The position numbers and the translations under genes are program-made. A model generated the notes under the pieces. It ran no database searches, was not told the origin of the DNA, and saw only the letters and a list, made by a program, of their open reading frames with translations. Below are positions 1 to 64,000 of a stretch of 64,000 bases of DNA, piece after piece. The stretch is from a virus. Numbering within the stretch: position 1 is the stretch's first letter; each line of letters starts with the position of its first letter. Location of the stretch: IMG/VR virus record IMGVR_UViG_3300036772_000425, positions 10,924 to 74,923 of that record; one strand, written 5' to 3'.

Positions 1-1090
1 TCAAGTAGCTGCCCGTAGGGGATCGGGTCACAACGGCCCAACGGCGTTGGACAGTGTCGTACGGGCTCGGGAAGCGCCAGCTGGTCCATGCATAGCCCGG
101 CTGCGAGACCACGTAGAACTTGTAACCGCCCAGGTTGATCGCACAGATCGGGTTCGGATCGTTGGCCTGCGGGTACAGACGATCCGGAATCTCCACATGG
201 AACGCAGAACCAACTGAGAAAGGCATGAAAGGTCCACCAGCCTGGCAGATCAGGAAACCCTTACCACCTATCATGGTCAGGAAACCGGAGCCACCACCTG
301 ATGAATGGAACCAATCGGGCGCGCCCCAACCGCCGGTGCTGGGTCCGCTATTGTCAGTTTCCCCGTGAATGTCAGGGTATGATTCCCCCACGAAGTGGGT
401 GCCATCCCAAGAACCCGACGGTGACAGAGTCACCGACAAATCGGTGTTGTTGGAACCCCCAGCATTGTTGCACATCAGCTTGAACTGCGAATTCCGTTGG
501 CCCACGTTCACAGAGTTCGCATCATCCATCTGCATGACGATGTAGTTGCCTGCAGAAAAACCGGAGAGGTTGGCGACCGCCAGGCAATCGACAACGCGGT
601 AGTTGATGTTTGAGCGAGCTGCGAGGGCCGGCATGGATCCGCTGGACGGTCCGGGGGTACCACCGGTGGAAACATCGATGGTGATGCTGGAGGAGCTGAT
701 CCACCTTGAGATCCGGTAGACGCTGTCGTCCGTTGACGTCGACCCTGACTTCCACGTCACCAACCATTTCCCTGCGATGTCATACCTGAACGGTGACGAT
801 GTCGTGACGTTGAAGTACGGGTTCCCGGCAAGGGTGTAACCATCCGATCCGGATGCGAGCAGGACAGTTGTACCGGACATGAAACCCGTGGGCATGGAGA
901 TGTAGCTCCCGGTCAGGTTGGAGCTGGCCATGCCGCCTGGGTTCAACAGATCGTTCGATCCGTTGACACAGAAACCCCAGAACTCCCAGATCACCTTCAT
1001 GATCCAAAGCATGCACCCGTTAGCGCCGAGCGTGGTCGGCGGCGTGACCGCGATGGACCTGACGAATTTTGGGTTCAACGGCAATGACAT
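1..1090 (-). CDS. Structural-protein paralog, family A (N-terminal ~360 aa; C-terminus lies beyond window start)
   Basis: Minus-strand ATG at 1090..1088 gives MSLPLNPKFVRS...IWEFWGFCVNG, matching the N-termini of ORFs 2464..3885 and 5547..6941 (FFKLIYEFWGFCVNG). The shared nucleotide stretch gggttcggatcgttggcctgcgggtacagacg (YPQANDPNPIA) is at 145-180, as at 6015-6050. The frame runs off the window edge, which is why the ORF track does not list it. Confidence 0.6.
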   Translation of the reverse strand, partial: MSLPLNPKFVRSIAVTPPTTLGANGCMLWIMKVIWEFWGFCVNGSNDLLNPGGMASSNLTGSYISMPTGFMSGTTVLLASGSDGYTLAGNPYFNVTTSSPFRYDIAGKWLVTWKSGSTSTDDSVYRISRWISSSSITIDVSTGGTPGPSSGSMPALAARSNINYRVVDCLAVANLSGFSAGNYIVMQMDDANSVNVGQRNSQFKLMCNNAGGSNNTDLSVTLSPSGSWDGTHFVGESYPDIHGETDNSGPSTGGWGAPDWFHSSGGGSGFLTMIGGKGFLICQAGGPFMPFSVGSAFHVEIPDRLYPQANDPNPICAINLGGYKFYVVSQPGYAWTSWRFPSPYDTVQRRWAVVTRSPTGSYL

Positions 1091-1096
1091 GGAACC

Positions 1097-2464
1097 TCAG
1101 GGCAGGATTGAACCCTGCCAAGGCATGTAGATACCGTCGGAAAGGTGAAGCCAGGATCGGCTGGCGTCAGTTGCGATCTGGAAGTAACCGTAGTTGCCGC
1201 GACCCAAGCGCATGAGGGGAGCCACGCCCAACCGCCTACCTTCCAGGATCTGGATTTCATCCGTACCTGCGATGGCTGCCTGCACGTCCATGGTGCCCGC
1301 GACCAGGTCCACCGTCAGCAGTTCCGTTGCGTTCAGGTACGGGTTGTCAGATGCCACGGAGCTGTTCCGAATTCCGCCCGAATCGTACAACCCCGCGTCC
1401 AGCCGGGTGTAGTAGCTGTAGATGCAGCTGATGGGTTGGTTGCTCAACCCGAAGGCGGCGCCGCCGCGCGCGGTTGAGGTACCGGTGCTCATGTAGATGC
1501 CGTTGGAACCGTTGTTGCTCGGAGTGTTCGCACCCATGGCGAACAGGCGCTGAGCAGGTTTGAGCGGAAGGGGCGTCTCATCGTTTTCGGGCAGGCCGAA
1601 GTGCGCAAAGCTATCGGAACCTGCCACGACGGTCCTAGTGGCAATGAACGTGGAACCGGTGACATCATCTCCCCAGATGTAAACACGGGCCTGGTTGGAC
1701 CCTGCAGGAAAGAGGCCCACGGTCGCGCCGGTGAGCGTGGTGGTATGCTTGTTGAAGAACAGGGTGGAATGCAGGTGTTGCCCGCCGGGTTGGAAATCCC
1801 CGCTGGTGTTGCCGCCGAATCCGGGAGCGACGGACGTTCCGGCGCCGCCTGCGCCGGCCGCTGGGCCCACCCCTCCGCCGCTGTTGAAACCAGCATCATA
1901 TGTGTTCTCGACGGCGATCCTGACCTGCCAGTTCAACGATGATGGGCTCTGCAGGATGATCCTGCTCTGCGTGGCGGAACCGGTGCCGGTGTACGTACCC
2001 GTCAATCCGTTGCCCGTGAAATTGAGGACAGAATTGAACACAGTTTCATCTGCGTACAACCCAAAGGTCAACCCAGACTCTACCGGAGGTGTATCGCTGC
2101 AGCGGTAGTCAAGGAACAGCCAGTTGTTCCCGGTGTCGATCCCGGTGACACGGAACAACCCGGAGTTGACCATCGGATTGACAGAGCTCCTGATCGCCAG
2201 GATCCTTCCGATGTCTGCGACAGAGACCGAGTAACCGTTGCCCAGAGAGAAGGCAAATTCGTTGCCAACACCCTGGTTCAAGGCACCAGAGCTCCCTGCT
2301 GACTTGAGCAGGGTGGAACCCTCGATGTCAAAGCTTGTCTGACCGACGACGGAGTACCCGAGGCAACGCCTCAGAAAGATCGCCAGGAAGTACTGGGAAA
2401 TGAACTGGATCTGCAACGAGAGCGGGTTCCCGATGGTCCTAAAATCCCTGCAAACATGAAGCAT
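1097..2464 (-). CDS. Structural-protein paralog, family B
   Basis: ORF 1097..2545(-). The likely start is the internal M at 2464 (MLHVCRDFRTI), which aligns with the MNHLTRDFQTM start of paralog 3904..5628. Shared motifs NSGLFRV/IL..G.NN..DYR..STPP. It abuts the stop of the upstream family-A gene (ATGA-type overlap). Confidence 0.55.
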   Translation of the reverse strand: MLHVCRDFRTIGNPLSLQIQFISQYFLAIFLRRCLGYSVVGQTSFDIEGSTLLKSAGSSGALNQGVGNEFAFSLGNGYSVSVADIGRILAIRSSVNPMVNSGLFRVTGIDTGNNWLFLDYRCSDTPPVESGLTFGLYADETVFNSVLNFTGNGLTGTYTGTGSATQSRIILQSPSSLNWQVRIAVENTYDAGFNSGGGVGPAAGAGGAGTSVAPGFGGNTSGDFQPGGQHLHSTLFFNKHTTTLTGATVGLFPAGSNQARVYIWGDDVTGSTFIATRTVVAGSDSFAHFGLPENDETPLPLKPAQRLFAMGANTPSNNGSNGIYMSTGTSTARGGAAFGLSNQPISCIYSYYTRLDAGLYDSGGIRNSSVASDNPYLNATELLTVDLVAGTMDVQAAIAGTDEIQILEGRRLGVAPLMRLGRGNYGYFQIATDASRSWLHLSDGIYMPWQGSILP

Positions 2465-3885
2465 CAGTTTCCTCCAAGGAACAGGTTGTAGGGCAGCAGG
2501 CTGTTGTCCCACGGCCACATCACACCCGATTCTACGTAGACCCACTCGCCCAGGTTACCGACGCGCTCGAACTGTGGGATGATGGGCGGAAGAATCCGAA
2601 CCCTTCTCAGGCGCGCCCTGACCATCTGGTGTTCACCGGTGGTGCTGTTCGCAAGGGCAACATCCATGAAGACGAACTTGTTCTGGTACGTGTTGTAGAA
2701 GGCACCGTTGTAGCGACCGTTCGTCTGGAAACCGGGGGCATTGTTCTCCGTCGATCCGAAGAACCTGCGCGCCATGCCCTTGTAGTTGATCAGGGTGTTG
2801 TCGGGTGGATTGTGCATGTAGAACCCACCCGCGTAGTGAGATGCACCGTTCGTGGAATTGACGGAGTCAACGCCCCAACCCATCATCGCGATCGGGTTGG
2901 GATCCGTGGCCTGAGGGTAGGTCCGCTGCGGGATCTCAATGTGGAAGCCGGAGGCAGCCGAGTTCCCTGCCGACCGGTAGTGAGAGATCAGGAAATCCTG
3001 AGAACCGATCAGGGTGATGTATGCTGGGTTGTCAGCGCCGTTGAACCAGTAACCACCGTTGGTGGTGCCGAGGGCCACCTCTGAGAGACTTTCACTGAAG
3101 AACCCAGGAGGTAGCAGGTTACCAGCTTGGGTGAAGGTGCCGGTCGGCACGTACGTGCCGCTGATGATGCTGCCAGAGGAATACGAACCGCTATCGAACC
3201 CAGAGTTGCCGTGCCAGGTGCCGGACGGTGACAGGGTGTAACCCACTCCGATGGCAGTGGCACCGAAACCGTAGCCTGCCAGGCCCTTCGACATCCTCAA
3301 CCGGATCTGTGATAGGCTCTGGTTCGGATTGACGTCAGCGGCGGCGTTGAATTGAAGGATCAGTGAGCTGGTGTTGTACAGCACGCTCATCGCCGCGGCG
3401 GGAGCAAAGTCCACAACCCGCCAGTAGATCTGATCCCTGTCAGTCAGGCTGGGATGCAGGGAGGCACTGTAGGGAGTTCCTCCCTGCAGGACGTTGAGCC
3501 TAACGCTGGCCGAGTTGATCCATTGCGTGATCTGGTAGACGCTGTCGTCCGTTGACGTCGACCCTGACTTCCACGTCACCAACCACTTGTTGGCGTAGGA
3601 TGACGAGAAGGCAGTCTGGTTGATCGTGTTGAAGAACGGCATCCCTGAGCTGGTGTAACCATCCGTACCGGATGCGAGCAGGCCGGCAGCTGCAGCCGAC
3701 GATGACACCGGAGACCAGGGCATCTGGAAGACACCCGTGTTGGGGGAGAACCCGCCCGGTTGGGTCAGGTTGGTGTCACCGTTGACGCAGAACCCCCAGA
3801 ACTCATAGATGAGCTTGAAGAACCAGTTGAACCCATTGGCCCCCTGGGGGATTGCGTGTGCCCGTACGAACTTCGGAGTCAGCAT
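2464..3885 (-). CDS. Structural-protein paralog, family A (putative virion/tail fibre-like)
   Basis: 473 aa. Shares FFKLIYEFWGFCVNGDTNLTQPGG, VTWKSGSTSTDDSVYQI and HIEIPQRTYPQATDPNPIA with 5547..6941. Confidence 0.65.
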   Translation of the reverse strand: MLTPKFVRAHAIPQGANGFNWFFKLIYEFWGFCVNGDTNLTQPGGFSPNTGVFQMPWSPVSSSAAAAGLLASGTDGYTSSGMPFFNTINQTAFSSSYANKWLVTWKSGSTSTDDSVYQITQWINSASVRLNVLQGGTPYSASLHPSLTDRDQIYWRVVDFAPAAAMSVLYNTSSLILQFNAAADVNPNQSLSQIRLRMSKGLAGYGFGATAIGVGYTLSPSGTWHGNSGFDSGSYSSGSIISGTYVPTGTFTQAGNLLPPGFFSESLSEVALGTTNGGYWFNGADNPAYITLIGSQDFLISHYRSAGNSAASGFHIEIPQRTYPQATDPNPIAMMGWGVDSVNSTNGASHYAGGFYMHNPPDNTLINYKGMARRFFGSTENNAPGFQTNGRYNGAFYNTYQNKFVFMDVALANSTTGEHQMVRARLRRVRILPPIIPQFERVGNLGEWVYVESGVMWPWDNSLLPYNLFLGGN

Positions 3886-3903
3886 GAAATCCTCCCTATA
3901 GTA

Positions 3904-5550
3904 TCACGGCTTCGAAGGGTTGCTGCCACCTTTGACAACACCGACGAAGACGGGCACCTGGCGGTAGAAGGAGTACGTCTTCCGGAACCGGGTGGCATCG
4001 AAATCGTGGGTCCTGGGCCCAACGATCGGTACCTCAAGATCGCTGCCAGGAAGGAAGGAACCGAACTGTCCTAGGCCTGCCTGCAGCTCAAACTGTGAGG
4101 TTGCCGCGGTATAAGAACTGCCCGTCGTGGAGTCTGTCGGCCTTGGACCACCCCATTCCATGAAGACGCCGTCCAGCGCATGGTAGTACGATGACGAAGG
4201 ATCGGTGGTCGTCGCCCACTGCGGGTAGTTGGCTGGACCCTGCATAAAGAACGGCAACCTGCCCAGCCTGCGGGGTTGCAGCGGAAAAACCGGTTGGACG
4301 GTCCCGGCGCTGATCGTCTGGTCGATGGTTCCCACAACGATGTCCACGTCAAACAGCTCAGCAGCTCCACCCACCCATGCCGTGCCGACAGAGGATGTCA
4401 GGTACCGAGCGTGTGTCCTTGGGTTCGAAATATCACTGTAGCAGCTCAGCACTCCCGGGATCGGGTAGCCACGCTTCCCGAAGCCCACAACCTGCATGTT
4501 GTTGTCTGCATGGAACTGGCTTGTCCAGGTGAGGTTCGAGGCTCCGTTGCTGGAACCAACCACGAACAACCTCGGACAATTAACGCTGGGATCGCTCAGG
4601 AGGTTTGGCACAGGTTGGTTCTGCTCGTCCAGACCCAGGCCAAAGGCGGCCCATCCGGATCCGCTGCCGACGCTCGCCGGCAACGATGAGTTCCGGTTGA
4701 TGATGCACGCGGACCCGCTGAAATCATCGACCGTCATGGAGATTCGCCATTGCCCGACAGTCCACAACGTTCCCAACGTTGCGCTGAGGATGGGGGTCAA
4801 CCCAACCACCATGCCTCGGTAGAGCGATGAGGAAGAATTGTAGTACAGGGCTGGGTGCAGGTGCAGCACCTGATCATGGCCTGGTCCGTCTCCGGACGGT
4901 ATTGGGAAGAAGTCTCCCGATGCATCTCCCCCGAACCCAGGAGCGATGGAGAACCCGGACGGTACGTTCCCATTGACGTCCTGAAGCGATTCAAGGCAGA
5001 GGCGAACCTCCCACGAGGTCGGATGCGGGCTACGAAGGGTGATCCGGCTGGTGGATGCCGTGGAAAGGGCGGAGTAGTTGAAGGAACCGTAACCTGTGGT
5101 GCCATTGGAGCCCGAGTGCCAACGACCACGTGCCGTGATCTCATCGTCAAAGATCTTCCAACTCAGGTACGATTCCGCAGGCGGCGTCGAAAGGGACCGG
5201 TAGTCCACCCTTAGCGTGTTGTTGCCGACGTTGGCGCTCAGGATCCTAAAGAGCCCGGAATTCGACCGCGGATACACCTGTGATTTCAGGACGATGATCC
5301 GTCCCACGTCGGCCGCCGACACCGCGTACGATGCAGGAGGCACGAATACGTCTGTCGATGCCCCCACAACGTTGATGCTACCGCTGATGCCCTGACCCCG
5401 CAAGGCACCGTTCGATGTCATGTCAAAGTTGGTCTGCCCCTTGACCGTGTACCCTCCGCAGCCCAAGAGAAAAATCGAAAGGGCGTACATGTTGGTACCC
5501 GGACAGCTGGCGGACGCCATTGTCTGGAAGTCACGAGTGAGATGGTTCAT
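3904..5550 (-). CDS. Structural-protein paralog, family B
   Basis: ORF 3904..5628(-). The probable start is the M at 5550 (MNHLTRDFQTM), immediately after the stop of 5547..6941. Paralogous to 1097..2464. Confidence 0.55.
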   Translation of the reverse strand: MNHLTRDFQTMASASCPGTNMYALSIFLLGCGGYTVKGQTNFDMTSNGALRGQGISGSINVVGASTDVFVPPASYAVSAADVGRIIVLKSQVYPRSNSGLFRILSANVGNNTLRVDYRSLSTPPAESYLSWKIFDDEITARGRWHSGSNGTTGYGSFNYSALSTASTSRITLRSPHPTSWEVRLCLESLQDVNGNVPSGFSIAPGFGGDASGDFFPIPSGDGPGHDQVLHLHPALYYNSSSSLYRGMVVGLTPILSATLGTLWTVGQWRISMTVDDFSGSACIINRNSSLPASVGSGSGWAAFGLGLDEQNQPVPNLLSDPSVNCPRLFVVGSSNGASNLTWTSQFHADNNMQVVGFGKRGYPIPGVLSCYSDISNPRTHARYLTSSVGTAWVGGAAELFDVDIVVGTIDQTISAGTVQPVFPLQPRRLGRLPFFMQGPANYPQWATTTDPSSSYYHALDGVFMEWGGPRPTDSTTGSSYTAATSQFELQAGLGQFGSFLPGSDLEVPIVGPRTHDFDATRFRKTYSFYRQVPVFVGVVKGGSNPSKP

Positions 5551-6941
5551 ACCCCGAACCTCCACGGTCTCTCGGGTTGGGATGAATTGTCCCAAGGAAG
5601 CAGGATCCCATTGATCATGTGCACCCACCCCCGGTTCTCAAGGATGGGATCTCCCAATCGAGCACCCGTCGGCAGCTCTGCGGACGAGAACTTCACCTTC
5701 CGGAGGCGAGCCCGACCAGCGCTGAATTGGGATGACAACGAGAGGCTCAGCACACCGTCGGAGGCCAGGAATTGGTCATCGTCCTGATCGTAACCGATGT
5801 TGGTGAACCTCCATGCCGGGACAGAGAACTGCTGCCATTGACCGGTACCGTAGGCGTTTCCGGTGTAATCAGCCCTGTTGCCGGTGCCCATAGGAGACCT
5901 GACGAGCACCGTCCATCTCCTGACCTGACCGTCCCTGCACACCATCCGAAACCCATCGTAGTACGTCGACGCAACCTGGCTGGGGGTCTGATTGTCCCAC
6001 AGCAACCAAGCAATTGGGTTCGGATCGTTGGCCTGCGGGTACAGACGCTTCGGTACCTCCACGTGGAATCCCGTGCCGGCAAGATTGGCCTGAGTGCCAC
6101 CTGGGAACCCTTTGACGTGTGCGATGATGAAATCCCCAGCACCGATCAACGTGTAGTTGACCTGCCCGTTCGTGACTGACCCAGGTGTTCCGAAGCCCGT
6201 GTAGTATGACACGCTGCCCGTCAGCTGCGGTGTAGGATCGGTGAAGGTCGACCCGTTCCAGGAACCACTGGGTGAGATGACGAGACCGATCCCTCCCTCG
6301 CTGCCCTGGTAATCACCCCCGGATTCCGTGAGGTGCATGACCTGCAGCTGCGGTACCAGCTGTCCTGGGTTGATGCTGGGCGCTGAGACCATGTTGAGCA
6401 CCATGTACGAAGCGTTCCAACTGCCAGACAATTTGGTGGAAGCGATCAGGTCCACCACCCGCCATTTCACGTTGTTGCGATCCCAGAAGCACGAATGGTT
6501 GCCCAACCGGCGCGTACCGCCGCTGTTGATGTCCACCCTGATGTGCGTCGCATCCTCAACAGACTTGATGAAGTAGACGCTGTCGTCGGTCGAATCGCTG
6601 CCTGGCACCCAGGTGACAAGGTACTTCCCGATCAACGATCCGCTGTTGACGTTGAGGAAGTTGGTGCTGGGAGAGCTGAAAACATCCGTACCAAAGCTGG
6701 TCGTACCGTCGTTGCCCTGAGCAAGGAGCACCGTGCTGCCGGACTGGAAGTTGGCTGGGTAGGAAACAGCGACCAACCCACCCGGTTGGGTCAGGCTGGT
6801 ACCACCGTTGACGCAGAACCCCCAGAACTCGTACAGCAACTTCTCAAAGAAGCGTGATGACTGTGTGGGGGTGAAGTCAGCGGACCCGGAGGCCAACAGT
6901 GATTTGACGAACTTGATTGGGATCTGCTGTTCGCTGGGCAT
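5547..6941 (-). CDS. Structural-protein paralog, family A
   Basis: 464 aa. FFEKLLYEFWGFCVNGGTSLTQPGG, VTWVPGSDSTDDSVYFI, HVEVPKRLYPQANDPNPIA. First gene of the minus-strand array. Confidence 0.65.
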   Translation of the reverse strand: MPSEQQIPIKFVKSLLASGSADFTPTQSSRFFEKLLYEFWGFCVNGGTSLTQPGGLVAVSYPANFQSGSTVLLAQGNDGTTSFGTDVFSSPSTNFLNVNSGSLIGKYLVTWVPGSDSTDDSVYFIKSVEDATHIRVDINSGGTRRLGNHSCFWDRNNVKWRVVDLIASTKLSGSWNASYMVLNMVSAPSINPGQLVPQLQVMHLTESGGDYQGSEGGIGLVISPSGSWNGSTFTDPTPQLTGSVSYYTGFGTPGSVTNGQVNYTLIGAGDFIIAHVKGFPGGTQANLAGTGFHVEVPKRLYPQANDPNPIAWLLWDNQTPSQVASTYYDGFRMVCRDGQVRRWTVLVRSPMGTGNRADYTGNAYGTGQWQQFSVPAWRFTNIGYDQDDDQFLASDGVLSLSLSSQFSAGRARLRKVKFSSAELPTGARLGDPILENRGWVHMINGILLPWDNSSQPERPWRFGV

Positions 6942-6992
6942 CTGCTGGCTTCCGGATCCTGAAGTATCACTGCGACAAATCTCTAGACCACG

Positions 6993-8429
6993 TCAGAGGA
7001 TCTTGGACGCCAGTGTCGCAAGGTCAGAACGCTCACCCTTGATCAGGCTGACATGTCCTGAGATCGGGTACTCCTTGAAGCGCTCTACCGCGTACGACAG
7101 GCCGTTGGTGAAAACATCCACATGCACGTTGTCGATCTGTTCGATGTCGCCCGTCAGAACGATCTTCGTACCGTCACCGACCCTGGTGATGATCGTCTTC
7201 AGTTCGTGCATCGACAGGTTCTGCGCCTCGTCGATGACGATGAAGGCGTTCGGGATGCTGCGGCCCCTGATGAAGCTGATGGCCTCGATCTCGATGAGGC
7301 CCCGATCCTGCATCACCTGCAAGTAAGAATCCTGGAAACCAGCTGGCCGAGAACGCGCACCTCGATCATCTCGGGTTTTCTTGGGTCGAGAACGACGTTG
7401 GTCCATCAGGAAGTTCAGGTTGTCACGGATCGGAGCGATCCAAGGTTCCATCTTCTCCTCCAGCGTACCAGGAAGAAAACCGATGTCCTTTCCCACGGGT
7501 TGCACGGGTCGGGTGACGATCAACTTGTCGTACCGAGCCTTCTGATCTCCCAGACCTTTCAACTGCTCGAGAGCAGAGGCAAGGGCGAGCAGGGTCTTGC
7601 CGGTACCGCTGGGACCGACCAGAGTCAGCAGCTTGATGTCCGGATCGAACAACAGATCCAAGGAGAACGCCTGTTCCTTGTTCCTCGGCTTGAGACCGAA
7701 CGCCTGGTCGATGCGAGCAATCTGAACCAGGTTCTCACCGACGCACTTGGTGATGGCGGAGTGGGTGGTCTCACCGTTCTCAACATGCTTCATGATGCAG
7801 ATCTGATTCGGGTAGGCTCGGTAATCCGGGCCCAACGCAGCGGCCACGCTCATCTTGCCGTTCCGGAAGAACTCATTGATCGTGTTCTCGGGAACCTCGA
7901 TCAGGTCGACGCCGCGGTAGAATTTCTGTGGATCATCAGCGATCCTCATCTTCAGGTAATCCTCGCACCTGATGCCGAGGCTGTCACACTTGATCCGAAC
8001 GTTGATGTCCTTGGAGACAAGGATCGCACCTGCCTTGACCAAGGCATGACCGATGATCAGGTTGTCAGGTTTGTCAGGACGAAGGTCAAGCGGTAGCTTC
8101 CCCTTCGCGCTTTCATCCAACTGCATCACGCTCAGCTTGCCACCATTGTCCAAGGAGATGCCCTGCAGCAGGCTGCCCTTCTCCCTCAACCCATCCAGGT
8201 TTCGGGACACCAACCTTGCATTGCGCCCCACCTCGTCCGGACGGCTTTTGTGCCTGTCCAGCTCCTCCAGCACGATCATTGGGATGATGACGTGGTGCTC
8301 ATCGAACGAGAAGATCGCGGTCGGATCGCTCAGCAGAACATTCGTGTCAAGGACGTAAGTCTTGATCTCCATCACCTCTCCGTTGCTGATCTGAACTGCT
8401 TGGTGCTGATCGTGGACGTTCTTGTACAC
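6993..8429 (-). CDS. phoH: PhoH-like ATPase with N-terminal PIN domain (PhoH2/YlaK type)
   Basis: N-terminus IKTYVLDTNVLLSDP...IIPMIVLEELD (PIN), then GPSGTGKTLLALASALEQ Walker A and a PhoH-type C-terminal domain. The start may instead be the internal MEIK. Confidence 0.85.
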   Translation of the reverse strand: MYKNVHDQHQAVQISNGEVMEIKTYVLDTNVLLSDPTAIFSFDEHHVIIPMIVLEELDRHKSRPDEVGRNARLVSRNLDGLREKGSLLQGISLDNGGKLSVMQLDESAKGKLPLDLRPDKPDNLIIGHALVKAGAILVSKDINVRIKCDSLGIRCEDYLKMRIADDPQKFYRGVDLIEVPENTINEFFRNGKMSVAAALGPDYRAYPNQICIMKHVENGETTHSAITKCVGENLVQIARIDQAFGLKPRNKEQAFSLDLLFDPDIKLLTLVGPSGTGKTLLALASALEQLKGLGDQKARYDKLIVTRPVQPVGKDIGFLPGTLEEKMEPWIAPIRDNLNFLMDQRRSRPKKTRDDRGARSRPAGFQDSYLQVMQDRGLIEIEAISFIRGRSIPNAFIVIDEAQNLSMHELKTIITRVGDGTKIVLTGDIEQIDNVHVDVFTNGLSYAVERFKEYPISGHVSLIKGERSDLATLASKIL

Positions 8430-8471
8430 CGATCGGTACCAAGGTGACTATACTCCAGCAGGCACCCACAG

Positions 8472-8753
8472 ATGCAAGATGTCAAGAAGCGTTTGCCGAT
8501 CGTCCAGTCCAAATCCTCGAAGGCGTTGGACGGAACCACGTGCTTCTCATACCAGGAAAAATCGAACGTTGATTGTCAACGTCAGCGGTGCCAACACTGG
8601 ATAGACCATCCAGAGAGCAACAACTGCGTGGTGATCGCGGCGGGCAAGGGTCCTCACACGCTCCAGAAGATTGGTCAGATCTACGGGTTGACACGCATGA
8701 GGATCTGCCAGATCGAGAAATCGATCTTTGAAAAGATCCGTTCGGTCGGTTGA
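8472..8753 (+). CDS. Small protein whose C-terminus matches sigma-70 region 4 (helix-turn-helix)
   Basis: C-terminal HTLQKIGQIYGLTRMRICQIEKSIFEKIR resembles sigma-70 region 4.2 ([26 protein letters not shown]). Cys/His-rich N-terminus. Encoded opposite to both flanking genes. The antisense ORF 8482..8766 is S/R-rich junk. Confidence 0.5.
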   Translation: MQDVKKRLPIVQSKSSKALDGTTCFSYQEKSNVDCQRQRCQHWIDHPESNNCVVIAAGKGPHTLQKIGQIYGLTRMRICQIEKSIFEKIRSVG

Positions 8754-8762
8754 CCAAACAGA

Positions 8763-9146
8763 TCACTCCTTGATCGGCTCTTCGGTCGCTTGAGCCTTCG
8801 GTTCACCGCGCTTCTTCTTCTCGGGTGGTTTCACCCTAGCGACCTCTTCGACCTTGGCGATCTCCTCCGTCTTCGGTTCTTCAACCTTGACGTCCACCGT
8901 CTCTGGCTCCGCAAGGACGTCCGCTGGGGCTGTGTCGGCGACAGGTGCAACCTGCTTCACAATGATCTTTTCGATCGTGGGAGCAGGCGATGCTGGGACA
9001 ACGACTGTCACCTGCTGACCTCCCAAACGACCTGAGTGGTCCATGATCTGATGTGGTTTCGAAGGGTCGAGACCGTTCACATGAATGTCATGGAGCACTG
9101 CTTTGGATGCTGGCATGCTTGTAAGTATCGTGATGTGAAACGACAA
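8763..9146 (-). CDS. Hypothetical protein with acidic/Lys-rich tail
   Basis: 127-aa ORF in the minus-strand gene series. C-terminal VEEPKTEEIAKVEEVARVKPPEKKKRGEPKAQATEEPIKE. Confidence 0.45.
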   Translation of the reverse strand: MSFHITILTSMPASKAVLHDIHVNGLDPSKPHQIMDHSGRLGGQQVTVVVPASPAPTIEKIIVKQVAPVADTAPADVLAEPETVDVKVEEPKTEEIAKVEEVARVKPPEKKKRGEPKAQATEEPIKE

Positions 9147-9148
9147 GA

Positions 9149-9168
9149 CCCCGCCAAATTCGGCGGGG
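9149..9168 (-). terminator. Perfect 7-bp GC hairpin (ccccgcc-aaattc-ggcgggg) between two minus-strand genes; putative terminator/attenuator
   Basis: Read directly: stem 9149-9155 / 9162-9168, 6-nt loop. On the minus strand it is followed by a moderately T-rich tract (tcttgtcgtttca). Confidence 0.35.
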
Positions 9169-9199
9169 CCCCGTTGGTGCTGAACTCTTCCGTTGAAGA

Positions 9200-9499
9200 T
9201 CAGGCTGACTTGGCGGCTCGTGGCGGCAGTCGAACCGGCTTGCCTTCACGGGGCGGGCGGGCGGCGCGTTTGGCCTTGTCGAGCTCCACCGTTGTCTTGA
9301 CGAGCTCTGCTGCCTTCAGCTTCAGCTCACGCAGACCCTTTCGGGTTCGAACGCCCGCCGCGGCGACGCCCTTGGCGTTCTTCACAACGTCGAGCTCCAA
9401 CTGTTCCATGATCGCCTTGAGCTCTGTCCACTTCGAGATCACCTGATTGTCAGAATCCATCTGTATCCTCCTGGTGATAGGTATGGTGCTCATGTACAT
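9200..9499 (-). CDS. Lys/Ala-rich histone H1-like / nucleoid-associated DNA-binding protein
   Basis: 99 aa: ...KGLRELKLKAAELVKTTVELDKAKRAARPPREGKPVRLPPRAAKSA. AGGAGG-like RBS (caggagga) upstream of the ATG at 9499. Confidence 0.5.
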   Translation of the reverse strand: MYMSTIPITRRIQMDSDNQVISKWTELKAIMEQLELDVVKNAKGVAAAGVRTRKGLRELKLKAAELVKTTVELDKAKRAARPPREGKPVRLPPRAAKSA

Positions 9500-9532
9500 C
9501 CATGAGACAATTTATCACATCACGTAGTCCTA

Positions 9533-11194
9533 TCAGGTCAATGCTTCCGTGAATTCCGGTGGAAACATGGCTGAATTACGACCGTAGAACCGTTCCCAAT
9601 CAGAATCGAGGATGTAGGAAACGGCATGGTCTGTCTCGTTCCTGATTGACCTTCCGAACGCCTGGATGATTGACCTGACAGTGGCTGCTGGGTACCACTC
9701 GGGTCGGCGCGCCTTCCGCATCTGGATGACTTGATCTCCCAGGTACGGGAACGGGATCTTGCAGAGGATCTGAAACCTGCTGGCATCGCCCGCGAGGTCC
9801 ACCCCCTCTGTCATAGATGGGCTCACCAACACCGTGGGTTCCGTGTTCGAGAGATGGAATTCGATCATCTCCTCCCTGTTTTCGCTATCGTGGATGATCA
9901 ACCTGGGAGATTTGATGGCATCCACCAGCTGTCGGGCAATCCGGTAGTTCACACAGTGGATGATGCCCTTGTCGTTGGCGTGCAGTTCCAACAGGTCCTT
10001 GACTACACCGATGACCTTCGGCAGGGTGCTTTCGATGTTGGCCTTCGACATGCTCCCGACCCCCAGGTAGTGGATGGGCCTGTTCTGGACCGGGAAGGGT
10101 GATGCGATGTGCAGGAATGCACAATCAGCAGGATCGATCCCGGACGTCGCGCAGAAGGTCTCCTTGTCCACGACCGTGGCTGACATCAGAAGGACCCTGG
10201 AACCGAACCTGTACAGGTGTTCGTGCCCGTACTCGGCCACGTCCACCGGCTTGAACTCGTACTTCTTCCCAGATTTTGCATCACCGAAGCTGGGCTGTGC
10301 CACGTTCATGACCCAGTTCCCAGGATCGTACGTTTCAATGAACCGATTGACCTTGCACAGGTGTTTGTCCAGAGCCTCAAAGCGCTTGCTAAGATCTCCC
10401 AGACCATCAGTTCCCGATGCATTGAACGAGCTTGAAAGGCGCTTCTCGAGCTCGTTCTTCGTCTTTGCGACTCCTTTCTTGTAGGGTCCCTTGATCCAGG
10501 CAAGCACCGTCTCCGTGAGGTTGTTCTTGGGAGACTTCACGCCCAGCTGTTTCGCGAAACGTTCAGAGAAGCTGACCTCGACGAACTTGCCGAGCTCATT
10601 CTCGATGTTGTGACACTCGTCGATCACGAGCAACGAACGAGGTTGAAGCTGCTTCGCGTACATCGTCTCAGCAAGGAAGTACGAGAAGTTCGTGATCCCA
10701 AGAGAGAACGCCATGAACTCTTGCTTGTCCATGGTGTACGGGCACGATGTCGTACAGCACTGCTGAAATGGCGTACCCAGCAGCTGAGTTTTGAGCTGCT
10801 TCAGGAGACGCCGAGCATCGGAACAGCGCATGTCGCTGTAGAATCGGCAGCTGTAGTTGTTGGCCGACTTCAAGGATCGCATCAGGTTCCGGCCAGAATC
10901 CTGGCCGAAATCGTCCATGTACTGTGCCTGCAGGATCTTCTGCGTGGTCAGGAAGTAGGAGCCCGTAGTTTCTTCCTTGACACCGTCGAGTTCGACGAAG
11001 GTCTGTCCACCATGCTCAGCCAGGTACCGAGCGATCGTCACCCCCACCGCTGATTTTCCGCACCCGGTGCCGAGCTCCAGGATGACGAACCGTTTCCCCT
11101 GCACCATGAAGGCATCGAGCGCGAATTCGATCGCGCGACGTTGCTCGTCCCGCATGCTCGTAAAGGGAAAATGGGAACGGTAGTCATGCATCAC
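9533..11194 (-). CDS. DinG/Rad3 (XPD)-family superfamily-2 DNA helicase
   Basis: Motif I ILELGTGCGKSAVGV, motif II LLVIDECHNIEN (DExH), C-terminal helicase domain. 553 aa. Confidence 0.75.
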   Translation of the reverse strand: MMHDYRSHFPFTSMRDEQRRAIEFALDAFMVQGKRFVILELGTGCGKSAVGVTIARYLAEHGGQTFVELDGVKEETTGSYFLTTQKILQAQYMDDFGQDSGRNLMRSLKSANNYSCRFYSDMRCSDARRLLKQLKTQLLGTPFQQCCTTSCPYTMDKQEFMAFSLGITNFSYFLAETMYAKQLQPRSLLVIDECHNIENELGKFVEVSFSERFAKQLGVKSPKNNLTETVLAWIKGPYKKGVAKTKNELEKRLSSSFNASGTDGLGDLSKRFEALDKHLCKVNRFIETYDPGNWVMNVAQPSFGDAKSGKKYEFKPVDVAEYGHEHLYRFGSRVLLMSATVVDKETFCATSGIDPADCAFLHIASPFPVQNRPIHYLGVGSMSKANIESTLPKVIGVVKDLLELHANDKGIIHCVNYRIARQLVDAIKSPRLIIHDSENREEMIEFHLSNTEPTVLVSPSMTEGVDLAGDASRFQILCKIPFPYLGDQVIQMRKARRPEWYPAATVRSIIQAFGRSIRNETDHAVSYILDSDWERFYGRNSAMFPPEFTEALT

Positions 11195-11236
11195 ATGGCA
11201 CTGTAGGCCATGTGGAGACCACGCTACACCGCAGGA

Positions 11237-11839
11237 TCACCTGCGGGGATTCAGGATCCTGTCCACGATGCCAAGCTTCACCGCCTTTTCGGGCGTTACG
11301 TAGAAGTCGACCTTGGGATCCATGATCTTCTTCACCTGCGCCGTCGACATCTTGGTTTCCCTCGCGAGGGCGCCCACCATCAGGTCGTGCAAGCGTCTGC
11401 ACTCCTTTGACTGGTTTTCCATTTCGAAAACGTTACCGAAGGCGCCGCCCGACAGGGAGTGCATCATGATCCTGGCGTTTCCGCCGATCGATCGATGTCC
11501 CTTGGCTCCCGCGGCGAGCAGGAGAACACCGGCTGACATCACCTTGCCGAGACCGATGGTGTGAACTGGGCACGGAAGGAACTTGATGGTATCGTACAGG
11601 CTGAACATCTCATCGACCGAACCACCGTACGTCGACACGACGAGATTGATCGGTTCTCTGTTGATGTTGGCAAAGTGCAGGAGCTGTGCGATGACACTGG
11701 CGATAGACCCCTCAGTCACCTCACCGTGAAGGAAGACAATCCTTTGTGAATCCTGCTGCACCTGCATGTCCTGACCCACCAGCGTCATGGACTCTTCGTT
11801 CAACGACGTAGCGCGCACCTCGACTGTTGGCCTACCCAT
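11237..11839 (-). CDS. clpP: ClpP-like serine protease
   Basis: VFLHGEVTEGSIASVIAQLLHFANINREPINLVVSTYGGSVDEMFSLYDTIKF...GKVMSAGVLLLAAGAKGHRSIGGNARIMMHSLSGGAFG, a ClpP fold with the catalytic Ser context (MSAG). Confidence 0.8.
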   Translation of the reverse strand: MGRPTVEVRATSLNEESMTLVGQDMQVQQDSQRIVFLHGEVTEGSIASVIAQLLHFANINREPINLVVSTYGGSVDEMFSLYDTIKFLPCPVHTIGLGKVMSAGVLLLAAGAKGHRSIGGNARIMMHSLSGGAFGNVFEMENQSKECRRLHDLMVGALARETKMSTAQVKKIMDPKVDFYVTPEKAVKLGIVDRILNPRR

Positions 11840-11842
11840 GGT

Positions 11843-12103
11843 TCAACCTCCGATGATTTCTTGAGCAGTTTCTGGAGCACCGATCAGGAACAGTTCTTCA
11901 CCGCCCACGTCCCTGATCGCAGCGGTCAATTCTTTCATCTGTTCAACGTTCTCCAGTTCCATCGCCAGCAGGTACATGACCATCAACGTCTGGCGCTGCG
12001 TGATGCCGAAGTTCATGATCTCCCTGACCATCTGACGACAGATCAGGTTCTCATCAGCGACACGATCCGACTGGAGCTTGCCGTACAAGGCAACCGGGTT
12101 CAC
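11843..12103 (-). CDS. Hypothetical protein
   Basis: 86-aa ORF tightly packed in the minus-strand operon (4-nt gap to ClpP). Confidence 0.45.
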   Translation of the reverse strand: MNPVALYGKLQSDRVADENLICRQMVREIMNFGITQRQTLMVMYLLAMELENVEQMKELTAAIRDVGGEELFLIGAPETAQEIIGG

Positions 12104-12579
12104 CCTGTCACCTCCTCGCGGGTGAACGATTCGACCTTGAACATGTTCTCTCCCATGATCCTAACGTATTTCCCTTGCCTTGTGCCGTCCACCTCATCGG
12201 TGCTCAGGACGAGGAAGTCACCCCACCGCTTGTTCTCCAGGATGAAGGATGCCATCTCCCACGTCGGAAGATCTGCTCGGTTTGAATCCAGGATGCTGGC
12301 AAGGTTGGCCGGCAACGACGGCCGCAGCTCGTCTACCGTCATGATCGAACCCATCTCTTCCCGGTTGACGATGACGGACCGGCAGATGTCGACCACCTTG
12401 TGCACGACACCGCAGTTGTTGCACTGGGAGAACTTGACGTTGACGGTCGAATCATCGTTCATGGAAGAGAAAACCGTGAACTGGTGACGCGGCGGATCCG
12501 GTCGATTCTTGAACTGCGACATGACGCAGCGGCAGGTGATGAGATGTTTCAGCCCAGACGCCACTTCAGAGTTCTCCAT
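12100..12579 (-). CDS. Hypothetical protein
   Basis: 159-aa ORF. Overlaps the downstream gene start by 4 nt (ATGA-type coupling). Confidence 0.5.
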   Translation of the reverse strand: MENSEVASGLKHLITCRCVMSQFKNRPDPPRHQFTVFSSMNDDSTVNVKFSQCNNCGVVHKVVDICRSVIVNREEMGSIMTVDELRPSLPANLASILDSNRADLPTWEMASFILENKRWGDFLVLSTDEVDGTRQGKYVRIMGENMFKVESFTREEVTG

Positions 12580-12604
12580 TCATTCCGGAGCAGTTCGCCC
12601 AAGC

Positions 12605-12886
12605 TTACTTTTTTTTGGTCCGAGGTGGCGTTTCGGCCGGGAGTTCCTGCTCCAGCTTCGACACGATCGCATCGACAGTTCTGTTGAACGTCCGGCTCGC
12701 CTTGTGCCCACCCTCCTCGACGGAGGCGTTCACCATGACCAAGAGCTTTGCAAGGTCATCTCCCTTGATCGGCATCTTTCCTTGTGTCGAAGCCTGCAGC
12801 AGGTTTGCCGCCAGGGAATCCTTGACCGCCTCGACGATGGTCCAGGAGGCTCGGTTGATCTGTTCGCGAGGATCGAGTTTGCTCAT
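12605..12886 (-). CDS. Hypothetical protein
   Basis: 93-aa ORF ending ...PPRTKKK. Chosen over overlapping plus-strand ORFs because it is collinear with the minus-strand operon. Confidence 0.4.
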   Translation of the reverse strand: MSKLDPREQINRASWTIVEAVKDSLAANLLQASTQGKMPIKGDDLAKLLVMVNASVEEGGHKASRTFNRTVDAIVSKLEQELPAETPPRTKKK

Positions 12887-12955
12887 GAAGTGTACCTTCG
12901 TAGCTAACTCTACACCGCCTACTTAGACCCAGTAAACGGAGCTTCGCAGAACACC

Positions 12956-14083
12956 ATGGCACAATCTCTCAAGGAAACCTACCAGAAGCGGCAGATCGAA
13001 CGGCTCAAGCACCGGCTTCCGTCCATCGAAGATCACCTGATGATGGAGGCCTACGATGCCCAGCTGCTCGTGGAGGTCATGGATCAGCAGGACCTCGACA
13101 AGGTCGCGGCGATCGTCAAGAAACTTGACACCATCAAGAGCGCCGCGGGCAACGACCTCCCAGCCCTTACCGATGCGATCGATCAGGCCCAAGCAGAACT
13201 CAACAAGTACACGGCAGGTGGCCCCATCACGGCTGCATGGACCAAGCTGAAGCAAAAGGTTGGGATCGACAACCCGATCGTGAAGATCGCAACGTTCAGC
13301 AACGCCCTAGAGCAGGGTTTCAAGCAGCTGCCGCAGATCCTGAAGAACAACGGCATCGACATCAAGAACCTGAACAACGACGGGAACGTGAGGTTGGTGG
13401 ACGCTGTCGCTCGTCAGCTCGACAAAAAATCGGGACAGCAGGGCAATCCCAAATCATCTGGGAACACTCCGCCTAAAATGGGAGAGGCAGATGCTCCGAC
13501 GATCAGCACGCATGACATCGAATCGATGCACCGATCAGATTCGAGCAAGGCTGCGGGACAACGGGTCAAGAACATCGTGGATCAGATCAGGAAGTCGTTG
13601 GCCCCGAGCGGGATCTTCGGTGCCTTCAAGAAGATCCCGTACGTGGACGGTGATGCGCTGGCGCAGGCCCTCAGCAATTCCCATGTTTCAACGTTGATCA
13701 AGATCTCGCAGGCCGTCACCAGCGGTCCGCAGACGAGCGAGATCGCGCCAGACCTGAAATCAAACGTGATGGGAGGCGGCGAGGCGCAGAACAAGGCCAC
13801 GAACCCAGAGCAGGACACGAAACCCAACAGCCAGACCGGATCCTCGGCCCCAAGCTCGACGACAACATCGCCCGCAAACTCTACGGCGACCGGTCAGGTG
13901 CCGGCGCAAGGTCCCGGTGAGCAGCGCGGCGGAGGATCCAAGCCCGCAAAGCTGGAGGATGGTTCGGTCCAGAGCATCGCCAACTTCATCTCGAAGCAGA
14001 CAAAGGCCGACCCTGCGACCACGTTGAAGATCCTGACTGCGCTCAACAACAACGGAAAGCTGCGCGAAACCGTCAAGAAATGA
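12956..14083 (+). CDS. Hypothetical protein with low-complexity Ser/Thr/Pro/Gly-rich C-terminal region
   Basis: 375 aa. Coiled-coil-like N-terminal half; C-terminus NSQTGSSAPSSTTTSPANSTATGQVPAQGPGEQRGGGSK. Confidence 0.5.
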   Translation: MAQSLKETYQKRQIERLKHRLPSIEDHLMMEAYDAQLLVEVMDQQDLDKVAAIVKKLDTIKSAAGNDLPALTDAIDQAQAELNKYTAGGPITAAWTKLKQKVGIDNPIVKIATFSNALEQGFKQLPQILKNNGIDIKNLNNDGNVRLVDAVARQLDKKSGQQGNPKSSGNTPPKMGEADAPTISTHDIESMHRSDSSKAAGQRVKNIVDQIRKSLAPSGIFGAFKKIPYVDGDALAQALSNSHVSTLIKISQAVTSGPQTSEIAPDLKSNVMGGGEAQNKATNPEQDTKPNSQTGSSAPSSTTTSPANSTATGQVPAQGPGEQRGGGSKPAKLEDGSVQSIANFISKQTKADPATTLKILTALNNNGKLRETVKK

Positions 14084-15347
14084 TGGCACCCAGTGCCGCA
14101 AGCGTCTTCAAGCACGCGGCGGCATGGAACGTGGCCGCCGCATGGGTGGCCGCCAACGATCCTTCATGAACCCCGTGCTGAACAGTCGACCTGATGGTCC
14201 GCAGCACGGTGTCGATGGCCTGAGCCTTTTGAACAAAATTCATGTCATCGACCAGGCGCACCACGACATGGTTGGGCGTCAGTGTTCTGATGCGCTTGTC
14301 GAGCAAGGCCCCCAGATCGTCCACGGATTCTTCGTCGCGGCGAGCCCTCAGGGTGTTGACATGGGCGAACACCTGCTTACGTGTTGACCTGGAAACTAGG
14401 GAGATTCGGGAGGGTGCCACGTCGATCCGATCCACGACCGGAAGTTCATTGATCCTGATCGAGCTGATCAGATCACCCTTCAGGCTGGACACAAGGTCAC
14501 ACCCCGCGATCGTTGCAATGTCGTTCAGCGTGTTCATGCCCTCCAGGTCGAAAGGGACTGCGCACAGGACGACACGTAGGTGCCCTCTATCGTAGTTGAT
14601 CTTCAGCGTTTGTTTGACGTCTTCCGCCGCGCCCCTGACGAAAATTGCACAGGGTTCCTTGGTCTCAGCGGCCGATTCGAGCAGGTGATGGATCTCAGAG
14701 ACTGATTCGATGAGACCGTCGATGCACGCAACCCGGGGCAGAAGCAGCGAACAATCGATGGAGAACAACGGTCTGAGGTCGAAGGTGTACCCACTGACGA
14801 GCTCCACTGAGTTCACACCAGATGCTGATTTTTCAACTATGATCTTACCACGTAGTCCGGCCAACCGCACGGCCTCCTTACACACAGCGCTGGTGAAAGG
14901 ATCACTGTTGATTTCAATGATGTCGTGCAGCTCATGTTCCGAGGCGTGGAGGCCGAACTTCGGTTGGATCGGATCTGTCTTCAGGACCATGATCTCCAAC
15001 ATGGCATTCAACGATCCGGGGCTGATGCGTTCAGCCCTCAGCCCATGGTTCAACACGATCTCATGGATCAGTTGGTGCGGAACGCTCCCGGATTTGAAAT
15101 CGAAGATCCCCTGCAGTTGGGTTTTGATGCGTGGACCCGTGGATGCCTGTGCCAGGCTGGTCCTGATCGGAAGGATCCTTGCGATCTGATCCTTCACGTC
15201 ATCGATGACCGCTGGAACCTCTGATGTCATGATGCCCATGTTGGGCATCGTACTCAGGGGGTGAAGTGTATGTGCCCAGCAAGGAAATCGTACAGCAACT
15301 TCCCCAGTCCCGCTAGGGCACCTGTGCCCAGAAAACCAAGGAACCAC
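14073..15347 (-). CDS. Truncated GroEL-like (Cpn60 apical/intermediate-domain) protein lacking the N-terminal ATP-binding motif
   Basis: [29 protein letters not shown] ~ GroEL [60 protein letters not shown] ~ [30 protein letters not shown]. C-terminal [27 protein letters not shown] ~ [24 protein letters not shown]. No GDGTTTATVLA-type motif is present. The true start is probably [8 protein letters not shown]/MTSEV (~15240). Confidence 0.6.
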   Translation of the reverse strand: [424 protein letters not shown]

Positions 15348-15676
15348 TTCAGGCTACGCGAAGCGGTATCAATCCATTGAGAGTTGGACTTGACCTTGTG
15401 ATACAGCCCGGTGTCAGGGTCGAGCACGACCTCGTGGATCGCAGTGATCTTTTTACTGTCTTCTTCGCGCGATCTCTGCAATTGCTCTGTGACAGATTCG
15501 ATCTTCTCCACCTTTTCAACGAGCTTATCGAAGCCTCCGTTCATCACGGGTCTCTCAAGCTTCAGCTCAAGCTTCTCCAGGACCTTATCCTGGGCCTCGA
15601 GCGAGGCAGTGACAAAATCCTCAAAATCATCACGATCTCCGTTGGGCCGGGGGCTCGGTCTACGATGTGATGGCAT
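15254..15676 (-). CDS. Hypothetical coiled-coil protein with C-terminal hydrophobic segment
   Basis: 140 aa. KVLEKLELKLERP...VEKVEKIESVTEQLQRSREE, then WFLGFLGTGALAGLGKLLYDFLAG (probable transmembrane segment). Confidence 0.45.
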   Translation of the reverse strand: MPSHRRPSPRPNGDRDDFEDFVTASLEAQDKVLEKLELKLERPVMNGGFDKLVEKVEKIESVTEQLQRSREEDSKKITAIHEVVLDPDTGLYHKVKSNSQWIDTASRSLKWFLGFLGTGALAGLGKLLYDFLAGHIHFTP

Positions 15677-15887
15677 GGACCCTCGAGTGCGCCTCTTGAT
15701 CTAGCTATTTCAGTACCCTGATCTCCAGAGGACTGATCAGATCTAGATCAGGATCTAGAAAATGTTCAACCGACGCGCTGCATGCGAACCAGTCTGTCTA
15801 ATTACCGAAGCGATCCAGAAGTTCGCACTCGTTGTGCAAGGTTCCTGAGACCATGAACAGAACACAGTCGGGCTGTACGATCGTAGC

Positions 15888-17885
15888 GTGCAATTCGACC
15901 TCACCAAGAGCGTCTTCGGAACAGAGATCAGGATCCCAGCTACTGCCGAGGTGATCTTCGTCTCTGACATGTTCATCCAGGATTATGTCGGTGGTGCAGA
16001 GCTGACCACCGAGGCCCTGATCTCAAGCTCACCCTACGAGATCTTCAAGATCAGGTCGAAGGATGTGACCCTGGAACTGCTGCGATCGGCCGCCGATCGC
16101 TTCTGGATCTTTGGGAACTTCGCGGAGCTGAACCCACAACTCCTCCCCAGCATCATCGGGAACATCCGGTACTCTGTCCTTGAGTACGACTACAAGATGT
16201 GCCGGGCACGATCGCCTGAGAAGCATTTTGCGGTGCTCGGTACCCCCTGCGATTGCTCAGCTCAGCAGAGTGGGCAGATGATCAGCACCTTCTACTACGG
16301 ATCCATGGGCATGTGGTGGATGTCGGAGGCGCAGAAACAACGGTACTTCACTGCGTTCCCATCCCTGGCCGAGAAACCCAGCACAGTCCTTTCCAGCGTC
16401 TTCGACCCGACCACGTTGTCCAGGATCGTCCAGCTTCGAGAGGTCCACAGGGATCGGAGCGGTTGGATCGTCCTCGGATCGTCGTCCTGGATCAAGGGAG
16501 CACAGGCGGCTGAGCAGTGGTGCAAGGACACCGGTCGAAAGTACGAAATTGTATGGAACCTGCCTTACGAGCAGCTGCTAGAAAAATTGGCATGCTCTGA
16601 AGGGTTCGTCTACCTCCCGCCCGGGGGCGATACATGTCCGCGGATGGTCATCGAGGCAAAGCTGCTGGGTTGCCAGCTGCACCTGAACGATAACGTTCAA
16701 CATCGCCATGAACCTTGGTTCGCCACTGACGACCTAGGTTCAATTGCGGCCCACCTAGCCGCGGCGCCCGGCGTTTTTTGGGCCGGGATCAAGCGGATGC
16801 TCGAGTACAGGCCTTGCATCTCAGGGTACACCACTACGTACAATTGCGTGCAGCAGGAGTACCCGTTCGTGCAGAGCATCAAATCGATGCTGCAGTTCTG
16901 CGATGAGGTGTGCATCGTCGACGGTGGATCGACGGACGCTACGTTCGACAAGCTCGTTGAGCTTGCGTACGGACCACGCACGCAGGTTTGTGACATCGAG
17001 GATCTGAAGTGCTTGAGTCACCTTGGCTCCCAGTTCGATTTCCCGGATTCCATCAACGGTAGGTCCAAGGATCGGAGGGTGAAGGTGCGGATCATCCGGC
17101 GCGATCGGAACATGCCTGGGTTCGCGGCATTCGATGGCATTCAGAAGGCTGAGGCCCGGGCCCTGTGTACCAAGGAATTCTGCTGGCAGATGGACAGCGA
17201 TGAGGTCGTGCACGAGGACGATGCACCTCGAATCGGTGCCATGTGCCGGGTGATCCCGAACGAGGTGGATATCCTTGCCTTGCCCGTCATCGAGTACTGG
17301 GGCTCAACAGAGAAGATCAGGGTCGATGTCCAGCCCTGGAAGTGGCGCTTGAGCCGCAACCTGCCCCACATTACCCACGGCATTCCGATCGACATGAGAC
17401 GAACGAAACCCGATGGGTCCTCGTACGCGGTTCCCGGCACCGATGGGTGCGACATGATCGATGCGTTCAGCGGTGAACGGTTGCAGTTCGTCAGCTTCTA
17501 CCCCACAGAGGTTGAGGCATGCAGGCAGGCAGCCATGCAAGGGAATTCTCAGGCCCTAGCACAGTACCAGCAATGGTTCAACCAGGTCATCACGGGTCTG
17601 CCCTCCGTCTTCCACTACAGCTGGCTCAACCTGCCCCGCAAGATGCGGTTGTACCGTGACTACTGGCAGAATCACTGGAACTCATTGTGGGACAAGGATG
17701 TCTCTGACACCGCAGAGAACAACATGATGTTCAGCACACCCTGGAGCCAGGTGACAGACGATGACATCTCCCGCAAGACGACTGAACTCATGCAGATCGG
17801 TGGTTGGATCTGGCACCGTCCCTGGCACGGCGAATTCACCCCTTGGTTGACGTGCGTTCGTCAGCAACCCAAGGTGATGCTGTGA
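15888..17885 (+). CDS. Two-domain glycosyltransferase (C-terminal GT2-like domain)
   Basis: 665 aa. C-terminal half CIVDGGSTDATFDKLVEL (GT2 DGGSTD-type motif). GTG start at 15888. First gene of the plus-strand glycan island. Confidence 0.6.
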   Translation: MQFDLTKSVFGTEIRIPATAEVIFVSDMFIQDYVGGAELTTEALISSSPYEIFKIRSKDVTLELLRSAADRFWIFGNFAELNPQLLPSIIGNIRYSVLEYDYKMCRARSPEKHFAVLGTPCDCSAQQSGQMISTFYYGSMGMWWMSEAQKQRYFTAFPSLAEKPSTVLSSVFDPTTLSRIVQLREVHRDRSGWIVLGSSSWIKGAQAAEQWCKDTGRKYEIVWNLPYEQLLEKLACSEGFVYLPPGGDTCPRMVIEAKLLGCQLHLNDNVQHRHEPWFATDDLGSIAAHLAAAPGVFWAGIKRMLEYRPCISGYTTTYNCVQQEYPFVQSIKSMLQFCDEVCIVDGGSTDATFDKLVELAYGPRTQVCDIEDLKCLSHLGSQFDFPDSINGRSKDRRVKVRIIRRDRNMPGFAAFDGIQKAEARALCTKEFCWQMDSDEVVHEDDAPRIGAMCRVIPNEVDILALPVIEYWGSTEKIRVDVQPWKWRLSRNLPHITHGIPIDMRRTKPDGSSYAVPGTDGCDMIDAFSGERLQFVSFYPTEVEACRQAAMQGNSQALAQYQQWFNQVITGLPSVFHYSWLNLPRKMRLYRDYWQNHWNSLWDKDVSDTAENNMMFSTPWSQVTDDDISRKTTELMQIGGWIWHRPWHGEFTPWLTCVRQQPKVML

Positions 17886-17934
17886 CTCAAAACTTTGGAC
17901 CGCAGGGTGGGTACAGTCACCAGCTGAGGACAAA

Positions 17935-18663
17935 ATGAAGCACGTTCACATCAAGGAGAAGCTCCACACGATGGGAGTTCCGCTGGAATCCATCGTGATG
18001 GGGGACTTCGATTTCATCGGAGAGTTCACGGCGAAGCGCGATCGTCATCCCTCCGATCCGAACTACAAGACAGCCGGAGCCTTCTACCGTTCGAACTACG
18101 AACGAGGGATCCTGATCTACAACCTGATCAGGAAACACAACCTCACCTCCATGCTTGAGATCGGTTTTGGTCGAGGTTACGCAACCTTCTGTGCCGCCCG
18201 AGCCTTCTACGACGCCGGAGTGGAAGGTAAGATCGTAACGATCGACCCAGCGCTGGACGAGAAGTACCTGCAAGCGCTTAGCCAGATCTTCCCGAAGGAA
18301 TGGTTCAAGTGCATCCAGTTCGCCAAGGGCACCTCGCAGCAGATCCTACCCACCCTGACGGATTCATTCGACCTGGTCTACATCGATGGTGATCACTCGT
18401 ATGAGGGTACCAAGCACGACTGGGAGCTCACCAAGGAACGTTGGAACCGGTTCATGCTTTTCGACGACTACCACCTGCCGTCGAAGGTCGACAAGGGTAC
18501 CATCCAGTGCAGCCAGCTGATCGATGAGATCGTTGATCCCAGCAAGGAACTGATCATCATGGATCGGAGAATTTTCGTGGACGAACGTCACCTCCCGGAT
18601 GACATGATCGACTACGGGCAGGTTCTGCTGTCCAAACTGGGCGAGGCTCGCGATGACTGGTGA
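17935..18663 (+). CDS. Class I SAM-dependent methyltransferase (TylF/CmcI-like O-methyltransferase family)
   Basis: MLEIGFGRGYATFCAA...GKIVTIDPALD...LVYIDGDHSYEGTKHDWELT, typical of Methyltransf_24-type sugar O-methyltransferases. Confidence 0.65.
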   Translation: MKHVHIKEKLHTMGVPLESIVMGDFDFIGEFTAKRDRHPSDPNYKTAGAFYRSNYERGILIYNLIRKHNLTSMLEIGFGRGYATFCAARAFYDAGVEGKIVTIDPALDEKYLQALSQIFPKEWFKCIQFAKGTSQQILPTLTDSFDLVYIDGDHSYEGTKHDWELTKERWNRFMLFDDYHLPSKVDKGTIQCSQLIDEIVDPSKELIIMDRRIFVDERHLPDDMIDYGQVLLSKLGEARDDW

Positions 18664-19075
18664 CAAGCAATACGACCACGTAAACGCGCCGGCAATCAGG
18701 CATCCAGACGGTCGTGAGTTCTGTGCGCGGCCTCGAGCGCCTTGGTCTTGTTCACGTGAGCCGGGCCATGATGGTCCGTGCGCAGCGAGCAGGGATCAAA
18801 AGGTCTCGGTGGAACCTACGCATGTCGTCATCAAGGAGCACACAGACATCCAACCTGCGTACTACCTGAGCAAGGAGCAGCGCGCCGCGGCGAAGGAATG
18901 GGTTGAGAAACACGACGCAGAACGACACCTCGCGCCGGGCAAGAAGCACCGGTACTCGGGCGCGATCGGTGGTGCTTATACGTGGAACTTCACATCCACC
19001 AGCCTGGGAGTGATTTCCACGTTGGCGTGTTCGTGCGGCGAGAAATTGGACGTCAGTGACTATGAAGACTGGTGA
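18653..19075 (+). CDS. Hypothetical protein
   Basis: 140-aa ORF bridging the methyltransferase and the homing endonuclease. No recognisable motif. Confidence 0.35.
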   Translation: MTGDKQYDHVNAPAIRHPDGREFCARPRAPWSCSREPGHDGPCAASRDQKVSVEPTHVVIKEHTDIQPAYYLSKEQRAAAKEWVEKHDAERHLAPGKKHRYSGAIGGAYTWNFTSTSLGVISTLACSCGEKLDVSDYEDW

Positions 19076-19707
19076 TGTTTTTTGTTTATGAAGACTGGAC
19101 TGTTGAGCCTTTTCCCCGTTGTTTTTACGTGGGAAAGGGCATTCTAAATCGTGTCAAAAATCTTCGACGAAACAAGCATCACATGAACATCGTCAAAGCA
19201 CATGGCATTGATCGAAGAGTTGTATTTGCGTCATCAGTTGAACAACTGACATTCGACGTTGAGGTCAAGCTGATCGCTGAACACAAAACTTTCGTGTACG
19301 ATCTGGATTATGTCTTCGGAGCCAATTACACCCGCGGCGGCGAGGGAACTTCTGGCTTCCGACCTTCACAGTCGACACGTCAGAAAATGAGTCATTCTGC
19401 CAAGACACGTCCATCCATTTCTGATGAGACAAGACAGCGATTGAAAAATCGTCATGTCTCTGTTTGTACTCGAGTTGAACGAAGCAATTGGGCACGAGCC
19501 CGTGCCGCCCGTCAACGACTTGAATGGATTCAAGTGCACGATAAATCCATCACAATGTTGTCTCTTGATGGAGTGATTCTTCGAAATTTCACATCCATCA
19601 AGGATGCCGCTGAACAGACGAATACTAGTAGAACCATGATTTCATTGGTTCTGAATGGACATCGTGCGTCAGCAAAAGGATATGTGTGGCGCTATGTCAG
19701 AACATGA
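19072..19707 (+). CDS. GIY-YIG (Seg-like) homing endonuclease with C-terminal NUMOD/IENR DNA-binding motifs
   Basis: N-terminus FFVYEDW..PRCFYVGKG with GIY...YIG-like spacing. C-terminus SIKDAAEQTNTSRTMISLVLNGHRASAKGYVWRYV (IENR1-like, as in I-TevI/Seg proteins). AT-richer than its neighbours. Paralog of 24776..25333. Confidence 0.7.
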   Translation: MMFFVYEDWTVEPFPRCFYVGKGILNRVKNLRRNKHHMNIVKAHGIDRRVVFASSVEQLTFDVEVKLIAEHKTFVYDLDYVFGANYTRGGEGTSGFRPSQSTRQKMSHSAKTRPSISDETRQRLKNRHVSVCTRVERSNWARARAARQRLEWIQVHDKSITMLSLDGVILRNFTSIKDAAEQTNTSRTMISLVLNGHRASAKGYVWRYVRT

Positions 19708-20518
19708 AAATAAATTCTGCTTCGTCGCACCGATGTTCAATGCATCTGCGACGCTGCCGCAGCTCCTACACTCACTGTACGGTCAATCGTACAGGAACTG
19801 GAAATTGATCCTGATCGATGATGTTTCGGAAATCACCGAGCTCGAGAAGGAAGTCCAGATCTTTGAGAGGTTCGAGCGGGCCCATGGTCTGGAACAGACC
19901 GTGTCGATCATTGAGGAAGAACAGTGGAATGGCGTCCGATCAGGTGAGAAAGCAACCCTGATCATCAACGCCGAAAAGCGGTGGGAGGTCAGCAACGTCC
20001 TGCGTGGTATCTCGATGTGCGCTGACGACGACATCGTCTGCCGGATCGATGCTGACGATTGGTTGACGGACCTGGACGCCCTGATGTACCTGAATTCCGT
20101 GTACCAACAGACCAACGCTGAGGCGCTGTGGACGGCGCACCGGTGGGCCTTCACGGATCGAAACATCAGTGCACCCATGCCTCCGGATGCAGACCCGTAC
20201 AAGCACCCATGGGTCTCCAGCCACCTGAAGACGTTCCGGAAGAGGTTGATCAACGGTGTCCCTGACATCAACTTCAGGGGTGAAGATGGTCAGTACATCC
20301 GACGAGCCGGCGATCAGGCGATCTATTTGCCCGTTTTGCACCGCGCAAAACGTCGTGGGTTCATTCCCAGGGTCTTCTATCACTACACGATCAAGGATGT
20401 GCCTGCGACCTATCAGACTCCCGACGCGCGCTTTCAACGAGACGAGGCTATCTTTCTTCGAGCTCGTGGATACGTTCAAGAGGGAGGGCCGTGGGAGTCT
20501 GAACTTAGATCACGTTGA
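19694..20518 (+). CDS. Glycosyltransferase family 2
   Basis: FCFVAPMFNASATLPQLLHSLYGQSYRNWKLILIDDVSE, a canonical GT2 N-terminus. The start is taken at ATG 19694 (MSEHENK) to avoid overlap with the endonuclease. Confidence 0.75.
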   Translation: MSEHENKFCFVAPMFNASATLPQLLHSLYGQSYRNWKLILIDDVSEITELEKEVQIFERFERAHGLEQTVSIIEEEQWNGVRSGEKATLIINAEKRWEVSNVLRGISMCADDDIVCRIDADDWLTDLDALMYLNSVYQQTNAEALWTAHRWAFTDRNISAPMPPDADPYKHPWVSSHLKTFRKRLINGVPDINFRGEDGQYIRRAGDQAIYLPVLHRAKRRGFIPRVFYHYTIKDVPATYQTPDARFQRDEAIFLRARGYVQEGGPWESELRSR

Positions 20519-20802
20519 TCTCAGTGGATCTCGCGCCGACCGACAAGGCATGTATGAAACGATTCTACCTGCAACGTGACCAGGATGCTTCAGGTGTCTC
20601 AGGCCTCGGCAATGTGGCCGAAGGTATCCAGTTTGACAGCGGTTGGTGCGCGCTGGCGTGGATCACCAGCCACGATCCGGAGGATGAGGTGCACTCGTTC
20701 TACCATGACATCGCCCGGATCGAGGAGATCCATGGGCACCGTGGGATGACCAAGGTCGTCTGGATCGATGATGAATCGTCGAACGTGGTGGTCGCGCGCT
20801 GA
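20515..20802 (+). CDS. Hypothetical protein
   Basis: 95-aa ORF collinear with the island. Confidence 0.35.
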   Translation: MISVDLAPTDKACMKRFYLQRDQDASGVSGLGNVAEGIQFDSGWCALAWITSHDPEDEVHSFYHDIARIEEIHGHRGMTKVVWIDDESSNVVVAR

Positions 20803-20838
20803 GTGAAAAACTGGTCGCTCGCATGGTAGTGTCATGCC

Positions 20839-21177
20839 ATGATTGGTATCTACGGTGCGAGCGATGACCTCGTTGAGATCGAGGGTGATGTTAAGGATGA
20901 GGTTGCACCTGGGAAGGTGATCCAGGTGGGAGACAGCACGAGGGGAGTGCGTGTTGTTTTCAAGTACGCAGTGGGCAAGGGTTCTGGGTCTGTCTGGCGC
21001 GGCTCGATCGAGCAGATCGATGAAGGCGTCCCGATGTTCCCTGTGACGATTTCGGAAGCCGAACCGAGCGGTTACCCCAACCCGACGAGCTACAGCGTGA
21101 AGTTCAACATCGACTGTCCGGTCGGCACTCCAGTCACGGTCAGCGGTCGGCTCATCAACCGGAAGCCCCGTCGTTGA
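20839..21177 (+). CDS. Hypothetical protein
   Basis: 112-aa ORF. Confidence 0.4.
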   Translation: MIGIYGASDDLVEIEGDVKDEVAPGKVIQVGDSTRGVRVVFKYAVGKGSGSVWRGSIEQIDEGVPMFPVTISEAEPSGYPNPTSYSVKFNIDCPVGTPVTVSGRLINRKPRR

Positions 21178-22115
21178 AGGCCTACATCAATCGCAAGGTG
21201 GTGGTGGGCCCTTGGGGCGGTGGCAACCTCTTCACCCGGGCCTACTGGAAACACTGCGAGGAATCTGCGGGTTTCGAGCTGTGCCGCGGATCATCGTTCC
21301 AGATCAGGCCTGATGTGATGTTGCTGGTCGGCCTGGACAACCAGGGACCCGATGAGATCAGCGTCGAACAGGCGATCATGTACAAGATGTACGTGAACCC
21401 CGGATGCAAGCTCGTCCTGCGCGTCAATGAAAACGATCCCAGGAAGGGAACGTCGCACGTCGACGCAGGTCTCCTCAAGCTCTCAGAACATGTGGACGGC
21501 ACTGTCTTCGTGTCCAAATGGATGCAGCAGTACTTCAACGAAAAGGGTTGGGCCTGCAAGAACCAGACGGTCATCATCAACGGCGTTGACAACCAGATCT
21601 TCAAGCCCGGTACGAAGCTCAACAACGGGAAGCTCAACATCGTAGCACACCATTGGAGCGACAACTGGCTCAAGGGCGGTGATGTCTACGAACAGATCGA
21701 TAGGTTCGTGGGTGAGAATCCAGACCGGTTCACCTTCACCTACATCGGTCGTCATAAGTGCGATTTCAAGCACACCAACGTGGTCAAACCCTTGAGCGGG
21801 AAGCTTCTGGGTGAAGAGTTGGGCAAGTACGACGTGTACGTCTCAGCGTCACGGTTCGATCCGGGACCCAACCACGTCCTCGAGGCGCTGGCCTGCGGCC
21901 TGTCTACGTATGTTCATCACGACGGCGGGGGTTGTGTGGAGTTCGCGACCGGCGCGGCCAGCTACCGTGACTGGAACTTCCTCCGTGCCTTGTTGGTGTG
22001 TGAACACGCTGCTGGCCAAGTTCGTGAACCGACGGTGAACACTTTTACGCCTGGAACATGGCAGGAATGCGTCCGTGAGTACAATGCATTCCTGGCATCC
22101 ACATGGCAAACGTGA
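21174..22115 (+). CDS. Glycosyltransferase (GT1/GT4-like C-terminal domain)
   Basis: ...DVYVSASRFDPGPNHVLEALACGLSTYVHHDGGG resembles the GT4 E..G..LEA.A.G motif. TTG/ATG start overlapping the upstream stop. Confidence 0.5.
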   Translation: MKAYINRKVVVGPWGGGNLFTRAYWKHCEESAGFELCRGSSFQIRPDVMLLVGLDNQGPDEISVEQAIMYKMYVNPGCKLVLRVNENDPRKGTSHVDAGLLKLSEHVDGTVFVSKWMQQYFNEKGWACKNQTVIINGVDNQIFKPGTKLNNGKLNIVAHHWSDNWLKGGDVYEQIDRFVGENPDRFTFTYIGRHKCDFKHTNVVKPLSGKLLGEELGKYDVYVSASRFDPGPNHVLEALACGLSTYVHHDGGGCVEFATGAASYRDWNFLRALLVCEHAAGQVREPTVNTFTPGTWQECVREYNAFLASTWQT

Positions 22116-22477
22116 TCAGGTTCTCAGAGCTGCTGACACAGCACGTCAACAGGAAGATCGTAAGGTGCGTCAAGGATCATCCGAATGTTGATCCGGTGCT
22201 GCTGAAGAACATCCGGGACATCATCCAGGATACGGTGTCAGGGATCTTCCAGAAAAGCACACACAAGCTGTCGTACCCGGCGATGGGCTGGCTGGCGAAC
22301 CAGTACTTCAGGTCGATCAAGCTGGATTCGACACCGGTAGACGACATGATCGTCATCAATGATTACAAGATGTCAGACATGACCTTCAACGACGTTCAGC
22401 TGCTGAGGAACCTGTTCGACGACACCCGAATTTCGTCTCAACTCAACGCTGAATTCAAGCGAAGGACTGCATCATGA
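22103..22477 (+). CDS. Hypothetical protein (tandem paralog 1)
   Basis: 124 aa. Shares ...LSYPAMGWLANQYFRSIKLD with the next ORF's MNYLAQQYYDGIRIND. Confidence 0.45.
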   Translation: MANVIRFSELLTQHVNRKIVRCVKDHPNVDPVLLKNIRDIIQDTVSGIFQKSTHKLSYPAMGWLANQYFRSIKLDSTPVDDMIVINDYKMSDMTFNDVQLLRNLFDDTRISSQLNAEFKRRTAS

Positions 22478-22842
22478 AATCACAGGAACTGCAGCAGATC
22501 ATCACCGAGCTTTTGCAGTTGAAGTTGAGGCCGCTCATCTCGGACGAGAAGAGCCTCAACTCCAGCTCGTGCATCGAGATCTACGTCACGATTTTCGAGG
22601 CTCTTACGGAGGTGGTGCAGGAAGCTCACCTACCGATCAGCAACGAGGGTATGAACTACCTCGCACAGCAGTACTACGACGGGATCCGGATCAATGACGT
22701 GCATGAGCTGGACCCAACCATCTTTGACAAGCGTGTCTCCGTCGGTGACATGCCGACCAAGGAGCTTGCCTTGCTCGCTGCGATCCTGAGTGGAACTGAC
22801 TTCATTTTGCCAGTGGTCGAGGAGATCAAAAGGCGTTCGTGA
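22474..22842 (+). CDS. Hypothetical protein (tandem paralog 2)
   Basis: 122 aa. See previous feature. 4-nt start/stop overlap. Confidence 0.45.
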   Translation: MKSQELQQIITELLQLKLRPLISDEKSLNSSSCIEIYVTIFEALTEVVQEAHLPISNEGMNYLAQQYYDGIRINDVHELDPTIFDKRVSVGDMPTKELALLAAILSGTDFILPVVEEIKRRS

Positions 22843-23786
22843 AAATCCATTTCGACAATGTCGCACCGCAAGGCACAGGACCAGGTACATTCGCCCATCG
22901 GTTGGCGGCGCGGCTCTTCGAGATCGGACACGAGGTATCATTCAGCAGGGATGATTCTCCTGTTTCGTTGGTCTTCATCGAACGGTCGGGAGCACCGTTG
23001 GCCGACAAGGTTGTCCAACGTTTGGATGGGTTCTGGTTCAAACCGGGCGAATTCGCCCATAAGAACGTGGGCATCGAGTTCCTTCACAACTATGCACATG
23101 CGGTCGTGTACCAGTCACAGTTCGACAGGAAGATGGCTGAAAAATGGTTCGGTTCAGCCAACGGTCAGCAGGGGCTGACCCGTGTGGTGTGCAACGGTAT
23201 CAAGATCGATCCGATCAAGGAGCTGACGATCCCGGCCCTGATCAACCTCCGTGCACAGTACGATCGGTTGTACGTCTGCAGTGCTAACTGGCATCCGCAG
23301 AAGCGCTTGGGTGCCAACATTCGCTTGTTCAACCAACTTCGCAAGACGGAACCTAACAGCTGCCTCATCATCCTGGGAAACAACCCAGATCACATGGTGG
23401 CCGATCCTCACATCTTCTACACCGGAACCGTCAGACCGGAAGTCTTCAACCAGATCTACTCAGCCGCAGACTGGATGCTGCACCTGGCTTGGGCCGACCA
23501 TTGTCCCAACGTGGTGGTCGAGGCGCTTGTCCAAGGCACACCCGTTGTCTGTGGGGAGGTGGGCGGTACCAAGGAACTAGTTGGACAGTACGGAATCGTG
23601 CTGGAAGAAGCTCCGTACGCTTACGAGCTCACGGACTACGATAGCCCTCCTGATATCGACGTCTCGCAGGTGAAATCGTTGCCGTCTAGGTTGTCCTTGG
23701 ACTACACAGGAGTTGCCGAACGTCTGGACATCAACCTTGTAGCCGAGCAGTACGTCTCATTGTTCGAGAGGTTGATCAGGCGGTAG
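22839..23786 (+). CDS. Glycosyltransferase family 1/4
   Basis: C-terminal EALVQGTPVVCGEVGGTKELVGQYGIVLEE (GT4 motif). Confidence 0.6.
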   Translation: MKIHFDNVAPQGTGPGTFAHRLAARLFEIGHEVSFSRDDSPVSLVFIERSGAPLADKVVQRLDGFWFKPGEFAHKNVGIEFLHNYAHAVVYQSQFDRKMAEKWFGSANGQQGLTRVVCNGIKIDPIKELTIPALINLRAQYDRLYVCSANWHPQKRLGANIRLFNQLRKTEPNSCLIILGNNPDHMVADPHIFYTGTVRPEVFNQIYSAADWMLHLAWADHCPNVVVEALVQGTPVVCGEVGGTKELVGQYGIVLEEAPYAYELTDYDSPPDIDVSQVKSLPSRLSLDYTGVAERLDINLVAEQYVSLFERLIRR

Positions 23787-23795
23787 AATACTCGG

Positions 23796-24779
23796 ATGAA
23801 ACGAGCTTTCATCACGGGCCCGACCGGTCAGGACGGATCGTACCTCTGCGATCTCCTACAGGAGAAGGGGTACGAGGTGCACGGCCTGATCAGGCAAACG
23901 ACACAATTCACGCCTGATCGGTGGGGACATCTTCGCGGCGCGATGCAAAAGGGACTCATTGTTCACCACGGTGATGTCACCGATGCATCGTTGATGAGAA
24001 CGTTGGTTGAAGCCATCCAACCTCATGAGGTGTACAACCTCGCGGCTCAATCACACGTGGGTCAATCGTTCGACCAACCGATCAACACAGTCGGTACGAC
24101 AGCCATGGGGCCACTGAACCTGCTGGAGGCACTTCGGCGCAGCCGGCCGACAGCAAGGTTCTACCAAGCATCCTCGAGCGAGATGTTCGGTAAGGTCAAG
24201 GAAACTCCGCAGCGCGAGACGACCTCATTCCATCCACGGTCACCGTACGGTTGTGCAAAGGTTTTCGGCCACTACATCACCCAGAACTACAGGGAGGCGT
24301 ACGGTCTCTTTGCGTGCAGTGGGATCCTCTTCAATCACGAGAGCGAGCGCCGCGGCGAGAATTTCGTCACCCGGAAGATCACGCGGGCTGTCGGTAGGAT
24401 CAAGCACGGCCTGCAGCAGGATCTGATCCTTGGGAACACGGGCGTGAAGCGCGACTGGGGTTATGCACCCGATTACGTGGAGGCAATGTGGTTGATGCTG
24501 CAGCAGGACACTCCCAGTGATTATGTCATCGGGACGGGAGCTCGGCATTCCGTCGAGGACTTCTTGAAGCTTGCTTTCGAACACGCCGGCCTGGATCACC
24601 GGAACTTCGTGGGACGTGACCCGCGTTTCATGCGGCCGGCGGAGGTTGATACCCTTCAGGCTGATTCCAGGATGGCCCTAGAAAAACTCGGGTGGGCGCC
24701 GAAGGTAGGATTCAAGGCCCTGGTTGGGAAAATGGTGGACCATGACCTCGAGCTTGCTCGGAAGGAGTCCCTGGAATGA
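23796..24779 (+). CDS. gmd: GDP-mannose 4,6-dehydratase
   Basis: MKRAFITGPTGQDGSYLCDLLQEKGYEVHGLIR...YNLAAQSHVGQSFDQP...RFYQASSSEMFGKV...SPYGCAKVFGHYITQNYREAYGLFACSGILFNHESERRGENFVTRKITRA. Near-canonical Gmd sequence with the S/Y/K catalytic context. Confidence 0.9.
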   Translation: MKRAFITGPTGQDGSYLCDLLQEKGYEVHGLIRQTTQFTPDRWGHLRGAMQKGLIVHHGDVTDASLMRTLVEAIQPHEVYNLAAQSHVGQSFDQPINTVGTTAMGPLNLLEALRRSRPTARFYQASSSEMFGKVKETPQRETTSFHPRSPYGCAKVFGHYITQNYREAYGLFACSGILFNHESERRGENFVTRKITRAVGRIKHGLQQDLILGNTGVKRDWGYAPDYVEAMWLMLQQDTPSDYVIGTGARHSVEDFLKLAFEHAGLDHRNFVGRDPRFMRPAEVDTLQADSRMALEKLGWAPKVGFKALVGKMVDHDLELARKESLE

Positions 24780-25333
24780 AAAGTTTCGGTTACAAACACT
24801 GGACGCTCGAAGAGATCCCACGGTGTTTCTACGTAGGCAAGGGTGTTGAAGGTCGTGCGCAGTGTGCGATTCGTCGTAGTCGTAAGTGGCAAACAGTAGC
24901 GCGACGTTACGGTTTCCGTGTTGAAGTGTGTTTGGGCCCAGTAAGTGATGCAGAGGCAATTGCATGGGAGATCAACAACATCGCTGCTGAAGACACTTTT
25001 ACCACTTCTTTCACAACAGAAGGTGGCAAAAACATTCGCTGTAACTTCACACGAGGTGGCGACGGCGCTTTGGGTTATCGTCACACCGTTCAACACAAAA
25101 TGCACATTGCTCAAGTTCTTCGAGGAAATCATCACACTCTGGGCAGAAAACGGTCATCATCAGAACGATATGCAATTGCTATCAAGCAACAACTTCTGAC
25201 CAGAGCGGACGTCGAGCAAATTCAATGTTTGGATGAGAATGGCGTACACTACATTGAACTTATGACGCAATTCAACTGCAGTTATCCGGTATTGCGTCGA
25301 GCAATTCGTGGCGTGTATAGAGCACTTCAATGA
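24776..25333 (+). CDS. GIY-YIG-like homing endonuclease (paralog of 19072..19707)
   Basis: FGYKHWTLEEIPRCFYVGKG... is the same N-terminal motif as 19072..19707. AT-richer composition. Confidence 0.6.
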   Translation: MKSFGYKHWTLEEIPRCFYVGKGVEGRAQCAIRRSRKWQTVARRYGFRVEVCLGPVSDAEAIAWEINNIAAEDTFTTSFTTEGGKNIRCNFTRGGDGALGYRHTVQHKMHIAQVLRGNHHTLGRKRSSSERYAIAIKQQLLTRADVEQIQCLDENGVHYIELMTQFNCSYPVLRRAIRGVYRALQ

Positions 25334-26265
25334 AAAGGGTTTTTGTTCTGGCTCCTAATGAATCGTGGATCGTCGATCGTTTCGTCAAGGAATGGCGCCA
25401 GGACAACCCAGACCTGGACGCAACAAGCCCTGAAACTGCAGACGTCATCTGGTTGCTCTCCGACTGGTGTTGGAAGCAGGTTCCCCAGAACCTGCTGTAC
25501 GCAAAGCGGGTGCTGGTCACAGTCCATCACATCGTTCCGGAGAAGTTCGGTCCCAGGGATCGGATGGAATTCGAGTTCAGGGATCGGTTCGTAGAAGCGT
25601 ACCATGTTCCCAATGAGCACACGCACAGCATGGTCACCGGTCTGACGAAAAAACCCATCCATGTCATCCCGTACTGGGCCAACAACAGGATCTGGCAACG
25701 AACCCACGAGGGACAAAGGCTCGCAGAGCTCTGGGAAAAACACAGACTGCCCCCGGGATTCGGCACTGAGGCTCCCACGTACTTCATCGGTTCATTCCAA
25801 CGTGACACAGAGGGTCATGATCTGATCAGTCCCAAGCTCGAGAAGGGTCCTGATCTGTTGGCAGATGCTATCATTACGTACCGGGATCGGTGCAAGGAGA
25901 AGTTCCCGCTCGAGGTGATCCTTGCGGGTTGGCGCAGGCAGTACCTGATGAACCGTCTGGTCGAAGCAGGGATCAAGTACCACTATTTTGAGCGTCCTGA
26001 CCAACGAACCATCAACGAACTGTACCAGGTGCTCAACCTGTATCCAGTCACAGCAAGGCACGAAGGTGGACCCCAGTCGCTCATCGAGTGTGGACTGTTG
26101 GGGATCCCTGTTGTGTCAAGGGACGTTGGGATGGCGAGCGCGGTCCTACCGCCGACAGCGATCAACGACAACGTGACGATGGCCACACCGTGCGTCCCGG
26201 ACGTTCGAAGCCTGGTGCTGCCGAACGGTTACCTTCCGTTCAAGAACCTCCTGGAATCACTATGA
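25330..26265 (+). CDS. Glycosyltransferase family 1-like
   Basis: C-terminal YPVTARHEGGPQSLIECGLLGIPVVSRDVG (GT1/GT4 EGG..LEA...G.PV motif). Confidence 0.55.
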   Translation: MKRVFVLAPNESWIVDRFVKEWRQDNPDLDATSPETADVIWLLSDWCWKQVPQNLLYAKRVLVTVHHIVPEKFGPRDRMEFEFRDRFVEAYHVPNEHTHSMVTGLTKKPIHVIPYWANNRIWQRTHEGQRLAELWEKHRLPPGFGTEAPTYFIGSFQRDTEGHDLISPKLEKGPDLLADAIITYRDRCKEKFPLEVILAGWRRQYLMNRLVEAGIKYHYFERPDQRTINELYQVLNLYPVTARHEGGPQSLIECGLLGIPVVSRDVGMASAVLPPTAINDNVTMATPCVPDVRSLVLPNGYLPFKNLLESL

Positions 26266-27104
26266 ATGATCGTCAACCCCGAATCCTGATGGTGACCTGC
26301 TGCCTGGAAGAATCACGGTACCGGATTCTGCAGCAGGTTGTCACGAACCTGTTGGATCAGGATCCGACGTGCGTCGATCGTATCGACGTCCTCGACAATG
26401 CATCCACGTACGCGGGAACGCACGAACTGCTTCGTAGCTTCAAACACGTCTTCAAGGCAGACCACAACGTCGGTTACTGGACGGCCATCGACTGGTGGTT
26501 GGACAGCCTGAAGAACGAGGGTTGCAGGTACACGTACATCATCGAATCTGACATGATCCACTACAGATTCGGGGAGCTCGACGCCTGCGCCCGCCTCCTC
26601 GATTCACAACCAGAAATTGGTTCGGTGAGGTTGCATGAGTACTCGATCGCTGAACATCACCTGTACAACAAGGACGCTCCCGTCCCTGGATCACGCAAAG
26701 GCCTGTGGCAATCCCACACCAACAAGGTGACGAAGCAGCCCGTCGTGCACACTCAGATCGACGGCGGGCAGTTCTGGAGGACCAACTTCCTGACACAGCT
26801 GCCCGCCGTCAATCGGTACAGCACCATGCTGAAGGTTTTCAACCAGCTCCGGAGCCGTAGTTCCCTCGCTCCCAAGGAGTTCACGGAGCTGGATTTCCAG
26901 CGCCTGTATCATGAATCGCACCCTGAAATTGCTATCCTGGACGGTGGGATCTTCCACTGCGATCTGAACCCGTATGGAACTACCGCGATCACGGGTTCAT
27001 GGACAGAACCCCAGAAGCTCTTGCAACTGGGATACCAACCGACCAGGTTCGCTTCAATCCTTCCGCACAGCGAATACATGGTGACAGATCTGGACCAAGA
27101 TTGA
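26263..27104 (+). CDS. Glycosyltransferase family 2-like
   Basis: MNDRQPRILMVTCCLEESRYRILQQVVTNLL...VDRIDVLDNASTYAG (GT2-like fold start). ATG at 26263 is preferred over the longer frame-overlapping ORF 26088. Confidence 0.5.
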
Positions 27105-27108
27105 ACAG

Positions 27109-28125
27109 ATGGGCAAGACATTCCTCATTTTCGGCGGTACCGGCTCCTTGGGTCGACGCCTGATCGACAGGTTGATCCCTGAACATCGGGTGTTCGTCTA
27201 CTCACGGGACGAAGCGAAGCACTGGACCATCCGGAACGAGATGTCAACCCATCCCAACCTAGAGAACCTGCGATTCCTTGTCGGTGACATCAGGGATCCG
27301 GATCGTGTCAGGGACGTCATCAGGCAGTGCATTCCCGATACGATCATCGTCGCCGCGGCGCTGAAGCAGGTCGACACCTGCGAACTGAGCCCGGGAGAGA
27401 GCGTGCTGACGAACCTGATCGGCACCCAGAATGTCATCAAAGCCATCAACGAAACGAACCTGCAGCATCCTACCACGGTGCTGTTCGTCAGCACCGACAA
27501 GGCCTGTTCACCTGTGAACGTATACGGGATGTGCAAGGCAATTTCAGAACGCCTGGTGACAAGCCAGGCGATGAACGGACGTTCGGACGTGCGCTACCTT
27601 GCGGTCCGTTATGGAAACGTTCTTGAATCACGCGGTAGCATCATCCCGCTCTTCAAGTACCAGGCCGAGAAGTTGGACCGGTTGACGATCACCGATCCGA
27701 ACATGACAAGGTTTGTCATGACGCTGGACGATAGCGTCAACCTGATCGAGCACGCCGTGCAGCACGGTCAATCCGGAACAACTTGGATCCCAAAGCTCCC
27801 GGCCATGCGGATTGGGGACCTTGCGCAGATCTTCGCGGAGAGGTTCGGAAAACCGGTGATCACGATCGGCCTGCGCCCAGGTGAGAAGATGCACGAGGAC
27901 CTGATCAACGAATCAGAATCATCGAGGACCACCAAACTGGATGGTTTCTACATGATCTCACCTGCATTTGAGGCCGGTTCTGAACCCAGGTTCACGTACT
28001 CCAGCAACGATACCGTGATGAGCAAGGACGAGCTGTCCGATCACCTGACCAAGCTTGGGATCATCGATAGACCATTGGCTGAATTCAAGGGCTTGTCCAT
28101 CGAAGAGATCATCACAGGATCGTAG
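27109..28125 (+). CDS. PseB/PglF/CapD-like UDP-GlcNAc 4,6-dehydratase (polysaccharide biosynthesis protein)
   Basis: FLIFGGTGSLGRRL...VFVYSRDEAKHW...FLVGDIRDPDRV...IIVAAALKQVDTCE...VSTDKACSPVNVYGMCKAISERLV...RYGNVLESRGSIIPLF...ITDPNMTRF...PGEKMHE aligns along its length with PseB/FlaA1-type dehydratases. Confidence 0.8.
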   Translation: MGKTFLIFGGTGSLGRRLIDRLIPEHRVFVYSRDEAKHWTIRNEMSTHPNLENLRFLVGDIRDPDRVRDVIRQCIPDTIIVAAALKQVDTCELSPGESVLTNLIGTQNVIKAINETNLQHPTTVLFVSTDKACSPVNVYGMCKAISERLVTSQAMNGRSDVRYLAVRYGNVLESRGSIIPLFKYQAEKLDRLTITDPNMTRFVMTLDDSVNLIEHAVQHGQSGTTWIPKLPAMRIGDLAQIFAERFGKPVITIGLRPGEKMHEDLINESESSRTTKLDGFYMISPAFEAGSEPRFTYSSNDTVMSKDELSDHLTKLGIIDRPLAEFKGLSIEEIITGS

Positions 28126-28126
28126 G

Positions 28127-29425
28127 ATGAAGGTTGAGAACCTCACGAACGCCTTCGTCAAGGTGACGGGAGCGGTGGGCCATGTGGTCTGCGACCCTTG
28201 GATCACTGATGGAATCTACGATGGTTCCTGGAACATCTGGCCACCATTACGAACCCATGAAAGCGCGCTCTCGGGAGCCCGTGCAGCCATCATCACCCAC
28301 ATCCATCAGGATCACATGGACGTAGAGGCGTTGAAGTTGCTGCCGGACAACTCCTTGATCTACGTCCCTGACGTGTATCCAAATCGCCAGGTCATCAGCA
28401 GACGGTTGCCCATGAAGGATCGGGTCAGGTACGTCAACCTTTCTGAGCCCTTCTGCCTCGATGACATGCAAATCGAGTTCGTTCCCCCCATGAACCGGTT
28501 CGGTCACAGGTTGGACCTGTACGATGAACCCCTAGAAACGGCCGCCATCGACTCTGGGATCATCATCTCAAGCATCGATGGGAAGATCGTGCTCCTGGCC
28601 GACAATTTTCCTTACCATCCCAAAAGCGCCGGCGCTTCGTTAGAGAGGATGCTGGCATGTGACGCCCTGTTCTTTCCGTACAACGCATGTGCAGACGATT
28701 ACCCGGTCTGTTTTGACAATTTCTCCTGTGAACTGAAGCGTGAGAAATCACTGGCGCGCAACACAGCTCGCCTGAAACAGATGGGTGAGTTCATCTCCCT
28801 CATCAAGCCCGGGATCACGGTGCCGTACTCATCCGATTTCACCATCTGCGGTGATCGTTATGAGGAATTCATGGCAGTGCACCCGCGCGCCTTTCTCGAC
28901 AAGGTTGAGAATGCAAATCTGGTCAAGGAACTGACGGGAGTTCCGTGCACTGCCCTTTTCGAAGGGGATGAACTGAGGGTTTCCCGAACCTGTGAAATTT
29001 CACGAGGAAATAACCGAAGTGTTGCACCGCCGTCAAGGCACACCAGGCCCAAAGTTGTTCATCCGTCAGTTGGCAGTGAAGCGCTCACCCGCTTGTTCAT
29101 CGCCGCAGCTGAGCACATGTTGTCAAAGATGAAGGTTTGTTCGACTTGGCGGCTGGAACTGCACAGCACTGATAGTGACTTCGCTATGTCAGTGGATCTC
29201 TCGACCGGCATGATCGATCGGTGCGATCCGACCCAACCTGTTCAAAACAACACATTGCGCTGTGGTACCTTGTCATGGTACCTGCATTCACTGTTGAGCT
29301 TCAGGACGCATTGGGACAATGCGATGATCTCGTACAACCTGAGCTGGCAACGCAACCCAGACACGTACGACCTTGGCATCTACCGGGCGCTGAACCACCT
29401 TCACGAACCGATCGGGAAACCATGA
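28127..29425 (+). CDS. Metallo-beta-lactamase-fold hydrolase
   Basis: AAIITHIHQDHMD (H.H.DH motif) after ATG 28127 (MKVENLTNAFVKVTG). Sits between the dehydratase and the aminotransferase. Confidence 0.55.
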   Translation: MKVENLTNAFVKVTGAVGHVVCDPWITDGIYDGSWNIWPPLRTHESALSGARAAIITHIHQDHMDVEALKLLPDNSLIYVPDVYPNRQVISRRLPMKDRVRYVNLSEPFCLDDMQIEFVPPMNRFGHRLDLYDEPLETAAIDSGIIISSIDGKIVLLADNFPYHPKSAGASLERMLACDALFFPYNACADDYPVCFDNFSCELKREKSLARNTARLKQMGEFISLIKPGITVPYSSDFTICGDRYEEFMAVHPRAFLDKVENANLVKELTGVPCTALFEGDELRVSRTCEISRGNNRSVAPPSRHTRPKVVHPSVGSEALTRLFIAAAEHMLSKMKVCSTWRLELHSTDSDFAMSVDLSTGMIDRCDPTQPVQNNTLRCGTLSWYLHSLLSFRTHWDNAMISYNLSWQRNPDTYDLGIYRALNHLHEPIGKP

Positions 29426-30561
29426 AACATCCGCTCTTCAAGGTGCATGTACCCACTGAAGAAACTTTGGTCGGGTTGGAAACGGTCCTTCGCTCTGGCT
29501 TCATCAATGAGGGCGAACAGGTCACCCAACTGACCCATGAGCTGGGTGACTACCTGCGTTCAGACACAATGGTCCTCCTGAATTCGTGTACATCAGCCAT
29601 CACCTTGGCCCTTCGGTTGGCGGGAGTTGGTCCGTACGATGATGTTCTGACAACACCGATGACCTGCATTGCCTCCAACACCCCCATCGCAGCATCGGGT
29701 GCAAGGATCGTCTGGGTAGACATCGATCCGAACACTGGGATGGTCACGCCCCAGACGATCGAAGATGCCATCACACCACAGACGAAGGCGGTGGTAATCG
29801 TGGCTTGGGCCGGCACCCCGCCAAACCTCCGGAGCATCCAACGGTTGTGCAGCCGCCATGGGATCAAATTGATCCTTGATGCTGCTCATGCATTCGGAGC
29901 GTACTTCGGTGGGAAACCGATCCATGATTGGGCAGACTACACCTGTTACAGCTTCCAGGCCATCAAGCACTTCACCACGGGCGACGGCGGCGCCCTGGTG
30001 TGCAGGGATCCGGAAGACCATGAACGTGCCAGGTCATTGAAATGGTTTGGGCTCGATCGGGACCGGGTCAAGGATCGTAATGGTGACTGGAAAGGCCAAC
30101 AGTGGGATGTAGACGTGGTCGAAAGCGGGTACAAGTTCAACATGAACAACCTCGCCGCGGCCATCGGTTTGTCCCAGCTTCCGTACATCGACAGCATCCT
30201 AGATCAACATCGTGCCAATTCTGCCACGTACGATCTGCTTTTCTCCGGGTGTCGAACACTTCGGACCCTGGACAGGCACCCGGAGGCCGACGGTTCAGCA
30301 TGGGTGCACACCATCTTGTTGGACTCTGAGGTTGCGGGGCCCTCACGTGATGAGCTCTTGGTGCTGTTGAATTCCGAGGGAATCGGTGCAGGCATCGTGC
30401 ACGTGCCGAACGATGGTTACACAGCCTTCCGTTCATCCATGAAGGAGCTGCCGGGAACCAGGATCTTTTCGGCCCTTCAGTTCTCGTTGCCGTGCGGGTG
30501 GTGGATGACAGAGGATGACATCTATGACGTGGCAGCCAGGGTCATGGTGCTCTCAAAGTGA
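29423..30561 (+). CDS. DegT/DnrJ/EryC1 (PseC-like) PLP-dependent sugar aminotransferase
   Basis: Start MKHPLFKVHVP at 29423. ...LLNSCTSAITLAL...GIKLILDAAHAFGAYFGGKPIHDWADYTCYSFQAIKHFTTGDGGALV (PLP-lysine context). Confidence 0.8.
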
Positions 30562-31094
30562 AGAATCGTCCGCAGGATGGGTTCATCCTCCGTCCCGTCA
30601 CGGATGATGATCACGAGTACCTTGTCTCACTTCACAATGATCCGATCGTACTTCGGAACATGACACACAACGAACCCATCACCATGGCATCCCACCTGCT
30701 GTGGTGGGACAAGATCAGGAGGGATCGTTCCCAGCTTCGGTTGATCTTTGAGATCCACGGTGATCGTGCCGGGTTCGCAAAGTTCTATGACATCGACGAT
30801 GGGAACAAATGCTGCACCCTGGGTGCTGACATCGATTCTGATCACAGGGGAAATGGGTACGCCAAGCACCTCTGGACACTGATGCTCACCAAGGTATTTG
30901 ATGAGATGCACCTGCATCGAGCGGGGCTCACCACCGCCGCCTACAACGATCATGCCCGATCCATCTACGAAAGGTTGGGATTCTGCGAGGAAGGTCGACT
31001 AGTCGAATCGTTGAAGAGGATGGGCGGCTTCCATGATCAGATCATGATGTTCATGCTGAAGGGGACCTGGGATGGGATGCGATATCGAGATTGA
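30558..31094 (+). CDS. GNAT-family N-acetyltransferase (PseH-like role plausible)
   Basis: 178 aa, GNAT fold signature. Directly follows the dehydratase/aminotransferase, the classic order for making 2,4-diacetamido-2,4,6-trideoxyhexoses. Confidence 0.6.
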   Translation: MKNRPQDGFILRPVTDDDHEYLVSLHNDPIVLRNMTHNEPITMASHLLWWDKIRRDRSQLRLIFEIHGDRAGFAKFYDIDDGNKCCTLGADIDSDHRGNGYAKHLWTLMLTKVFDEMHLHRAGLTTAAYNDHARSIYERLGFCEEGRLVESLKRMGGFHDQIMMFMLKGTWDGMRYRD

Positions 31095-31800
31095 ACCTCG
31101 AATTTTTGTGGGCACGATGCATTCCGGAGAGGGTGACTTCCAAGAATGCATCGACATGATCAGGAAGCAAAAGTCGGTCTGCATCACCCACATCCTGATC
31201 AGTGGTCTACCGGAAAAAGAGGCTCACAACGCCCTGTGGCATGCATGGAGGACCCACAAAAATGAACACGATCTTTTCGTGAAGGTGGATGCTGACACCA
31301 TCCTGATCGACGAGGGTGTCTTGGCCCGGATCTGGAGGTTGTACGCAACGAACCCAAGGTTGACGGGGGTACAGGCTCCCCTCTACGACCACATGACTGA
31401 CGGTCCGATCAACGGTCTCAATTCGTTCCATCCACGCGTGGTCTTCAACGACACCCAGGATGACCTGTACTGCGATCGCCGGGTTGACACCAACCATGAC
31501 ATCGTCATGCGGGATGAGACGTTGCCTGCAGATCTTCGACCCGCTGGTCTGCATTGCACCCTGGCAAACGATCGACAGGCATTCCATTACGGATTGCACC
31601 GGGCCCTGAAGAACCAAGCGCACATCATCGCACGGGTGCATGCTGCGTATGAACGGCAGCGGGATAGGATCCGTAGGTTCGTGTTGCTGGGTGCCGCCGC
31701 GGCGCACAACTTTGAATCGGGTAGGAAATTCAACTACCAGGATCCGGAATTCGAATCGGCCTTTGCTCTAGCCTCTCAGGAGTTCCTCCTTGATCATTGA
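31072..31800 (+). CDS. Hypothetical protein, possible GT2-like glycosyltransferase
   Basis: ...LFVKVDADTILIDEGVL (DxD-like). The start is uncertain: it overlaps the GNAT end, and an internal M at ~31117 is possible. Confidence 0.35.
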   Translation: MGCDIEIEPRIFVGTMHSGEGDFQECIDMIRKQKSVCITHILISGLPEKEAHNALWHAWRTHKNEHDLFVKVDADTILIDEGVLARIWRLYATNPRLTGVQAPLYDHMTDGPINGLNSFHPRVVFNDTQDDLYCDRRVDTNHDIVMRDETLPADLRPAGLHCTLANDRQAFHYGLHRALKNQAHIIARVHAAYERQRDRIRRFVLLGAAAAHNFESGRKFNYQDPEFESAFALASQEFLLDH

Positions 31801-32701
31801 TCTGGTTGATGACATCGGATACACCCGCAGCAACTGCTTCGCACATCAGCTCTACGATCGCATGCAGAAACTACCGGACGTCAGCACCTTGGGCCTGGAG
31901 AGCGCTCTACGATCCGATAGACCGACAGCCGTGATCTGTCGGTTGAAGCAACGAACGTTGCACAGCAACATGGAGCGCATTTCAGGTTGGCTCGGTGAAC
32001 AACCGATCGTGGTCTTCGACCAGGACCCATGGCATGCGTACATGGATGATTCTCCGTACAAGGGCGTCTACCACCGTGCCGCAGGGTCCATGAACCTGCG
32101 CGGGGTTGCAGTCACCAGCCGAGCATGGGCCGACAGGATCACGAAGGATGGGTTGCCCGGCATGTTCACGAGCATGTGGATCCTACCCGATTACTGTGAA
32201 TCAGGGTTGGATTACGCAACCCGGTCAGTCAACGTGGGATTCGTTGGAACGTTGCATCCGCATCGTCGTCGTTTGTTCGATGCGTTGGACGACATGCACG
32301 TCCAGGTCAATGTCCAGGGTGGCAACAACCTACCGTACGATGGGTACCTCCGGGCCCTCGACAACATCAGGATCTTCATCCACAGTGAGGATTCTCCGAT
32401 CACGGTGAACGGATCCTTGGACAACCTGAAGGATGCCCTGTGGATCAAGGATGTGGAGGCTGCGGCCCGAGGTTGTTTCACCATCAGGAACTCGGGCGCA
32501 GGCGCCGGTTCCTACTACGATGGGGTTGAAACAACCCGACTTTACGATTCTGTCGATGAGATCCCAGCAATCATCGATGCCATCGAGAGAATGGAGCCCG
32601 TCGAGAGGCAGGCCTCAATTCACAGGAGCGTGGAATTCATTCGTGTGTCAGACAGATGGCGGCAAACGGCCAACCGGTTGCTTGAAACAGTGACCACCTG
32701 A
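31790..32701 (+). CDS. Hypothetical protein (possible CgeB-like glycosyltransferase)
   Basis: 303-aa ORF collinear with the island. No firm motif. Confidence 0.35.
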   Translation: MIIDLVDDIGYTRSNCFAHQLYDRMQKLPDVSTLGLESALRSDRPTAVICRLKQRTLHSNMERISGWLGEQPIVVFDQDPWHAYMDDSPYKGVYHRAAGSMNLRGVAVTSRAWADRITKDGLPGMFTSMWILPDYCESGLDYATRSVNVGFVGTLHPHRRRLFDALDDMHVQVNVQGGNNLPYDGYLRALDNIRIFIHSEDSPITVNGSLDNLKDALWIKDVEAAARGCFTIRNSGAGAGSYYDGVETTRLYDSVDEIPAIIDAIERMEPVERQASIHRSVEFIRVSDRWRQTANRLLETVTT

Positions 32702-32761
32702 CATGTTAGGATGATGCTCGCATGAAGAGCATCGCAGTCATCGGACATGAATAACTAAACC

Positions 32762-33505
32762 ATGTTTCGTGATTGTCCAGCCTGCGGTTCGGAAATTCAG
32801 TATCGTTCTGTTCGGAGTTATCGAACAGCATGCAAACGAATGACATTGTGCGTGTCATGTCGAGCAAAATCTCGACGTTCTAAACTTGGTGAGTGCTCGA
32901 AGCTGACGCGACAAAGAATGTCGCTATCGCATCAAGGTGAGAGAAATCACTTTTTTGGTAAGCGGCACACTGCTGAAACACGTAAAAAGATCGGACAATC
33001 AACCCTGGCTCGTGATCAGTCGGGAGAGAGAAATCCGTTTTACGGTCACACTCACTCAATTGAAACACGCAGCAAAATGTCGAGCACTCGTGCTTCGGGC
33101 ATAGCTCTTGGAGAAATCACCAATGACAACCGTTATGGGCGAAAATCATGGTATCGATCTGCCAAGACGGGCGTTTGTGAACGGTGTGATTCGATTCTCG
33201 AAAAATTTCGAATGTCACAATTGGACGAAGATGCTTCTGTGCTGACTTGGACCAAGAAACATGGAATCAAAATTCCATACGTTTTTGACGGTTCAGTCAG
33301 ACACTACGTTCCAGATTTCCTCATCACTTTAGCTACAGGTGAGATGATTTTGGAGGAAGTGAAGGGTTACGATGTCAAAGCTGCTGAGAAACAACGCGCA
33401 CTTCAAGAATTTTGTGCTGAACATGGCATGTCAGCACGATGGACATCACAATCCACCCTCGAAATTCAAGGTTATCTGAAGTTCAAACAAGGAGAAAACA
33501 AGTGA
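32762..33505 (+). CDS. Homing-endonuclease-like protein with zinc ribbon, NUMOD3 repeats and a C-terminal PD-(D/E)XK motif
   Basis: CPACGSE...CVSCRAK. NUMOD3-like SLSHQGERNHFFGKRHTAETRKKIG and GERNPFYGHTHSIETRSKMS. C-terminus HYVPDFLITLATGEMILEEVKGY (PD...E.K). AT-richer than surroundings. Confidence 0.55.
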   Translation: MFRDCPACGSEIQYRSVRSYRTACKRMTLCVSCRAKSRRSKLGECSKLTRQRMSLSHQGERNHFFGKRHTAETRKKIGQSTLARDQSGERNPFYGHTHSIETRSKMSSTRASGIALGEITNDNRYGRKSWYRSAKTGVCERCDSILEKFRMSQLDEDASVLTWTKKHGIKIPYVFDGSVRHYVPDFLITLATGEMILEEVKGYDVKAAEKQRALQEFCAEHGMSARWTSQSTLEIQGYLKFKQGENK

Positions 33506-34500
33506 AATCTGTGGCAGTGATTGGTCAAGGTTTTGTGGGCGGATCGTTGACGACCGTCTTCTCTGAACGGGGATACGAGGTCTACGTCTACGACAAAGCA
33601 GGTAAGGTGGCTCAGGGTGGCCGCGACATCCTCGGCTTGAGCCTTATCGGTGATCGGAAACGAGCCTTAGAACTGGCAGGAGTGACCGCAGTTCAAGAAC
33701 CAAAGGAAGGCACCCAAACCCAGAATTTCGTCAAGGCATGTCACGAGATGAAGTCATTCTCGGGTGTCTTCTTTGTGTGTCTTCCGACCCCCATGTACGA
33801 AGACGGATCGGCTGACATCAGCATCGTGGATCGGGTCCTGCATGAGATCGCATCAGTTCCGGGTGAGAGGGTTGCGGTCATCAAGTCCACCGTCCCACCC
33901 GGCAGCACCGAAAACTGGAATCGGACCTTCGAGGGCACAGGGCTCCGGGTGATCTTCAACCCTGAATTCCTGACCGAGGCGAACGCCCTCGACGACATGC
34001 GTAACCAGAACAGGATCGTCCTGGGTGGACCTCGTCCTTGGATCAACCAGGTCAAGTACGTCTTCCAGAACGCCTTCCCGAAGGTGCCCATCATCAAGAC
34101 CTCCTCCACCACGGCGGAGATGGTGAAGTACGTGACCAACATCCATCTCGCTGTCAAGGTCCTTCTGGCCAACGAGTTCTGGCAGGTGTGCACTGCGCTG
34201 GACAAACAGGGTAAGAACATTGACTACGACAAGGTCATCGAGTACGCAAAGCTCGATGACAGGCTGGGCAAGACGCACTGGCAGGTACCGGGTCCCATGC
34301 CTGCAGACGATACGGGCGAACCTGCCTTCGGAGTGGGAGGCAGCTGCTTCGTCAAGGACCTGAACGCACTGATCGTGGTGTCACGGCAGTTGGGTGTCGA
34401 TCCGAAGTTGATGATCGCCGCCTGGCAGAAGAACCTAGAAGTGCGACCCCAGCGTGACTGGGAAAAGCTGGCGGGCCGCGCGGTGAGCAAGGAATCATGA
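33503..34500 (+). CDS. UDP-glucose/GDP-mannose 6-dehydrogenase-family nucleotide-sugar dehydrogenase
   Basis: GTG start after the AAGGAG RBS (33488-33493). AVIGQGFVGGSL Rossmann motif, catalytic-Cys context GGSCFVKDLNALIVV. Confidence 0.7.
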
Positions 34501-34727
34501 ACAACCTCGAGATTGTAGAAGTCACCGGTTACTCACACGACGGGCTCATCATCATCGATCGACGAGGTGCGGTCTGGATGACGCTGGACAAACCGTGGTG
34601 GCATCCGATCACCTGGATTCGAGCATTCATGCCCGGCCGTCGCGTCTTCCTTGTCCTGAACACGCTGCACGGCCGTTTCAGGGCCAAGGCCATCGAGCTC
34701 AACAAGACCCACATCCGGATGGGATGA
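34497..34727 (+). CDS. Hypothetical small protein
   Basis: 76-aa ORF (MNNLEIVEVTGYSHDGLIIIDRRGAVWMTLDKPWWHPITWIRAF...). Frame-consistent with its neighbours. Confidence 0.4.
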   Translation: MNNLEIVEVTGYSHDGLIIIDRRGAVWMTLDKPWWHPITWIRAFMPGRRVFLVLNTLHGRFRAKAIELNKTHIRMG

Positions 34728-34765
34728 ACAACGTCGTTCTTTGGAGTACCTATAACAGGAGGTCA

Positions 34766-35821
34766 ATGAACCCAGTGAGGGTTCGGGACCCCATCACGGA
34801 GAGTGAGATGCACAATTTCGGCGTTTTTGTTGGTCGTTTCCAACCCTTTCACACCGCGCACCTCGATACGTTGCGTTTCGCCCTTCGTAAGGTGGAACAA
34901 CTGATCATCGTAGTCGGGAGCGACAACCGAGCTCGGACCGTCAAGGATCCTTGGAGCTCCGCAGAGCGGATTGCCATGATCCGTAGCTGTCTCAGCAACG
35001 AAGAACGCCTGCGTGTAGCCTTCGTGTCCGCCAAGGACTACCTCTATAACGACAACATGTGGATCGCAGAGATCCAACGCGCCGTCAAGGCGCTGGTCGG
35101 ATCCTCCAAGGATGTTGTCCTGATCGGGCACAAGAAGGATGCCAGCAGTTTCTACCTGAACTTGTTCCCACAGTGGGAGTTCATCGACTCAGAGGTTGTC
35201 GCGCCCAACGTCGGTGCAACGAAGGTCCGTGAGCTGATGTTCAGCCTGGACAAGATCGGGGTGAGGGCATGCCTGCCTCCCAACGTCTTCGCTCTGATCC
35301 AGGAGTTCATGGAGACAGATGAGTTCAAGCGTCTCTACGAGGAACACCATCACATCCAGAACTACCGAGCACAGTGGGCGGATGCTCCTTTCCCGCCCAC
35401 TTTCAACACCGTCGATTCGGTTGTCATCTGCAGCGGCCATGTCCTCGTCGTCCGCCGGCGCTGTGCTCCCGGGAAGGGATTGATCGCCCTTCCGGGCGGG
35501 TTCCTCAACGTTGATGAAAGGATCATCGACGGTTGCCTTCGGGAGCTGAAGGAAGAGACTGGGATCAAGGTGGCAACGCAGGAGCTTCGAAAGCTCATCG
35601 TGGACAACAAGGTCTTCGATCACCCGGGACGTTCGCTGCGGGGTCGGACGATCACGCATGCAGTGTGCATCAACCTCAGTCGGGGTGAGCTGCCAACTGT
35701 CAAGGGCATGGACGATGCCGACAAGGCCTGGTGGATGCCGTTGGACACCGTCTACGAGAATGAATCGTCGTTCTTCGAGGACCATTTCCACATCGTGAAC
35801 TACTTCATCAACAGGGTTTGA
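34766..35821 (+). CDS. natV: Bifunctional NMN adenylyltransferase / Nudix ADP-ribose pyrophosphatase (NadM-Nudix, NatV-like)
   Basis: AGGAGG RBS then ATG 34766. FGVFVGRFQPFHTAHLDTLRFAL (NadM (H/T)xGH-type nucleotidyltransferase). C-terminal Nudix box ALPGGFLNVDERIIDGCLRELKEETGIKV. Confidence 0.85.
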   Translation: MNPVRVRDPITESEMHNFGVFVGRFQPFHTAHLDTLRFALRKVEQLIIVVGSDNRARTVKDPWSSAERIAMIRSCLSNEERLRVAFVSAKDYLYNDNMWIAEIQRAVKALVGSSKDVVLIGHKKDASSFYLNLFPQWEFIDSEVVAPNVGATKVRELMFSLDKIGVRACLPPNVFALIQEFMETDEFKRLYEEHHHIQNYRAQWADAPFPPTFNTVDSVVICSGHVLVVRRRCAPGKGLIALPGGFLNVDERIIDGCLRELKEETGIKVATQELRKLIVDNKVFDHPGRSLRGRTITHAVCINLSRGELPTVKGMDDADKAWWMPLDTVYENESSFFEDHFHIVNYFINRV

Positions 35822-36060
35822 CCATGGCATGTACACACAGGAACGTGCAGCAGTACACGGAATGTTGCCTAGATTGCGGCGCCAACATCTATGAGACGGA
35901 GGCAGAGCGTAGGGTTCGTCTTCTCAAGGAGATCGATGCGCTTAGCTCTCAGGTCAACAAGAGCGAAAACGATCGTCTGGAAGACACTCGAGATGAGCTG
36001 CTTCGTAGGCTCCGGGTTGAACCAGACCCTCAGGACGGCGGTCAATCAGGCGGTTGGTAG
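35818..36060 (+). CDS. Small Cys-rich (zinc-ribbon-like) protein
   Basis: 80 aa: MACTHRNVQQYTECCLDCGANIYETEAERR..., then a coiled, acidic tail. Sits between the two NAD-salvage genes. Confidence 0.4.
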   Translation: MTMACTHRNVQQYTECCLDCGANIYETEAERRVRLLKEIDALSSQVNKSENDRLEDTRDELLRRLRVEPDPQDGGQSGGW

Positions 36061-36117
36061 GTTAGAAAACGCCGGATCGGACCGGAGAGGTCCTTGCTGG
36101 CATCACGGAGAGTGAAA

Positions 36118-37500
36118 ATGATCGATCATAACATCATCCTCGACACTGACAGTTACAAGGCCAGCCACTGGCTGCAGTACCTGCCCAACACCACCAGCGT
36201 CTTCTCGTACATCGAGAGCCGCGGCGGGCGCCATGATCACACGGTCATGTTCGGGCTGCAGTACTACCTGTACCGGTATCTCCACCAGAGCATTAGTGCC
36301 CTTGACATCAAGGAGGCTGAGGCATTCTTCCAGGTGCATGGCGAACCCTTCAATAGGAAGGGTTGGGAACATGTGTTGGAGGCGCACAAAGGAAAGTTGC
36401 CCCTGAAGATCAGGGCGGTGCCGGAAGGGTGCGTGATCCCGACCCACAATGCTCTGGTCACCGTTGAGAACACGTGTCCGGATTGTTTCTGGCTCACCAG
36501 CTGGGTCGAGACCATGCTTCTCAGGATCTGGTATCCCATCACGGTCGCGACGGAGAGCCGTCACATCAAGGGCATCATCAAAGGCTGGTTGGAGAAGACC
36601 TCCGACGACCCGGCTGCCGAGCTTCCATTCAAGCTTCACGACTTCGGCTCCCGTGGGGTGTCCAGCAAGGAATCGGCCGAGATCGGTGGTGCGGCCCACC
36701 TCGTCAACTTCATGGGCAGTGATACAATCGCCGGCGTCCTGATGGCCAATCGCTACTACGACTCCAAGATGGCGGGATTTTCGATCCCAGCTGCTGAGCA
36801 CTCAACCATCACCTGTTGGGGGCGTGAACATGAGGTCGATGCGTATAGGAACATGCTGAAGCAGTTCGCAAAGCCCGGTTCCCTTGTCGCAGTTGTCTCT
36901 GACTCCTACGACATCTTCAACGCATGTTCGAACCTGTGGGGTGGTGAGCTGAAGCAGGCTGTGATCGACTCGGGCGCGACCATCGTGATCCGACCCGATT
37001 CAGGTGACCCTGCCACCGTCGTTCGAACCTGCCTGGAGCTGCTCGACGCAAAGTTCGGCAGCACCCTGAACTCGAAGGGGTACAAGGTCCTGAACCACGT
37101 TCGGGTGATCCAGGGAGATGGGATCAATGCAGACTCGATCGAGAAGATCCTGTTCATGGCGACGAACGCCGGGTTCAGCGCAACCAACATCACGTTCGGG
37201 ATGGGAGGAGCGTTGTTGCAGCAGCACAACCGCGACACCCAGAAATTCGCCATGAAGTGCAGTCATATCGTGTCGGACGGCAAGGGCATCGATGTCTTCA
37301 AGGATCCTGTGACCGACAGCGGCAAGCGCAGCAAGCGTGGTCGGTTGGATCTGGAGGTTTTCGAGGGCCGTTACACCACCGTCAAGCTCAACGATGGACA
37401 GGATCGTGCTCCGTATTCCATCATGCAGACCGTCTTCGAAAACGGGAAAGTGACCAAGGAGTACACTCTGGAAGAGGTACGCCACAACGCTCGGATCTGA
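36118..37500 (+). CDS. nadV: Nicotinamide phosphoribosyltransferase (NAMPT/NadV)
   Basis: MIDHNIILDTDSYKASHWLQY...FGLQYYL...DFGSRGVSS...MGSDTIAG...PDSGDP...VIQGDGIN..., full-length NAMPT with hallmark motifs. GGAGAG RBS upstream. Confidence 0.9.
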   Translation: MIDHNIILDTDSYKASHWLQYLPNTTSVFSYIESRGGRHDHTVMFGLQYYLYRYLHQSISALDIKEAEAFFQVHGEPFNRKGWEHVLEAHKGKLPLKIRAVPEGCVIPTHNALVTVENTCPDCFWLTSWVETMLLRIWYPITVATESRHIKGIIKGWLEKTSDDPAAELPFKLHDFGSRGVSSKESAEIGGAAHLVNFMGSDTIAGVLMANRYYDSKMAGFSIPAAEHSTITCWGREHEVDAYRNMLKQFAKPGSLVAVVSDSYDIFNACSNLWGGELKQAVIDSGATIVIRPDSGDPATVVRTCLELLDAKFGSTLNSKGYKVLNHVRVIQGDGINADSIEKILFMATNAGFSATNITFGMGGALLQQHNRDTQKFAMKCSHIVSDGKGIDVFKDPVTDSGKRSKRGRLDLEVFEGRYTTVKLNDGQDRAPYSIMQTVFENGKVTKEYTLEEVRHNARI

Positions 37501-37510
37501 AAGGAGATCG

Positions 37511-37945
37511 ATGGGTTACCAAGCGCACAAGATCATCGATGGTCTGTACCAAGGGGGCGCGCCCCCTACGGGAGATGCTCTACAAAAAGCAGGGGTCGAT
37601 GTCCTGGTTCTCTGTGCCGCGAGCATCCAGGATGTTGATTCCTACAAGAACATCCTTGTCATCCCCGCGCCGGGCGACGACGATCCTCGTCCCAGCCGGC
37701 TCAAGCTGTTCATCGACACCTGGCGTGATGCAGCGCACCAAGTTGCCGGGCACGTCAAAGCAGGACGAAAGGTGCTGGTAACCTGCCGTGCTGGGCAGAA
37801 CCGTTCTGGGTTGGTCGTGGGGCTGGCCCTTCGAGAACTGACCGGTTGGGATGGTGCGAAGATCGTTGATCTGATCGTCCGATCACGGCCACATGCCCTC
37901 AACAACCAGAGCTTCGCCAAGTACATCATCAGGAATTTCCCATGA
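37511..37945 (+). CDS. Cys-based protein tyrosine/dual-specificity phosphatase
   Basis: VLVTCRAGQNRSGLVVGLAL is a CX5R P-loop (C-RAGQN-R-S). AAGGAG RBS upstream. 144 aa. Confidence 0.7.
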   Translation: MGYQAHKIIDGLYQGGAPPTGDALQKAGVDVLVLCAASIQDVDSYKNILVIPAPGDDDPRPSRLKLFIDTWRDAAHQVAGHVKAGRKVLVTCRAGQNRSGLVVGLALRELTGWDGAKIVDLIVRSRPHALNNQSFAKYIIRNFP

Positions 37946-44712: not shown

Positions 44713-45512
44713 TGTTCAGAAGGAAGAAACTAAACGGGCCAGTGTCACCTGCAAAGAAGGCACCAGCTCCGGCAGAAACACTGCCCGAAAAACCGCTGAC
44801 CCCCGAGGAGAAGGCCAAGGCAAAGGCCGCTCGGATGTACTTCAATGCCAACACCCAGGCGGCAATTGTTGCCTACCAGGTGGCAGCAGACGACAGGAAG
44901 CTACGTGAAAAGCTCTATGTCAAAGAGATCCTGCCTGCCTTCTCAAAGCTTGTTGAAAACCTGATCAACATCCACAAGTTCACCAGTCTGCACGACAGCT
45001 ACGATGATCTGAAGAACGATTGCGTCAATTTCCTCTTCGAAACCATCGGAAAATTCGATGGGAACAGGGGAACCAACGCCTTCTCGTACTTCAACGTGGT
45101 CGCAAAGAACTGGCTGATCATCAGGACAAAGCAGAAAAGTCAGAGGATCAAGCGCAGCGTCAGTCTTGACGATCCCGATTCGTTGTCAGCGCAGGAACAC
45201 AGGCTCATCGAGGATCACTGCACCATCCCAGGCCAGGATCAGGAGCTGGAGAATGCCTCCACCGCCCGCAACATCGTTGAGATGTTGTATGAGATCCGGA
45301 CCAAGTCCAAGACAGAGAATGAACTGTCCTGCATCAACAGCATCATCACCATCTTCGAAAACATCGATGACATTGACCTGCTGAACAAGAGCGCCATTCG
45401 CCTCTACATGCACGAGCTCAGTGGGTTGAGTCCCAAGCAGCTCACCACCACCATGCAAGCGCTGAAACGTCACTACCGTCGGATGAAGCTGGATCCGAAC
45501 TTCAAGCTCTGA
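44709..45512 (+). CDS. 55: Late-transcription sigma factor (T4 gp55-like)
   Basis: ...AAIVAYQVAADDRKLREKLYVKEILPAFSKLVENLINIHKF...DCVNFLFETIGKFDGNRGTNAFSYFNVVAKNWLI fits gp55-family architecture. Sits immediately upstream of the baseplate module. Confidence 0.65.
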   Translation: MMFRRKKLNGPVSPAKKAPAPAETLPEKPLTPEEKAKAKAARMYFNANTQAAIVAYQVAADDRKLREKLYVKEILPAFSKLVENLINIHKFTSLHDSYDDLKNDCVNFLFETIGKFDGNRGTNAFSYFNVVAKNWLIIRTKQKSQRIKRSVSLDDPDSLSAQEHRLIEDHCTIPGQDQELENASTARNIVEMLYEIRTKSKTENELSCINSIITIFENIDDIDLLNKSAIRLYMHELSGLSPKQLTTTMQALKRHYRRMKLDPNFKL

Positions 45513-45520
45513 GAACCCAA

Positions 45521-45892
45521 ATGACCAGTGACATCGAAAAGATCGCGGAGGTCAACGAACGCTCGATCGAGCAGAGAATCCAGGATTTCGGAGAACTGCT
45601 CGCAAGCATCGAATCGCTGGACGACAAAAAACGTCAGCTGTGGCGCGAGATCTACGAGAATGCAATTTCTGACAGGCAGAATTCCTACGTCATGTTCAGC
45701 AAGCTCGTCAGGATCGTTGAGGACAAATCGACAGAACATGCGGTGCACGGACGAACCATCGCCACGTTCCTGGAGAGGATGTCAAAGTCGAATGATCAGC
45801 TCATCAAGCTGGCGGAACTGATCGCAAAGGCTCAACGCAGCGACGAAGAAATCAACGCTGACGACATGTTCGATCAGATCAAGGGTCGTTGA
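45521..45892 (+). CDS. Hypothetical acidic coiled-coil protein (possible late-transcription accessory)
   Basis: 123 aa, next to the gp55-like gene. Not assignable from motifs. Confidence 0.4.
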   Translation: MTSDIEKIAEVNERSIEQRIQDFGELLASIESLDDKKRQLWREIYENAISDRQNSYVMFSKLVRIVEDKSTEHAVHGRTIATFLERMSKSNDQLIKLAELIAKAQRSDEEINADDMFDQIKGR

Positions 45893-45931
45893 TCCGTTTC
45901 ACGTGGTACGTAGCTTCGAAGGAACCGCCCC

Positions 45932-47428
45932 ATGGCAGGACCCTACGATCAGCTTGATACACGGCACATCTCTGAGGGACGTGCTGAGAACGTACTGCAT
46001 GAACGTGCGATCTACGATACCACACGTAGCTCCGTACCTCCCAGCTTCTACCGGTACATCGTCCTTGAGGTGATCAGCGATCCTGCAACGCTGGACAAGG
46101 CAAAGTTATCTCACTATGAGAACGACCTGGGTGTGGCAAACATCCAGTACGCGTCTGTGGCACCCAGGAACACCATCATCGCACGGAAGGTCCTTCACGC
46201 CGGCAGTTCAGCCGCCGAGAAGGTGATGGTCCTGTACCCGTTCTTCCCACCACACCTTGCATTCCCAGCGAAACCGGGAGAGCATGTTTGGGTGATGTTC
46301 GAGAATCCGCAGGCCAACGAACACGCGTTGGGCTACTGGATGTGCAGGATCGTTCAACCGAACTTCGTGGAGGACGTGAACTACACCCACGCCGACAGGC
46401 AGTTCGACTACAGCTTCCTGCCCGGTTTGAGCGATGTTTTCGAGGGCACGGACGCCGCGGTGTACGAATTCCGGAATGGAGCTGTCGATTCTCAGGATGG
46501 ACAGCGCTACGCGATCGTGGACACCGTGTCGTTGCCGAGCGGTGACAACATAGAGACCGCGTACTCCGATCTGATGACGAACACGGATGCGTCAAAAATC
46601 ATCAACTACGAGTCCGTGCCCAGGTACAGGAAACGTCCCGCAGACGTGGCCCTTGAGGGCAGCAACAACACGTTGATCGTGATGGGAACTGACAGGACGG
46701 GAGCCGTCTCCGATTACGATGACGATCCGAACCTTGGTAAGATCCCAAAACCCTTCGATGCCGACATCCAGGGTGGCCTCGCCGGTTCGATCGACATAGT
46801 CTCGGGTCGGGGGCAGACAACCGACACGGGCGGCACTCCCGTGCAGAATCAGCCGCTGAACAACTCAGAGCTCGGCAAGGATGGTAAGACCATCCAGGCG
46901 AACGAAGGCGACGTTGATCTGGTCAATGACAGGTCCAGGGTGCTCGTCTCCCAAAAGACGAAACCTGATACGAACTTCCAGCTCTCACCCGTCGTCTCCA
47001 AGCACGGATCTGCCTCTGCACCAAGCGACGACGATGGTTACGGTGCCATCGTCATCAAAACCGACAAGATCAGGTTGATCGCACGGCAGGATGTTGTGAT
47101 CATGGTCGTTTCTGCTGATGCAACGCAGCCGCCGGCGAAGGACGGAAACAACATCAAGGATCCTGCCACCGGTGGCACCGCACTCGATCCGGATCAATGT
47201 GCATCCATCATCGTACGCTCGAACGGGGACATCGTCTTCACCCCTGCAAAGACAGGTGTGATCAAGTTGGGCGGTGACGATGCAGGCCTCGCCGTTCTGT
47301 GCACCGATCAGGGCGGCGCGTCCAACGGTCAGGTGTCTGCATCACCCATCATCGATACCATGGGCGGTGGGCAGGGTGGTTCTGGCGGTTTGAACGGTAC
47401 GTTCGCGACGAAAGTCTTGCTGAAGTGA
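45932..47428 (+). CDS. Baseplate/tail structural protein (hub- or spike-associated; gp5/gp27-class by position)
   Basis: 498 aa. AAGGAA RBS. Precedes the gp25/gp6 genes. Gly-rich C-terminus. Assignment is by synteny only. Confidence 0.45.
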   Translation: MAGPYDQLDTRHISEGRAENVLHERAIYDTTRSSVPPSFYRYIVLEVISDPATLDKAKLSHYENDLGVANIQYASVAPRNTIIARKVLHAGSSAAEKVMVLYPFFPPHLAFPAKPGEHVWVMFENPQANEHALGYWMCRIVQPNFVEDVNYTHADRQFDYSFLPGLSDVFEGTDAAVYEFRNGAVDSQDGQRYAIVDTVSLPSGDNIETAYSDLMTNTDASKIINYESVPRYRKRPADVALEGSNNTLIVMGTDRTGAVSDYDDDPNLGKIPKPFDADIQGGLAGSIDIVSGRGQTTDTGGTPVQNQPLNNSELGKDGKTIQANEGDVDLVNDRSRVLVSQKTKPDTNFQLSPVVSKHGSASAPSDDDGYGAIVIKTDKIRLIARQDVVIMVVSADATQPPAKDGNNIKDPATGGTALDPDQCASIIVRSNGDIVFTPAKTGVIKLGGDDAGLAVLCTDQGGASNGQVSASPIIDTMGGGQGGSGGLNGTFATKVLLK

Positions 47429-47432
47429 TCCG

Positions 47433-48350
47433 ATGACATCACCGTACGGTCCCATCCTCACCGGCGTCGGCCTGCTTCAGAACGGACAGCTGACCTCTGT
47501 GGCCCGCGCATCCTACGTGGAAGAGGTCGTTGCGCTCCTTGCAACCGGCAACGCCAACGGCAAGGGAGGTAGTCCCTCAACCCAGATCTTCAGCAGCCTG
47601 CTGCCGCTGCCACCCACTCCCGGGCCAAACATTGCAAACCTGACAACGTTGTCTGTCGAACCACTGTTCTGGTTCGGTCCGGATCCTATCGCGGCGCTCA
47701 TAGCCTCGACGCTCAGGGATCCGAAGACGTCCCCCATCTGGAACGCCGTCTTCCCAGACCTGCTGTACGGGAAGACGGCGGTGGCCCTCGATGCGAACGG
47801 TTCAACGCCGTTGTTCCCGTTGTTCGATGCTTCCTTGCTGCTACCTTCGCTCGATGTTTTTCCGATCCCGCTGCCCGACCTGGCGGTGAAGCTGAGCCTG
47901 CTGCCACCCTCATTGCTGATCAAGCTGGCTGATCTGGGTATCCAGCTGCAGCTACCGTCGATCCCGTTGCCTCCGATCCCACCGCAGCTGCCGGACATCG
48001 CGTTGCCCATCCCTCCGTTGATCCTGTTGGACTTGATGATCGGCCTGATCAAGCTGCCGTTCGACCTGCTGCTGAAGCTGCTGCTACCACCCGACATCGG
48101 ATTGGTCATCAAGCTGCTGGCCTTGGACCTGTCAGCGATCTTTGACCTGGCATTTGGGATCGTTTTCCAACTGCTTGTTGACCTGAACCTGTTGTTGATC
48201 GTGCCGAAGGTTTTCGTTGCCAGCCTGCTGATCTACCTGAAGAACGTTGTTGCGATGGTCGCTGTTGACATCGTCGGCATGTTGGTGGGAGCTGGCGGCG
48301 CGCTCACCAAGTTGGTGGCTGCTGGGACTGGGTTGATCGCGCCGGTCTGA
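47433..48350 (+). CDS. Leu/Pro-rich low-complexity structural protein
   Basis: 305 aa with LPSIPLPPIPPQLPDIALPIPPLILLDLMIGLIKLPFDLLLKLLLPPDIGLVIKLLALDL. Collinear with the baseplate operon. The antisense frame is also open (compositional artefact). Confidence 0.45.
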   Translation: MTSPYGPILTGVGLLQNGQLTSVARASYVEEVVALLATGNANGKGGSPSTQIFSSLLPLPPTPGPNIANLTTLSVEPLFWFGPDPIAALIASTLRDPKTSPIWNAVFPDLLYGKTAVALDANGSTPLFPLFDASLLLPSLDVFPIPLPDLAVKLSLLPPSLLIKLADLGIQLQLPSIPLPPIPPQLPDIALPIPPLILLDLMIGLIKLPFDLLLKLLLPPDIGLVIKLLALDLSAIFDLAFGIVFQLLVDLNLLLIVPKVFVASLLIYLKNVVAMVAVDIVGMLVGAGGALTKLVAAGTGLIAPV

Positions 48351-48364
48351 ACCCTAGTTACGAC

Positions 48365-48829
48365 ATGGGAGCTTTTTCGTTCAAATCATCGGGCACCACC
48401 GCCGCGGCCGCGGCGGTCAACCAGCTCGTTGTCACTCCCACACCGATCGGGATCAGGACACCCATGTCGCTCGGCGACGATGATATCCTCACGGTGAGCT
48501 ACGATTACTCGACACAGCTCACCGACAACCTACGCAACCTGATCCTGACGAACTGGGGTGAGAGGCTCGGTCACTATGACTTCGGAGCGAACCTACGTCC
48601 GCTGCTGACCAACTTTGTCTCACTGGACGATTTTGATTCGCAGGCGATCAGCAGGATCAGGACGGCAGTGTCCCGTTGGATGCCCTACATCGACCTGCAA
48701 GGGTTCGAATCGGCGGTTGACAGGCACAATGTCAAGAACACAGCCGTGATCAAGCTCACGATCACCTTCAACATCCCGAACCTGAAGGTGAAGGGCAGGA
48801 AATTGGTCGTCGTCCTCTACGTGATCTGA
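48365..48829 (+). CDS. 25: Baseplate wedge subunit, gp25/GPW-like
   Basis: 154 aa. ...NLILTNWGERLGHYDFGANLRPLL...AISRIRTAVSRWMPYIDL is the gp25/GPW lysozyme-like family pattern (IE.AL.RWEPRI). Directly upstream of the gp6 homolog. Confidence 0.7.
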   Translation: MGAFSFKSSGTTAAAAAVNQLVVTPTPIGIRTPMSLGDDDILTVSYDYSTQLTDNLRNLILTNWGERLGHYDFGANLRPLLTNFVSLDDFDSQAISRIRTAVSRWMPYIDLQGFESAVDRHNVKNTAVIKLTITFNIPNLKVKGRKLVVVLYVI

Positions 48830-48876
48830 TTTGCAACGGTCAACCGCTGCGGTCACGGAAGTAGTTAGGGTTGACC

Positions 48877-50721
48877 ATGACCCTACAGCGCGATGACCTG
48901 AAGGCGGTGCGTCAGAGGAAGTACCTCGCGCGTGACTTTGACGGGCTCCGAGCAAATTTGCTCGAGTACGCTAGGGCATACTACCCTGACAGGCTGCGCG
49001 ATTTTTCTGAGAGCAGCCTGGGAGGGCTGTACCTGGACCTTGCGGCCTACGTGGGCGACAACCTGTCATTCTACCTGGATCACCAGTACGGAGAGCTGAA
49101 CCCAGACACGGCGGTGGAACCCGTCAACATCCAGCGTTCACTTCGGGCGGCGGGCGTGCCTATCGTGGGAGCCTCACCGGCCATCGTTCCGTTGACGATC
49201 TACGTAGAGGTGCCCGCCGTCAGCTTGAACGGTGTGATCCGACCCAACCCTGATGGTCTGCCCGTGGTCAAGTCGAACTCGAGCTTCACATCGAACAGTG
49301 GGGTGGTGTTCAACCTCTTGGAGGACATCGATTTCACCTCGATCAGATCTGATGGGACGCTGCAGGCGGACGTCAAGATCGGCAGCAAGACCAGCTCCGG
49401 AATCCCTGCGACTTTTGTCCTTGCTCTGTCGGGGATGTGCATCAGCGGTGTTGAGGTCACAGAGAACATCCCGATCGGTAACAACTTCATCCCCTTCAAC
49501 AAGGTGACGTTGGGTCACTCGAACGTATCAGACATCATCACCCTGAACGATCTGTTGGGCAACGTGTACTACGAGGTGGGAGCTCTCACGCATGACGTGG
49601 TGTACCAGAACGTGCTCAACACGGCCAGTGACAATGACATCGTACCCGAAACGCTCAAGGTGATCCCGGCCCCGTACCGGTACGTAACGAACACCGATCT
49701 GACCAGCCGGAAGACGACGCTGACCTTCGGCGGCGGCAACGCGGCGACGTTGGATGATGATATCATCCCGGATCCATCGAGCTTTGCCATCTCCTTCCCA
49801 TACACCAAAACCTTCTCCAGGATCCCGGTCAATCCACAGCAGCTGCTTGCGACCACCACCTTGGGTGTCGCAGCAGCGAACACGACATACCAGGTCACCT
49901 ACCGCTTCGGAGGCGGTCTCAACCACAACGTGGATCTGAACCAGATCCAGTCTGCAAGGAACCTGAACCTTCTCTTCCCCGGGAACCCAACGCCCCAGAT
50001 GGCAGGTGCCGTGCGCAGCAGCCTGGAGGTCAACAACAAGGTCAGGGCATCGGGCGGCGAGGACGCACCTGGGATCGACGACCTGAAATCGTTGATCCCA
50101 TCCATCAAGAACTCACAGGAAAGGATTGTCACCCGGGAGGATCTGCTTGCACGTGTATACACGATCCCGGCGAACTTCGGGAGGGTCTTCAGAGCAGCGA
50201 TCAAGTCCAATCCGAACAATCCGCTATCGACACAGCTTTACATCGTGTCACGTGACAAGGACAAGAGGTTGATCACCTCGCCTGACACCCTGAAAAAGAA
50301 CCTCGTCAAGTACCTCAACCCGTACCGGATGATCAGCGATGCGATCGATGTCCTGGATGCCCGGATCATCAACGTGAAATTCAGCTTTGACGTGTTGATA
50401 GACCCGACCCTCAACAGGGCAGTGGTCATCCAGAACATCCTGACGAAGCTTCAGAAGTACTTCGATGTTTCGAACTTCAACATAGATCAACCGATCGTGA
50501 TGTCGGACCTCTCCAACTTGATCTTCCAGGTGCCAGGGATCATCTCGATCAACCTGATCAGGTTCGACAACCTGTCTGGTGTCGTGAAGAACCAGAAGTA
50601 CAGCAATGTCACGTACGACGTCCAGGCGAACACTCGGTTGGGCCTGATCTTCCCACCCACGGGTGGAATTTTCGAGGTCAGGTACCCAGAGACAGACCTG
50701 ATCGGTAAGGCTTCCGTCTGA
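48877..50721 (+). CDS. 6: Baseplate wedge protein, gp6/Baseplate_J-like
   Basis: MTLQRDDLKAVRQRKYLARDFDGLRANLLEYARAYYPDRLRDFSESSLGGLYLDLAAYVGDNLSFYLD, a Baseplate_J N-terminal signature. ~614 aa. Confidence 0.75.
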   Translation: MTLQRDDLKAVRQRKYLARDFDGLRANLLEYARAYYPDRLRDFSESSLGGLYLDLAAYVGDNLSFYLDHQYGELNPDTAVEPVNIQRSLRAAGVPIVGASPAIVPLTIYVEVPAVSLNGVIRPNPDGLPVVKSNSSFTSNSGVVFNLLEDIDFTSIRSDGTLQADVKIGSKTSSGIPATFVLALSGMCISGVEVTENIPIGNNFIPFNKVTLGHSNVSDIITLNDLLGNVYYEVGALTHDVVYQNVLNTASDNDIVPETLKVIPAPYRYVTNTDLTSRKTTLTFGGGNAATLDDDIIPDPSSFAISFPYTKTFSRIPVNPQQLLATTTLGVAAANTTYQVTYRFGGGLNHNVDLNQIQSARNLNLLFPGNPTPQMAGAVRSSLEVNNKVRASGGEDAPGIDDLKSLIPSIKNSQERIVTREDLLARVYTIPANFGRVFRAAIKSNPNNPLSTQLYIVSRDKDKRLITSPDTLKKNLVKYLNPYRMISDAIDVLDARIINVKFSFDVLIDPTLNRAVVIQNILTKLQKYFDVSNFNIDQPIVMSDLSNLIFQVPGIISINLIRFDNLSGVVKNQKYSNVTYDVQANTRLGLIFPPTGGIFEVRYPETDLIGKASV

Positions 50722-50736
50722 TCCTGCAGGTGCACC

Positions 50737-52251
50737 ATGTTCAAGATCCTTCGTTCAGTCTCTGACGCATACATCACCAACCGGTACATCAACGGAATTT
50801 CACAGGTTGGTTCGAACCTCGGCGGCGCAGGTTCGTTGGATCTGTTCAAGCTCTACGGCATCACCACCACCAAATCAGGCACCTCAGAGACGCCGAACCT
50901 GGAGCTCAGCCGGCTTCTGATCAAGTTCGACCTGGGACCTTTGCGGCAGCTCGTCAGCTCGGGCCAGGTGGATCCAACAAATCCATCGTTCACGTGCCGG
51001 TTGCAGCTGTCTGACGTATACGGAGGTCAACCCACTCCCGATAACTTCAACGTCACCGTGCACCCGCTTTCAAGGAGCTTCGATGAAGGTCGCGGTCGTG
51101 ATGTGGTCCTGTATTCCGACTACGATGCCTGCAATTGGTTGACATCATCATGGGCATCGGGTGCCTGGTTCGTCTCGGGTTGCTCGGGAGCAGGAGACGA
51201 TTCAGCACCGTGCGATTACCTGACCGCATCGCACGGTGTTTCTATGGTGACAACGCAGTTCTTCCAGACGGGCGAAGAAGATCTGAACATAGATGTGACC
51301 GCGGCGGTGTCAGGGACATTGGTGGGTGGGAACCCGGATTGCGGTTTTCTGATCACGTACGATGCATCGCTTGAAACTGACCAACACACGTACTTTGTCA
51401 AGCGCTTCGCCAGCAGGACATGCTACAACGAAGATCTCAGGCCACGGTTGGTGATCGGATTCGATGATTCCGTGATCGATGATACGGGAGACATGTACCT
51501 GGACACCGACAGCACCATTTTCCTCAGGAACTACTCCAGGTCGGTGCCGACGAACCTCACATCAGGGACGACAGCGATCACAGGGCAGGGTTGCCTGCAG
51601 CTGCAGCTGGTGACCCAAGTTTCTGGTGGACTGCGTTCCCTGTATTTCACAGGCTCCCAGCACTACTCCGGTTTGAACCCTCAGGTCGGGATCTACTCAG
51701 CCAGCATCAACATCCCGGACGATGCCTCGTTGCGCGAGCAGATGGACTTCTCCGGATCGATCACCGTCATCCCCGTGTGGGGTTCGCTCGATGGTTCGGT
51801 GTCGTACATCACCGGTTCATCGTTCAAAGTTCGTCCGCCCCAGCGTGGCGGGGTGATCGCTGGGGCTCAGACCCTTCGGATCACGACGGTGGGCCTGGGC
51901 GATCGGTTGACGGCGACTGCCTTCCCAGTGGTCAGGATCAACATCTTTGATGATTCATCTCCCTACGTCGCTAGCGCAGCTCGGCTTCCCATCCTCCTGC
52001 CCGGTGAGGTGATCAGGGACGTATACTACCAGATCAGGGACGCTGTCACCAACCGGGTGATCATCCCGTTCGACACCGTTGGAAATTCAACAAGAATTTC
52101 AAGCGACCCTGACGGGATGTTCTTCAGGTTGGACGCTAGCAACCTCACCGCTGGACGAAGCTACACGATCGACGCTCTGATCAAGAGCGGTGATGATGTC
52201 AGGATCTTTGAATCAGTATCGCCGCAGTTCAAGGTGGCGAGCACAGCGTAG
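50737..52251 (+). CDS. Virion structural protein (baseplate/tail module)
   Basis: 504 aa, collinear with the baseplate genes. Confidence 0.45.
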   Translation: MFKILRSVSDAYITNRYINGISQVGSNLGGAGSLDLFKLYGITTTKSGTSETPNLELSRLLIKFDLGPLRQLVSSGQVDPTNPSFTCRLQLSDVYGGQPTPDNFNVTVHPLSRSFDEGRGRDVVLYSDYDACNWLTSSWASGAWFVSGCSGAGDDSAPCDYLTASHGVSMVTTQFFQTGEEDLNIDVTAAVSGTLVGGNPDCGFLITYDASLETDQHTYFVKRFASRTCYNEDLRPRLVIGFDDSVIDDTGDMYLDTDSTIFLRNYSRSVPTNLTSGTTAITGQGCLQLQLVTQVSGGLRSLYFTGSQHYSGLNPQVGIYSASINIPDDASLREQMDFSGSITVIPVWGSLDGSVSYITGSSFKVRPPQRGGVIAGAQTLRITTVGLGDRLTATAFPVVRINIFDDSSPYVASAARLPILLPGEVIRDVYYQIRDAVTNRVIIPFDTVGNSTRISSDPDGMFFRLDASNLTAGRSYTIDALIKSGDDVRIFESVSPQFKVASTA

Positions 52252-52272
52252 AGTCCGATACGTAGGGTTGGG

Positions 52273-55200
52273 ATGGCGATCACAAAACCAACGCAGTACG
52301 TTCCGTCATTCCTTCGGACGGCACTGTCCGGCAGTCGACCCATCGTTCTGACATGGAGCGACGTCGCGGACACCAACATCGCGTCGACTTCGTCGTTCAT
52401 GTACGACCCGGTCTCCTCACCGCTGAAGTCAACCCAACAGCTCAACGTTGATTGGTCCAGGTTTGAGAACCACACCTTCTTCATGAGCGCCGAGGCAAAG
52501 GTGAACCTGGCCTTCGAGAACATCATCAACGGATTTCCGTTCGATGGGGCCAGAAAGGAAACAGAATTCTTCTTCGACCGACTGTCGGGTTTCGATCGTT
52601 GGGTCTTCGACAACTTCCCCCGGTACCGGGGAGCCCTGGGTTTCGTCGGCTGCACCATGGGCGGTTCGGGGACGCAGGCAGAAACAGGAACCTTCATCAA
52701 GGTGGAGAACAAGGCGGGCGCACTGTTCCCTGAACTATCGCGCCGTAACACAGCACAACCGATCCTCAATCCCACAGGATCACAGTCCATGACGGTGGAG
52801 ATGCAGCTGTACCTGCCCAACATCGCGAACGACGTGCAAACTGTCGTCCAGATGATGTCAGGATCCACCCAGGGATTTGCATTCCAACTTCTGCCCACTG
52901 TGTCCACCTCGTCATGCACCGGACAGTTCAGCGTGGTTTCAGGGACATTCTGGATGAGCGCTCCCATGACGCTCACCAAGGGGAAATTCAACCATGTTGC
53001 GCTCTCGTTCGATCGAGATGACGGTACCAGCTACCTTCAGACGTACCTGGATTCCGTGCCGGTCACAGAATCTCCGACACAGGTGGACGTGGGTGACATG
53101 GAGATCGATGCATCGCAGCTGCTCATCGGCAGCGGAACGAGCGTCACCCTGGGTTTCACGCCCGTCACCCCCACTTCCACCCTGTCAGGCAGCATCGATG
53201 AGCTACGAATCTACCATTCCGTCCGGACACCAGCACAGCAGGCTGCGTACGCAGCAAAATCAGTTTTCTCAACACGCGATCTGATCCTGTACTACAGGTT
53301 CAACGAACCTCCGCCACCCATCACTGTGTTGTCGACGGATGCTACGAACGCAATCGTTCTCGATTCTAGCGGTAATTCGTTGCACGCCCTGATCAGCAAC
53401 TTCACCGGCAGCCTACGCCTCGATGCATCCATCGATCCGCTCAATCCCATGGTGTACGAAAGTCCGAACACCACACCTGTGTTGTTTCCCGCGTACCCAC
53501 AGACCATCGATTTCAATGCTGAACTTTTGATGAGCGCATCTGAGTACGATGCAGCCAATCCGAACCTGATCACCCGCATGATCCCGCAGCACTACCTTCT
53601 CGAAGGTGCGTTGCAGGATGGTTTCAGCGAGCCCGAAGGTTCCATCGGCGATCCGTACGCCGGATCCGGAATCCCGGGTCAGGGCAAGATGGGGAACGTT
53701 CAGATCATGGTTTCGTTGCTCTACATTTGGGCACGTTTCTTTGATGATATCAAGCTGTTCGTCGACTCCTTCAGCACCCTTCGAACTGTCGATTACGACA
53801 CCAACGAAACGATCCCAGACAGTTTCCTCCTTGATCTTGTGAAGGATTACGGGTTCAACCTGCCACCCCTCTTCAACGATTCGACCATCGACCAGTACAT
53901 CCACGGTGATAACATCGATGCACAGAGCTACAGTTCTGGGCTGCAATCTCTCAAGTCCGTTCAGAATACGTTGCTCCGGCGCGTGCTCGTCAACCTTCCA
54001 GATGTTCTCAAGTCGAAGGGCACGCAGCACAGCATCAAGTCATTCCTGCGTGCGGTCGGCATCGATCCGGGCAACAATGTTCGGATCAGGGAGTACGGAG
54101 GTCCCACAACGCAGCAGCTCGCCTTCTCTCGTGAGAGCAAGCTGGAGCAAGGAGCCATGGTCCAGTTCATCAGCTCTAGCCTGGTGGTGTCACCGTTCCT
54201 TTCTGCATCCAGAACGGAACCCGGGTTCCCCTACCCGACGTCAACCCCATCGGATGGCCTGCTGACGTCTGGTTCATGGACGGTGGAGGCCATCGTCAAG
54301 TACACCCCCGCGTCCAGGGCCATGATGCAGTCAGCGACCCAATCGTTGATGAGGATGTGTGTGACCGGATCGACCACCGGTAGCGCCTTTGGGAACTCTG
54401 GTCTGATCGCGAACCTGGTCGCTGTTTCATCGTCCTTCGACCCCAGGCTGTCGCTCTACATCAGGCCCGGTGATGTTTCGACATCGCCACTGCTGAGGTT
54501 GGACGTTGCCGCCCCCATCCCAGGGATTTTCAACAACGATCAATGGAACGTTAGCTTCGGATGCCGGCGCGGCGACGACGGTCTGAACAGCGTGGTGTCA
54601 TCATCGTACTTCCTCAGGCTTGCGTACCAGAACGCAGGCCAGCTTGAGGTGCTGCAGGCAACGTCCAGCTACTTCCTGGAGAATCCGACCGGCACGAACG
54701 TGCTGCGTTCCCTGGGAGCCAACAACCGATCGGGCAGCTACCTCTCCGTTGGTTCAGATCAATCGTTCTCTGCCGGTTCGGGGAACCAGTTCCTGCACCT
54801 CAACGATATCTCGAGTGTGCCTGATGAAGCACGAAACACAGATTTCAGCGGGCGCATGTCCAACGTTAGGTTCTGGTCAAAGGCTGTGACTGACATCGAA
54901 TGGAAGGAACACGTCAGGAACTTCAACTCGATCGGCGTTGAGGATCCGACGGTCAACTGGAACTACGTGACGGTCCGGACAGGCTCGTTCGGCCGGCTCA
55001 GGATGAATTCATGCATCCGGCAGGACACGAAGCGCGCCAACGCGACGGCGAGCATGGGACCACTGGGAGACATCACCTTCATCGATTTCAGCGAATCTGG
55101 GTTCCACCTGACAGGCAGCGGTTTCCCGATCGACATGGATTCAGTGGTGGGTGATGTCTTCGACCTCAGCTACATCAGCCCGTACTTCGATGAAGCATCC

Positions 55201-55740
55201 TCGGACGTGAAGGTGAGGTCACGTAGCTTCCAGTCCCAAAAGCTCCTGGCCGATGCTCCGTGGGCCGCACCCGCTCCGGTGTACGAGATCCTGCCGAGTG
55301 AGCAGCCCACGGACGACGTGAGATTCACAGTCGAGTTTTCATTGCTCGACGCGCTGAACAGGGACATCATCACAATGTTTGCAACATTGAGGTCGCTGGA
55401 CAACGCGCTCGGCGCGCCCGATCTGATGTTCTCCCCCGACTACCCTGACCTGGAGGTGATGAGGGACATCTACTTCAACAGGATCAAGGAGAAGTTGAAC
55501 TTCCAGGCCTTCTTCGACTTCTTCCGGTGGTTCGACCGATCGATCGGCACCTTCATCGAGCAGTTGGTGCCGAGGAAGACGGTCTTCAAGGGCACGAACT
55601 TCACGATCGAATCACACATGTTGGAACGTGCGAAGCAGGAGTACTACTTCAACCAGATCTACCTGGGTGATAGCGTCCGGAACAACCTGGATTCATTCAT
55701 TCTGCTGCAGCAGATCGCCGGCTCCGTGAAGAAGTTCTGA
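52273..55740 (+). CDS. Large baseplate wedge protein (gp7-like by size and position)
   Basis: 1155 aa immediately after the gp6-like gene, as in T4-like baseplate operons. Confidence 0.45.
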   Translation: MAITKPTQYVPSFLRTALSGSRPIVLTWSDVADTNIASTSSFMYDPVSSPLKSTQQLNVDWSRFENHTFFMSAEAKVNLAFENIINGFPFDGARKETEFFFDRLSGFDRWVFDNFPRYRGALGFVGCTMGGSGTQAETGTFIKVENKAGALFPELSRRNTAQPILNPTGSQSMTVEMQLYLPNIANDVQTVVQMMSGSTQGFAFQLLPTVSTSSCTGQFSVVSGTFWMSAPMTLTKGKFNHVALSFDRDDGTSYLQTYLDSVPVTESPTQVDVGDMEIDASQLLIGSGTSVTLGFTPVTPTSTLSGSIDELRIYHSVRTPAQQAAYAAKSVFSTRDLILYYRFNEPPPPITVLSTDATNAIVLDSSGNSLHALISNFTGSLRLDASIDPLNPMVYESPNTTPVLFPAYPQTIDFNAELLMSASEYDAANPNLITRMIPQHYLLEGALQDGFSEPEGSIGDPYAGSGIPGQGKMGNVQIMVSLLYIWARFFDDIKLFVDSFSTLRTVDYDTNETIPDSFLLDLVKDYGFNLPPLFNDSTIDQYIHGDNIDAQSYSSGLQSLKSVQNTLLRRVLVNLPDVLKSKGTQHSIKSFLRAVGIDPGNNVRIREYGGPTTQQLAFSRESKLEQGAMVQFISSSLVVSPFLSASRTEPGFPYPTSTPSDGLLTSGSWTVEAIVKYTPASRAMMQSATQSLMRMCVTGSTTGSAFGNSGLIANLVAVSSSFDPRLSLYIRPGDVSTSPLLRLDVAAPIPGIFNNDQWNVSFGCRRGDDGLNSVVSSSYFLRLAYQNAGQLEVLQATSSYFLENPTGTNVLRSLGANNRSGSYLSVGSDQSFSAGSGNQFLHLNDISSVPDEARNTDFSGRMSNVRFWSKAVTDIEWKEHVRNFNSIGVEDPTVNWNYVTVRTGSFGRLRMNSCIRQDTKRANATASMGPLGDITFIDFSESGFHLTGSGFPIDMDSVVGDVFDLSYISPYFDEASSDVKVRSRSFQSQKLLADAPWAAPAPVYEILPSEQPTDDVRFTVEFSLLDALNRDIITMFATLRSLDNALGAPDLMFSPDYPDLEVMRDIYFNRIKEKLNFQAFFDFFRWFDRSIGTFIEQLVPRKTVFKGTNFTIESHMLERAKQEYYFNQIYLGDSVRNNLDSFILLQQIAGSVKKF

Positions 55741-55744
55741 GGGA

Positions 55745-56650
55745 TTGCCCATGGTTGACTCACTGATCATCACGTCCTCAGTTGTCATGCGCAGCCAACC
55801 GGTATCGTACTACCGGTTGTTCTCGGTTCTGCCTGTCGCTGACGTGAACTACTATGATGAAGGTCCGCAGGTACCGGATCCTTCCCCGACGACCAGCCTT
55901 TCAGGTGCCATGGACACGTCGGCCATCGATCCGTTCGTGCAGGGAGTTGAGATTTCACGGCAATCTCAGTACGATGCTGGCCTGGCAAAGATCTGGTCGG
56001 GTGAACCCGGACACAAGCTTCTGAAGACCGGGTTCGGGATGGACAAGAATTTCTTCCCAGACCCAGGTTTCGTAGAGATGGATCTGTTCAATCCGGTCCG
56101 GTACCTGCGGGCCCAGGAGGTCGAATCACCCCTGTGGTTCAACACCATCACGTTCCCGATCGTGACGGGGGACAATGATCAGCTTGAAAACTTCAACTTC
56201 AACGGGATCATCGAGCCGCTGACCATCAGGCCCATCGTCGCATTCTTCTCCACTGAATCACCGTTCGAATCGCACACCGTCCGTGGTTCCCTGGGCGGGG
56301 GCAACATGAACCAGCTCGGTGGTTCTGACCAAATACTGAGCGTTGACAATTTCGAACCAGGACAGGAGGCTGTCGGTTACCTCGACATGGTCGACATGTT
56401 CGAGGGTCGCCCACTGAACGGTTTCTTCCGGCACGAGTTCACGGCCGTTCTACCCTTCAACGATGAAAGGTTGGTCAGGAACCTGAGGGATGCCCAACCC
56501 ACCGACATCGCCGCTGCGTTGAGCCTGATGACAGGATCTACGGGAAATTACATCGGTCCCAACCAACGCTCCAACACGTGCGGATGGTACTATGATGGCA
56601 ACGCTGGCATCGGTACAGATAGTTTGGCGTTTGGGGGCATGACTCACTGA
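55745..56650 (+). CDS. Baseplate wedge protein (gp8-like by position)
   Basis: 301 aa following the gp7-like gene. Confidence 0.4.
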   Translation: MPMVDSLIITSSVVMRSQPVSYYRLFSVLPVADVNYYDEGPQVPDPSPTTSLSGAMDTSAIDPFVQGVEISRQSQYDAGLAKIWSGEPGHKLLKTGFGMDKNFFPDPGFVEMDLFNPVRYLRAQEVESPLWFNTITFPIVTGDNDQLENFNFNGIIEPLTIRPIVAFFSTESPFESHTVRGSLGGGNMNQLGGSDQILSVDNFEPGQEAVGYLDMVDMFEGRPLNGFFRHEFTAVLPFNDERLVRNLRDAQPTDIAAALSLMTGSTGNYIGPNQRSNTCGWYYDGNAGIGTDSLAFGGMTH

Positions 56651-59600
56651 TGATCGGTTCAAGCAAAGCAAGCCGACAGCCACCGCCGCGGCGTTTCGAG
56701 AACTACGTGCTCAACCGGGTGGTTGACACCAGCGTAGGTCTCTCCACCGTCTCCGACAACCTGTTGGTGCAGGTGTCCGGACCTGCACCCTACGATGCAA
56801 CAGATCCCTACCAGGGTGCCGGCGCCGGCGTGACTGACGACGCTACGTCAGACATAACACAGATCGGTTTCGACTTCCAGCTCGACAACATCGTCTACAA
56901 GAGCTGGGTTGCCTCCACGAAAGGATGGTTGGTCCTGGTCGATCCCACGACCGGAACTTTCGTCCCGAACGAGGTTTTCAATACGACAGACACGTTCGCC
57001 AACGGCAACATCAGGGCAAGCTTCACGTCCAACGCGGTGCTGCTGTGTCCGTGGTTTGATAACCTCAGGAACAGCGCCAGCATCGAAGGGCAATTGGGAG
57101 GGGTTCCTTTCAACTACTCGTTCTCGAAGTTCTCAAGGATCAAGAACGGGCTGGAAACACCTCCCCCGTACATCAACCCATCATCGTTCGGTATCAGCTA
57201 CTACACGGAAACGAACTCAGCGCAGGGTCGGCGCCTCATCGTCCGATGGGCATCGCTAAGCGATCACAACTCCCCATCCTCGTTGCTCAGGTTCGAGATC
57301 ATCATCTACGAAAATGGGACGATTGAGTACCGGTACGCGCCCCGTGCCATGATCGCAGCTCCGACTGTGATCGAAGGAGCGACAATCGGCATCTTCATGC
57401 CCAACGGTTCGAATCGTTTTCGAGATTGTTCGACCGGGTTGGGCTACAGGGACGGTTCCCGACAGGAGTACATCTACGGTGGGTACACGTACGATGCTTC
57501 GTACCTGGATGTTCCTGTTTCGGGCAGTGAAGACTACAGTTCAGGTTACACGTCTCCTGTACCGTACAGCATCAACCTGCTGCCGTACAGGCACTGGCCC
57601 GCCCTGAACACGGGTTGCATCATCAGGTTGTCACCTCCGCGGAACAGGCGCCGGATCCTTCCAAGATCATTGATCAGGACGCTTGACTCGGACGTTCGGC
57701 TGCCGCAGGCAACCAGGGTTGTGGATGACGGTCGTGTGAGCGCTCGTTCGTTCGACGATCGTCTGTCACCCAACTACACCATGTCGGACTCCCATTCTAC
57801 TGTGAACTATCCGACGACAATGCCTCGCTTCTTCGGGGGCAATGGGTTGGGTGTCACCGAAAGGCAGGATCTTTTCACCGGTGACATGCTGGTCACTGGC
57901 AGCGTGATCAAGTCAGCAATCGATCAGTACGTGGTCGAAACCTCCAAGCAGCAGATCACACCGTTCAATGAAACGAGGACGCCGGAACAGACCGAGCTCA
58001 CAGATCCGTTCTACATGACAGGTTCGGGTCCGGAACACCTGTCAGATGGTTTCGAACAAGGCTTGAGGTCAAAGACCATCATCAGGTTCGTGATGCCGGT
58101 TCAGTTCATCACGTCCATGCCGGGCACGACGTCCAGCATCTACTACTACAACTCGGTCGCAAAGACCTGGCAGGTACCCGCTCGATCTACGTACGTTTTG
58201 GGTTCGACAGGTTCCCGTCCTCCGTCTCCGAACCCGTACGCGGGCGGTGACTGGACCAATTCGATCACCGACGTCGTCGGCGGCCGGTTCATTGAGGATG
58301 CAAAGGGATTTGGCCCAGTCGGAAACATCATCTCGTCAGGGTCGAACACTCCTGTGTTCCTCAGCGACCAGACAGACCCGAGCATCGGAGCGTCGTACGA
58401 TCAGAATTCATTCTCAGAAGCCCTGAGCAAGACGTACTCCAAGAGCGTCAGAAACAACCCGCAGTACGCTCCGAGCGAGAACGAGACGTTCAAGCTGCCG
58501 ATCAACGGACCGTTCCTCCTTGAGAAGGCGGTGTTCGAGATCCCGATCAGCTTCGGACCAGGTTGGTTCGCGGATCAGACCACCTGCTTCAGCCCGCTCG
58601 GGTCGAATTCATCGTTCGATTTCGCAGGTCCAGCGCTGACCCTTGCCCTCATGAGGCAGGTCAAGCTCTCAAAGACTCAGCCCGAACTATCGATCAGGGA
58701 TCTGATCATGACGGGCACCATCACCCACCAGGTCGATACGACATCCTCGCTCGTCATGTCGAACTTCCCACCCGATGATTCAACGTTCCAGCTGAGGCCC
58801 GTGGGCTTCAACAGCTACGGTGGGCCGCCTAGCACGATCATCAGCGGTACGAACTCTCAGTACACCGGTTCCATCCCTGTTCCCATGGTTTCAGCGATCT
58901 CTGTGGGCGCCATGGTCCGCTTCATCAAGGGTTTTGACACCGCTCCTTCAGGAACGCTCGCGGCGCAAATCCGCAGCTTCATGGCCACCCCGACGATCAC
59001 ACTGGCGGATTCGATCATCCCACCAGTCCAGAACTTTCGCTACCTCACGATCTCTCCGTTCGGTCGCGGCGGCGCCGCCATGCAACCTTCAGGAAGGTCC
59101 ATCCTCGGGAATGAATTCGCAACGTTGCAGGGTCTGTCAGACCCATCCGGGATCAGCTTCCCGAATCCATTCTACACCGGCAGCCTGACAGCACAGCAAG
59201 ATGCGCTGCTGAGCCAGCCACCGACGGCCAGCTTTGCGGCCCGTGCCACCTCAGTCCTGCCCCTGGTCACCAACTACCCATCGCCCTACCTGCTGATGCC
59301 GGACGATCAGCTGGTACTGAGCATCTCAAAGACGCGTCCAGCTGTCTACAAGTACGGTGATGTTACGATGCAGAATTCTGCATCCATCTCGCACGATGTT
59401 CGCCTGGTCCGCGGCAGGATCTACGTGACCCTGTACGGTTGTCAGGTCCAGGCCGGCAAAGAACGACACGATGGTTCAACCCAGGCGGTGGGATCGAACA
59501 CCGTCCATGAAATTATCGGTGGTGATCCGATCCTGGATCAGTTCGACGTGGGATACCGGAATGAGTACACCGGTAGCTTCACCGACAATGTCATGTTGGG

Positions 59601-60918
59601 TTCATTGACCCAGACCACGACCCGTGATCGCAAACTGAGCCGTCTCAATGCTCGGCTCGCGCCGCCGTTGACCACGAACATCACCGACACACAGATCAAT
59701 CCGTACAAGAGCTACAGGGTGCAGCAGTGGTGGGAACGTGACGGCTCTGTCAGGTTGGCCCAGTTCATGGATCCAACAGAACGTTACTGGGATTCGATGA
59801 TGCCCGGAGTGAACGAATGCTTCTCTGCTGACGGTTGCGGCGTTTTCGTGACACCTCCCGGATCTTTCGGCGATTTCAGGCAGGTCGATCCTGGATCGAC
59901 GGGCAGCATCTCAACGTTCAATCCGAAGCGCAACCACCCCGGTTGGATCATGATGGACAACCTGAACCCATCGTTGGTGTCCAGCTACAACGCAGTCATC
60001 AACGGGAACTGGAATCGATCCTACCCGTTCGAACCGAGGTACCAGGGCGTCTCAAGGCAGCTGGACTCTGGGCGATCGTTGGTGGCAACCTACACGTACC
60101 AACCGACCTCCTCCCCGGTCGTCAGTCCAATCACCCCCACTCCAGTGGACGGTCTGATCCTGGGCACCACCGGTTTGGGCACCTCGGTCCTGAATTTCAC
60201 GCTGTTCGGTGGGGGTGTTTCGTACATTCGGAATTCCCAGAACTTTGACTGGTTCGTTGATTGCAACCTGACGAGCAAGCTAACGAACAACACGGTGACA
60301 CCCACGATCCCAGCGTCCATGTACCCAACCGGCACCATGAACGCAGCGAACACCAACCGTGTGTTGTTCGGTTTCGGGGACAGGAACACCTGCTACCAGG
60401 TCACCAACCAGGATGGCACCAAGTCCTTGCTGGGAACCAATCATTTCATCGACAGTAGAGACGTTGAGGGCCCGCACCCTGACGGTTACCAGACCTACTT
60501 CGACAGCAGCAACTTCAGGTACGCGCCGTTGATCAGGGGATGGAAGTACGGAGTGTACAACGGCAATGCCTCGTACAGCCGTGCCTACTGGCGTCGGAAC
60601 AGGTTCGGGCAGTTCCGAGACATGCTGGAGCAGCGGCCCTTCACCAAGTTCTTCAGGTTGCAGGTGAGCGGTTCGTTGCTCGGTCTGAAGCAGGGCGTCC
60701 AACCGGCGGCTGTCACCGTCAATTTTCTGGATCCGACCACAGGACACCTCACGGCCCCCGACAACACATGGTCCAGCAACCTGCACTTTGAGTGCACCTC
60801 TTCTATGCCGTTCTTTGACGGGGTGGTGTCGAACAGGCCACCCATCATTTCTACTACGTTGAACCTGCATCCGAGCCTGGTGAGGCGTGATGCTGTCGGC
60901 AACATCCACATCGGTTAG
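56650..60918 (+). CDS. Very large virion structural protein (baseplate-distal/fibre-associated)
   Basis: 1422-aa uninterrupted ORF. Start overlaps the upstream stop. Confidence 0.5.
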   Translation: MIGSSKASRQPPPRRFENYVLNRVVDTSVGLSTVSDNLLVQVSGPAPYDATDPYQGAGAGVTDDATSDITQIGFDFQLDNIVYKSWVASTKGWLVLVDPTTGTFVPNEVFNTTDTFANGNIRASFTSNAVLLCPWFDNLRNSASIEGQLGGVPFNYSFSKFSRIKNGLETPPPYINPSSFGISYYTETNSAQGRRLIVRWASLSDHNSPSSLLRFEIIIYENGTIEYRYAPRAMIAAPTVIEGATIGIFMPNGSNRFRDCSTGLGYRDGSRQEYIYGGYTYDASYLDVPVSGSEDYSSGYTSPVPYSINLLPYRHWPALNTGCIIRLSPPRNRRRILPRSLIRTLDSDVRLPQATRVVDDGRVSARSFDDRLSPNYTMSDSHSTVNYPTTMPRFFGGNGLGVTERQDLFTGDMLVTGSVIKSAIDQYVVETSKQQITPFNETRTPEQTELTDPFYMTGSGPEHLSDGFEQGLRSKTIIRFVMPVQFITSMPGTTSSIYYYNSVAKTWQVPARSTYVLGSTGSRPPSPNPYAGGDWTNSITDVVGGRFIEDAKGFGPVGNIISSGSNTPVFLSDQTDPSIGASYDQNSFSEALSKTYSKSVRNNPQYAPSENETFKLPINGPFLLEKAVFEIPISFGPGWFADQTTCFSPLGSNSSFDFAGPALTLALMRQVKLSKTQPELSIRDLIMTGTITHQVDTTSSLVMSNFPPDDSTFQLRPVGFNSYGGPPSTIISGTNSQYTGSIPVPMVSAISVGAMVRFIKGFDTAPSGTLAAQIRSFMATPTITLADSIIPPVQNFRYLTISPFGRGGAAMQPSGRSILGNEFATLQGLSDPSGISFPNPFYTGSLTAQQDALLSQPPTASFAARATSVLPLVTNYPSPYLLMPDDQLVLSISKTRPAVYKYGDVTMQNSASISHDVRLVRGRIYVTLYGCQVQAGKERHDGSTQAVGSNTVHEIIGGDPILDQFDVGYRNEYTGSFTDNVMLGSLTQTTTRDRKLSRLNARLAPPLTTNITDTQINPYKSYRVQQWWERDGSVRLAQFMDPTERYWDSMMPGVNECFSADGCGVFVTPPGSFGDFRQVDPGSTGSISTFNPKRNHPGWIMMDNLNPSLVSSYNAVINGNWNRSYPFEPRYQGVSRQLDSGRSLVATYTYQPTSSPVVSPITPTPVDGLILGTTGLGTSVLNFTLFGGGVSYIRNSQNFDWFVDCNLTSKLTNNTVTPTIPASMYPTGTMNAANTNRVLFGFGDRNTCYQVTNQDGTKSLLGTNHFIDSRDVEGPHPDGYQTYFDSSNFRYAPLIRGWKYGVYNGNASYSRAYWRRNRFGQFRDMLEQRPFTKFFRLQVSGSLLGLKQGVQPAAVTVNFLDPTTGHLTAPDNTWSSNLHFECTSSMPFFDGVVSNRPPIISTTLNLHPSLVRRDAVGNIHIG

Positions 60919-60965
60919 ACGGTTCGCCCTGACATCTGACGGGGTACTTTAGAACGGAAGATAGC

Positions 60966-63900
60966 ATGGCCGGTGACACGACCCGTTCAGAGGCAGCCCA
61001 ATCGTTCTTTGCCTACGTCAAAGAACCCAACACCGGGCTGATCAAGCGCATTGCCTTCCCGGGTGACGTGCAAATCGGTCTCGAGGGCCGTCCGTCCGAG
61101 CTGCACCTCTTCGGTCGACTTTCTGTCGCAGCCAAGACGTATTCCGTCGACCTGACCAACAAGGGCATCATCAATGTCAGCAACGATGACACGGTGGTCG
61201 GTGTCAAGCTGGTCACAGCACCCATCACGGGTCGCATCAAGGTCAATCTCCCGCCGGCGCCGCGGGAGGGGCAGCTGCATTTCATCAAAGATTCATCAGG
61301 AACCGCAGCATCGATCCCGATCGACATCATCCCAGCAACCAAGGTTCTGATCGACGAGCAGACCAGCAAGACGCTCACCGATTCCTACGGATCCCTGGCA
61401 TTGATCTGGTTGTCAGGCGAATGGCGCATGCTCGTCGCTGGGCTGGGAGCCTCAGGTGGTGGTGGGATCTCACCCGGGCTGAGCTTCGTCACCATCAATC
61501 CCGAAGCTACGTTGACATCGGAACGTCATCTGACCGGTTCTGTGAACGTGGTGATGACTGATGAGGGTGCGAAGGGCCATGTCTACTTCGACCTGAGCAA
61601 GGTTCTCACGGGTTCCGCGGGTACCTACCAATTCGCCACGGTGACGGTCGACCAGTGGGGCAGGATCACGAACATCGCGACAGGTTCGGGCGGAACGACA
61701 TCGTCGGCCAGCTACCTCGTCGCAAGCAGCGAACCCACGTTGCCCAATCGCAGGCAGATGAGCGGCGGTTTGGGCACCACGGTGACAGACAACGGTGCGG
61801 GCAGCACCTTCACGTTCAATGTTGATCCGGCGGTGATCCCGTTCCTGTCGTCAAGCAACACCTTCACCGGGAACAATACGTTCACGCATGGGCTCACCGG
61901 ATCCATCCAACAGCTTCCGGCCGGTGCGGGAGCCTACATCGTCGGTATCGGCGGGCTCAGCATCACGACGAGCTCGAACGGTCAGATAGTCATCAGTGGT
62001 TCATCAGGAACTTCTTTCTCTGTCCTCGGCACCGGCGGTTCGACCGTCTCCCAGACCGGAACGACATTCACTGTTTCATCAAGCGTGTACGCAGAGAAAC
62101 AGGCAAGCTACCTGCTCCTCAGCGCAAGCGCTCAGGACAACAACGCCCGAACACTGATCGTCGGTTCAGGGTTGGGAACGAAGGATCTGGGCACCGGATC
62201 GAACTACTCGATCTTCGCAACGACCGACACCCAGGCTCCGTACGTCCTGGCGTTCCAAACGGGTTCTGTGCCCGGCGGCCGCACGCTCGACGGTACAAAC
62301 GGGATCACGGTGGTGGATCAGGGTGCCGGTAACAAGATCATCATCGGTTTCACCCCCATCACGTCCAGGTCGGCCGCTGTCTACTACGGTTACTGCACCG
62401 GATCCTTGACATGGATCACCACGGGCAGCTGGACTGACTTCGGCGGCATCCCGGGTAACTTCTCAGACTCCCTGCAGAATGGCATCTCGCGGTCGGGCTC
62501 GACCTTCACGGTTAGCCAACCGGGTTACTACAGCTTCCAGAGCTACTTCAACGTTGCCGCGAACAGCGAGTACATCGCATTCCGGCTCAGCGGTTCTGCC
62601 GGCACCCTGGCAGAGCGTACCTTCTTCGGTAATAGCGGTCCCGATCAGTCGGTGGGTGCTGACCTACAGGCGCTGATCCAGCTGAACAGTGGCAGTACCT
62701 TCCGCTTGCAGTACCTGACCAAGGGCTCGGGTTCGATGTCGACCTGGATCGTCAGCGATCCGCTGGGATCAGCTCCGGACCAGGAAAGCATGCGTACGGG
62801 TGAGATCTCGATCTTCAAGATCGCAGACCCCATGATCCTCAACTACGTGCCCACCGCGCAACCATTCGGTTGGCAGTTGGGCCACTACGTTGATTTCACG
62901 CAGCAGACTTCCGGCACCTTCGGCGCAAACGGCACCCGAACCTACAACAACGTCAACTGGAACATCGAGAACTACGGCAACGGTTCGAGGATCGGCATCG
63001 ACCCTGCGCTAGGTTTGACGTTCGTCGCGAACTCATCGAACGTAGACTACGGCAACGCTGCCACCCGGAACGCGCCGCTCCTGTCGGTGAAGGTGCAGGA
63101 CATCATGTCCTCCTTCAACTCTCAGTTCAGCTACCCGAACATGCCGTTCAGGATCTGGGTGATCCTGGGAAACACCAACGCATCACATTCAGGCGAGGGT
63201 GTTGCGCTCGGCATCGAACGCTGGGGCACCACCTCACAGACGGTCGTCGAAAAGAAAGTTTTCACGTCGACAACGGCCTTCCTGGCACAGGGCAGCTACA
63301 ACAACGCGAACATCTACACGCAGACGGCCGACACAACCAGCCCAGCCCATGATGTGATGATGCTGCAGTGGCTCAACGACAGGCAGGTCGAGCACTGGAC
63401 CGGTCTTTCACTGAGCGGCTCTTTCCCTGATCCTTCGACGCTGACGTTGAGGGGCACCACCCTGCTGAGCAATGCCAGCTTCTTCCAACCCCTGATCAGT
63501 GGGTCCAACGATTACGGGTTCGTCCTGGCCAACGTCACCAACGGGACGAACGGAACGCTCGTCTCATCCTTCAAGAAATTCAAGTTCGAGTACCTGCAGA
63601 CCGCCGCCGGGCAGGTGATCGGACAATCGCCGACGACATACTGGAAGCAACCCAGCGGTAGCCTGGTGAACCTGCCCAGCAGTTCTAACGCATGGTCCAC
63701 CCTGTGCGCCTTGCCGGTCTATGTCACCAGCTCGGGTGCACCCGTCCTCATCCAGTACTCTGTCACCGCAGAGAAGAGCAACCCTGGTTCCTCCTTCGCT
63801 CGGATCACCTGGGATGGAGTGGTGCAGGACACCAGCATCGCGTACCATTCGACTGCTGGCACCGCCCAAACACTGGCGTCCACGTACCTAGTCCTGTCTG

Positions 63901-64000
63901 CGACGATGGGGTTGCACTCGGCGAACTTGGACTTCAGGACTGACAGCAACTTCGCATCGATCATCCTGCCGAACGAGCATGCCAACCTGTTCGTCCAAGA
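60966..64000 (+). CDS. Tail fibre-like structural protein (N-terminal >1000 aa; continues past window end)
   Basis: ATG at 60966 (MAGDTTRSEAAQSFFAYVKEPNTGLIK...). The frame stays open to 64000. Gly/Ser/Thr-rich repeats (GLGASGGGGISPG, GSSGTSFSVLGTGGSTVSQTG) typical of fibres. Not in the ORF track because no stop lies within the window. Confidence 0.55.
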   Translation, partial: MAGDTTRSEAAQSFFAYVKEPNTGLIKRIAFPGDVQIGLEGRPSELHLFGRLSVAAKTYSVDLTNKGIINVSNDDTVVGVKLVTAPITGRIKVNLPPAPREGQLHFIKDSSGTAASIPIDIIPATKVLIDEQTSKTLTDSYGSLALIWLSGEWRMLVAGLGASGGGGISPGLSFVTINPEATLTSERHLTGSVNVVMTDEGAKGHVYFDLSKVLTGSAGTYQFATVTVDQWGRITNIATGSGGTTSSASYLVASSEPTLPNRRQMSGGLGTTVTDNGAGSTFTFNVDPAVIPFLSSSNTFTGNNTFTHGLTGSIQQLPAGAGAYIVGIGGLSITTSSNGQIVISGSSGTSFSVLGTGGSTVSQTGTTFTVSSSVYAEKQASYLLLSASAQDNNARTLIVGSGLGTKDLGTGSNYSIFATTDTQAPYVLAFQTGSVPGGRTLDGTNGITVVDQGAGNKIIIGFTPITSRSAAVYYGYCTGSLTWITTGSWTDFGGIPGNFSDSLQNGISRSGSTFTVSQPGYYSFQSYFNVAANSEYIAFRLSGSAGTLAERTFFGNSGPDQSVGADLQALIQLNSGSTFRLQYLTKGSGSMSTWIVSDPLGSAPDQESMRTGEISIFKIADPMILNYVPTAQPFGWQLGHYVDFTQQTSGTFGANGTRTYNNVNWNIENYGNGSRIGIDPALGLTFVANSSNVDYGNAATRNAPLLSVKVQDIMSSFNSQFSYPNMPFRIWVILGNTNASHSGEGVALGIERWGTTSQTVVEKKVFTSTTAFLAQGSYNNANIYTQTADTTSPAHDVMMLQWLNDRQVEHWTGLSLSGSFPDPSTLTLRGTTLLSNASFFQPLISGSNDYGFVLANVTNGTNGTLVSSFKKFKFEYLQTAAGQVIGQSPTTYWKQPSGSLVNLPSSSNAWSTLCALPVYVTSSGAPVLIQYSVTAEKSNPGSSFARITWDGVVQDTSIAYHSTAGTAQTLASTYLVLSATMGLHSANLDFRTDSNFASIILPNEHANLFVQ

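Follow-up and report, generated by a model that had tools for sequence, protein, structure and literature searches.

The gene studied here belongs to an uncultivated phage with a 340-kb genome, of which a 64-kb stretch (here called the window) was scanned. The original prediction placed a GroEL-derived ORF at positions 14073 to 15347 on the minus strand. This ORF exists (424 aa, opening at GTG), but its start is likely further downstream, and the gene proper probably spans 14073 to 15248 (391 aa). The JGI gene call (P0001, 391 aa) is 100% identical to the product of 14073 to 15248, homologues in the family alignment also start at the position equivalent to the ATG at 15248, and this ATG sits 5 nt past the stop of the upstream gene (15254); we therefore put the start there. 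The remaining stretch of the ORF, 15254 to 15347, overlaps the 3' end of that upstream gene. The features of the locus are as follows.

12956 to 14083, plus strand: convergent ORF of 375 aa whose middle part is S/T/P/Q-rich and of low complexity (ORF list, tblastn)
14073 to 15248, minus strand: gene for the GroEL-derived protein, probable extent (ORF list, JGI call P0001, start context, stop, family alignment)
15254 to 15676, minus strand: upstream partner gene, encoding a 140-aa protein made up of a coiled coil and a Gly-rich membrane anchor at the C terminus (tblastn, ORF ends at loci)
15677 to 15887, no strand: divergent intergenic region between a glycosyltransferase gene (plus) and the partner/GroEL-like pair (minus)

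The partner gene was found by tblastn in 48 of 61 related loci, and in about 53 of the 61 an ORF with a conserved C-terminal KW..GGG..K..YD..H segment ends at the start of the family gene. Because the partner stop lies only 5 nt before the GroEL-like start, the two genes are probably co-transcribed. A sigma-70 promoter scan around the GroEL-like gene returned zero sites; the intergenic region contains an AAGAGG ribosome-binding site and, between 15698 and 15758, four of the five copies of CTAGATC in the window. Assignment of the partner to XhlA (PF10779) was rejected, as scores reached 14 to 15 bits against a cut-off of 34.7 and did so in 2 of 10 homologues; the similarity is faint in locus L001, and the shared layout consists only of a coiled coil and a C-terminal anchor. 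On the C-terminal side, the plus-strand gene that had been predicted is indeed present (12956 to 14083), and it overlaps the 3' end of the GroEL-like gene by 11 nt, tail to tail. Its product had no family match. This convergent arrangement is conserved in 27 of the 61 loci (tblastn), and the convergent gene is present in loci L001 and L002. Two further neighbours that are conserved encode small proteins of 159 and 86 aa.

The proposed alignment with GroEL over residues ~150 to 430 was borne out. ORF residues 144 to 404 aligned with GroEL 149 to 421 (phmmer against PDB, E values of 2e-13 to 1e-8), and the profile support for Cpn60 homology that had been named as a check was obtained from the PHROG family "chaperonin groEL" (E = 9e-14) and from a 45-member family profile that matched GroEL at 6e-21. 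The [8 protein letters not shown]-like block noted earlier is present in the alignments ([14 protein letters not shown] against [14 protein letters not shown]), and the hinge glycines G192 and G410 of GroEL are conserved. The apical and intermediate domains are homologous to those of group I chaperonins (Cpn60 fold). Pfam Cpn60_TCP1 gave no match even at an E value of ≤10, and the NCBIfam/TIGR02348 GroEL thresholds were missed (33 to 53 bits for the NCBIfam GroEL models versus cut-offs of 352 to 1041). The C-terminal end falls near GroEL residue ~433, ~115 residues short of GroEL, close to the ~120 residues first estimated. A six-frame search of the 64-kb window (ORFs of ≥30 aa) with HMMs of full GroEL, the GroEL N-terminal 135 aa, GroEL 430 to the end, and GroES recovered no further chaperonin piece, in agreement with the claim that no other frame continues the homology. 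Within ±6 kb of the 61 related loci, these HMMs likewise detected neither an N- or C-terminal piece of GroEL nor a GroES-like ORF.

The AlphaFold (AF2) monomer model (pLDDT 90.6, pTM 0.75) superposed 370 of its 391 residues on a full-length phage chaperonin, and its best Foldseek matches were all GroEL (E = 9e-24). The apical domain superposed on 1kid at 2.2 Å, and the model fit GroES-bound subunit conformations slightly better (TMq, 0.62 to 0.65 versus 0.47 to 0.50). Together with the alignments, the model divides the chain into five segments.

14949 to 15248, minus strand: aa 1 to 100, presumed N-terminal equatorial stub with helix A, a stem-loop hairpin, helices B and C, and one short D/E helix
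14793 to 14948, minus strand: aa 101 to 152, first intermediate segment (GroEL ~134 to 190; HMMER and hhalign alignments)
14268 to 14792, minus strand: aa 153 to 327, apical domain (GroEL 191 to 376), the most conserved part
14175 to 14267, minus strand: aa 328 to 358, second intermediate segment (GroEL 377 to 409), with Y, N, or H at the D398 position
14073 to 14174, minus strand: aa 359 to 391 and the stop, a short beta hairpin and one 19-residue helix (family alignment and model)

The GroEL similarity of the N-terminal ~100 aa was undetectable by sequence (hhalign probability of <1%). This segment, which had been described as missing, is physically there, and since nearly the whole model superposes on the phage chaperonin, these residues look like an equatorial-domain stub, with a modelled fold resembling that of the N-terminal equatorial segment. 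In place of helices D and E there is one short helix, matching a deletion of GroEL ~93 to 122. At the other end of the model, the hairpin and the 19-residue helix, which carries the invariant Cys379, appear as the sole remnant of the C-terminal equatorial segment, and this last helix (aa 366 to 384) may be the counterpart of GroEL helix N, which would mean a simple truncation, or of helix R, which would mean that ~417 to 496 were lost internally. The protein is thus not the stand-alone apical domain first envisaged, as the model and its superposition show that it also retains the two intermediate segments and a small stub of the equatorial domain.

Residue losses were read from a 45-sequence alignment. 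The GDGTTT loop has no counterpart, as had been predicted, and its position holds a conserved GPGGF (within an AEKxGPGGF loop). In the N-terminal part, where the mapping has low alignment confidence, D87 is replaced by P in 43 of the 45 sequences and T89 to T91 by G/A, F, and D. The D52 loop and GGG414-416 are deleted, the catalytic D398 is replaced by Y, N, or H, the 479-495 region (N479/A480/I493/D495) is absent, and nothing follows position ~433, including the GGM tail. The nucleotide-binding and catalytic residues of a group I chaperonin are therefore lacking, and the residue-by-residue alignment supports the earlier statement that the ATP machinery is absent. The complete equatorial domain (6 to 133 and 409 to 523) is lacking as well, the chain ending one helix after G410: helix D, and with it K105 and A109, has been deleted, no C-terminal equatorial half remains to supply the adenine pocket or the contacts within and between rings, and the ring contacts R197 and E386 are changed to L and to D/N, respectively. 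Given the loss of the nucleotide-binding and catalytic residues, of helices D/E, and of the C-terminal equatorial half, we infer that a GroEL ATP cycle would not be possible for this protein and that a GroEL-type heptameric ring most likely could not be built. Altered nucleotide or phosphate binding of some kind may occur, as GPGGF occupies the phosphate-loop position and the invariant Asp346 adjoins the D398 position.

This short form is widespread. At least 670 metagenome protein clusters (50% identity) matched at E values of ≤1e-30 with the same ~400-aa form, the length typically being 390 to 400 residues; the best 150 of the 670 clusters ranged from 202 to 440 aa, and most reached profile position 404 to 406 of 407. 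Family ORFs in the window and in the 61 related loci, which have a common gene order, all stop at or near the profile end. The orthologues in relatives, which the original prediction had suggested inspecting, are thus also short, with none full-length, and its view that this is not a frameshifted full-length chaperonin holds. The gene is genuine and strongly conserved in huge phages, and the family, carried by 59 IMG/VR contigs, is that of a clade of uncultivated huge phages with genomes of ~300 to 370 kb. No family members were detected among 185,579 bacterial and archaeal genomes (GTDB species representatives) or among 50,697 GenBank phage records. A tblastn search (E ≤ 1) of deposited phages recovered only full-length GroELs, from Flavobacterium, Cellulophaga, and Maribacter phages, with 22 to 30% identity; near-identical DNA was not found among the deposited phages, nor were short GroEL forms found among viral UniProt models (BFVD), and no published account of a truncated or short phage GroEL came up in a literature search. 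The short form, not found among deposited phages or in BFVD, would be new, as had been proposed for a T4-like phage. That label fits only loosely: a T4-type baseplate wedge match does occur in the window, but the helicase places Tunturiibacter phage Tunturi_5 and Bacillus phage G closest among cultured phages, at ~31% identity. Tunturi_5 does not share the gene order and has no homologue of the GroEL-like protein.

To characterize the apical groove, we compared positions Y199, Y203, F204, L234, L237, L259, V263, and V264. Five of the eight are changed (L234 to H, L259 to K, V263 to K/R, Y199 to P/Q, and F204 deleted), in an alignment that contains indels near 199 to 204; L237 and V264 are kept, Y203 is conservatively replaced by I/L/V, and N265 and R268 are also retained. 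The hydrophobic substrate- and GroES-binding groove of GroEL is accordingly not preserved as such. The helix H/I block (aa 183 to 224) nevertheless has the highest mean top-residue frequency in the family (0.81), whereas the equatorial stubs are least conserved (0.43 and 0.50); in GroEL itself, the order of conservation is the reverse. Conserved residues of the H/I face include H187, K212, K216, N218, and R221, and 32 columns are invariant among family sequences of 37 to 51% identity. The strongest selective constraint falls on a reshaped, partly basic surface formed by apical helices H and I.

These patterns bear on what the protein may do. A natural minichaperone would be a general ATP-independent holdase that takes up exposed hydrophobic segments through its apical groove, like GroEL 191-376. 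The intact apical domain, with its close fit to 1kid, and the retention of L237, V264, N265, and R268 are consistent with such a role; moreover, the isolated GroEL apical domain holds non-native proteins hydrophobically (PMC4973282), and the phage EL chaperonin blocks aggregation without encapsulating its substrate (PMC7185714). However, at five of the eight classical groove positions the residue is polar or charged or has been deleted, and the very high conservation of the altered face suits a specific partner better than promiscuous binding. In the GroEL mutagenesis of Fenton et al. 1994, single polar changes at groove positions reportedly abolished polypeptide binding, which also speaks against a hydrophobic holdase. 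Because the groove residues are altered, we regard a promiscuous minichaperone, as originally suggested, as a less likely and rather doubtful function.

The same substitutions weaken the earlier idea of a decoy or modulator of the host chaperonin, which would titrate GroES or would enter or cap host GroEL rings and redirect them to phage proteins. T4-type phages need host GroEL, the protein derives from GroEL, no GroES-like or gp31-like gene lies near the locus or in the window, and the model is slightly nearer to the GroES-bound conformations. The GroES mobile loop, however, docks into the very H/I groove whose residues differ here at L234, L259, V263, Y199, and F204, so a decoy for host GroES is disfavoured; the elements that anchor a subunit within a GroEL ring (C-terminal equatorial half, R197-E386 contact, helix D) are missing too, and we consider this role highly unlikely.

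A split ATP-dependent chaperonin, with the missing equatorial half supplied by another phage gene, would be in keeping with the Gly-rich loop that persists at the phosphate-loop position, and the search for such a gene extended over the 64-kb window, out of a 340-kb genome, and over ±6 kb around the related loci. Yet the six-frame searches of the window and the 61 loci recovered no C-terminal piece of GroEL, no family member has a longer form, and N-terminal D52, D87, and T89-91 as well as D398, which would still be needed, are lost too, which leaves this arrangement very improbable. A sequencing or assembly artefact (including a frameshift), or a full-length phage GroEL gene in decay, would be suggested only by the shortened length and is effectively ruled out by family size (the same architecture in at least 670 clusters), ORF ends, the conserved neighbours and gene order at 61 independent loci, the 32 invariant columns despite the low identity, and the confident fold prediction.

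The reading that we favor, to which we give about an even chance, is a degenerate GroEL paralogue that is ring-less and ATP-independent and serves as a specific binding or assembly factor. Since the client-binding domain is kept while the ATP site is gone, together with roughly half of the domain that forms the ring, the protein is probably an ATP-independent binder and not a folding cage. It would bind one or a few specific partners without ATP, as a dedicated holdase, assembly factor, or adaptor, and would do so through the H/I face. The adjacency of the genes suggests a partnership with the upstream tail-anchored coiled-coil membrane protein, with which it probably cooperates. We further speculate, tentatively and with low confidence, that this ring-less derivative could be the first counterpart of the laboratory "minichaperone" to have evolved in nature, that it has been re-specialised through its basic His/Lys groove, and that, tethered to the membrane via its partner, it may serve as a chaperone dedicated to assembling a structural protein of the huge phage, e.g., a capsid or portal initiation complex.

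To our knowledge, every characterised GroEL homologue, including those of phages EL, OBP, and AR9, is a full-length ATP-driven ring, and stand-alone apical domains are known only as engineered fragments. Compared with E. coli GroEL/Cpn60 (PDB 1aon and 1kid), the phage protein has the same apical and intermediate folds and is homologous over 149 to 421, but it is ~150 residues shorter, lacks GDGTTT, D52, D398, GGG414-416, and the GGM tail, has a groove that is partly His/Lys, and has its conservation peak in the apical rather than the equatorial domain. EL gp146 (6tmt) and the chaperonins of OBP (6hdd) and Bacillus phage AR9 are likewise GroEL homologues of large phages, but they are 511 to 609 aa long, and the protein described here is not a full-length (~510 to 610 aa), ATP-hydrolysing ring former of the EL gp146 type. 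The AR9 chaperonin is the best BFVD match of the protein described here, whose sequence resembles bacterial GroEL more closely than it does gp146; the latter does not figure among the 60 listed PDB profile matches. The Pseudomonas phage EL chaperonin hydrolyses ATP, assembles into both double and single rings, and works without GroES and without encapsulation (PMC7185714), and the AR9 chaperonin was described as single-ring (PMC9598537). The CCT-like domain of PIKfyve/Fab1 (PDB 7k2v) is also a chaperonin-derived non-ATPase, but it is of group II eukaryotic origin, lies inside a large kinase, and is not closely related. T4 gp31, the phage answer to chaperonin-dependent folding of its own proteins, and GroES have a fold unrelated to the GroEL-like protein, and gp31 acts on host GroEL. 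The annotation "chaperonin GroEL," which JGI gives to some members while most are hypothetical, overstates their abilities and is a practical annotation problem, and huge-phage biology would gain a new kind of proteostasis or assembly factor.

The engineered minichaperones (191-345 or 191-376; PDB 1jon and 1kid), whose physiological relevance was long a matter of debate, are likewise ATP-independent, ring-less, and centred on the apical domain. However, they are laboratory fragments with the native hydrophobic groove, whereas the phage protein is natural, retains an equatorial stub along with the intermediate domain, and has an altered groove. With the ATPase and half of the ring domain dropped and the apical domain under the strongest selection in a natural family of at least 670 clusters, evolution appears to have reused the chaperonin client-binding module alone, and the family is a natural test of what an apical domain can do without encapsulation.

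The minus-strand ORF at 14073-15347 of the window (424 aa counted from GTG) matches solved GroEL structures, with ORF residues ~144 to ~404 corresponding to GroEL 149-421 (E values, 2e-13 to 1e-8), and also matches the PHROG family "chaperonin groEL" (E = 9e-14). The GroEL homology claimed in the original prediction is therefore real and is supported by profile searches. The protein is nevertheless far from standard GroEL, since it has no Pfam match to Cpn60_TCP1 even at E <= 10 and scores only 33 to 53 bits against the NCBIfam GroEL models, below their family thresholds (cutoffs, 352 to 1041). The protein belongs to a family of short GroEL-derived proteins, and its block [14 protein letters not shown] aligns with Gro[16 protein letters not shown]. 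Translation most likely begins at the ATG at 15248, because the gene before it stops at 15254, JGI predicts an identical protein (P0001) of 391 aa, and homologues begin there. The gene end and its two neighbors are as follows.

Landmarks around the GroEL-like gene
14075-14073, minus strand: TGA stop codon of the GroEL-like gene
15254-15676, minus strand: 140-aa coiled-coil protein (upstream partner), the immediate upstream neighbor of the family gene in most related loci
12956-14083, plus strand: convergent ORF of 375 aa, sharing 11 nt with the 3' end of the GroEL-like gene

The convergent ORF is the plus-strand gene that had been placed on the C-terminal side. It has a long S/T/P/Q/G-rich low-complexity middle, and a search for family matches returned none; the tail-to-tail arrangement with the GroEL-like gene is conserved. 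In the upstream partner, the N terminus has a conserved motif (LNGGFDxLxxKVExIE ... IHxxxYxPDxGL) and the C terminus a conserved, Gly-rich membrane anchor (KW..GGG..K..YD..H). A tblastn search recovered this protein in 48 of the 61 related loci (2 from ENA and 59 from IMG/VR), and in about 53 of the 61 an ORF bearing its tail motif terminates where the family gene begins. A faint similarity to XhlA fell far under threshold and was rejected. Of the five CTAGATC copies in the window, four (15698-15758) fall in the divergent intergenic region preceding the pair; the window-wide count of this heptamer is not above chance, and the clustering alone stands out. Related loci repeat other short palindromic 7-mers at the same place (CTTAAGA, AAATTTA, and AGATCTA). 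These clustered repeats may serve as an operator or as part of a promoter.

An AlphaFold2 model of the protein, built from a 45-sequence family alignment, is confident (pLDDT, 90.6; pTM, 0.75). Its top 50 Foldseek matches in the PDB are all group I chaperonins (best E value, 9e-24), with alignments of ~440 to 456 columns for most full-length targets, which argues that the first ~100 residues would fold like the GroEL N-terminal equatorial segment rather than forming an unrelated extension. This predicted part comprises helix A, the stem-loop hairpin, helices B and C, and one short helix replacing D and E; in a low-stringency hhalign alignment, P0001 residues 2-381 map to GroEL 3-433, with GroEL ~93-122 deleted. 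By itself, the N-terminal part shows no similarity to the sequence of GroEL 1-135 that hhalign can detect (probability, <1%), so the original prediction that this segment is missing was right at the sequence level, although the model folds ~100 residues as an equatorial segment. The invariant G359 aligns with the GroEL hinge residue G410 and is followed by just a short hairpin plus a single helix of 19 residues, which could be either helix N (simple truncation) or helix R (internal deletion of ~417-496).

We mapped functional residues by combining the hhalign alignment with GroEL domain boundaries and the residue roles labeled below.

Family residues at GroEL positions
D87, nucleotide site: P in 43 of 45 sequences
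T89, T90, T91, nucleotide site: G/A, F, D
D52 loop, nucleotide site: absent
D398, catalysis: Y/N/H, with an invariant Asp one position before
G414-G416, nucleotide site: deleted
479-495, adenine pocket: absent
R197, ring contact: L
E386, ring contact: D/N
Helix D (K105, A109), inter-ring contact: deleted
R452, E461, S463, V464, inter-ring contact: absent
L234, groove: H
L259, groove: K
V263, groove: K/R
Y199, groove: P/Q
F204, groove: deleted
L237, V264, N265, R268, groove and adjacent positions: kept

The predicted lack of the GDGTTT nucleotide-binding loop is evident at D87 and T89-T91. P0001 does not qualify as a functional group I chaperonin: it scores under the family thresholds, has lost the ATP-site motifs, keeps an incomplete equatorial domain, and has a groove that is partly polar where that of GroEL is hydrophobic. 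The apical domain is the most conserved part (mean top-residue frequency, 0.68), reaching 0.81 in the helix H/I block, compared with 0.43 and 0.50 in the equatorial stubs. The data thus show a conserved descendant of GroEL that has shed the ATP motifs and half of the equatorial domain and whose most constrained surface is the remodelled H/I face. We consider it about an even chance that the protein would neither hydrolyze ATP nor form GroEL rings and would bind specific partners independently of ATP, probably in concert with the membrane-anchored protein encoded upstream. A role as a general hydrophobic holdase or minichaperone is unlikely, since the polar groove weakens it. The same groove changes, together with the missing ring contacts, make a decoy or modulator of host GroES/GroEL improbable.

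Slightly more improbable still is a split chaperonin whose missing part is supplied by another gene: profile HMMs for full GroEL, its residues 1-135, its residues 430-end, and GroES (made from 80 GroEL and 72 GroES sequences) gave no further match in any frame of the window and the 61 loci, in agreement with the earlier claim that no other frame continues the homology; no complementing fragment was thus found, and the N-terminal motifs are lost too. The search for orthologs returned 165 relatives among 5.8 billion proteins (word-indexed search), of which the 120 listed share 38 to 58% identity, are nearly all 360 to 428 aa long, and lie on contigs of up to 370 kb. Searching 1.84 billion cluster representatives exhaustively with a family profile gave 670 at E <= 1e-30; the best 150 of these are 202 to 440 aa long, and most reach profile position 404-406 of 407 without extension beyond. 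In the window and related loci, the stop-to-stop frame spans 373 to 436 aa in all but two cases and ends at or shortly past the profile match in nearly all. An artefact or pseudogene, contradicted by the 670 representatives, consistent frame ends, and conserved gene order, has a negligible probability, and this recurrence of the short form agrees with the view that the gene is not a simple frameshifted full-length chaperonin.

No family member was found in 185,579 bacterial and archaeal species (one genome each) or, even at E <= 1, in 50,697 GenBank phage records, where the only matches were full-length GroELs of Flavobacterium, Cellulophaga, and Maribacter phages (22 to 30% identity). BFVD chaperonin matches at E <= 0.001 are all 458 to 782 aa long (511 to 609 aa for those named GroEL/Hsp60), and no account of a GroEL family this short turned up in searches of the literature.

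The window, part of a 340,433-bp contig, is phage DNA: it carries genes for PIN-PhoH, a helicase, a ClpP-family protease, many glycosyltransferases, NAMPT, and NMNAT/NUDIX, as well as a T4-type baseplate wedge match. By helicase, the nearest cultured relatives are Tunturiibacter phage Tunturi_5 (308 kb) and Bacillus phage G (~31% identity); Tunturi_5 has neither the gene order of the family loci nor a GroEL-like gene. Across the related loci that order is conserved as glycosyltransferase (-), small membrane protein (+), GroEL-like gene (+), convergent gene (-), three small genes, ClpP, helicase, and PIN-PhoH, and the window shares this layout. Just upstream of ClpP lie a 159-aa protein (12100-12579, minus strand; 61 of 61 loci), whose CxC...CxxC is likely a zinc ribbon, and an 86-aa, helical-looking (by eye) protein (11843-12103, minus strand; 60 of 61), neither with a Pfam, PHROG, or NCBIfam match. 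The 200-aa ClpP-family protein (11237-11839, minus strand) scores 133 bits against bona fide ClpP models versus 53 against the ClpP-related head-maturation protease model and may be a true ClpP-like protease, not a prohead protease. The PIN-domain/PhoH fusion (478 aa; 6993-8429, minus strand) is conserved in 50 of 61 loci. In two loci from related huge phages, an Hc1 histone-like protein and a small protein with sigma-70 region 4 are encoded between the helicase and PIN-PhoH genes (L001, 13886-14116 and 15221-15502; L002, 14128-14358 and 14917-15204). Elsewhere in the window, a long plus-strand run of sugar-modification genes (~15888-44400) comprises several glycosyltransferases, of family 2 and others, along with a methyltransferase, a nucleotide-sugar epimerase, and an aminotransferase, which points to a large glycosylation island encoded by the phage. 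An NAD salvage pair (34595-37500, plus strand) consists of an NMNAT/cytidylyltransferase-NUDIX fusion (34595-35821) and a nicotinamide phosphoribosyltransferase (36094-37500).

The closest known systems are GroEL itself, full-length phage chaperonins, and engineered apical-domain minichaperones. Relative to GroEL, the family lacks the ATP motifs and a complete equatorial domain, and its groove is partly polar. Among phage-encoded chaperonins, EL gp146 is full length and hydrolyzes ATP, assembles into both double and single rings, and keeps proteins from aggregating without encapsulating them (PMC7185714), whereas the P0001 family is short and has lost the ATP motifs. The isolated GroEL apical domain, or minichaperone, binds nonnative proteins hydrophobically (PMC4973282); in contrast, the family groove is partly polar.

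Follow-up and report, generated by a model that had tools for sequence, protein, structure and literature searches.

A block of glycan genes behind a sigma70-like promoter

The 64,000-nucleotide stretch of DNA analysed here (the window) belongs to a large uncultured phage that encodes roughly 20 sugar-making and sugar-transferring genes, at 15888-34500 and in a pair of GT4 genes at 41982-44395. A first-pass annotation had described a glycan and nucleotide-sugar gene block, and the block is real: nearly all of the calls are backed by profile searches, two AlphaFold models and profile-profile comparisons. The ORFs lie at the positions given there, all on the plus strand and mostly overlapping or abutting. 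The overall capacity, comprising nucleotide-sugar synthesis, many glycosyltransferases and one methyltransferase, is supported, and most of the individual glycosyltransferase and sugar-modifying assignments were upheld by the profile searches.

At the module head, a sigma70-like promoter (TGAACA-N16-TACGAT, 15854..15881, plus strand) ends 6 nt before the first start codon, a leaderless geometry. It is the sole match in the window, with 0.1 expected. An identical -35/-10 layout is found 6-9 nt before the start in relatives including L100, L102, L104, L107, L112, L116 and L125; in L101 the spacing is longer, at 15 nt. That the only recognisable promoter is sigma70-like and heads the module suggests that the genes are expressed early or in the middle phase, not late.

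The first gene, GT665 (15888..17885), is a hallmark of the clade and encodes a two-domain glycosyltransferase. It had been called a GT1+GT2 fusion, and it combines an N-terminal GT-B-like domain with a C-terminal GT-A/GT2 domain. The protein scores 22 bits against the Pfam GT2 profile, just below the 23.3 cut-off, while PF00535 is detected in most of its relatives; there are 2237 homologues. The N-terminal domain carries an EX7E-like motif, and hhalign aligns it weakly with a GT4. Best PDB matches of the AF2 model (pLDDT 87) are the GT-A enzymes SunS/ThuS, K4CP and TarS. The closest of these, the peptide S/O-glycosyltransferases SunS and ThuS, hint at a protein acceptor, the match being weak (TM ~0.4), and wall-teichoic-acid and polysaccharide GT-A enzymes rank shortly behind them.

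Next is a SAM-dependent (O-)methyltransferase (17935..18663; Methyltransf_24, 57.4 bits; Methyltransf_3 (O-MT), 29.9 bits) that occurs in 19/29 relatives with a median identity of 71%. The TylF-like label it had been given fits as a TylF/CmcI-like class, but not as TylF specifically. It is followed by a 140-aa protein with no assigned function and no Pfam match (18653..19075; 9/30 relatives) and by an inserted homing-endonuclease-like gene (19072..19707) with an I-HmuI NUMOD-like DNA-binding tail (PF22083, 27.6 bits). The GC3 of this insertion is 0.40, against ~0.7 in neighbouring genes, and none of 29 relatives carries it at this site. The GT2 call on the next gene holds (19655..20518; PF00535, 41 bits; 26/31 relatives). 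Two small genes complete the head of the module: an 82-aa Acb5-like protein (20554..20802; precomputed Pfam PF26761; 14/33 relatives), which is a passenger and not a sugar gene, and a rare 112-aa protein without assigned function (20839..21177; 2/33 relatives).

The middle of the block is rich in paralogues. Both genes annotated here as GT1/4 were confirmed, one as a GT4 (22839..23786; Glyco_trans_1_4, 45.6 bits) and the other as a GT-B, GT4-like enzyme (21174..22115) with a weak Pfam match that is its full-length paralogue (hhalign 97.7% over 271 columns); each is found in 27/36 relatives. Between them lie two tandem genes for small proteins of 124 and 122 aa (22103..22842), themselves paralogous (hhalign 98.9%), without Pfam or PDB matches and present in 21/37 and 27/37 relatives, respectively. 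The adjacent GDP-mannose 4,6-dehydratase (Gmd; 23796..24779) was correctly named, its TIGR01472 score of 429.5 bits exceeding the equivalog cut-off of 415. A second homing-endonuclease-like gene (24776..25333; GC3 0.40; 0/39 relatives) is a paralogue of the first (blastp 7e-17). The following GT1 call stands as a GT4-type match, but a borderline one (25330..26265; 26.7 bits versus a cut-off of 27; 24/39 relatives). The GT2 proposed at 26262..27104 found no profile or PDB support: this 280-aa protein, an unconfirmed GT-A candidate with DNAS and ESD motifs, has no Pfam or PDB match and a weak hhalign result. PF00535 was detected in one of 120 listed members of its family of 302. Its gene always adjoins the PseB-like gene.

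That gene opens a trio resembling the pseudaminic acid enzymes PseB, PseC and PseH. It encodes a PseB/FlaA1-like soluble UDP-GlcNAc 4,6-dehydratase (Polysacc_synt_2; 27109..28125; PF02719, 262 bits) and is joined by a DegT/PseC-like sugar aminotransferase (29422..30561; PF01041, 288.6 bits) and a PseH-like GNAT N-acetyltransferase (30558..31094; Acetyltransf_3, 59 bits; GNAT in 16/36 loci). PseB, PseC and PseH are indeed the best matches, as the original calls implied, but all three proteins fall under the NCBIfam equivalog cut-offs (TIGR03589, 281.5 versus 407.75 bits; TIGR03588, 229 versus 423.5; TIGR03585, 59 versus 93.1). Because of these scores, and because profile searches of the window found no PseG, PseI or PseF, the proposed bacillosamine or Pse-precursor route is a resemblance. 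A putative accessory tailoring gene for an MBL-fold metalloenzyme (28127..29425) interrupts the trio after its PseB-like and before its PseC-like member. The MBL fold that had been called is upheld, with an intact HxHxDH motif and a C-terminal domain of unassigned fold, as is the remark that the canonical pathway has no such gene. None of 33 IMG/VR relatives has it at this locus, and the same site is occupied in L194. MBL relatives adjoin PseC/GNAT-like genes in L005, L009, L019 and L029, and the family also occurs in bacterial polysaccharide and flagellin-glycan loci.

Two further candidate glycosyltransferases follow. One is a GT-B-like enzyme (31790..32701; Glyco_trans_1_2, 28.8 bits versus a cut-off of 25; 15/37 relatives). 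The case for the other, a 242-aa GT-A candidate with a DAD motif (31072..31800; 21/38 relatives), is weaker, with no Pfam or PDB match and an hhalign probability of 68% (E 4.7e-5) to the GT2_287 family. A homing endonuclease with two NUMOD3 motifs and a TnsA-like nuclease domain (32762..33505; NUMOD3, 66.5 bits; GC3 0.38; 3/37 relatives) brings the endonucleases punctuating the region to three, of which that at 24776-25333 had been overlooked. The block ends with a 332-aa, two-domain UGDH-like dehydrogenase (33502..34500). It retains the NAD-binding and central domains and a GGSCFVKD motif, in keeping with its annotation as a UDP-sugar 6-dehydrogenase, but lacks the C-terminal UDP-binding domain. 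As this domain is missing across the whole clade, the uronic acid product once assigned to the enzyme is doubtful.

The two GT4 genes further downstream were borne out by profile matches (41982..43232, Glycos_transf_1, 51.3 bits, median identity 69%; 43157..44395, 30.3 bits). The longest ORF of the first begins at 41865, and its relatives align from about residue 38-44. Both show sub-threshold matches to a 'GT4 in conflict systems' family and adjoin a universal PD-(D/E)XK nuclease gene. After the pair come a 106-aa ORF (44392-44712), a gp55-like late sigma factor, and gp25- and gp6-like baseplate genes.

Conservation of the module and phage origin of the DNA

The same genes occur in the same order in more than 80 IMG/VR loci, examined as collinear sets of 26, 59 and 8, on contigs of up to 369 kb. 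Of the loci that span them, 84-100% carry GT665, both GT4 genes and the short UGDH-like gene (GT665 30/30, GT4_455 60/60, GT4_412 60/60, UGDH-like 42/50). These four form the invariant core, and a minimal module in L173, L176 and L178 consists of GT665, GT2, PDDEXK, UGDH and two GT4s beside structural genes. The Pse-like module, Gmd and the MBL gene are lineage-specific decorations. The Pse-like module and the other glycosyltransferases occur in ~60-85% of loci and Gmd in about half (19/39 relatives), which makes the latter an optional decoration module; the MBL gene and the three homing-endonuclease genes are rare or unique insertions. Amino acid identities within the module (median 54-71%) reach the level of the helicase, PhoH and baseplate (wedge) genes next to it. 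Vertical inheritance of a phage-encoded module in an uncultured jumbo-myovirus clade is the best explanation of this pattern. The term "island", which would imply a variable and acquired insert, does not apply: the genes form a collinear core module of this large clade.

The bacterial look of the enzymes is the one thing that would speak for host capsule or O-antigen DNA mis-joined into a phage contig, a reading to which we give next to no credence. GC content is uniform across the region, with no break, and codon usage is that of the phage genes (RSCU correlation with the rest of the window, r=0.96), only the three endonuclease genes deviating. Phage homing endonucleases are embedded within the region, bona fide phage genes lie on both flanks, and the gene order recurs in the collinear viral contigs. 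This phage is also represented on an independent 340,433-bp JGI contig, where GT665 is identical at 664 of 665 residues, the sole difference being the start residue, and GTA_280 is identical too. Matching codon usage and identical proteins on an independent contig show that the region is phage DNA, and mis-assembly is refuted.

Possible acceptors of the glycan

Our leading reading, a tentative one, is that the virus encodes in this module a cytoplasmic machinery for attaching sugars to a phage product, probably the virion proteins. Judging from family membership, Gmd would supply GDP-4-keto-6-deoxymannose, which either a host reductase or Gmd itself, if bifunctional, would then reduce. The PseB-/PseC-/PseH-like trio would yield a UDP-2,4-diacetamido-2,4,6-trideoxyhexose, which the inserted MBL-fold enzyme may tailor further in this phage, and the short UGDH-like enzyme would catalyse an oxidation. 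Some ten soluble glycosyltransferases and the methyltransferase would then build a methylated heteroglycan in the cytoplasm, on a phage-made acceptor that would most probably be virion proteins. No polytopic membrane protein was found among the island proteins in a Kyte-Doolittle scan, in which the only segment over threshold was a marginal, C-terminal one in the 122-aa ORF (1.79 versus 1.6), and the module encodes no initiating phosphoglycosyl transferase, flippase, polymerase, ligase or ABC exporter. Its genes lead straight on to those for the late sigma factor and the baseplate. The early or middle expression suggested by the head promoter counts against virion glycosylation.

That promoter would fit remodelling of the host envelope, which is possible but on balance unlikely: phage nucleotide sugars and glycosyltransferases would feed host lipid-linked O-antigen, capsule or S-layer-glycan assembly, and the altered surface of the infected cell would bring superinfection exclusion or receptor masking. 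O-antigen and capsule pathways, too, use soluble or peripheral glycosyltransferases, so the missing membrane proteins are compatible with use of host undecaprenyl-phosphate, flippase and export. Such a role has been proposed for the LPS clusters of cyanomyoviruses, and in gene content the module is similar to the 'capsular polysaccharide modification systems' of jumbo phages and cyanophages (PMC7824862, section 3.4.10). The variable shell (Gmd, GNAT and the rare MBL gene) looks like serotype-style diversification, and the MBL family's presence in bacterial polysaccharide and flagellin-glycan loci points the same way. Yet the cyanophage clusters are said to occur sporadically and to be polymorphic among related phages, whereas the core glycosyltransferases here are universal and collinear over a clade sampled from many metagenomes. 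This conservation, the lack of any membrane, initiating or export component, and the late sigma factor and baseplate genes next door weaken the host-surface role. Of the two roles proposed in the first-pass annotation, we thus favour virion glycosylation.

Other acceptors appear less probable still. Glycolipids, small molecules or host proteins such as flagellin or pilin, glycosylated during takeover, would suit a set of wholly soluble enzymes, and flagellin-glycosylation islands, such as that of Lysinibacillus L029 with its Maf gene, contain the Pse-like trio and MBL relatives; we consider this improbable, as profile searches of the window found no Maf/FlmG-type flagellin transferase, polyketide or lipid-carrier gene. 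Hypermodification of DNA, with some or all of the transferases placing sugars on modified genome bases to evade restriction, seems more remote again. It has a precedent in phage glycosyltransferases related to LPS/teichoic-acid enzymes that build mono- to trisaccharides on 5hmC (bioRxiv 10.1101/2023.12.21.572611). The universal GT4 pair, with its sub-threshold conflict-system matches and its PD-(D/E)XK neighbour, would agree with it, as would expression during replication from a sigma70-like promoter. Against it, Pfam searches found no cytosine methyltransferase, TET/5mYOX or pyrimidine hydroxymethylase among the ORFs scanned across the 64-kb window, which is part of a ~340-kb genome and includes several large ORFs without annotation. 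Some ten glycosyltransferases, an O-methyltransferase and a diacetamido-trideoxyhexose pathway also go far beyond any known DNA glycan.

Virion glycosylation has been reported for mycobacteriophages, as cited in PMC12619734, and the Megavirinae have clade-specific glycosylation gene clusters for virion fibrils (PMC10117803). Chloroviruses and mimiviruses, with their autonomous glycosylation machineries, would be the parallel to the module described here. That its core is conserved clade-wide suggests, short of proof, that the phage decorates a product of its own, most likely the particle.

Gene content and surroundings of the sugar module

We assigned the window ORFs by Pfam and NCBIfam profile scans. 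Positions 15888-34500 hold an unbroken run of plus-strand ORFs, the majority overlapping by a few bases, and public gene calls for the source contig (Logan SRR11832861, 69.4 kb) are concordant with them. The run opens with GT665, a 665-aa glycosyltransferase (15888-17885) whose GT2 domain scored 22 bits, slightly below the cut-off. It is followed by a SAM methyltransferase (17935-18663; Methyltransf_24 and the O-methyltransferase family Methyltransf_3), a 140-aa protein without assignment (18653-19075), an I-HmuI/NUMOD-type endonuclease (19072-19707; PF22083, 27.6 bits), a GT2 (19655-20518), an 82-aa Acb5-like ORF (20554-20802; precomputed Pfam match PF26761), a 112-aa protein without assignment (20839-21177), a weak GT1 (21174-22115), two unassigned proteins of about 120 aa (g124 and g122; 22103-22842), a GT4 (22839-23786) and Gmd (23796-24779). 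Next come a 185-aa endonuclease paralogue (24776-25333), a borderline GT4 (25330-26265), a 280-aa protein without assignment (26262-27104), a PseB-like dehydratase (27109-28125), a protein with a weak MBL profile match (28127-29425), a DegT/PseC-like aminotransferase (29422-30561), a PseH-like GNAT (30558-31094), an unassigned 242-aa protein (31072-31800), a Glyco_trans_1_2 protein (GT1_2; 31790-32701) and a NUMOD3 endonuclease (32762-33505; 66.5 bits). The last gene (33502-34500) encodes a nucleotide-sugar dehydrogenase with the first two domains only, here called UGDH-like. A distal pair of GT4 genes, GT4_455 and GT4_412, lies further along the same strand (41865/41982-44395).

Upstream of the module are genes for PhoH, a helicase, ClpP and a GroEL-like protein. 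The latter two (ClpP, 136 bits; together 11237-15347) are kept immediately 5' of the module in most relatives. Between the dehydrogenase and the distal GT4 pair we found an NAD salvage pair, NMNAT-Nudix and NAMPT (34766-37500, plus strand), two tRNA genes and a PD-(D/E)XK nuclease gene (PDDEXK). As the salvage pair occurs in 13-17 of about 50 relatives, it represents an optional insert within the module. A 76-aa ORF 3' of the UGDH-like gene is not related to that gene and is missing from relatives. The GT4 pair is followed by a gp55-like late sigma factor, by two types of baseplate wedge protein (gp25-like and gp6-like) and by structural ORFs of very large size.

Several other features of the window were recorded. 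The Acb5-like ORF is present in 14 of 33 relatives at ~66% identity; the Acb5 family name reportedly occurs in a 2025 preprint about viral proteins acting on immune nucleotide signals by sequestration or cleavage. On the minus strand, four consecutive large ORFs of 482, 473, 574 and 464 aa (1097-6941) had no match in Pfam or PHROG. The 464-aa protein is kept at ~60% in relatives, and the 473-aa protein looks like its paralogue, since both match the same region in the related contigs L101, L124 and L125. A 2.2-kb stretch (61379-63563) contains very short ORFs only (53-65 aa, both strands) and gave no match in Rfam and tRNA searches.

The two tRNA genes stand in tandem (40294-40367 and 40372-40446, plus strand; Rfam 51.7 and 51.5 bits), and ARAGORN assigns no identity to either. 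RNAfold predicts 8-nt anticodon loops, ACUUCAAA and ACUUCAAG, with the core CU-UCA-A. The same odd tRNAs are found at this locus in the relatives L126, L128, L131, L133, L136, L137, L144, L186, L190 and L191, where they are called 'ttca', 'tc' or Glu(ttc), and another relative, L005, carries two tRNA-Stop(tta) genes (14576-14912). Of the 58 window genes called, 50 end in TGA, which would make a tRNA that reads UGA or a quadruplet remarkable.

Phage origin and conservation across the clade

The first-pass annotation, which described these genes as an island in a phage genome, had allowed for host DNA mis-assembled into the contig. GC content ranges from 52 to 60% across the window without a break at the sugar region, and relative synonymous codon usage of the region correlates at 0.96 with that of the rest of the window. 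Moreover, a 340,433-bp JGI contig encodes a protein identical to the 280-aa ORF and a GT665 identical save for the start residue (664/665); judged by these proteins, the contig represents the same phage, assembled independently. The matching codon usage and identical proteins exclude mis-assembly and identify the source as a jumbo phage. Neither a megablast search with the sugar region nor tblastn searches with GT665 and the 498-aa protein near the baseplate genes returned a match among 50,697 deposited phage genomes, and the helicase reaches about 30-31% identity at most to other jumbo phages. By these searches, the clade is without a deposited relative in that set.

Relatives were found in metagenomes instead. 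A set of 5.8 billion proteins contains 2,237 homologues of GT665 (E ≤ 1e-3); the best 120 of these are full length, share 57-65% identity and come from contigs of up to 369 kb. We compared IMG/VR loci around GT665 (n = 26), the first distal GT4 (n = 59) and the 242-aa gene (n = 8) by mapping all window proteins onto them. Gene order is the same throughout. The 5' flank reads PhoH - helicase - ClpP - g208 - g375 - GroEL-like - g140m (g names denote ORFs by length in aa) and leads into GT665 - methyltransferase - GT2 - (Acb5-like) - GT - g124 - g122 - GT4 - (Gmd) - GT4. The order then continues with the 280-aa gene - PseB - PseC - GNAT - 242-aa gene - GT1_2 - UGDH-like, and ends with (NAD salvage, tRNAs) - PDDEXK - GT4 - GT4 - g106 - sigma - g123 - g498 - baseplate.

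Presence was counted over the loci that span each gene; as some loci share a contig, these counts are not fully independent. GT665 (30/30, median identity 56%), PDDEXK (61/61), GT4_455 (60/60, 69%) and GT4_412 (60/60, 57%) were always present, and the UGDH-like gene (42/50, 62%) and GT2 (26/31) nearly so. Each member of a paralogous pair of GT genes was found in 27 of 36 loci, the methyltransferase in 19 of 29 (71%), PseB in 21 of 35 (68%), PseC in 21 of 37 (59%), the 280-aa gene in 22 of 37 and the 242-aa gene in 21 of 38. Lower counts were obtained for Gmd (19/39), GNAT (16/36) and GT1_2 (15/37), and the MBL gene was absent (0/33). The core genes, always in the same order, are found in 84-100% of the loci that span them; only Gmd, GNAT, GT1_2, MBL and the endonucleases are variable. 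The order GT4_455 - GT4_412 - 106-aa ORF - gp55-like sigma factor - gp25/gp6-like baseplate genes is kept in all 57-60 spanning loci. In the reduced modules of L173, L176 and L178, GT665 - GT2 - PDDEXK - UGDH - GT4 - GT4 directly adjoin structural genes. Together, the presence counts and reduced versions divide the module into a core that does not vary, a shell that is common and decorations that are optional. Median identities of the flanking PhoH (66%), helicase (64%) and baseplate wedge (62%) are on par with those of the module genes. Judged by this shared order, presence and divergence, the sugar genes are a conserved core module of the clade and not the island of the first-pass annotation. 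L005 carries a further lineage-specific decoration of the Pse-like sub-module: genes for an ATP-grasp enzyme and a HAD phosphatase (5650-7159) follow the 242-aa gene as an insertion.

The endonuclease genes behave differently. The 185-aa ORF after Gmd (24776-25333) and the endonuclease at 19072-19707 are paralogues (7e-17), and third-position GC is 0.38-0.40 in the three endonuclease genes only, versus 0.59-0.78 in all others. Paralogy and low GC3 point to three mobile endonuclease genes in the module. Their sites are occupied in 0 of 29 (19072-19707), 0 of 39 (24776-25333) and 3 of 37 (32762-33505) relatives. Their domain modules, composition and absence from these sites fit free-standing homing endonucleases with predicted nuclease activity.

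Enzymes of the module

An AlphaFold model of GT665 (pLDDT 87, alignment of 33 homologues) consists of an N-terminal Rossmann-type domain with the GT-B signature 'E...PRMVIEA' and a C-terminal GT-A domain. Among solved structures it best matches SunS and ThuS, glycosyltransferases that act on glycocin peptides; chondroitin polymerase, TarS and RmlT rank next. Viral fold matches (BFVD) include multidomain glycosyltransferases from mimivirids and uncultured phages. This domain structure and these matches bear out the initial reading of the gene as a GT1+GT2 fusion. The weak calls were re-examined with family profiles built from relatives. Over its full length, the weak GT1 (21174-22115) is paralogous to the GT4 at 22839-23786 (hhalign 97.7%); g124 and g122, which lie between these two, are paralogues of one another (98.9%), and the distal GT4s are paralogous in their C-terminal halves (93%). 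Of the two other candidate glycosyltransferase families, the 242-aa family gave a partial signal only against the GT2 family of the module (hhalign probability 68%), and profile searches of both against PDB sequences returned no match. The 280-aa family was not confirmed as a glycosyltransferase, with no Pfam or PDB signal and a weak hhalign result; PF00535 is annotated on one of its 120 listed members. A 626-668-aa protein beside bacterial MBL homologues was compared with GT665 and is not related.

The call of Gmd held, with 429.5 bits against the TIGR01472 equivalog cut-off of 415 at full-length coverage, and 413.7 bits to PF16363. From family knowledge, the enzyme would form GDP-4-keto-6-deoxymannose. 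No reductase is encoded near Gmd, so either Gmd is bifunctional or a host enzyme would be needed; a bifunctional Gmd has been reported for chlorovirus PBCV-1.

The PseB-, PseC- and PseH-like genes had been read as a standard route to a Pse-type precursor. Their best matches agree with this, while all three fall below the equivalog cut-offs: PseB-like scored 281.5 bits to TIGR03589 (cut-off 407.75; FnlA second, 196.7), PseC-like 229.1 to TIGR03588 (cut-off 423.5; ArnB-type second, 206.4) and the GNAT 59 to TIGR03585 (cut-off 93.1). By best match these genes correspond to the first three steps of the Pse pathway (PseB-PseC-PseH-PseG-PseI-PseF), and they form an adjacent and co-conserved set. Unlike that pathway, the module is without PseG, PseI and PseF: no NeuB, CTP_transf_3 or PseG match was found among window ORFs in Pfam and NCBIfam, and no gene of this kind is inserted between the GNAT and UGDH genes of syntenic relatives. 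The UDP-sugar made by the trio is therefore probably a direct donor, which by family knowledge would be a UDP-2,4-diacetamido-2,4,6-trideoxyhexose. The glycosyltransferases and methyltransferase would then assemble a methylated heteroglycan.

Of the claim that the module encodes a UDP-sugar dehydrogenase, the catalytic part stands. The UGDH-like protein has the NAD-binding (PF03721, 88.6 bits) and central (PF00984, 65.7 bits) domains and the catalytic-Cys motif GGSCFVKD, but stops right after the central domain and is missing the C-terminal UDP/GDP-sugar-binding domain (PF03720), so a UDP-sugar substrate cannot be assumed from the gene. It scored 183.5 against the TIGR03026 cut-off of 189.8, with a match that spans positions 2-295 of the 413-position profile, and its alignment with 444-aa UGDHs is confined to their residues ~22-310. 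About 40 related contigs share this end point. In a set of 1.84 billion proteins we found 264 UGDH-like clusters at E < 1e-30, and most of the best 150 cluster representatives are 265-335 aa long. The C-terminal domain was absent from all seven longer representatives scanned; in two of them an intein/Hint element is inserted close to the catalytic Cys, and the rest have extra sequence without a Pfam match. The clade-wide end point and short homologues indicate a conserved short form that is presumably functional. As a source of the missing domain, g124 and g122 were considered and found no support in Pfam and PDB-profile searches. In L163/L164 (7035-9089), P0266 and P0269, the UGDH-like gene is split near the catalytic-Cys motif by an intein/Hint or ~1.1-kb insertion, and intein/Hint insertions would account for the interruption in L163/L164. 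With the NUMOD3 endonuclease directly 5' in the window, these insertions mark the gene as a hotspot for selfish elements.

The MBL protein (28127-29425) retains an intact HxHxDH motif (HIHQDH). PF12706 scored 21.6 against a cut-off of 27 in the window protein and is annotated on its relatives. In an AF2 model (pLDDT 89), the N-terminal domain matches many MBL-fold enzymes, with Foldseek probability 1.0 to SaxA, TM MBL, FrsH/CmlA, UlaG and NAPE-PLD, which span hydrolases (SaxA, UlaG, NAPE-PLD) and di-iron hydroxylases (CmlA, FrsH); the C-terminal ~170 residues of the model had no structure match. The motif and modelled sandwich fold place the protein in the metallo-beta-lactamase fold superfamily. 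The family is rare (22 proteins at E ≤ 1e-3). The order PseB-MBL-PseC of the window recurs in L194 (47% identity; from a protein-based scan), and a search for exact copies of the PseB/MBL junction in JGI metagenome contigs returned nothing. Elsewhere, the MBL gene follows GNAT in the related phage L005, lies between PseC and GNAT in L009, and on a 337-kb contig follows two GNATs and adjoins NeuB and CMP-transferase genes. Lysinibacillus odysseyi encodes a distant full-length homologue in a flagellin-glycosylation-type locus (Maf - PseB - x - GNAT - WbqC - MBL - MTase - PseF - PseI - PseC), and Marinacidobacterales chromosomes carry a homologue in polysaccharide loci without Pse genes. From these neighbourhoods, the protein is best described as a putative accessory tailoring enzyme for Pse-type amino sugars. 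We considered that it might replace PseG and did not adopt this reading, as the window is without PseI and PseF and the Lysinibacillus locus has an extra unannotated 347-aa gene that could be PseG.

Probable acceptor of the predicted glycan and relation to known systems

The sole recognisable promoter is a sigma70-like TGAACA-N16-TACGAT ending 6 nt 5' of the GT665 start. In the window (15854-15887, plus strand) and relatives L100-L125, this element consists of TGAACA, 16-17 nt and TAnnAT, and the gap to the start is 6-9 nt in most of these relatives and 15 nt in L101. The GT665 start has no Shine-Dalgarno sequence, which together with the short gap gives a leaderless-mRNA geometry that may be informative on the host. 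The Gmd start looks similar (TAGAAT, 6 nt, ATG).

Sugar clusters encoded by phages are usually interpreted as accessory islands that vary and act on the host surface. The main rival to a phage acceptor is that the glycan is assembled on a lipid and exported by the host to alter its cell surface, as has been proposed for cyanophage clusters (PMC7824862). The early-type promoter and the serotype-like variability of the shell support this reading. Surface-polysaccharide loci of the Wzx/Wzy- or ABC-dependent type would, however, include polytopic membrane and initiating proteins. A Kyte-Doolittle scan of 15888-44395 identified no protein with more than one hydrophobic segment (the 122-aa ORF has a single marginal one), and no Pfam family of an initiating phosphoglycosyl transferase, flippase, polymerase or ABC exporter was matched in the window. 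As expected of phage virion glycosylation, the GT genes are linked to the structural and late block. We favour a phage product as acceptor, most likely virion proteins, because the module is core and vertically inherited, self-contained and cytoplasmic, and sits directly beside the block of late sigma factor and baseplate genes. The modelled SunS/ThuS-like fold of GT665 is a weak hint at a protein acceptor. The number and kind of enzymes make glycosylation of DNA unlikely; base-modifying genes were not found either, with no cytosine methyltransferase, TET-like dioxygenase or hydroxymethylase family matched by the ORFs scanned in the window, which covers 64 kb of a genome of about 340 kb and includes the four large unannotated ORFs at 1097-6941.

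As a kind, phage sugar clusters are already known from cyanophage LPS, mycobacteriophage virion and giant-virus systems. Like the LPS/capsule clusters of cyanomyoviruses (P-SSM2 type; Iyer et al. 2021, PMC7824862), the module is found in a T4-like/jumbo myovirus, combines runs of paralogous GTs with NAD-dependent sugar dehydratases/epimerases and O-methyltransferases, and has a predicted target. Cyanophage clusters are described as sporadic and polymorphic between related phages (PMC7824862), whereas the core described here is universal and collinear in its clade, adjoins late sigma factor and baseplate genes, and includes Pse-like diacetamido-sugar genes and a truncated UGDH. Giant viruses have autonomous machineries for chlorovirus capsid and Megavirinae fibril glycans (PMC10117803, PMC9614988). 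The module shares with them virus-encoded sugar pathways (6-deoxyhexoses via Gmd; 2,4-diamino-trideoxyhexoses such as bacillosamine), multi-domain soluble GTs, methyltransferases and clade-specific gene sets around a conserved function. Unlike them, it belongs to a bacterial virus; the homology found is at fold or family level only, and glycan and acceptor are here predicted from genes. In mycobacteriophages, GTs encoded next to structural genes modify phage proteins in the cytoplasm (Freeman et al. 2023, as cited in PMC12619734); those systems comprise 1-3 GTs using host nucleotide sugars, compared to about ten GTs and dedicated sugar-nucleotide pathways here. Moraphages, a jumbo myovirus lineage with four GT orthogroups in its core genome, share PhoH, a UvsW-type helicase, Clp, a sigma factor and gp6/gp25 baseplate genes with this clade; they are aquatic with predicted Bacteroidota hosts, their description is silent on sugar-nucleotide genes (PMC12619734), and the clade described here has 56% GC.

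Compared with these systems, what differs by gene content is the size and clade-wide conservation of the set, its core-plus-decoration architecture, a Pse-like donor module without nonulosonate steps, the domain-less UGDH and the recurrent MBL partner. Tentatively, and as one possible picture that we hold with some doubt, this would be an uncultured, abundant jumbo-phage clade with vertically inherited glycosylation machinery of the giant-virus type, in which about ten viral GTs and viral nucleotide-sugar pathways equip the virion with a glycan whose core is conserved and whose decorations (6-deoxyhexose, diacetamido-trideoxyhexose, O-methyl) differ between lineages. At least two of the enzyme forms it uses would have no characterised counterpart: the UGDH-like protein, which is missing the domain for binding nucleotide sugars, and an MBL-fold enzyme for tailoring that goes with PseC/PseH-like genes in both phages and bacteria.

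Two testable enzyme puzzles emerge, one posed by the UGDH without its C-terminal domain and one by the MBL protein found with Pse-type genes, and GT665 offers a marker gene for tracking the clade. The module belongs to the conserved gene complement of a jumbo-phage lineage that is widespread, with more than 2,200 metagenome homologues of GT665 alone, and it encodes none of the functions required for initiating or exporting a surface polymer. If the virion is the target, tailed phages would join chloroviruses and mimiviruses as autonomous makers of complex glycans, which would bear on receptor recognition, particle stability, evasion of immunity or defence, and the detection or use of these phages.
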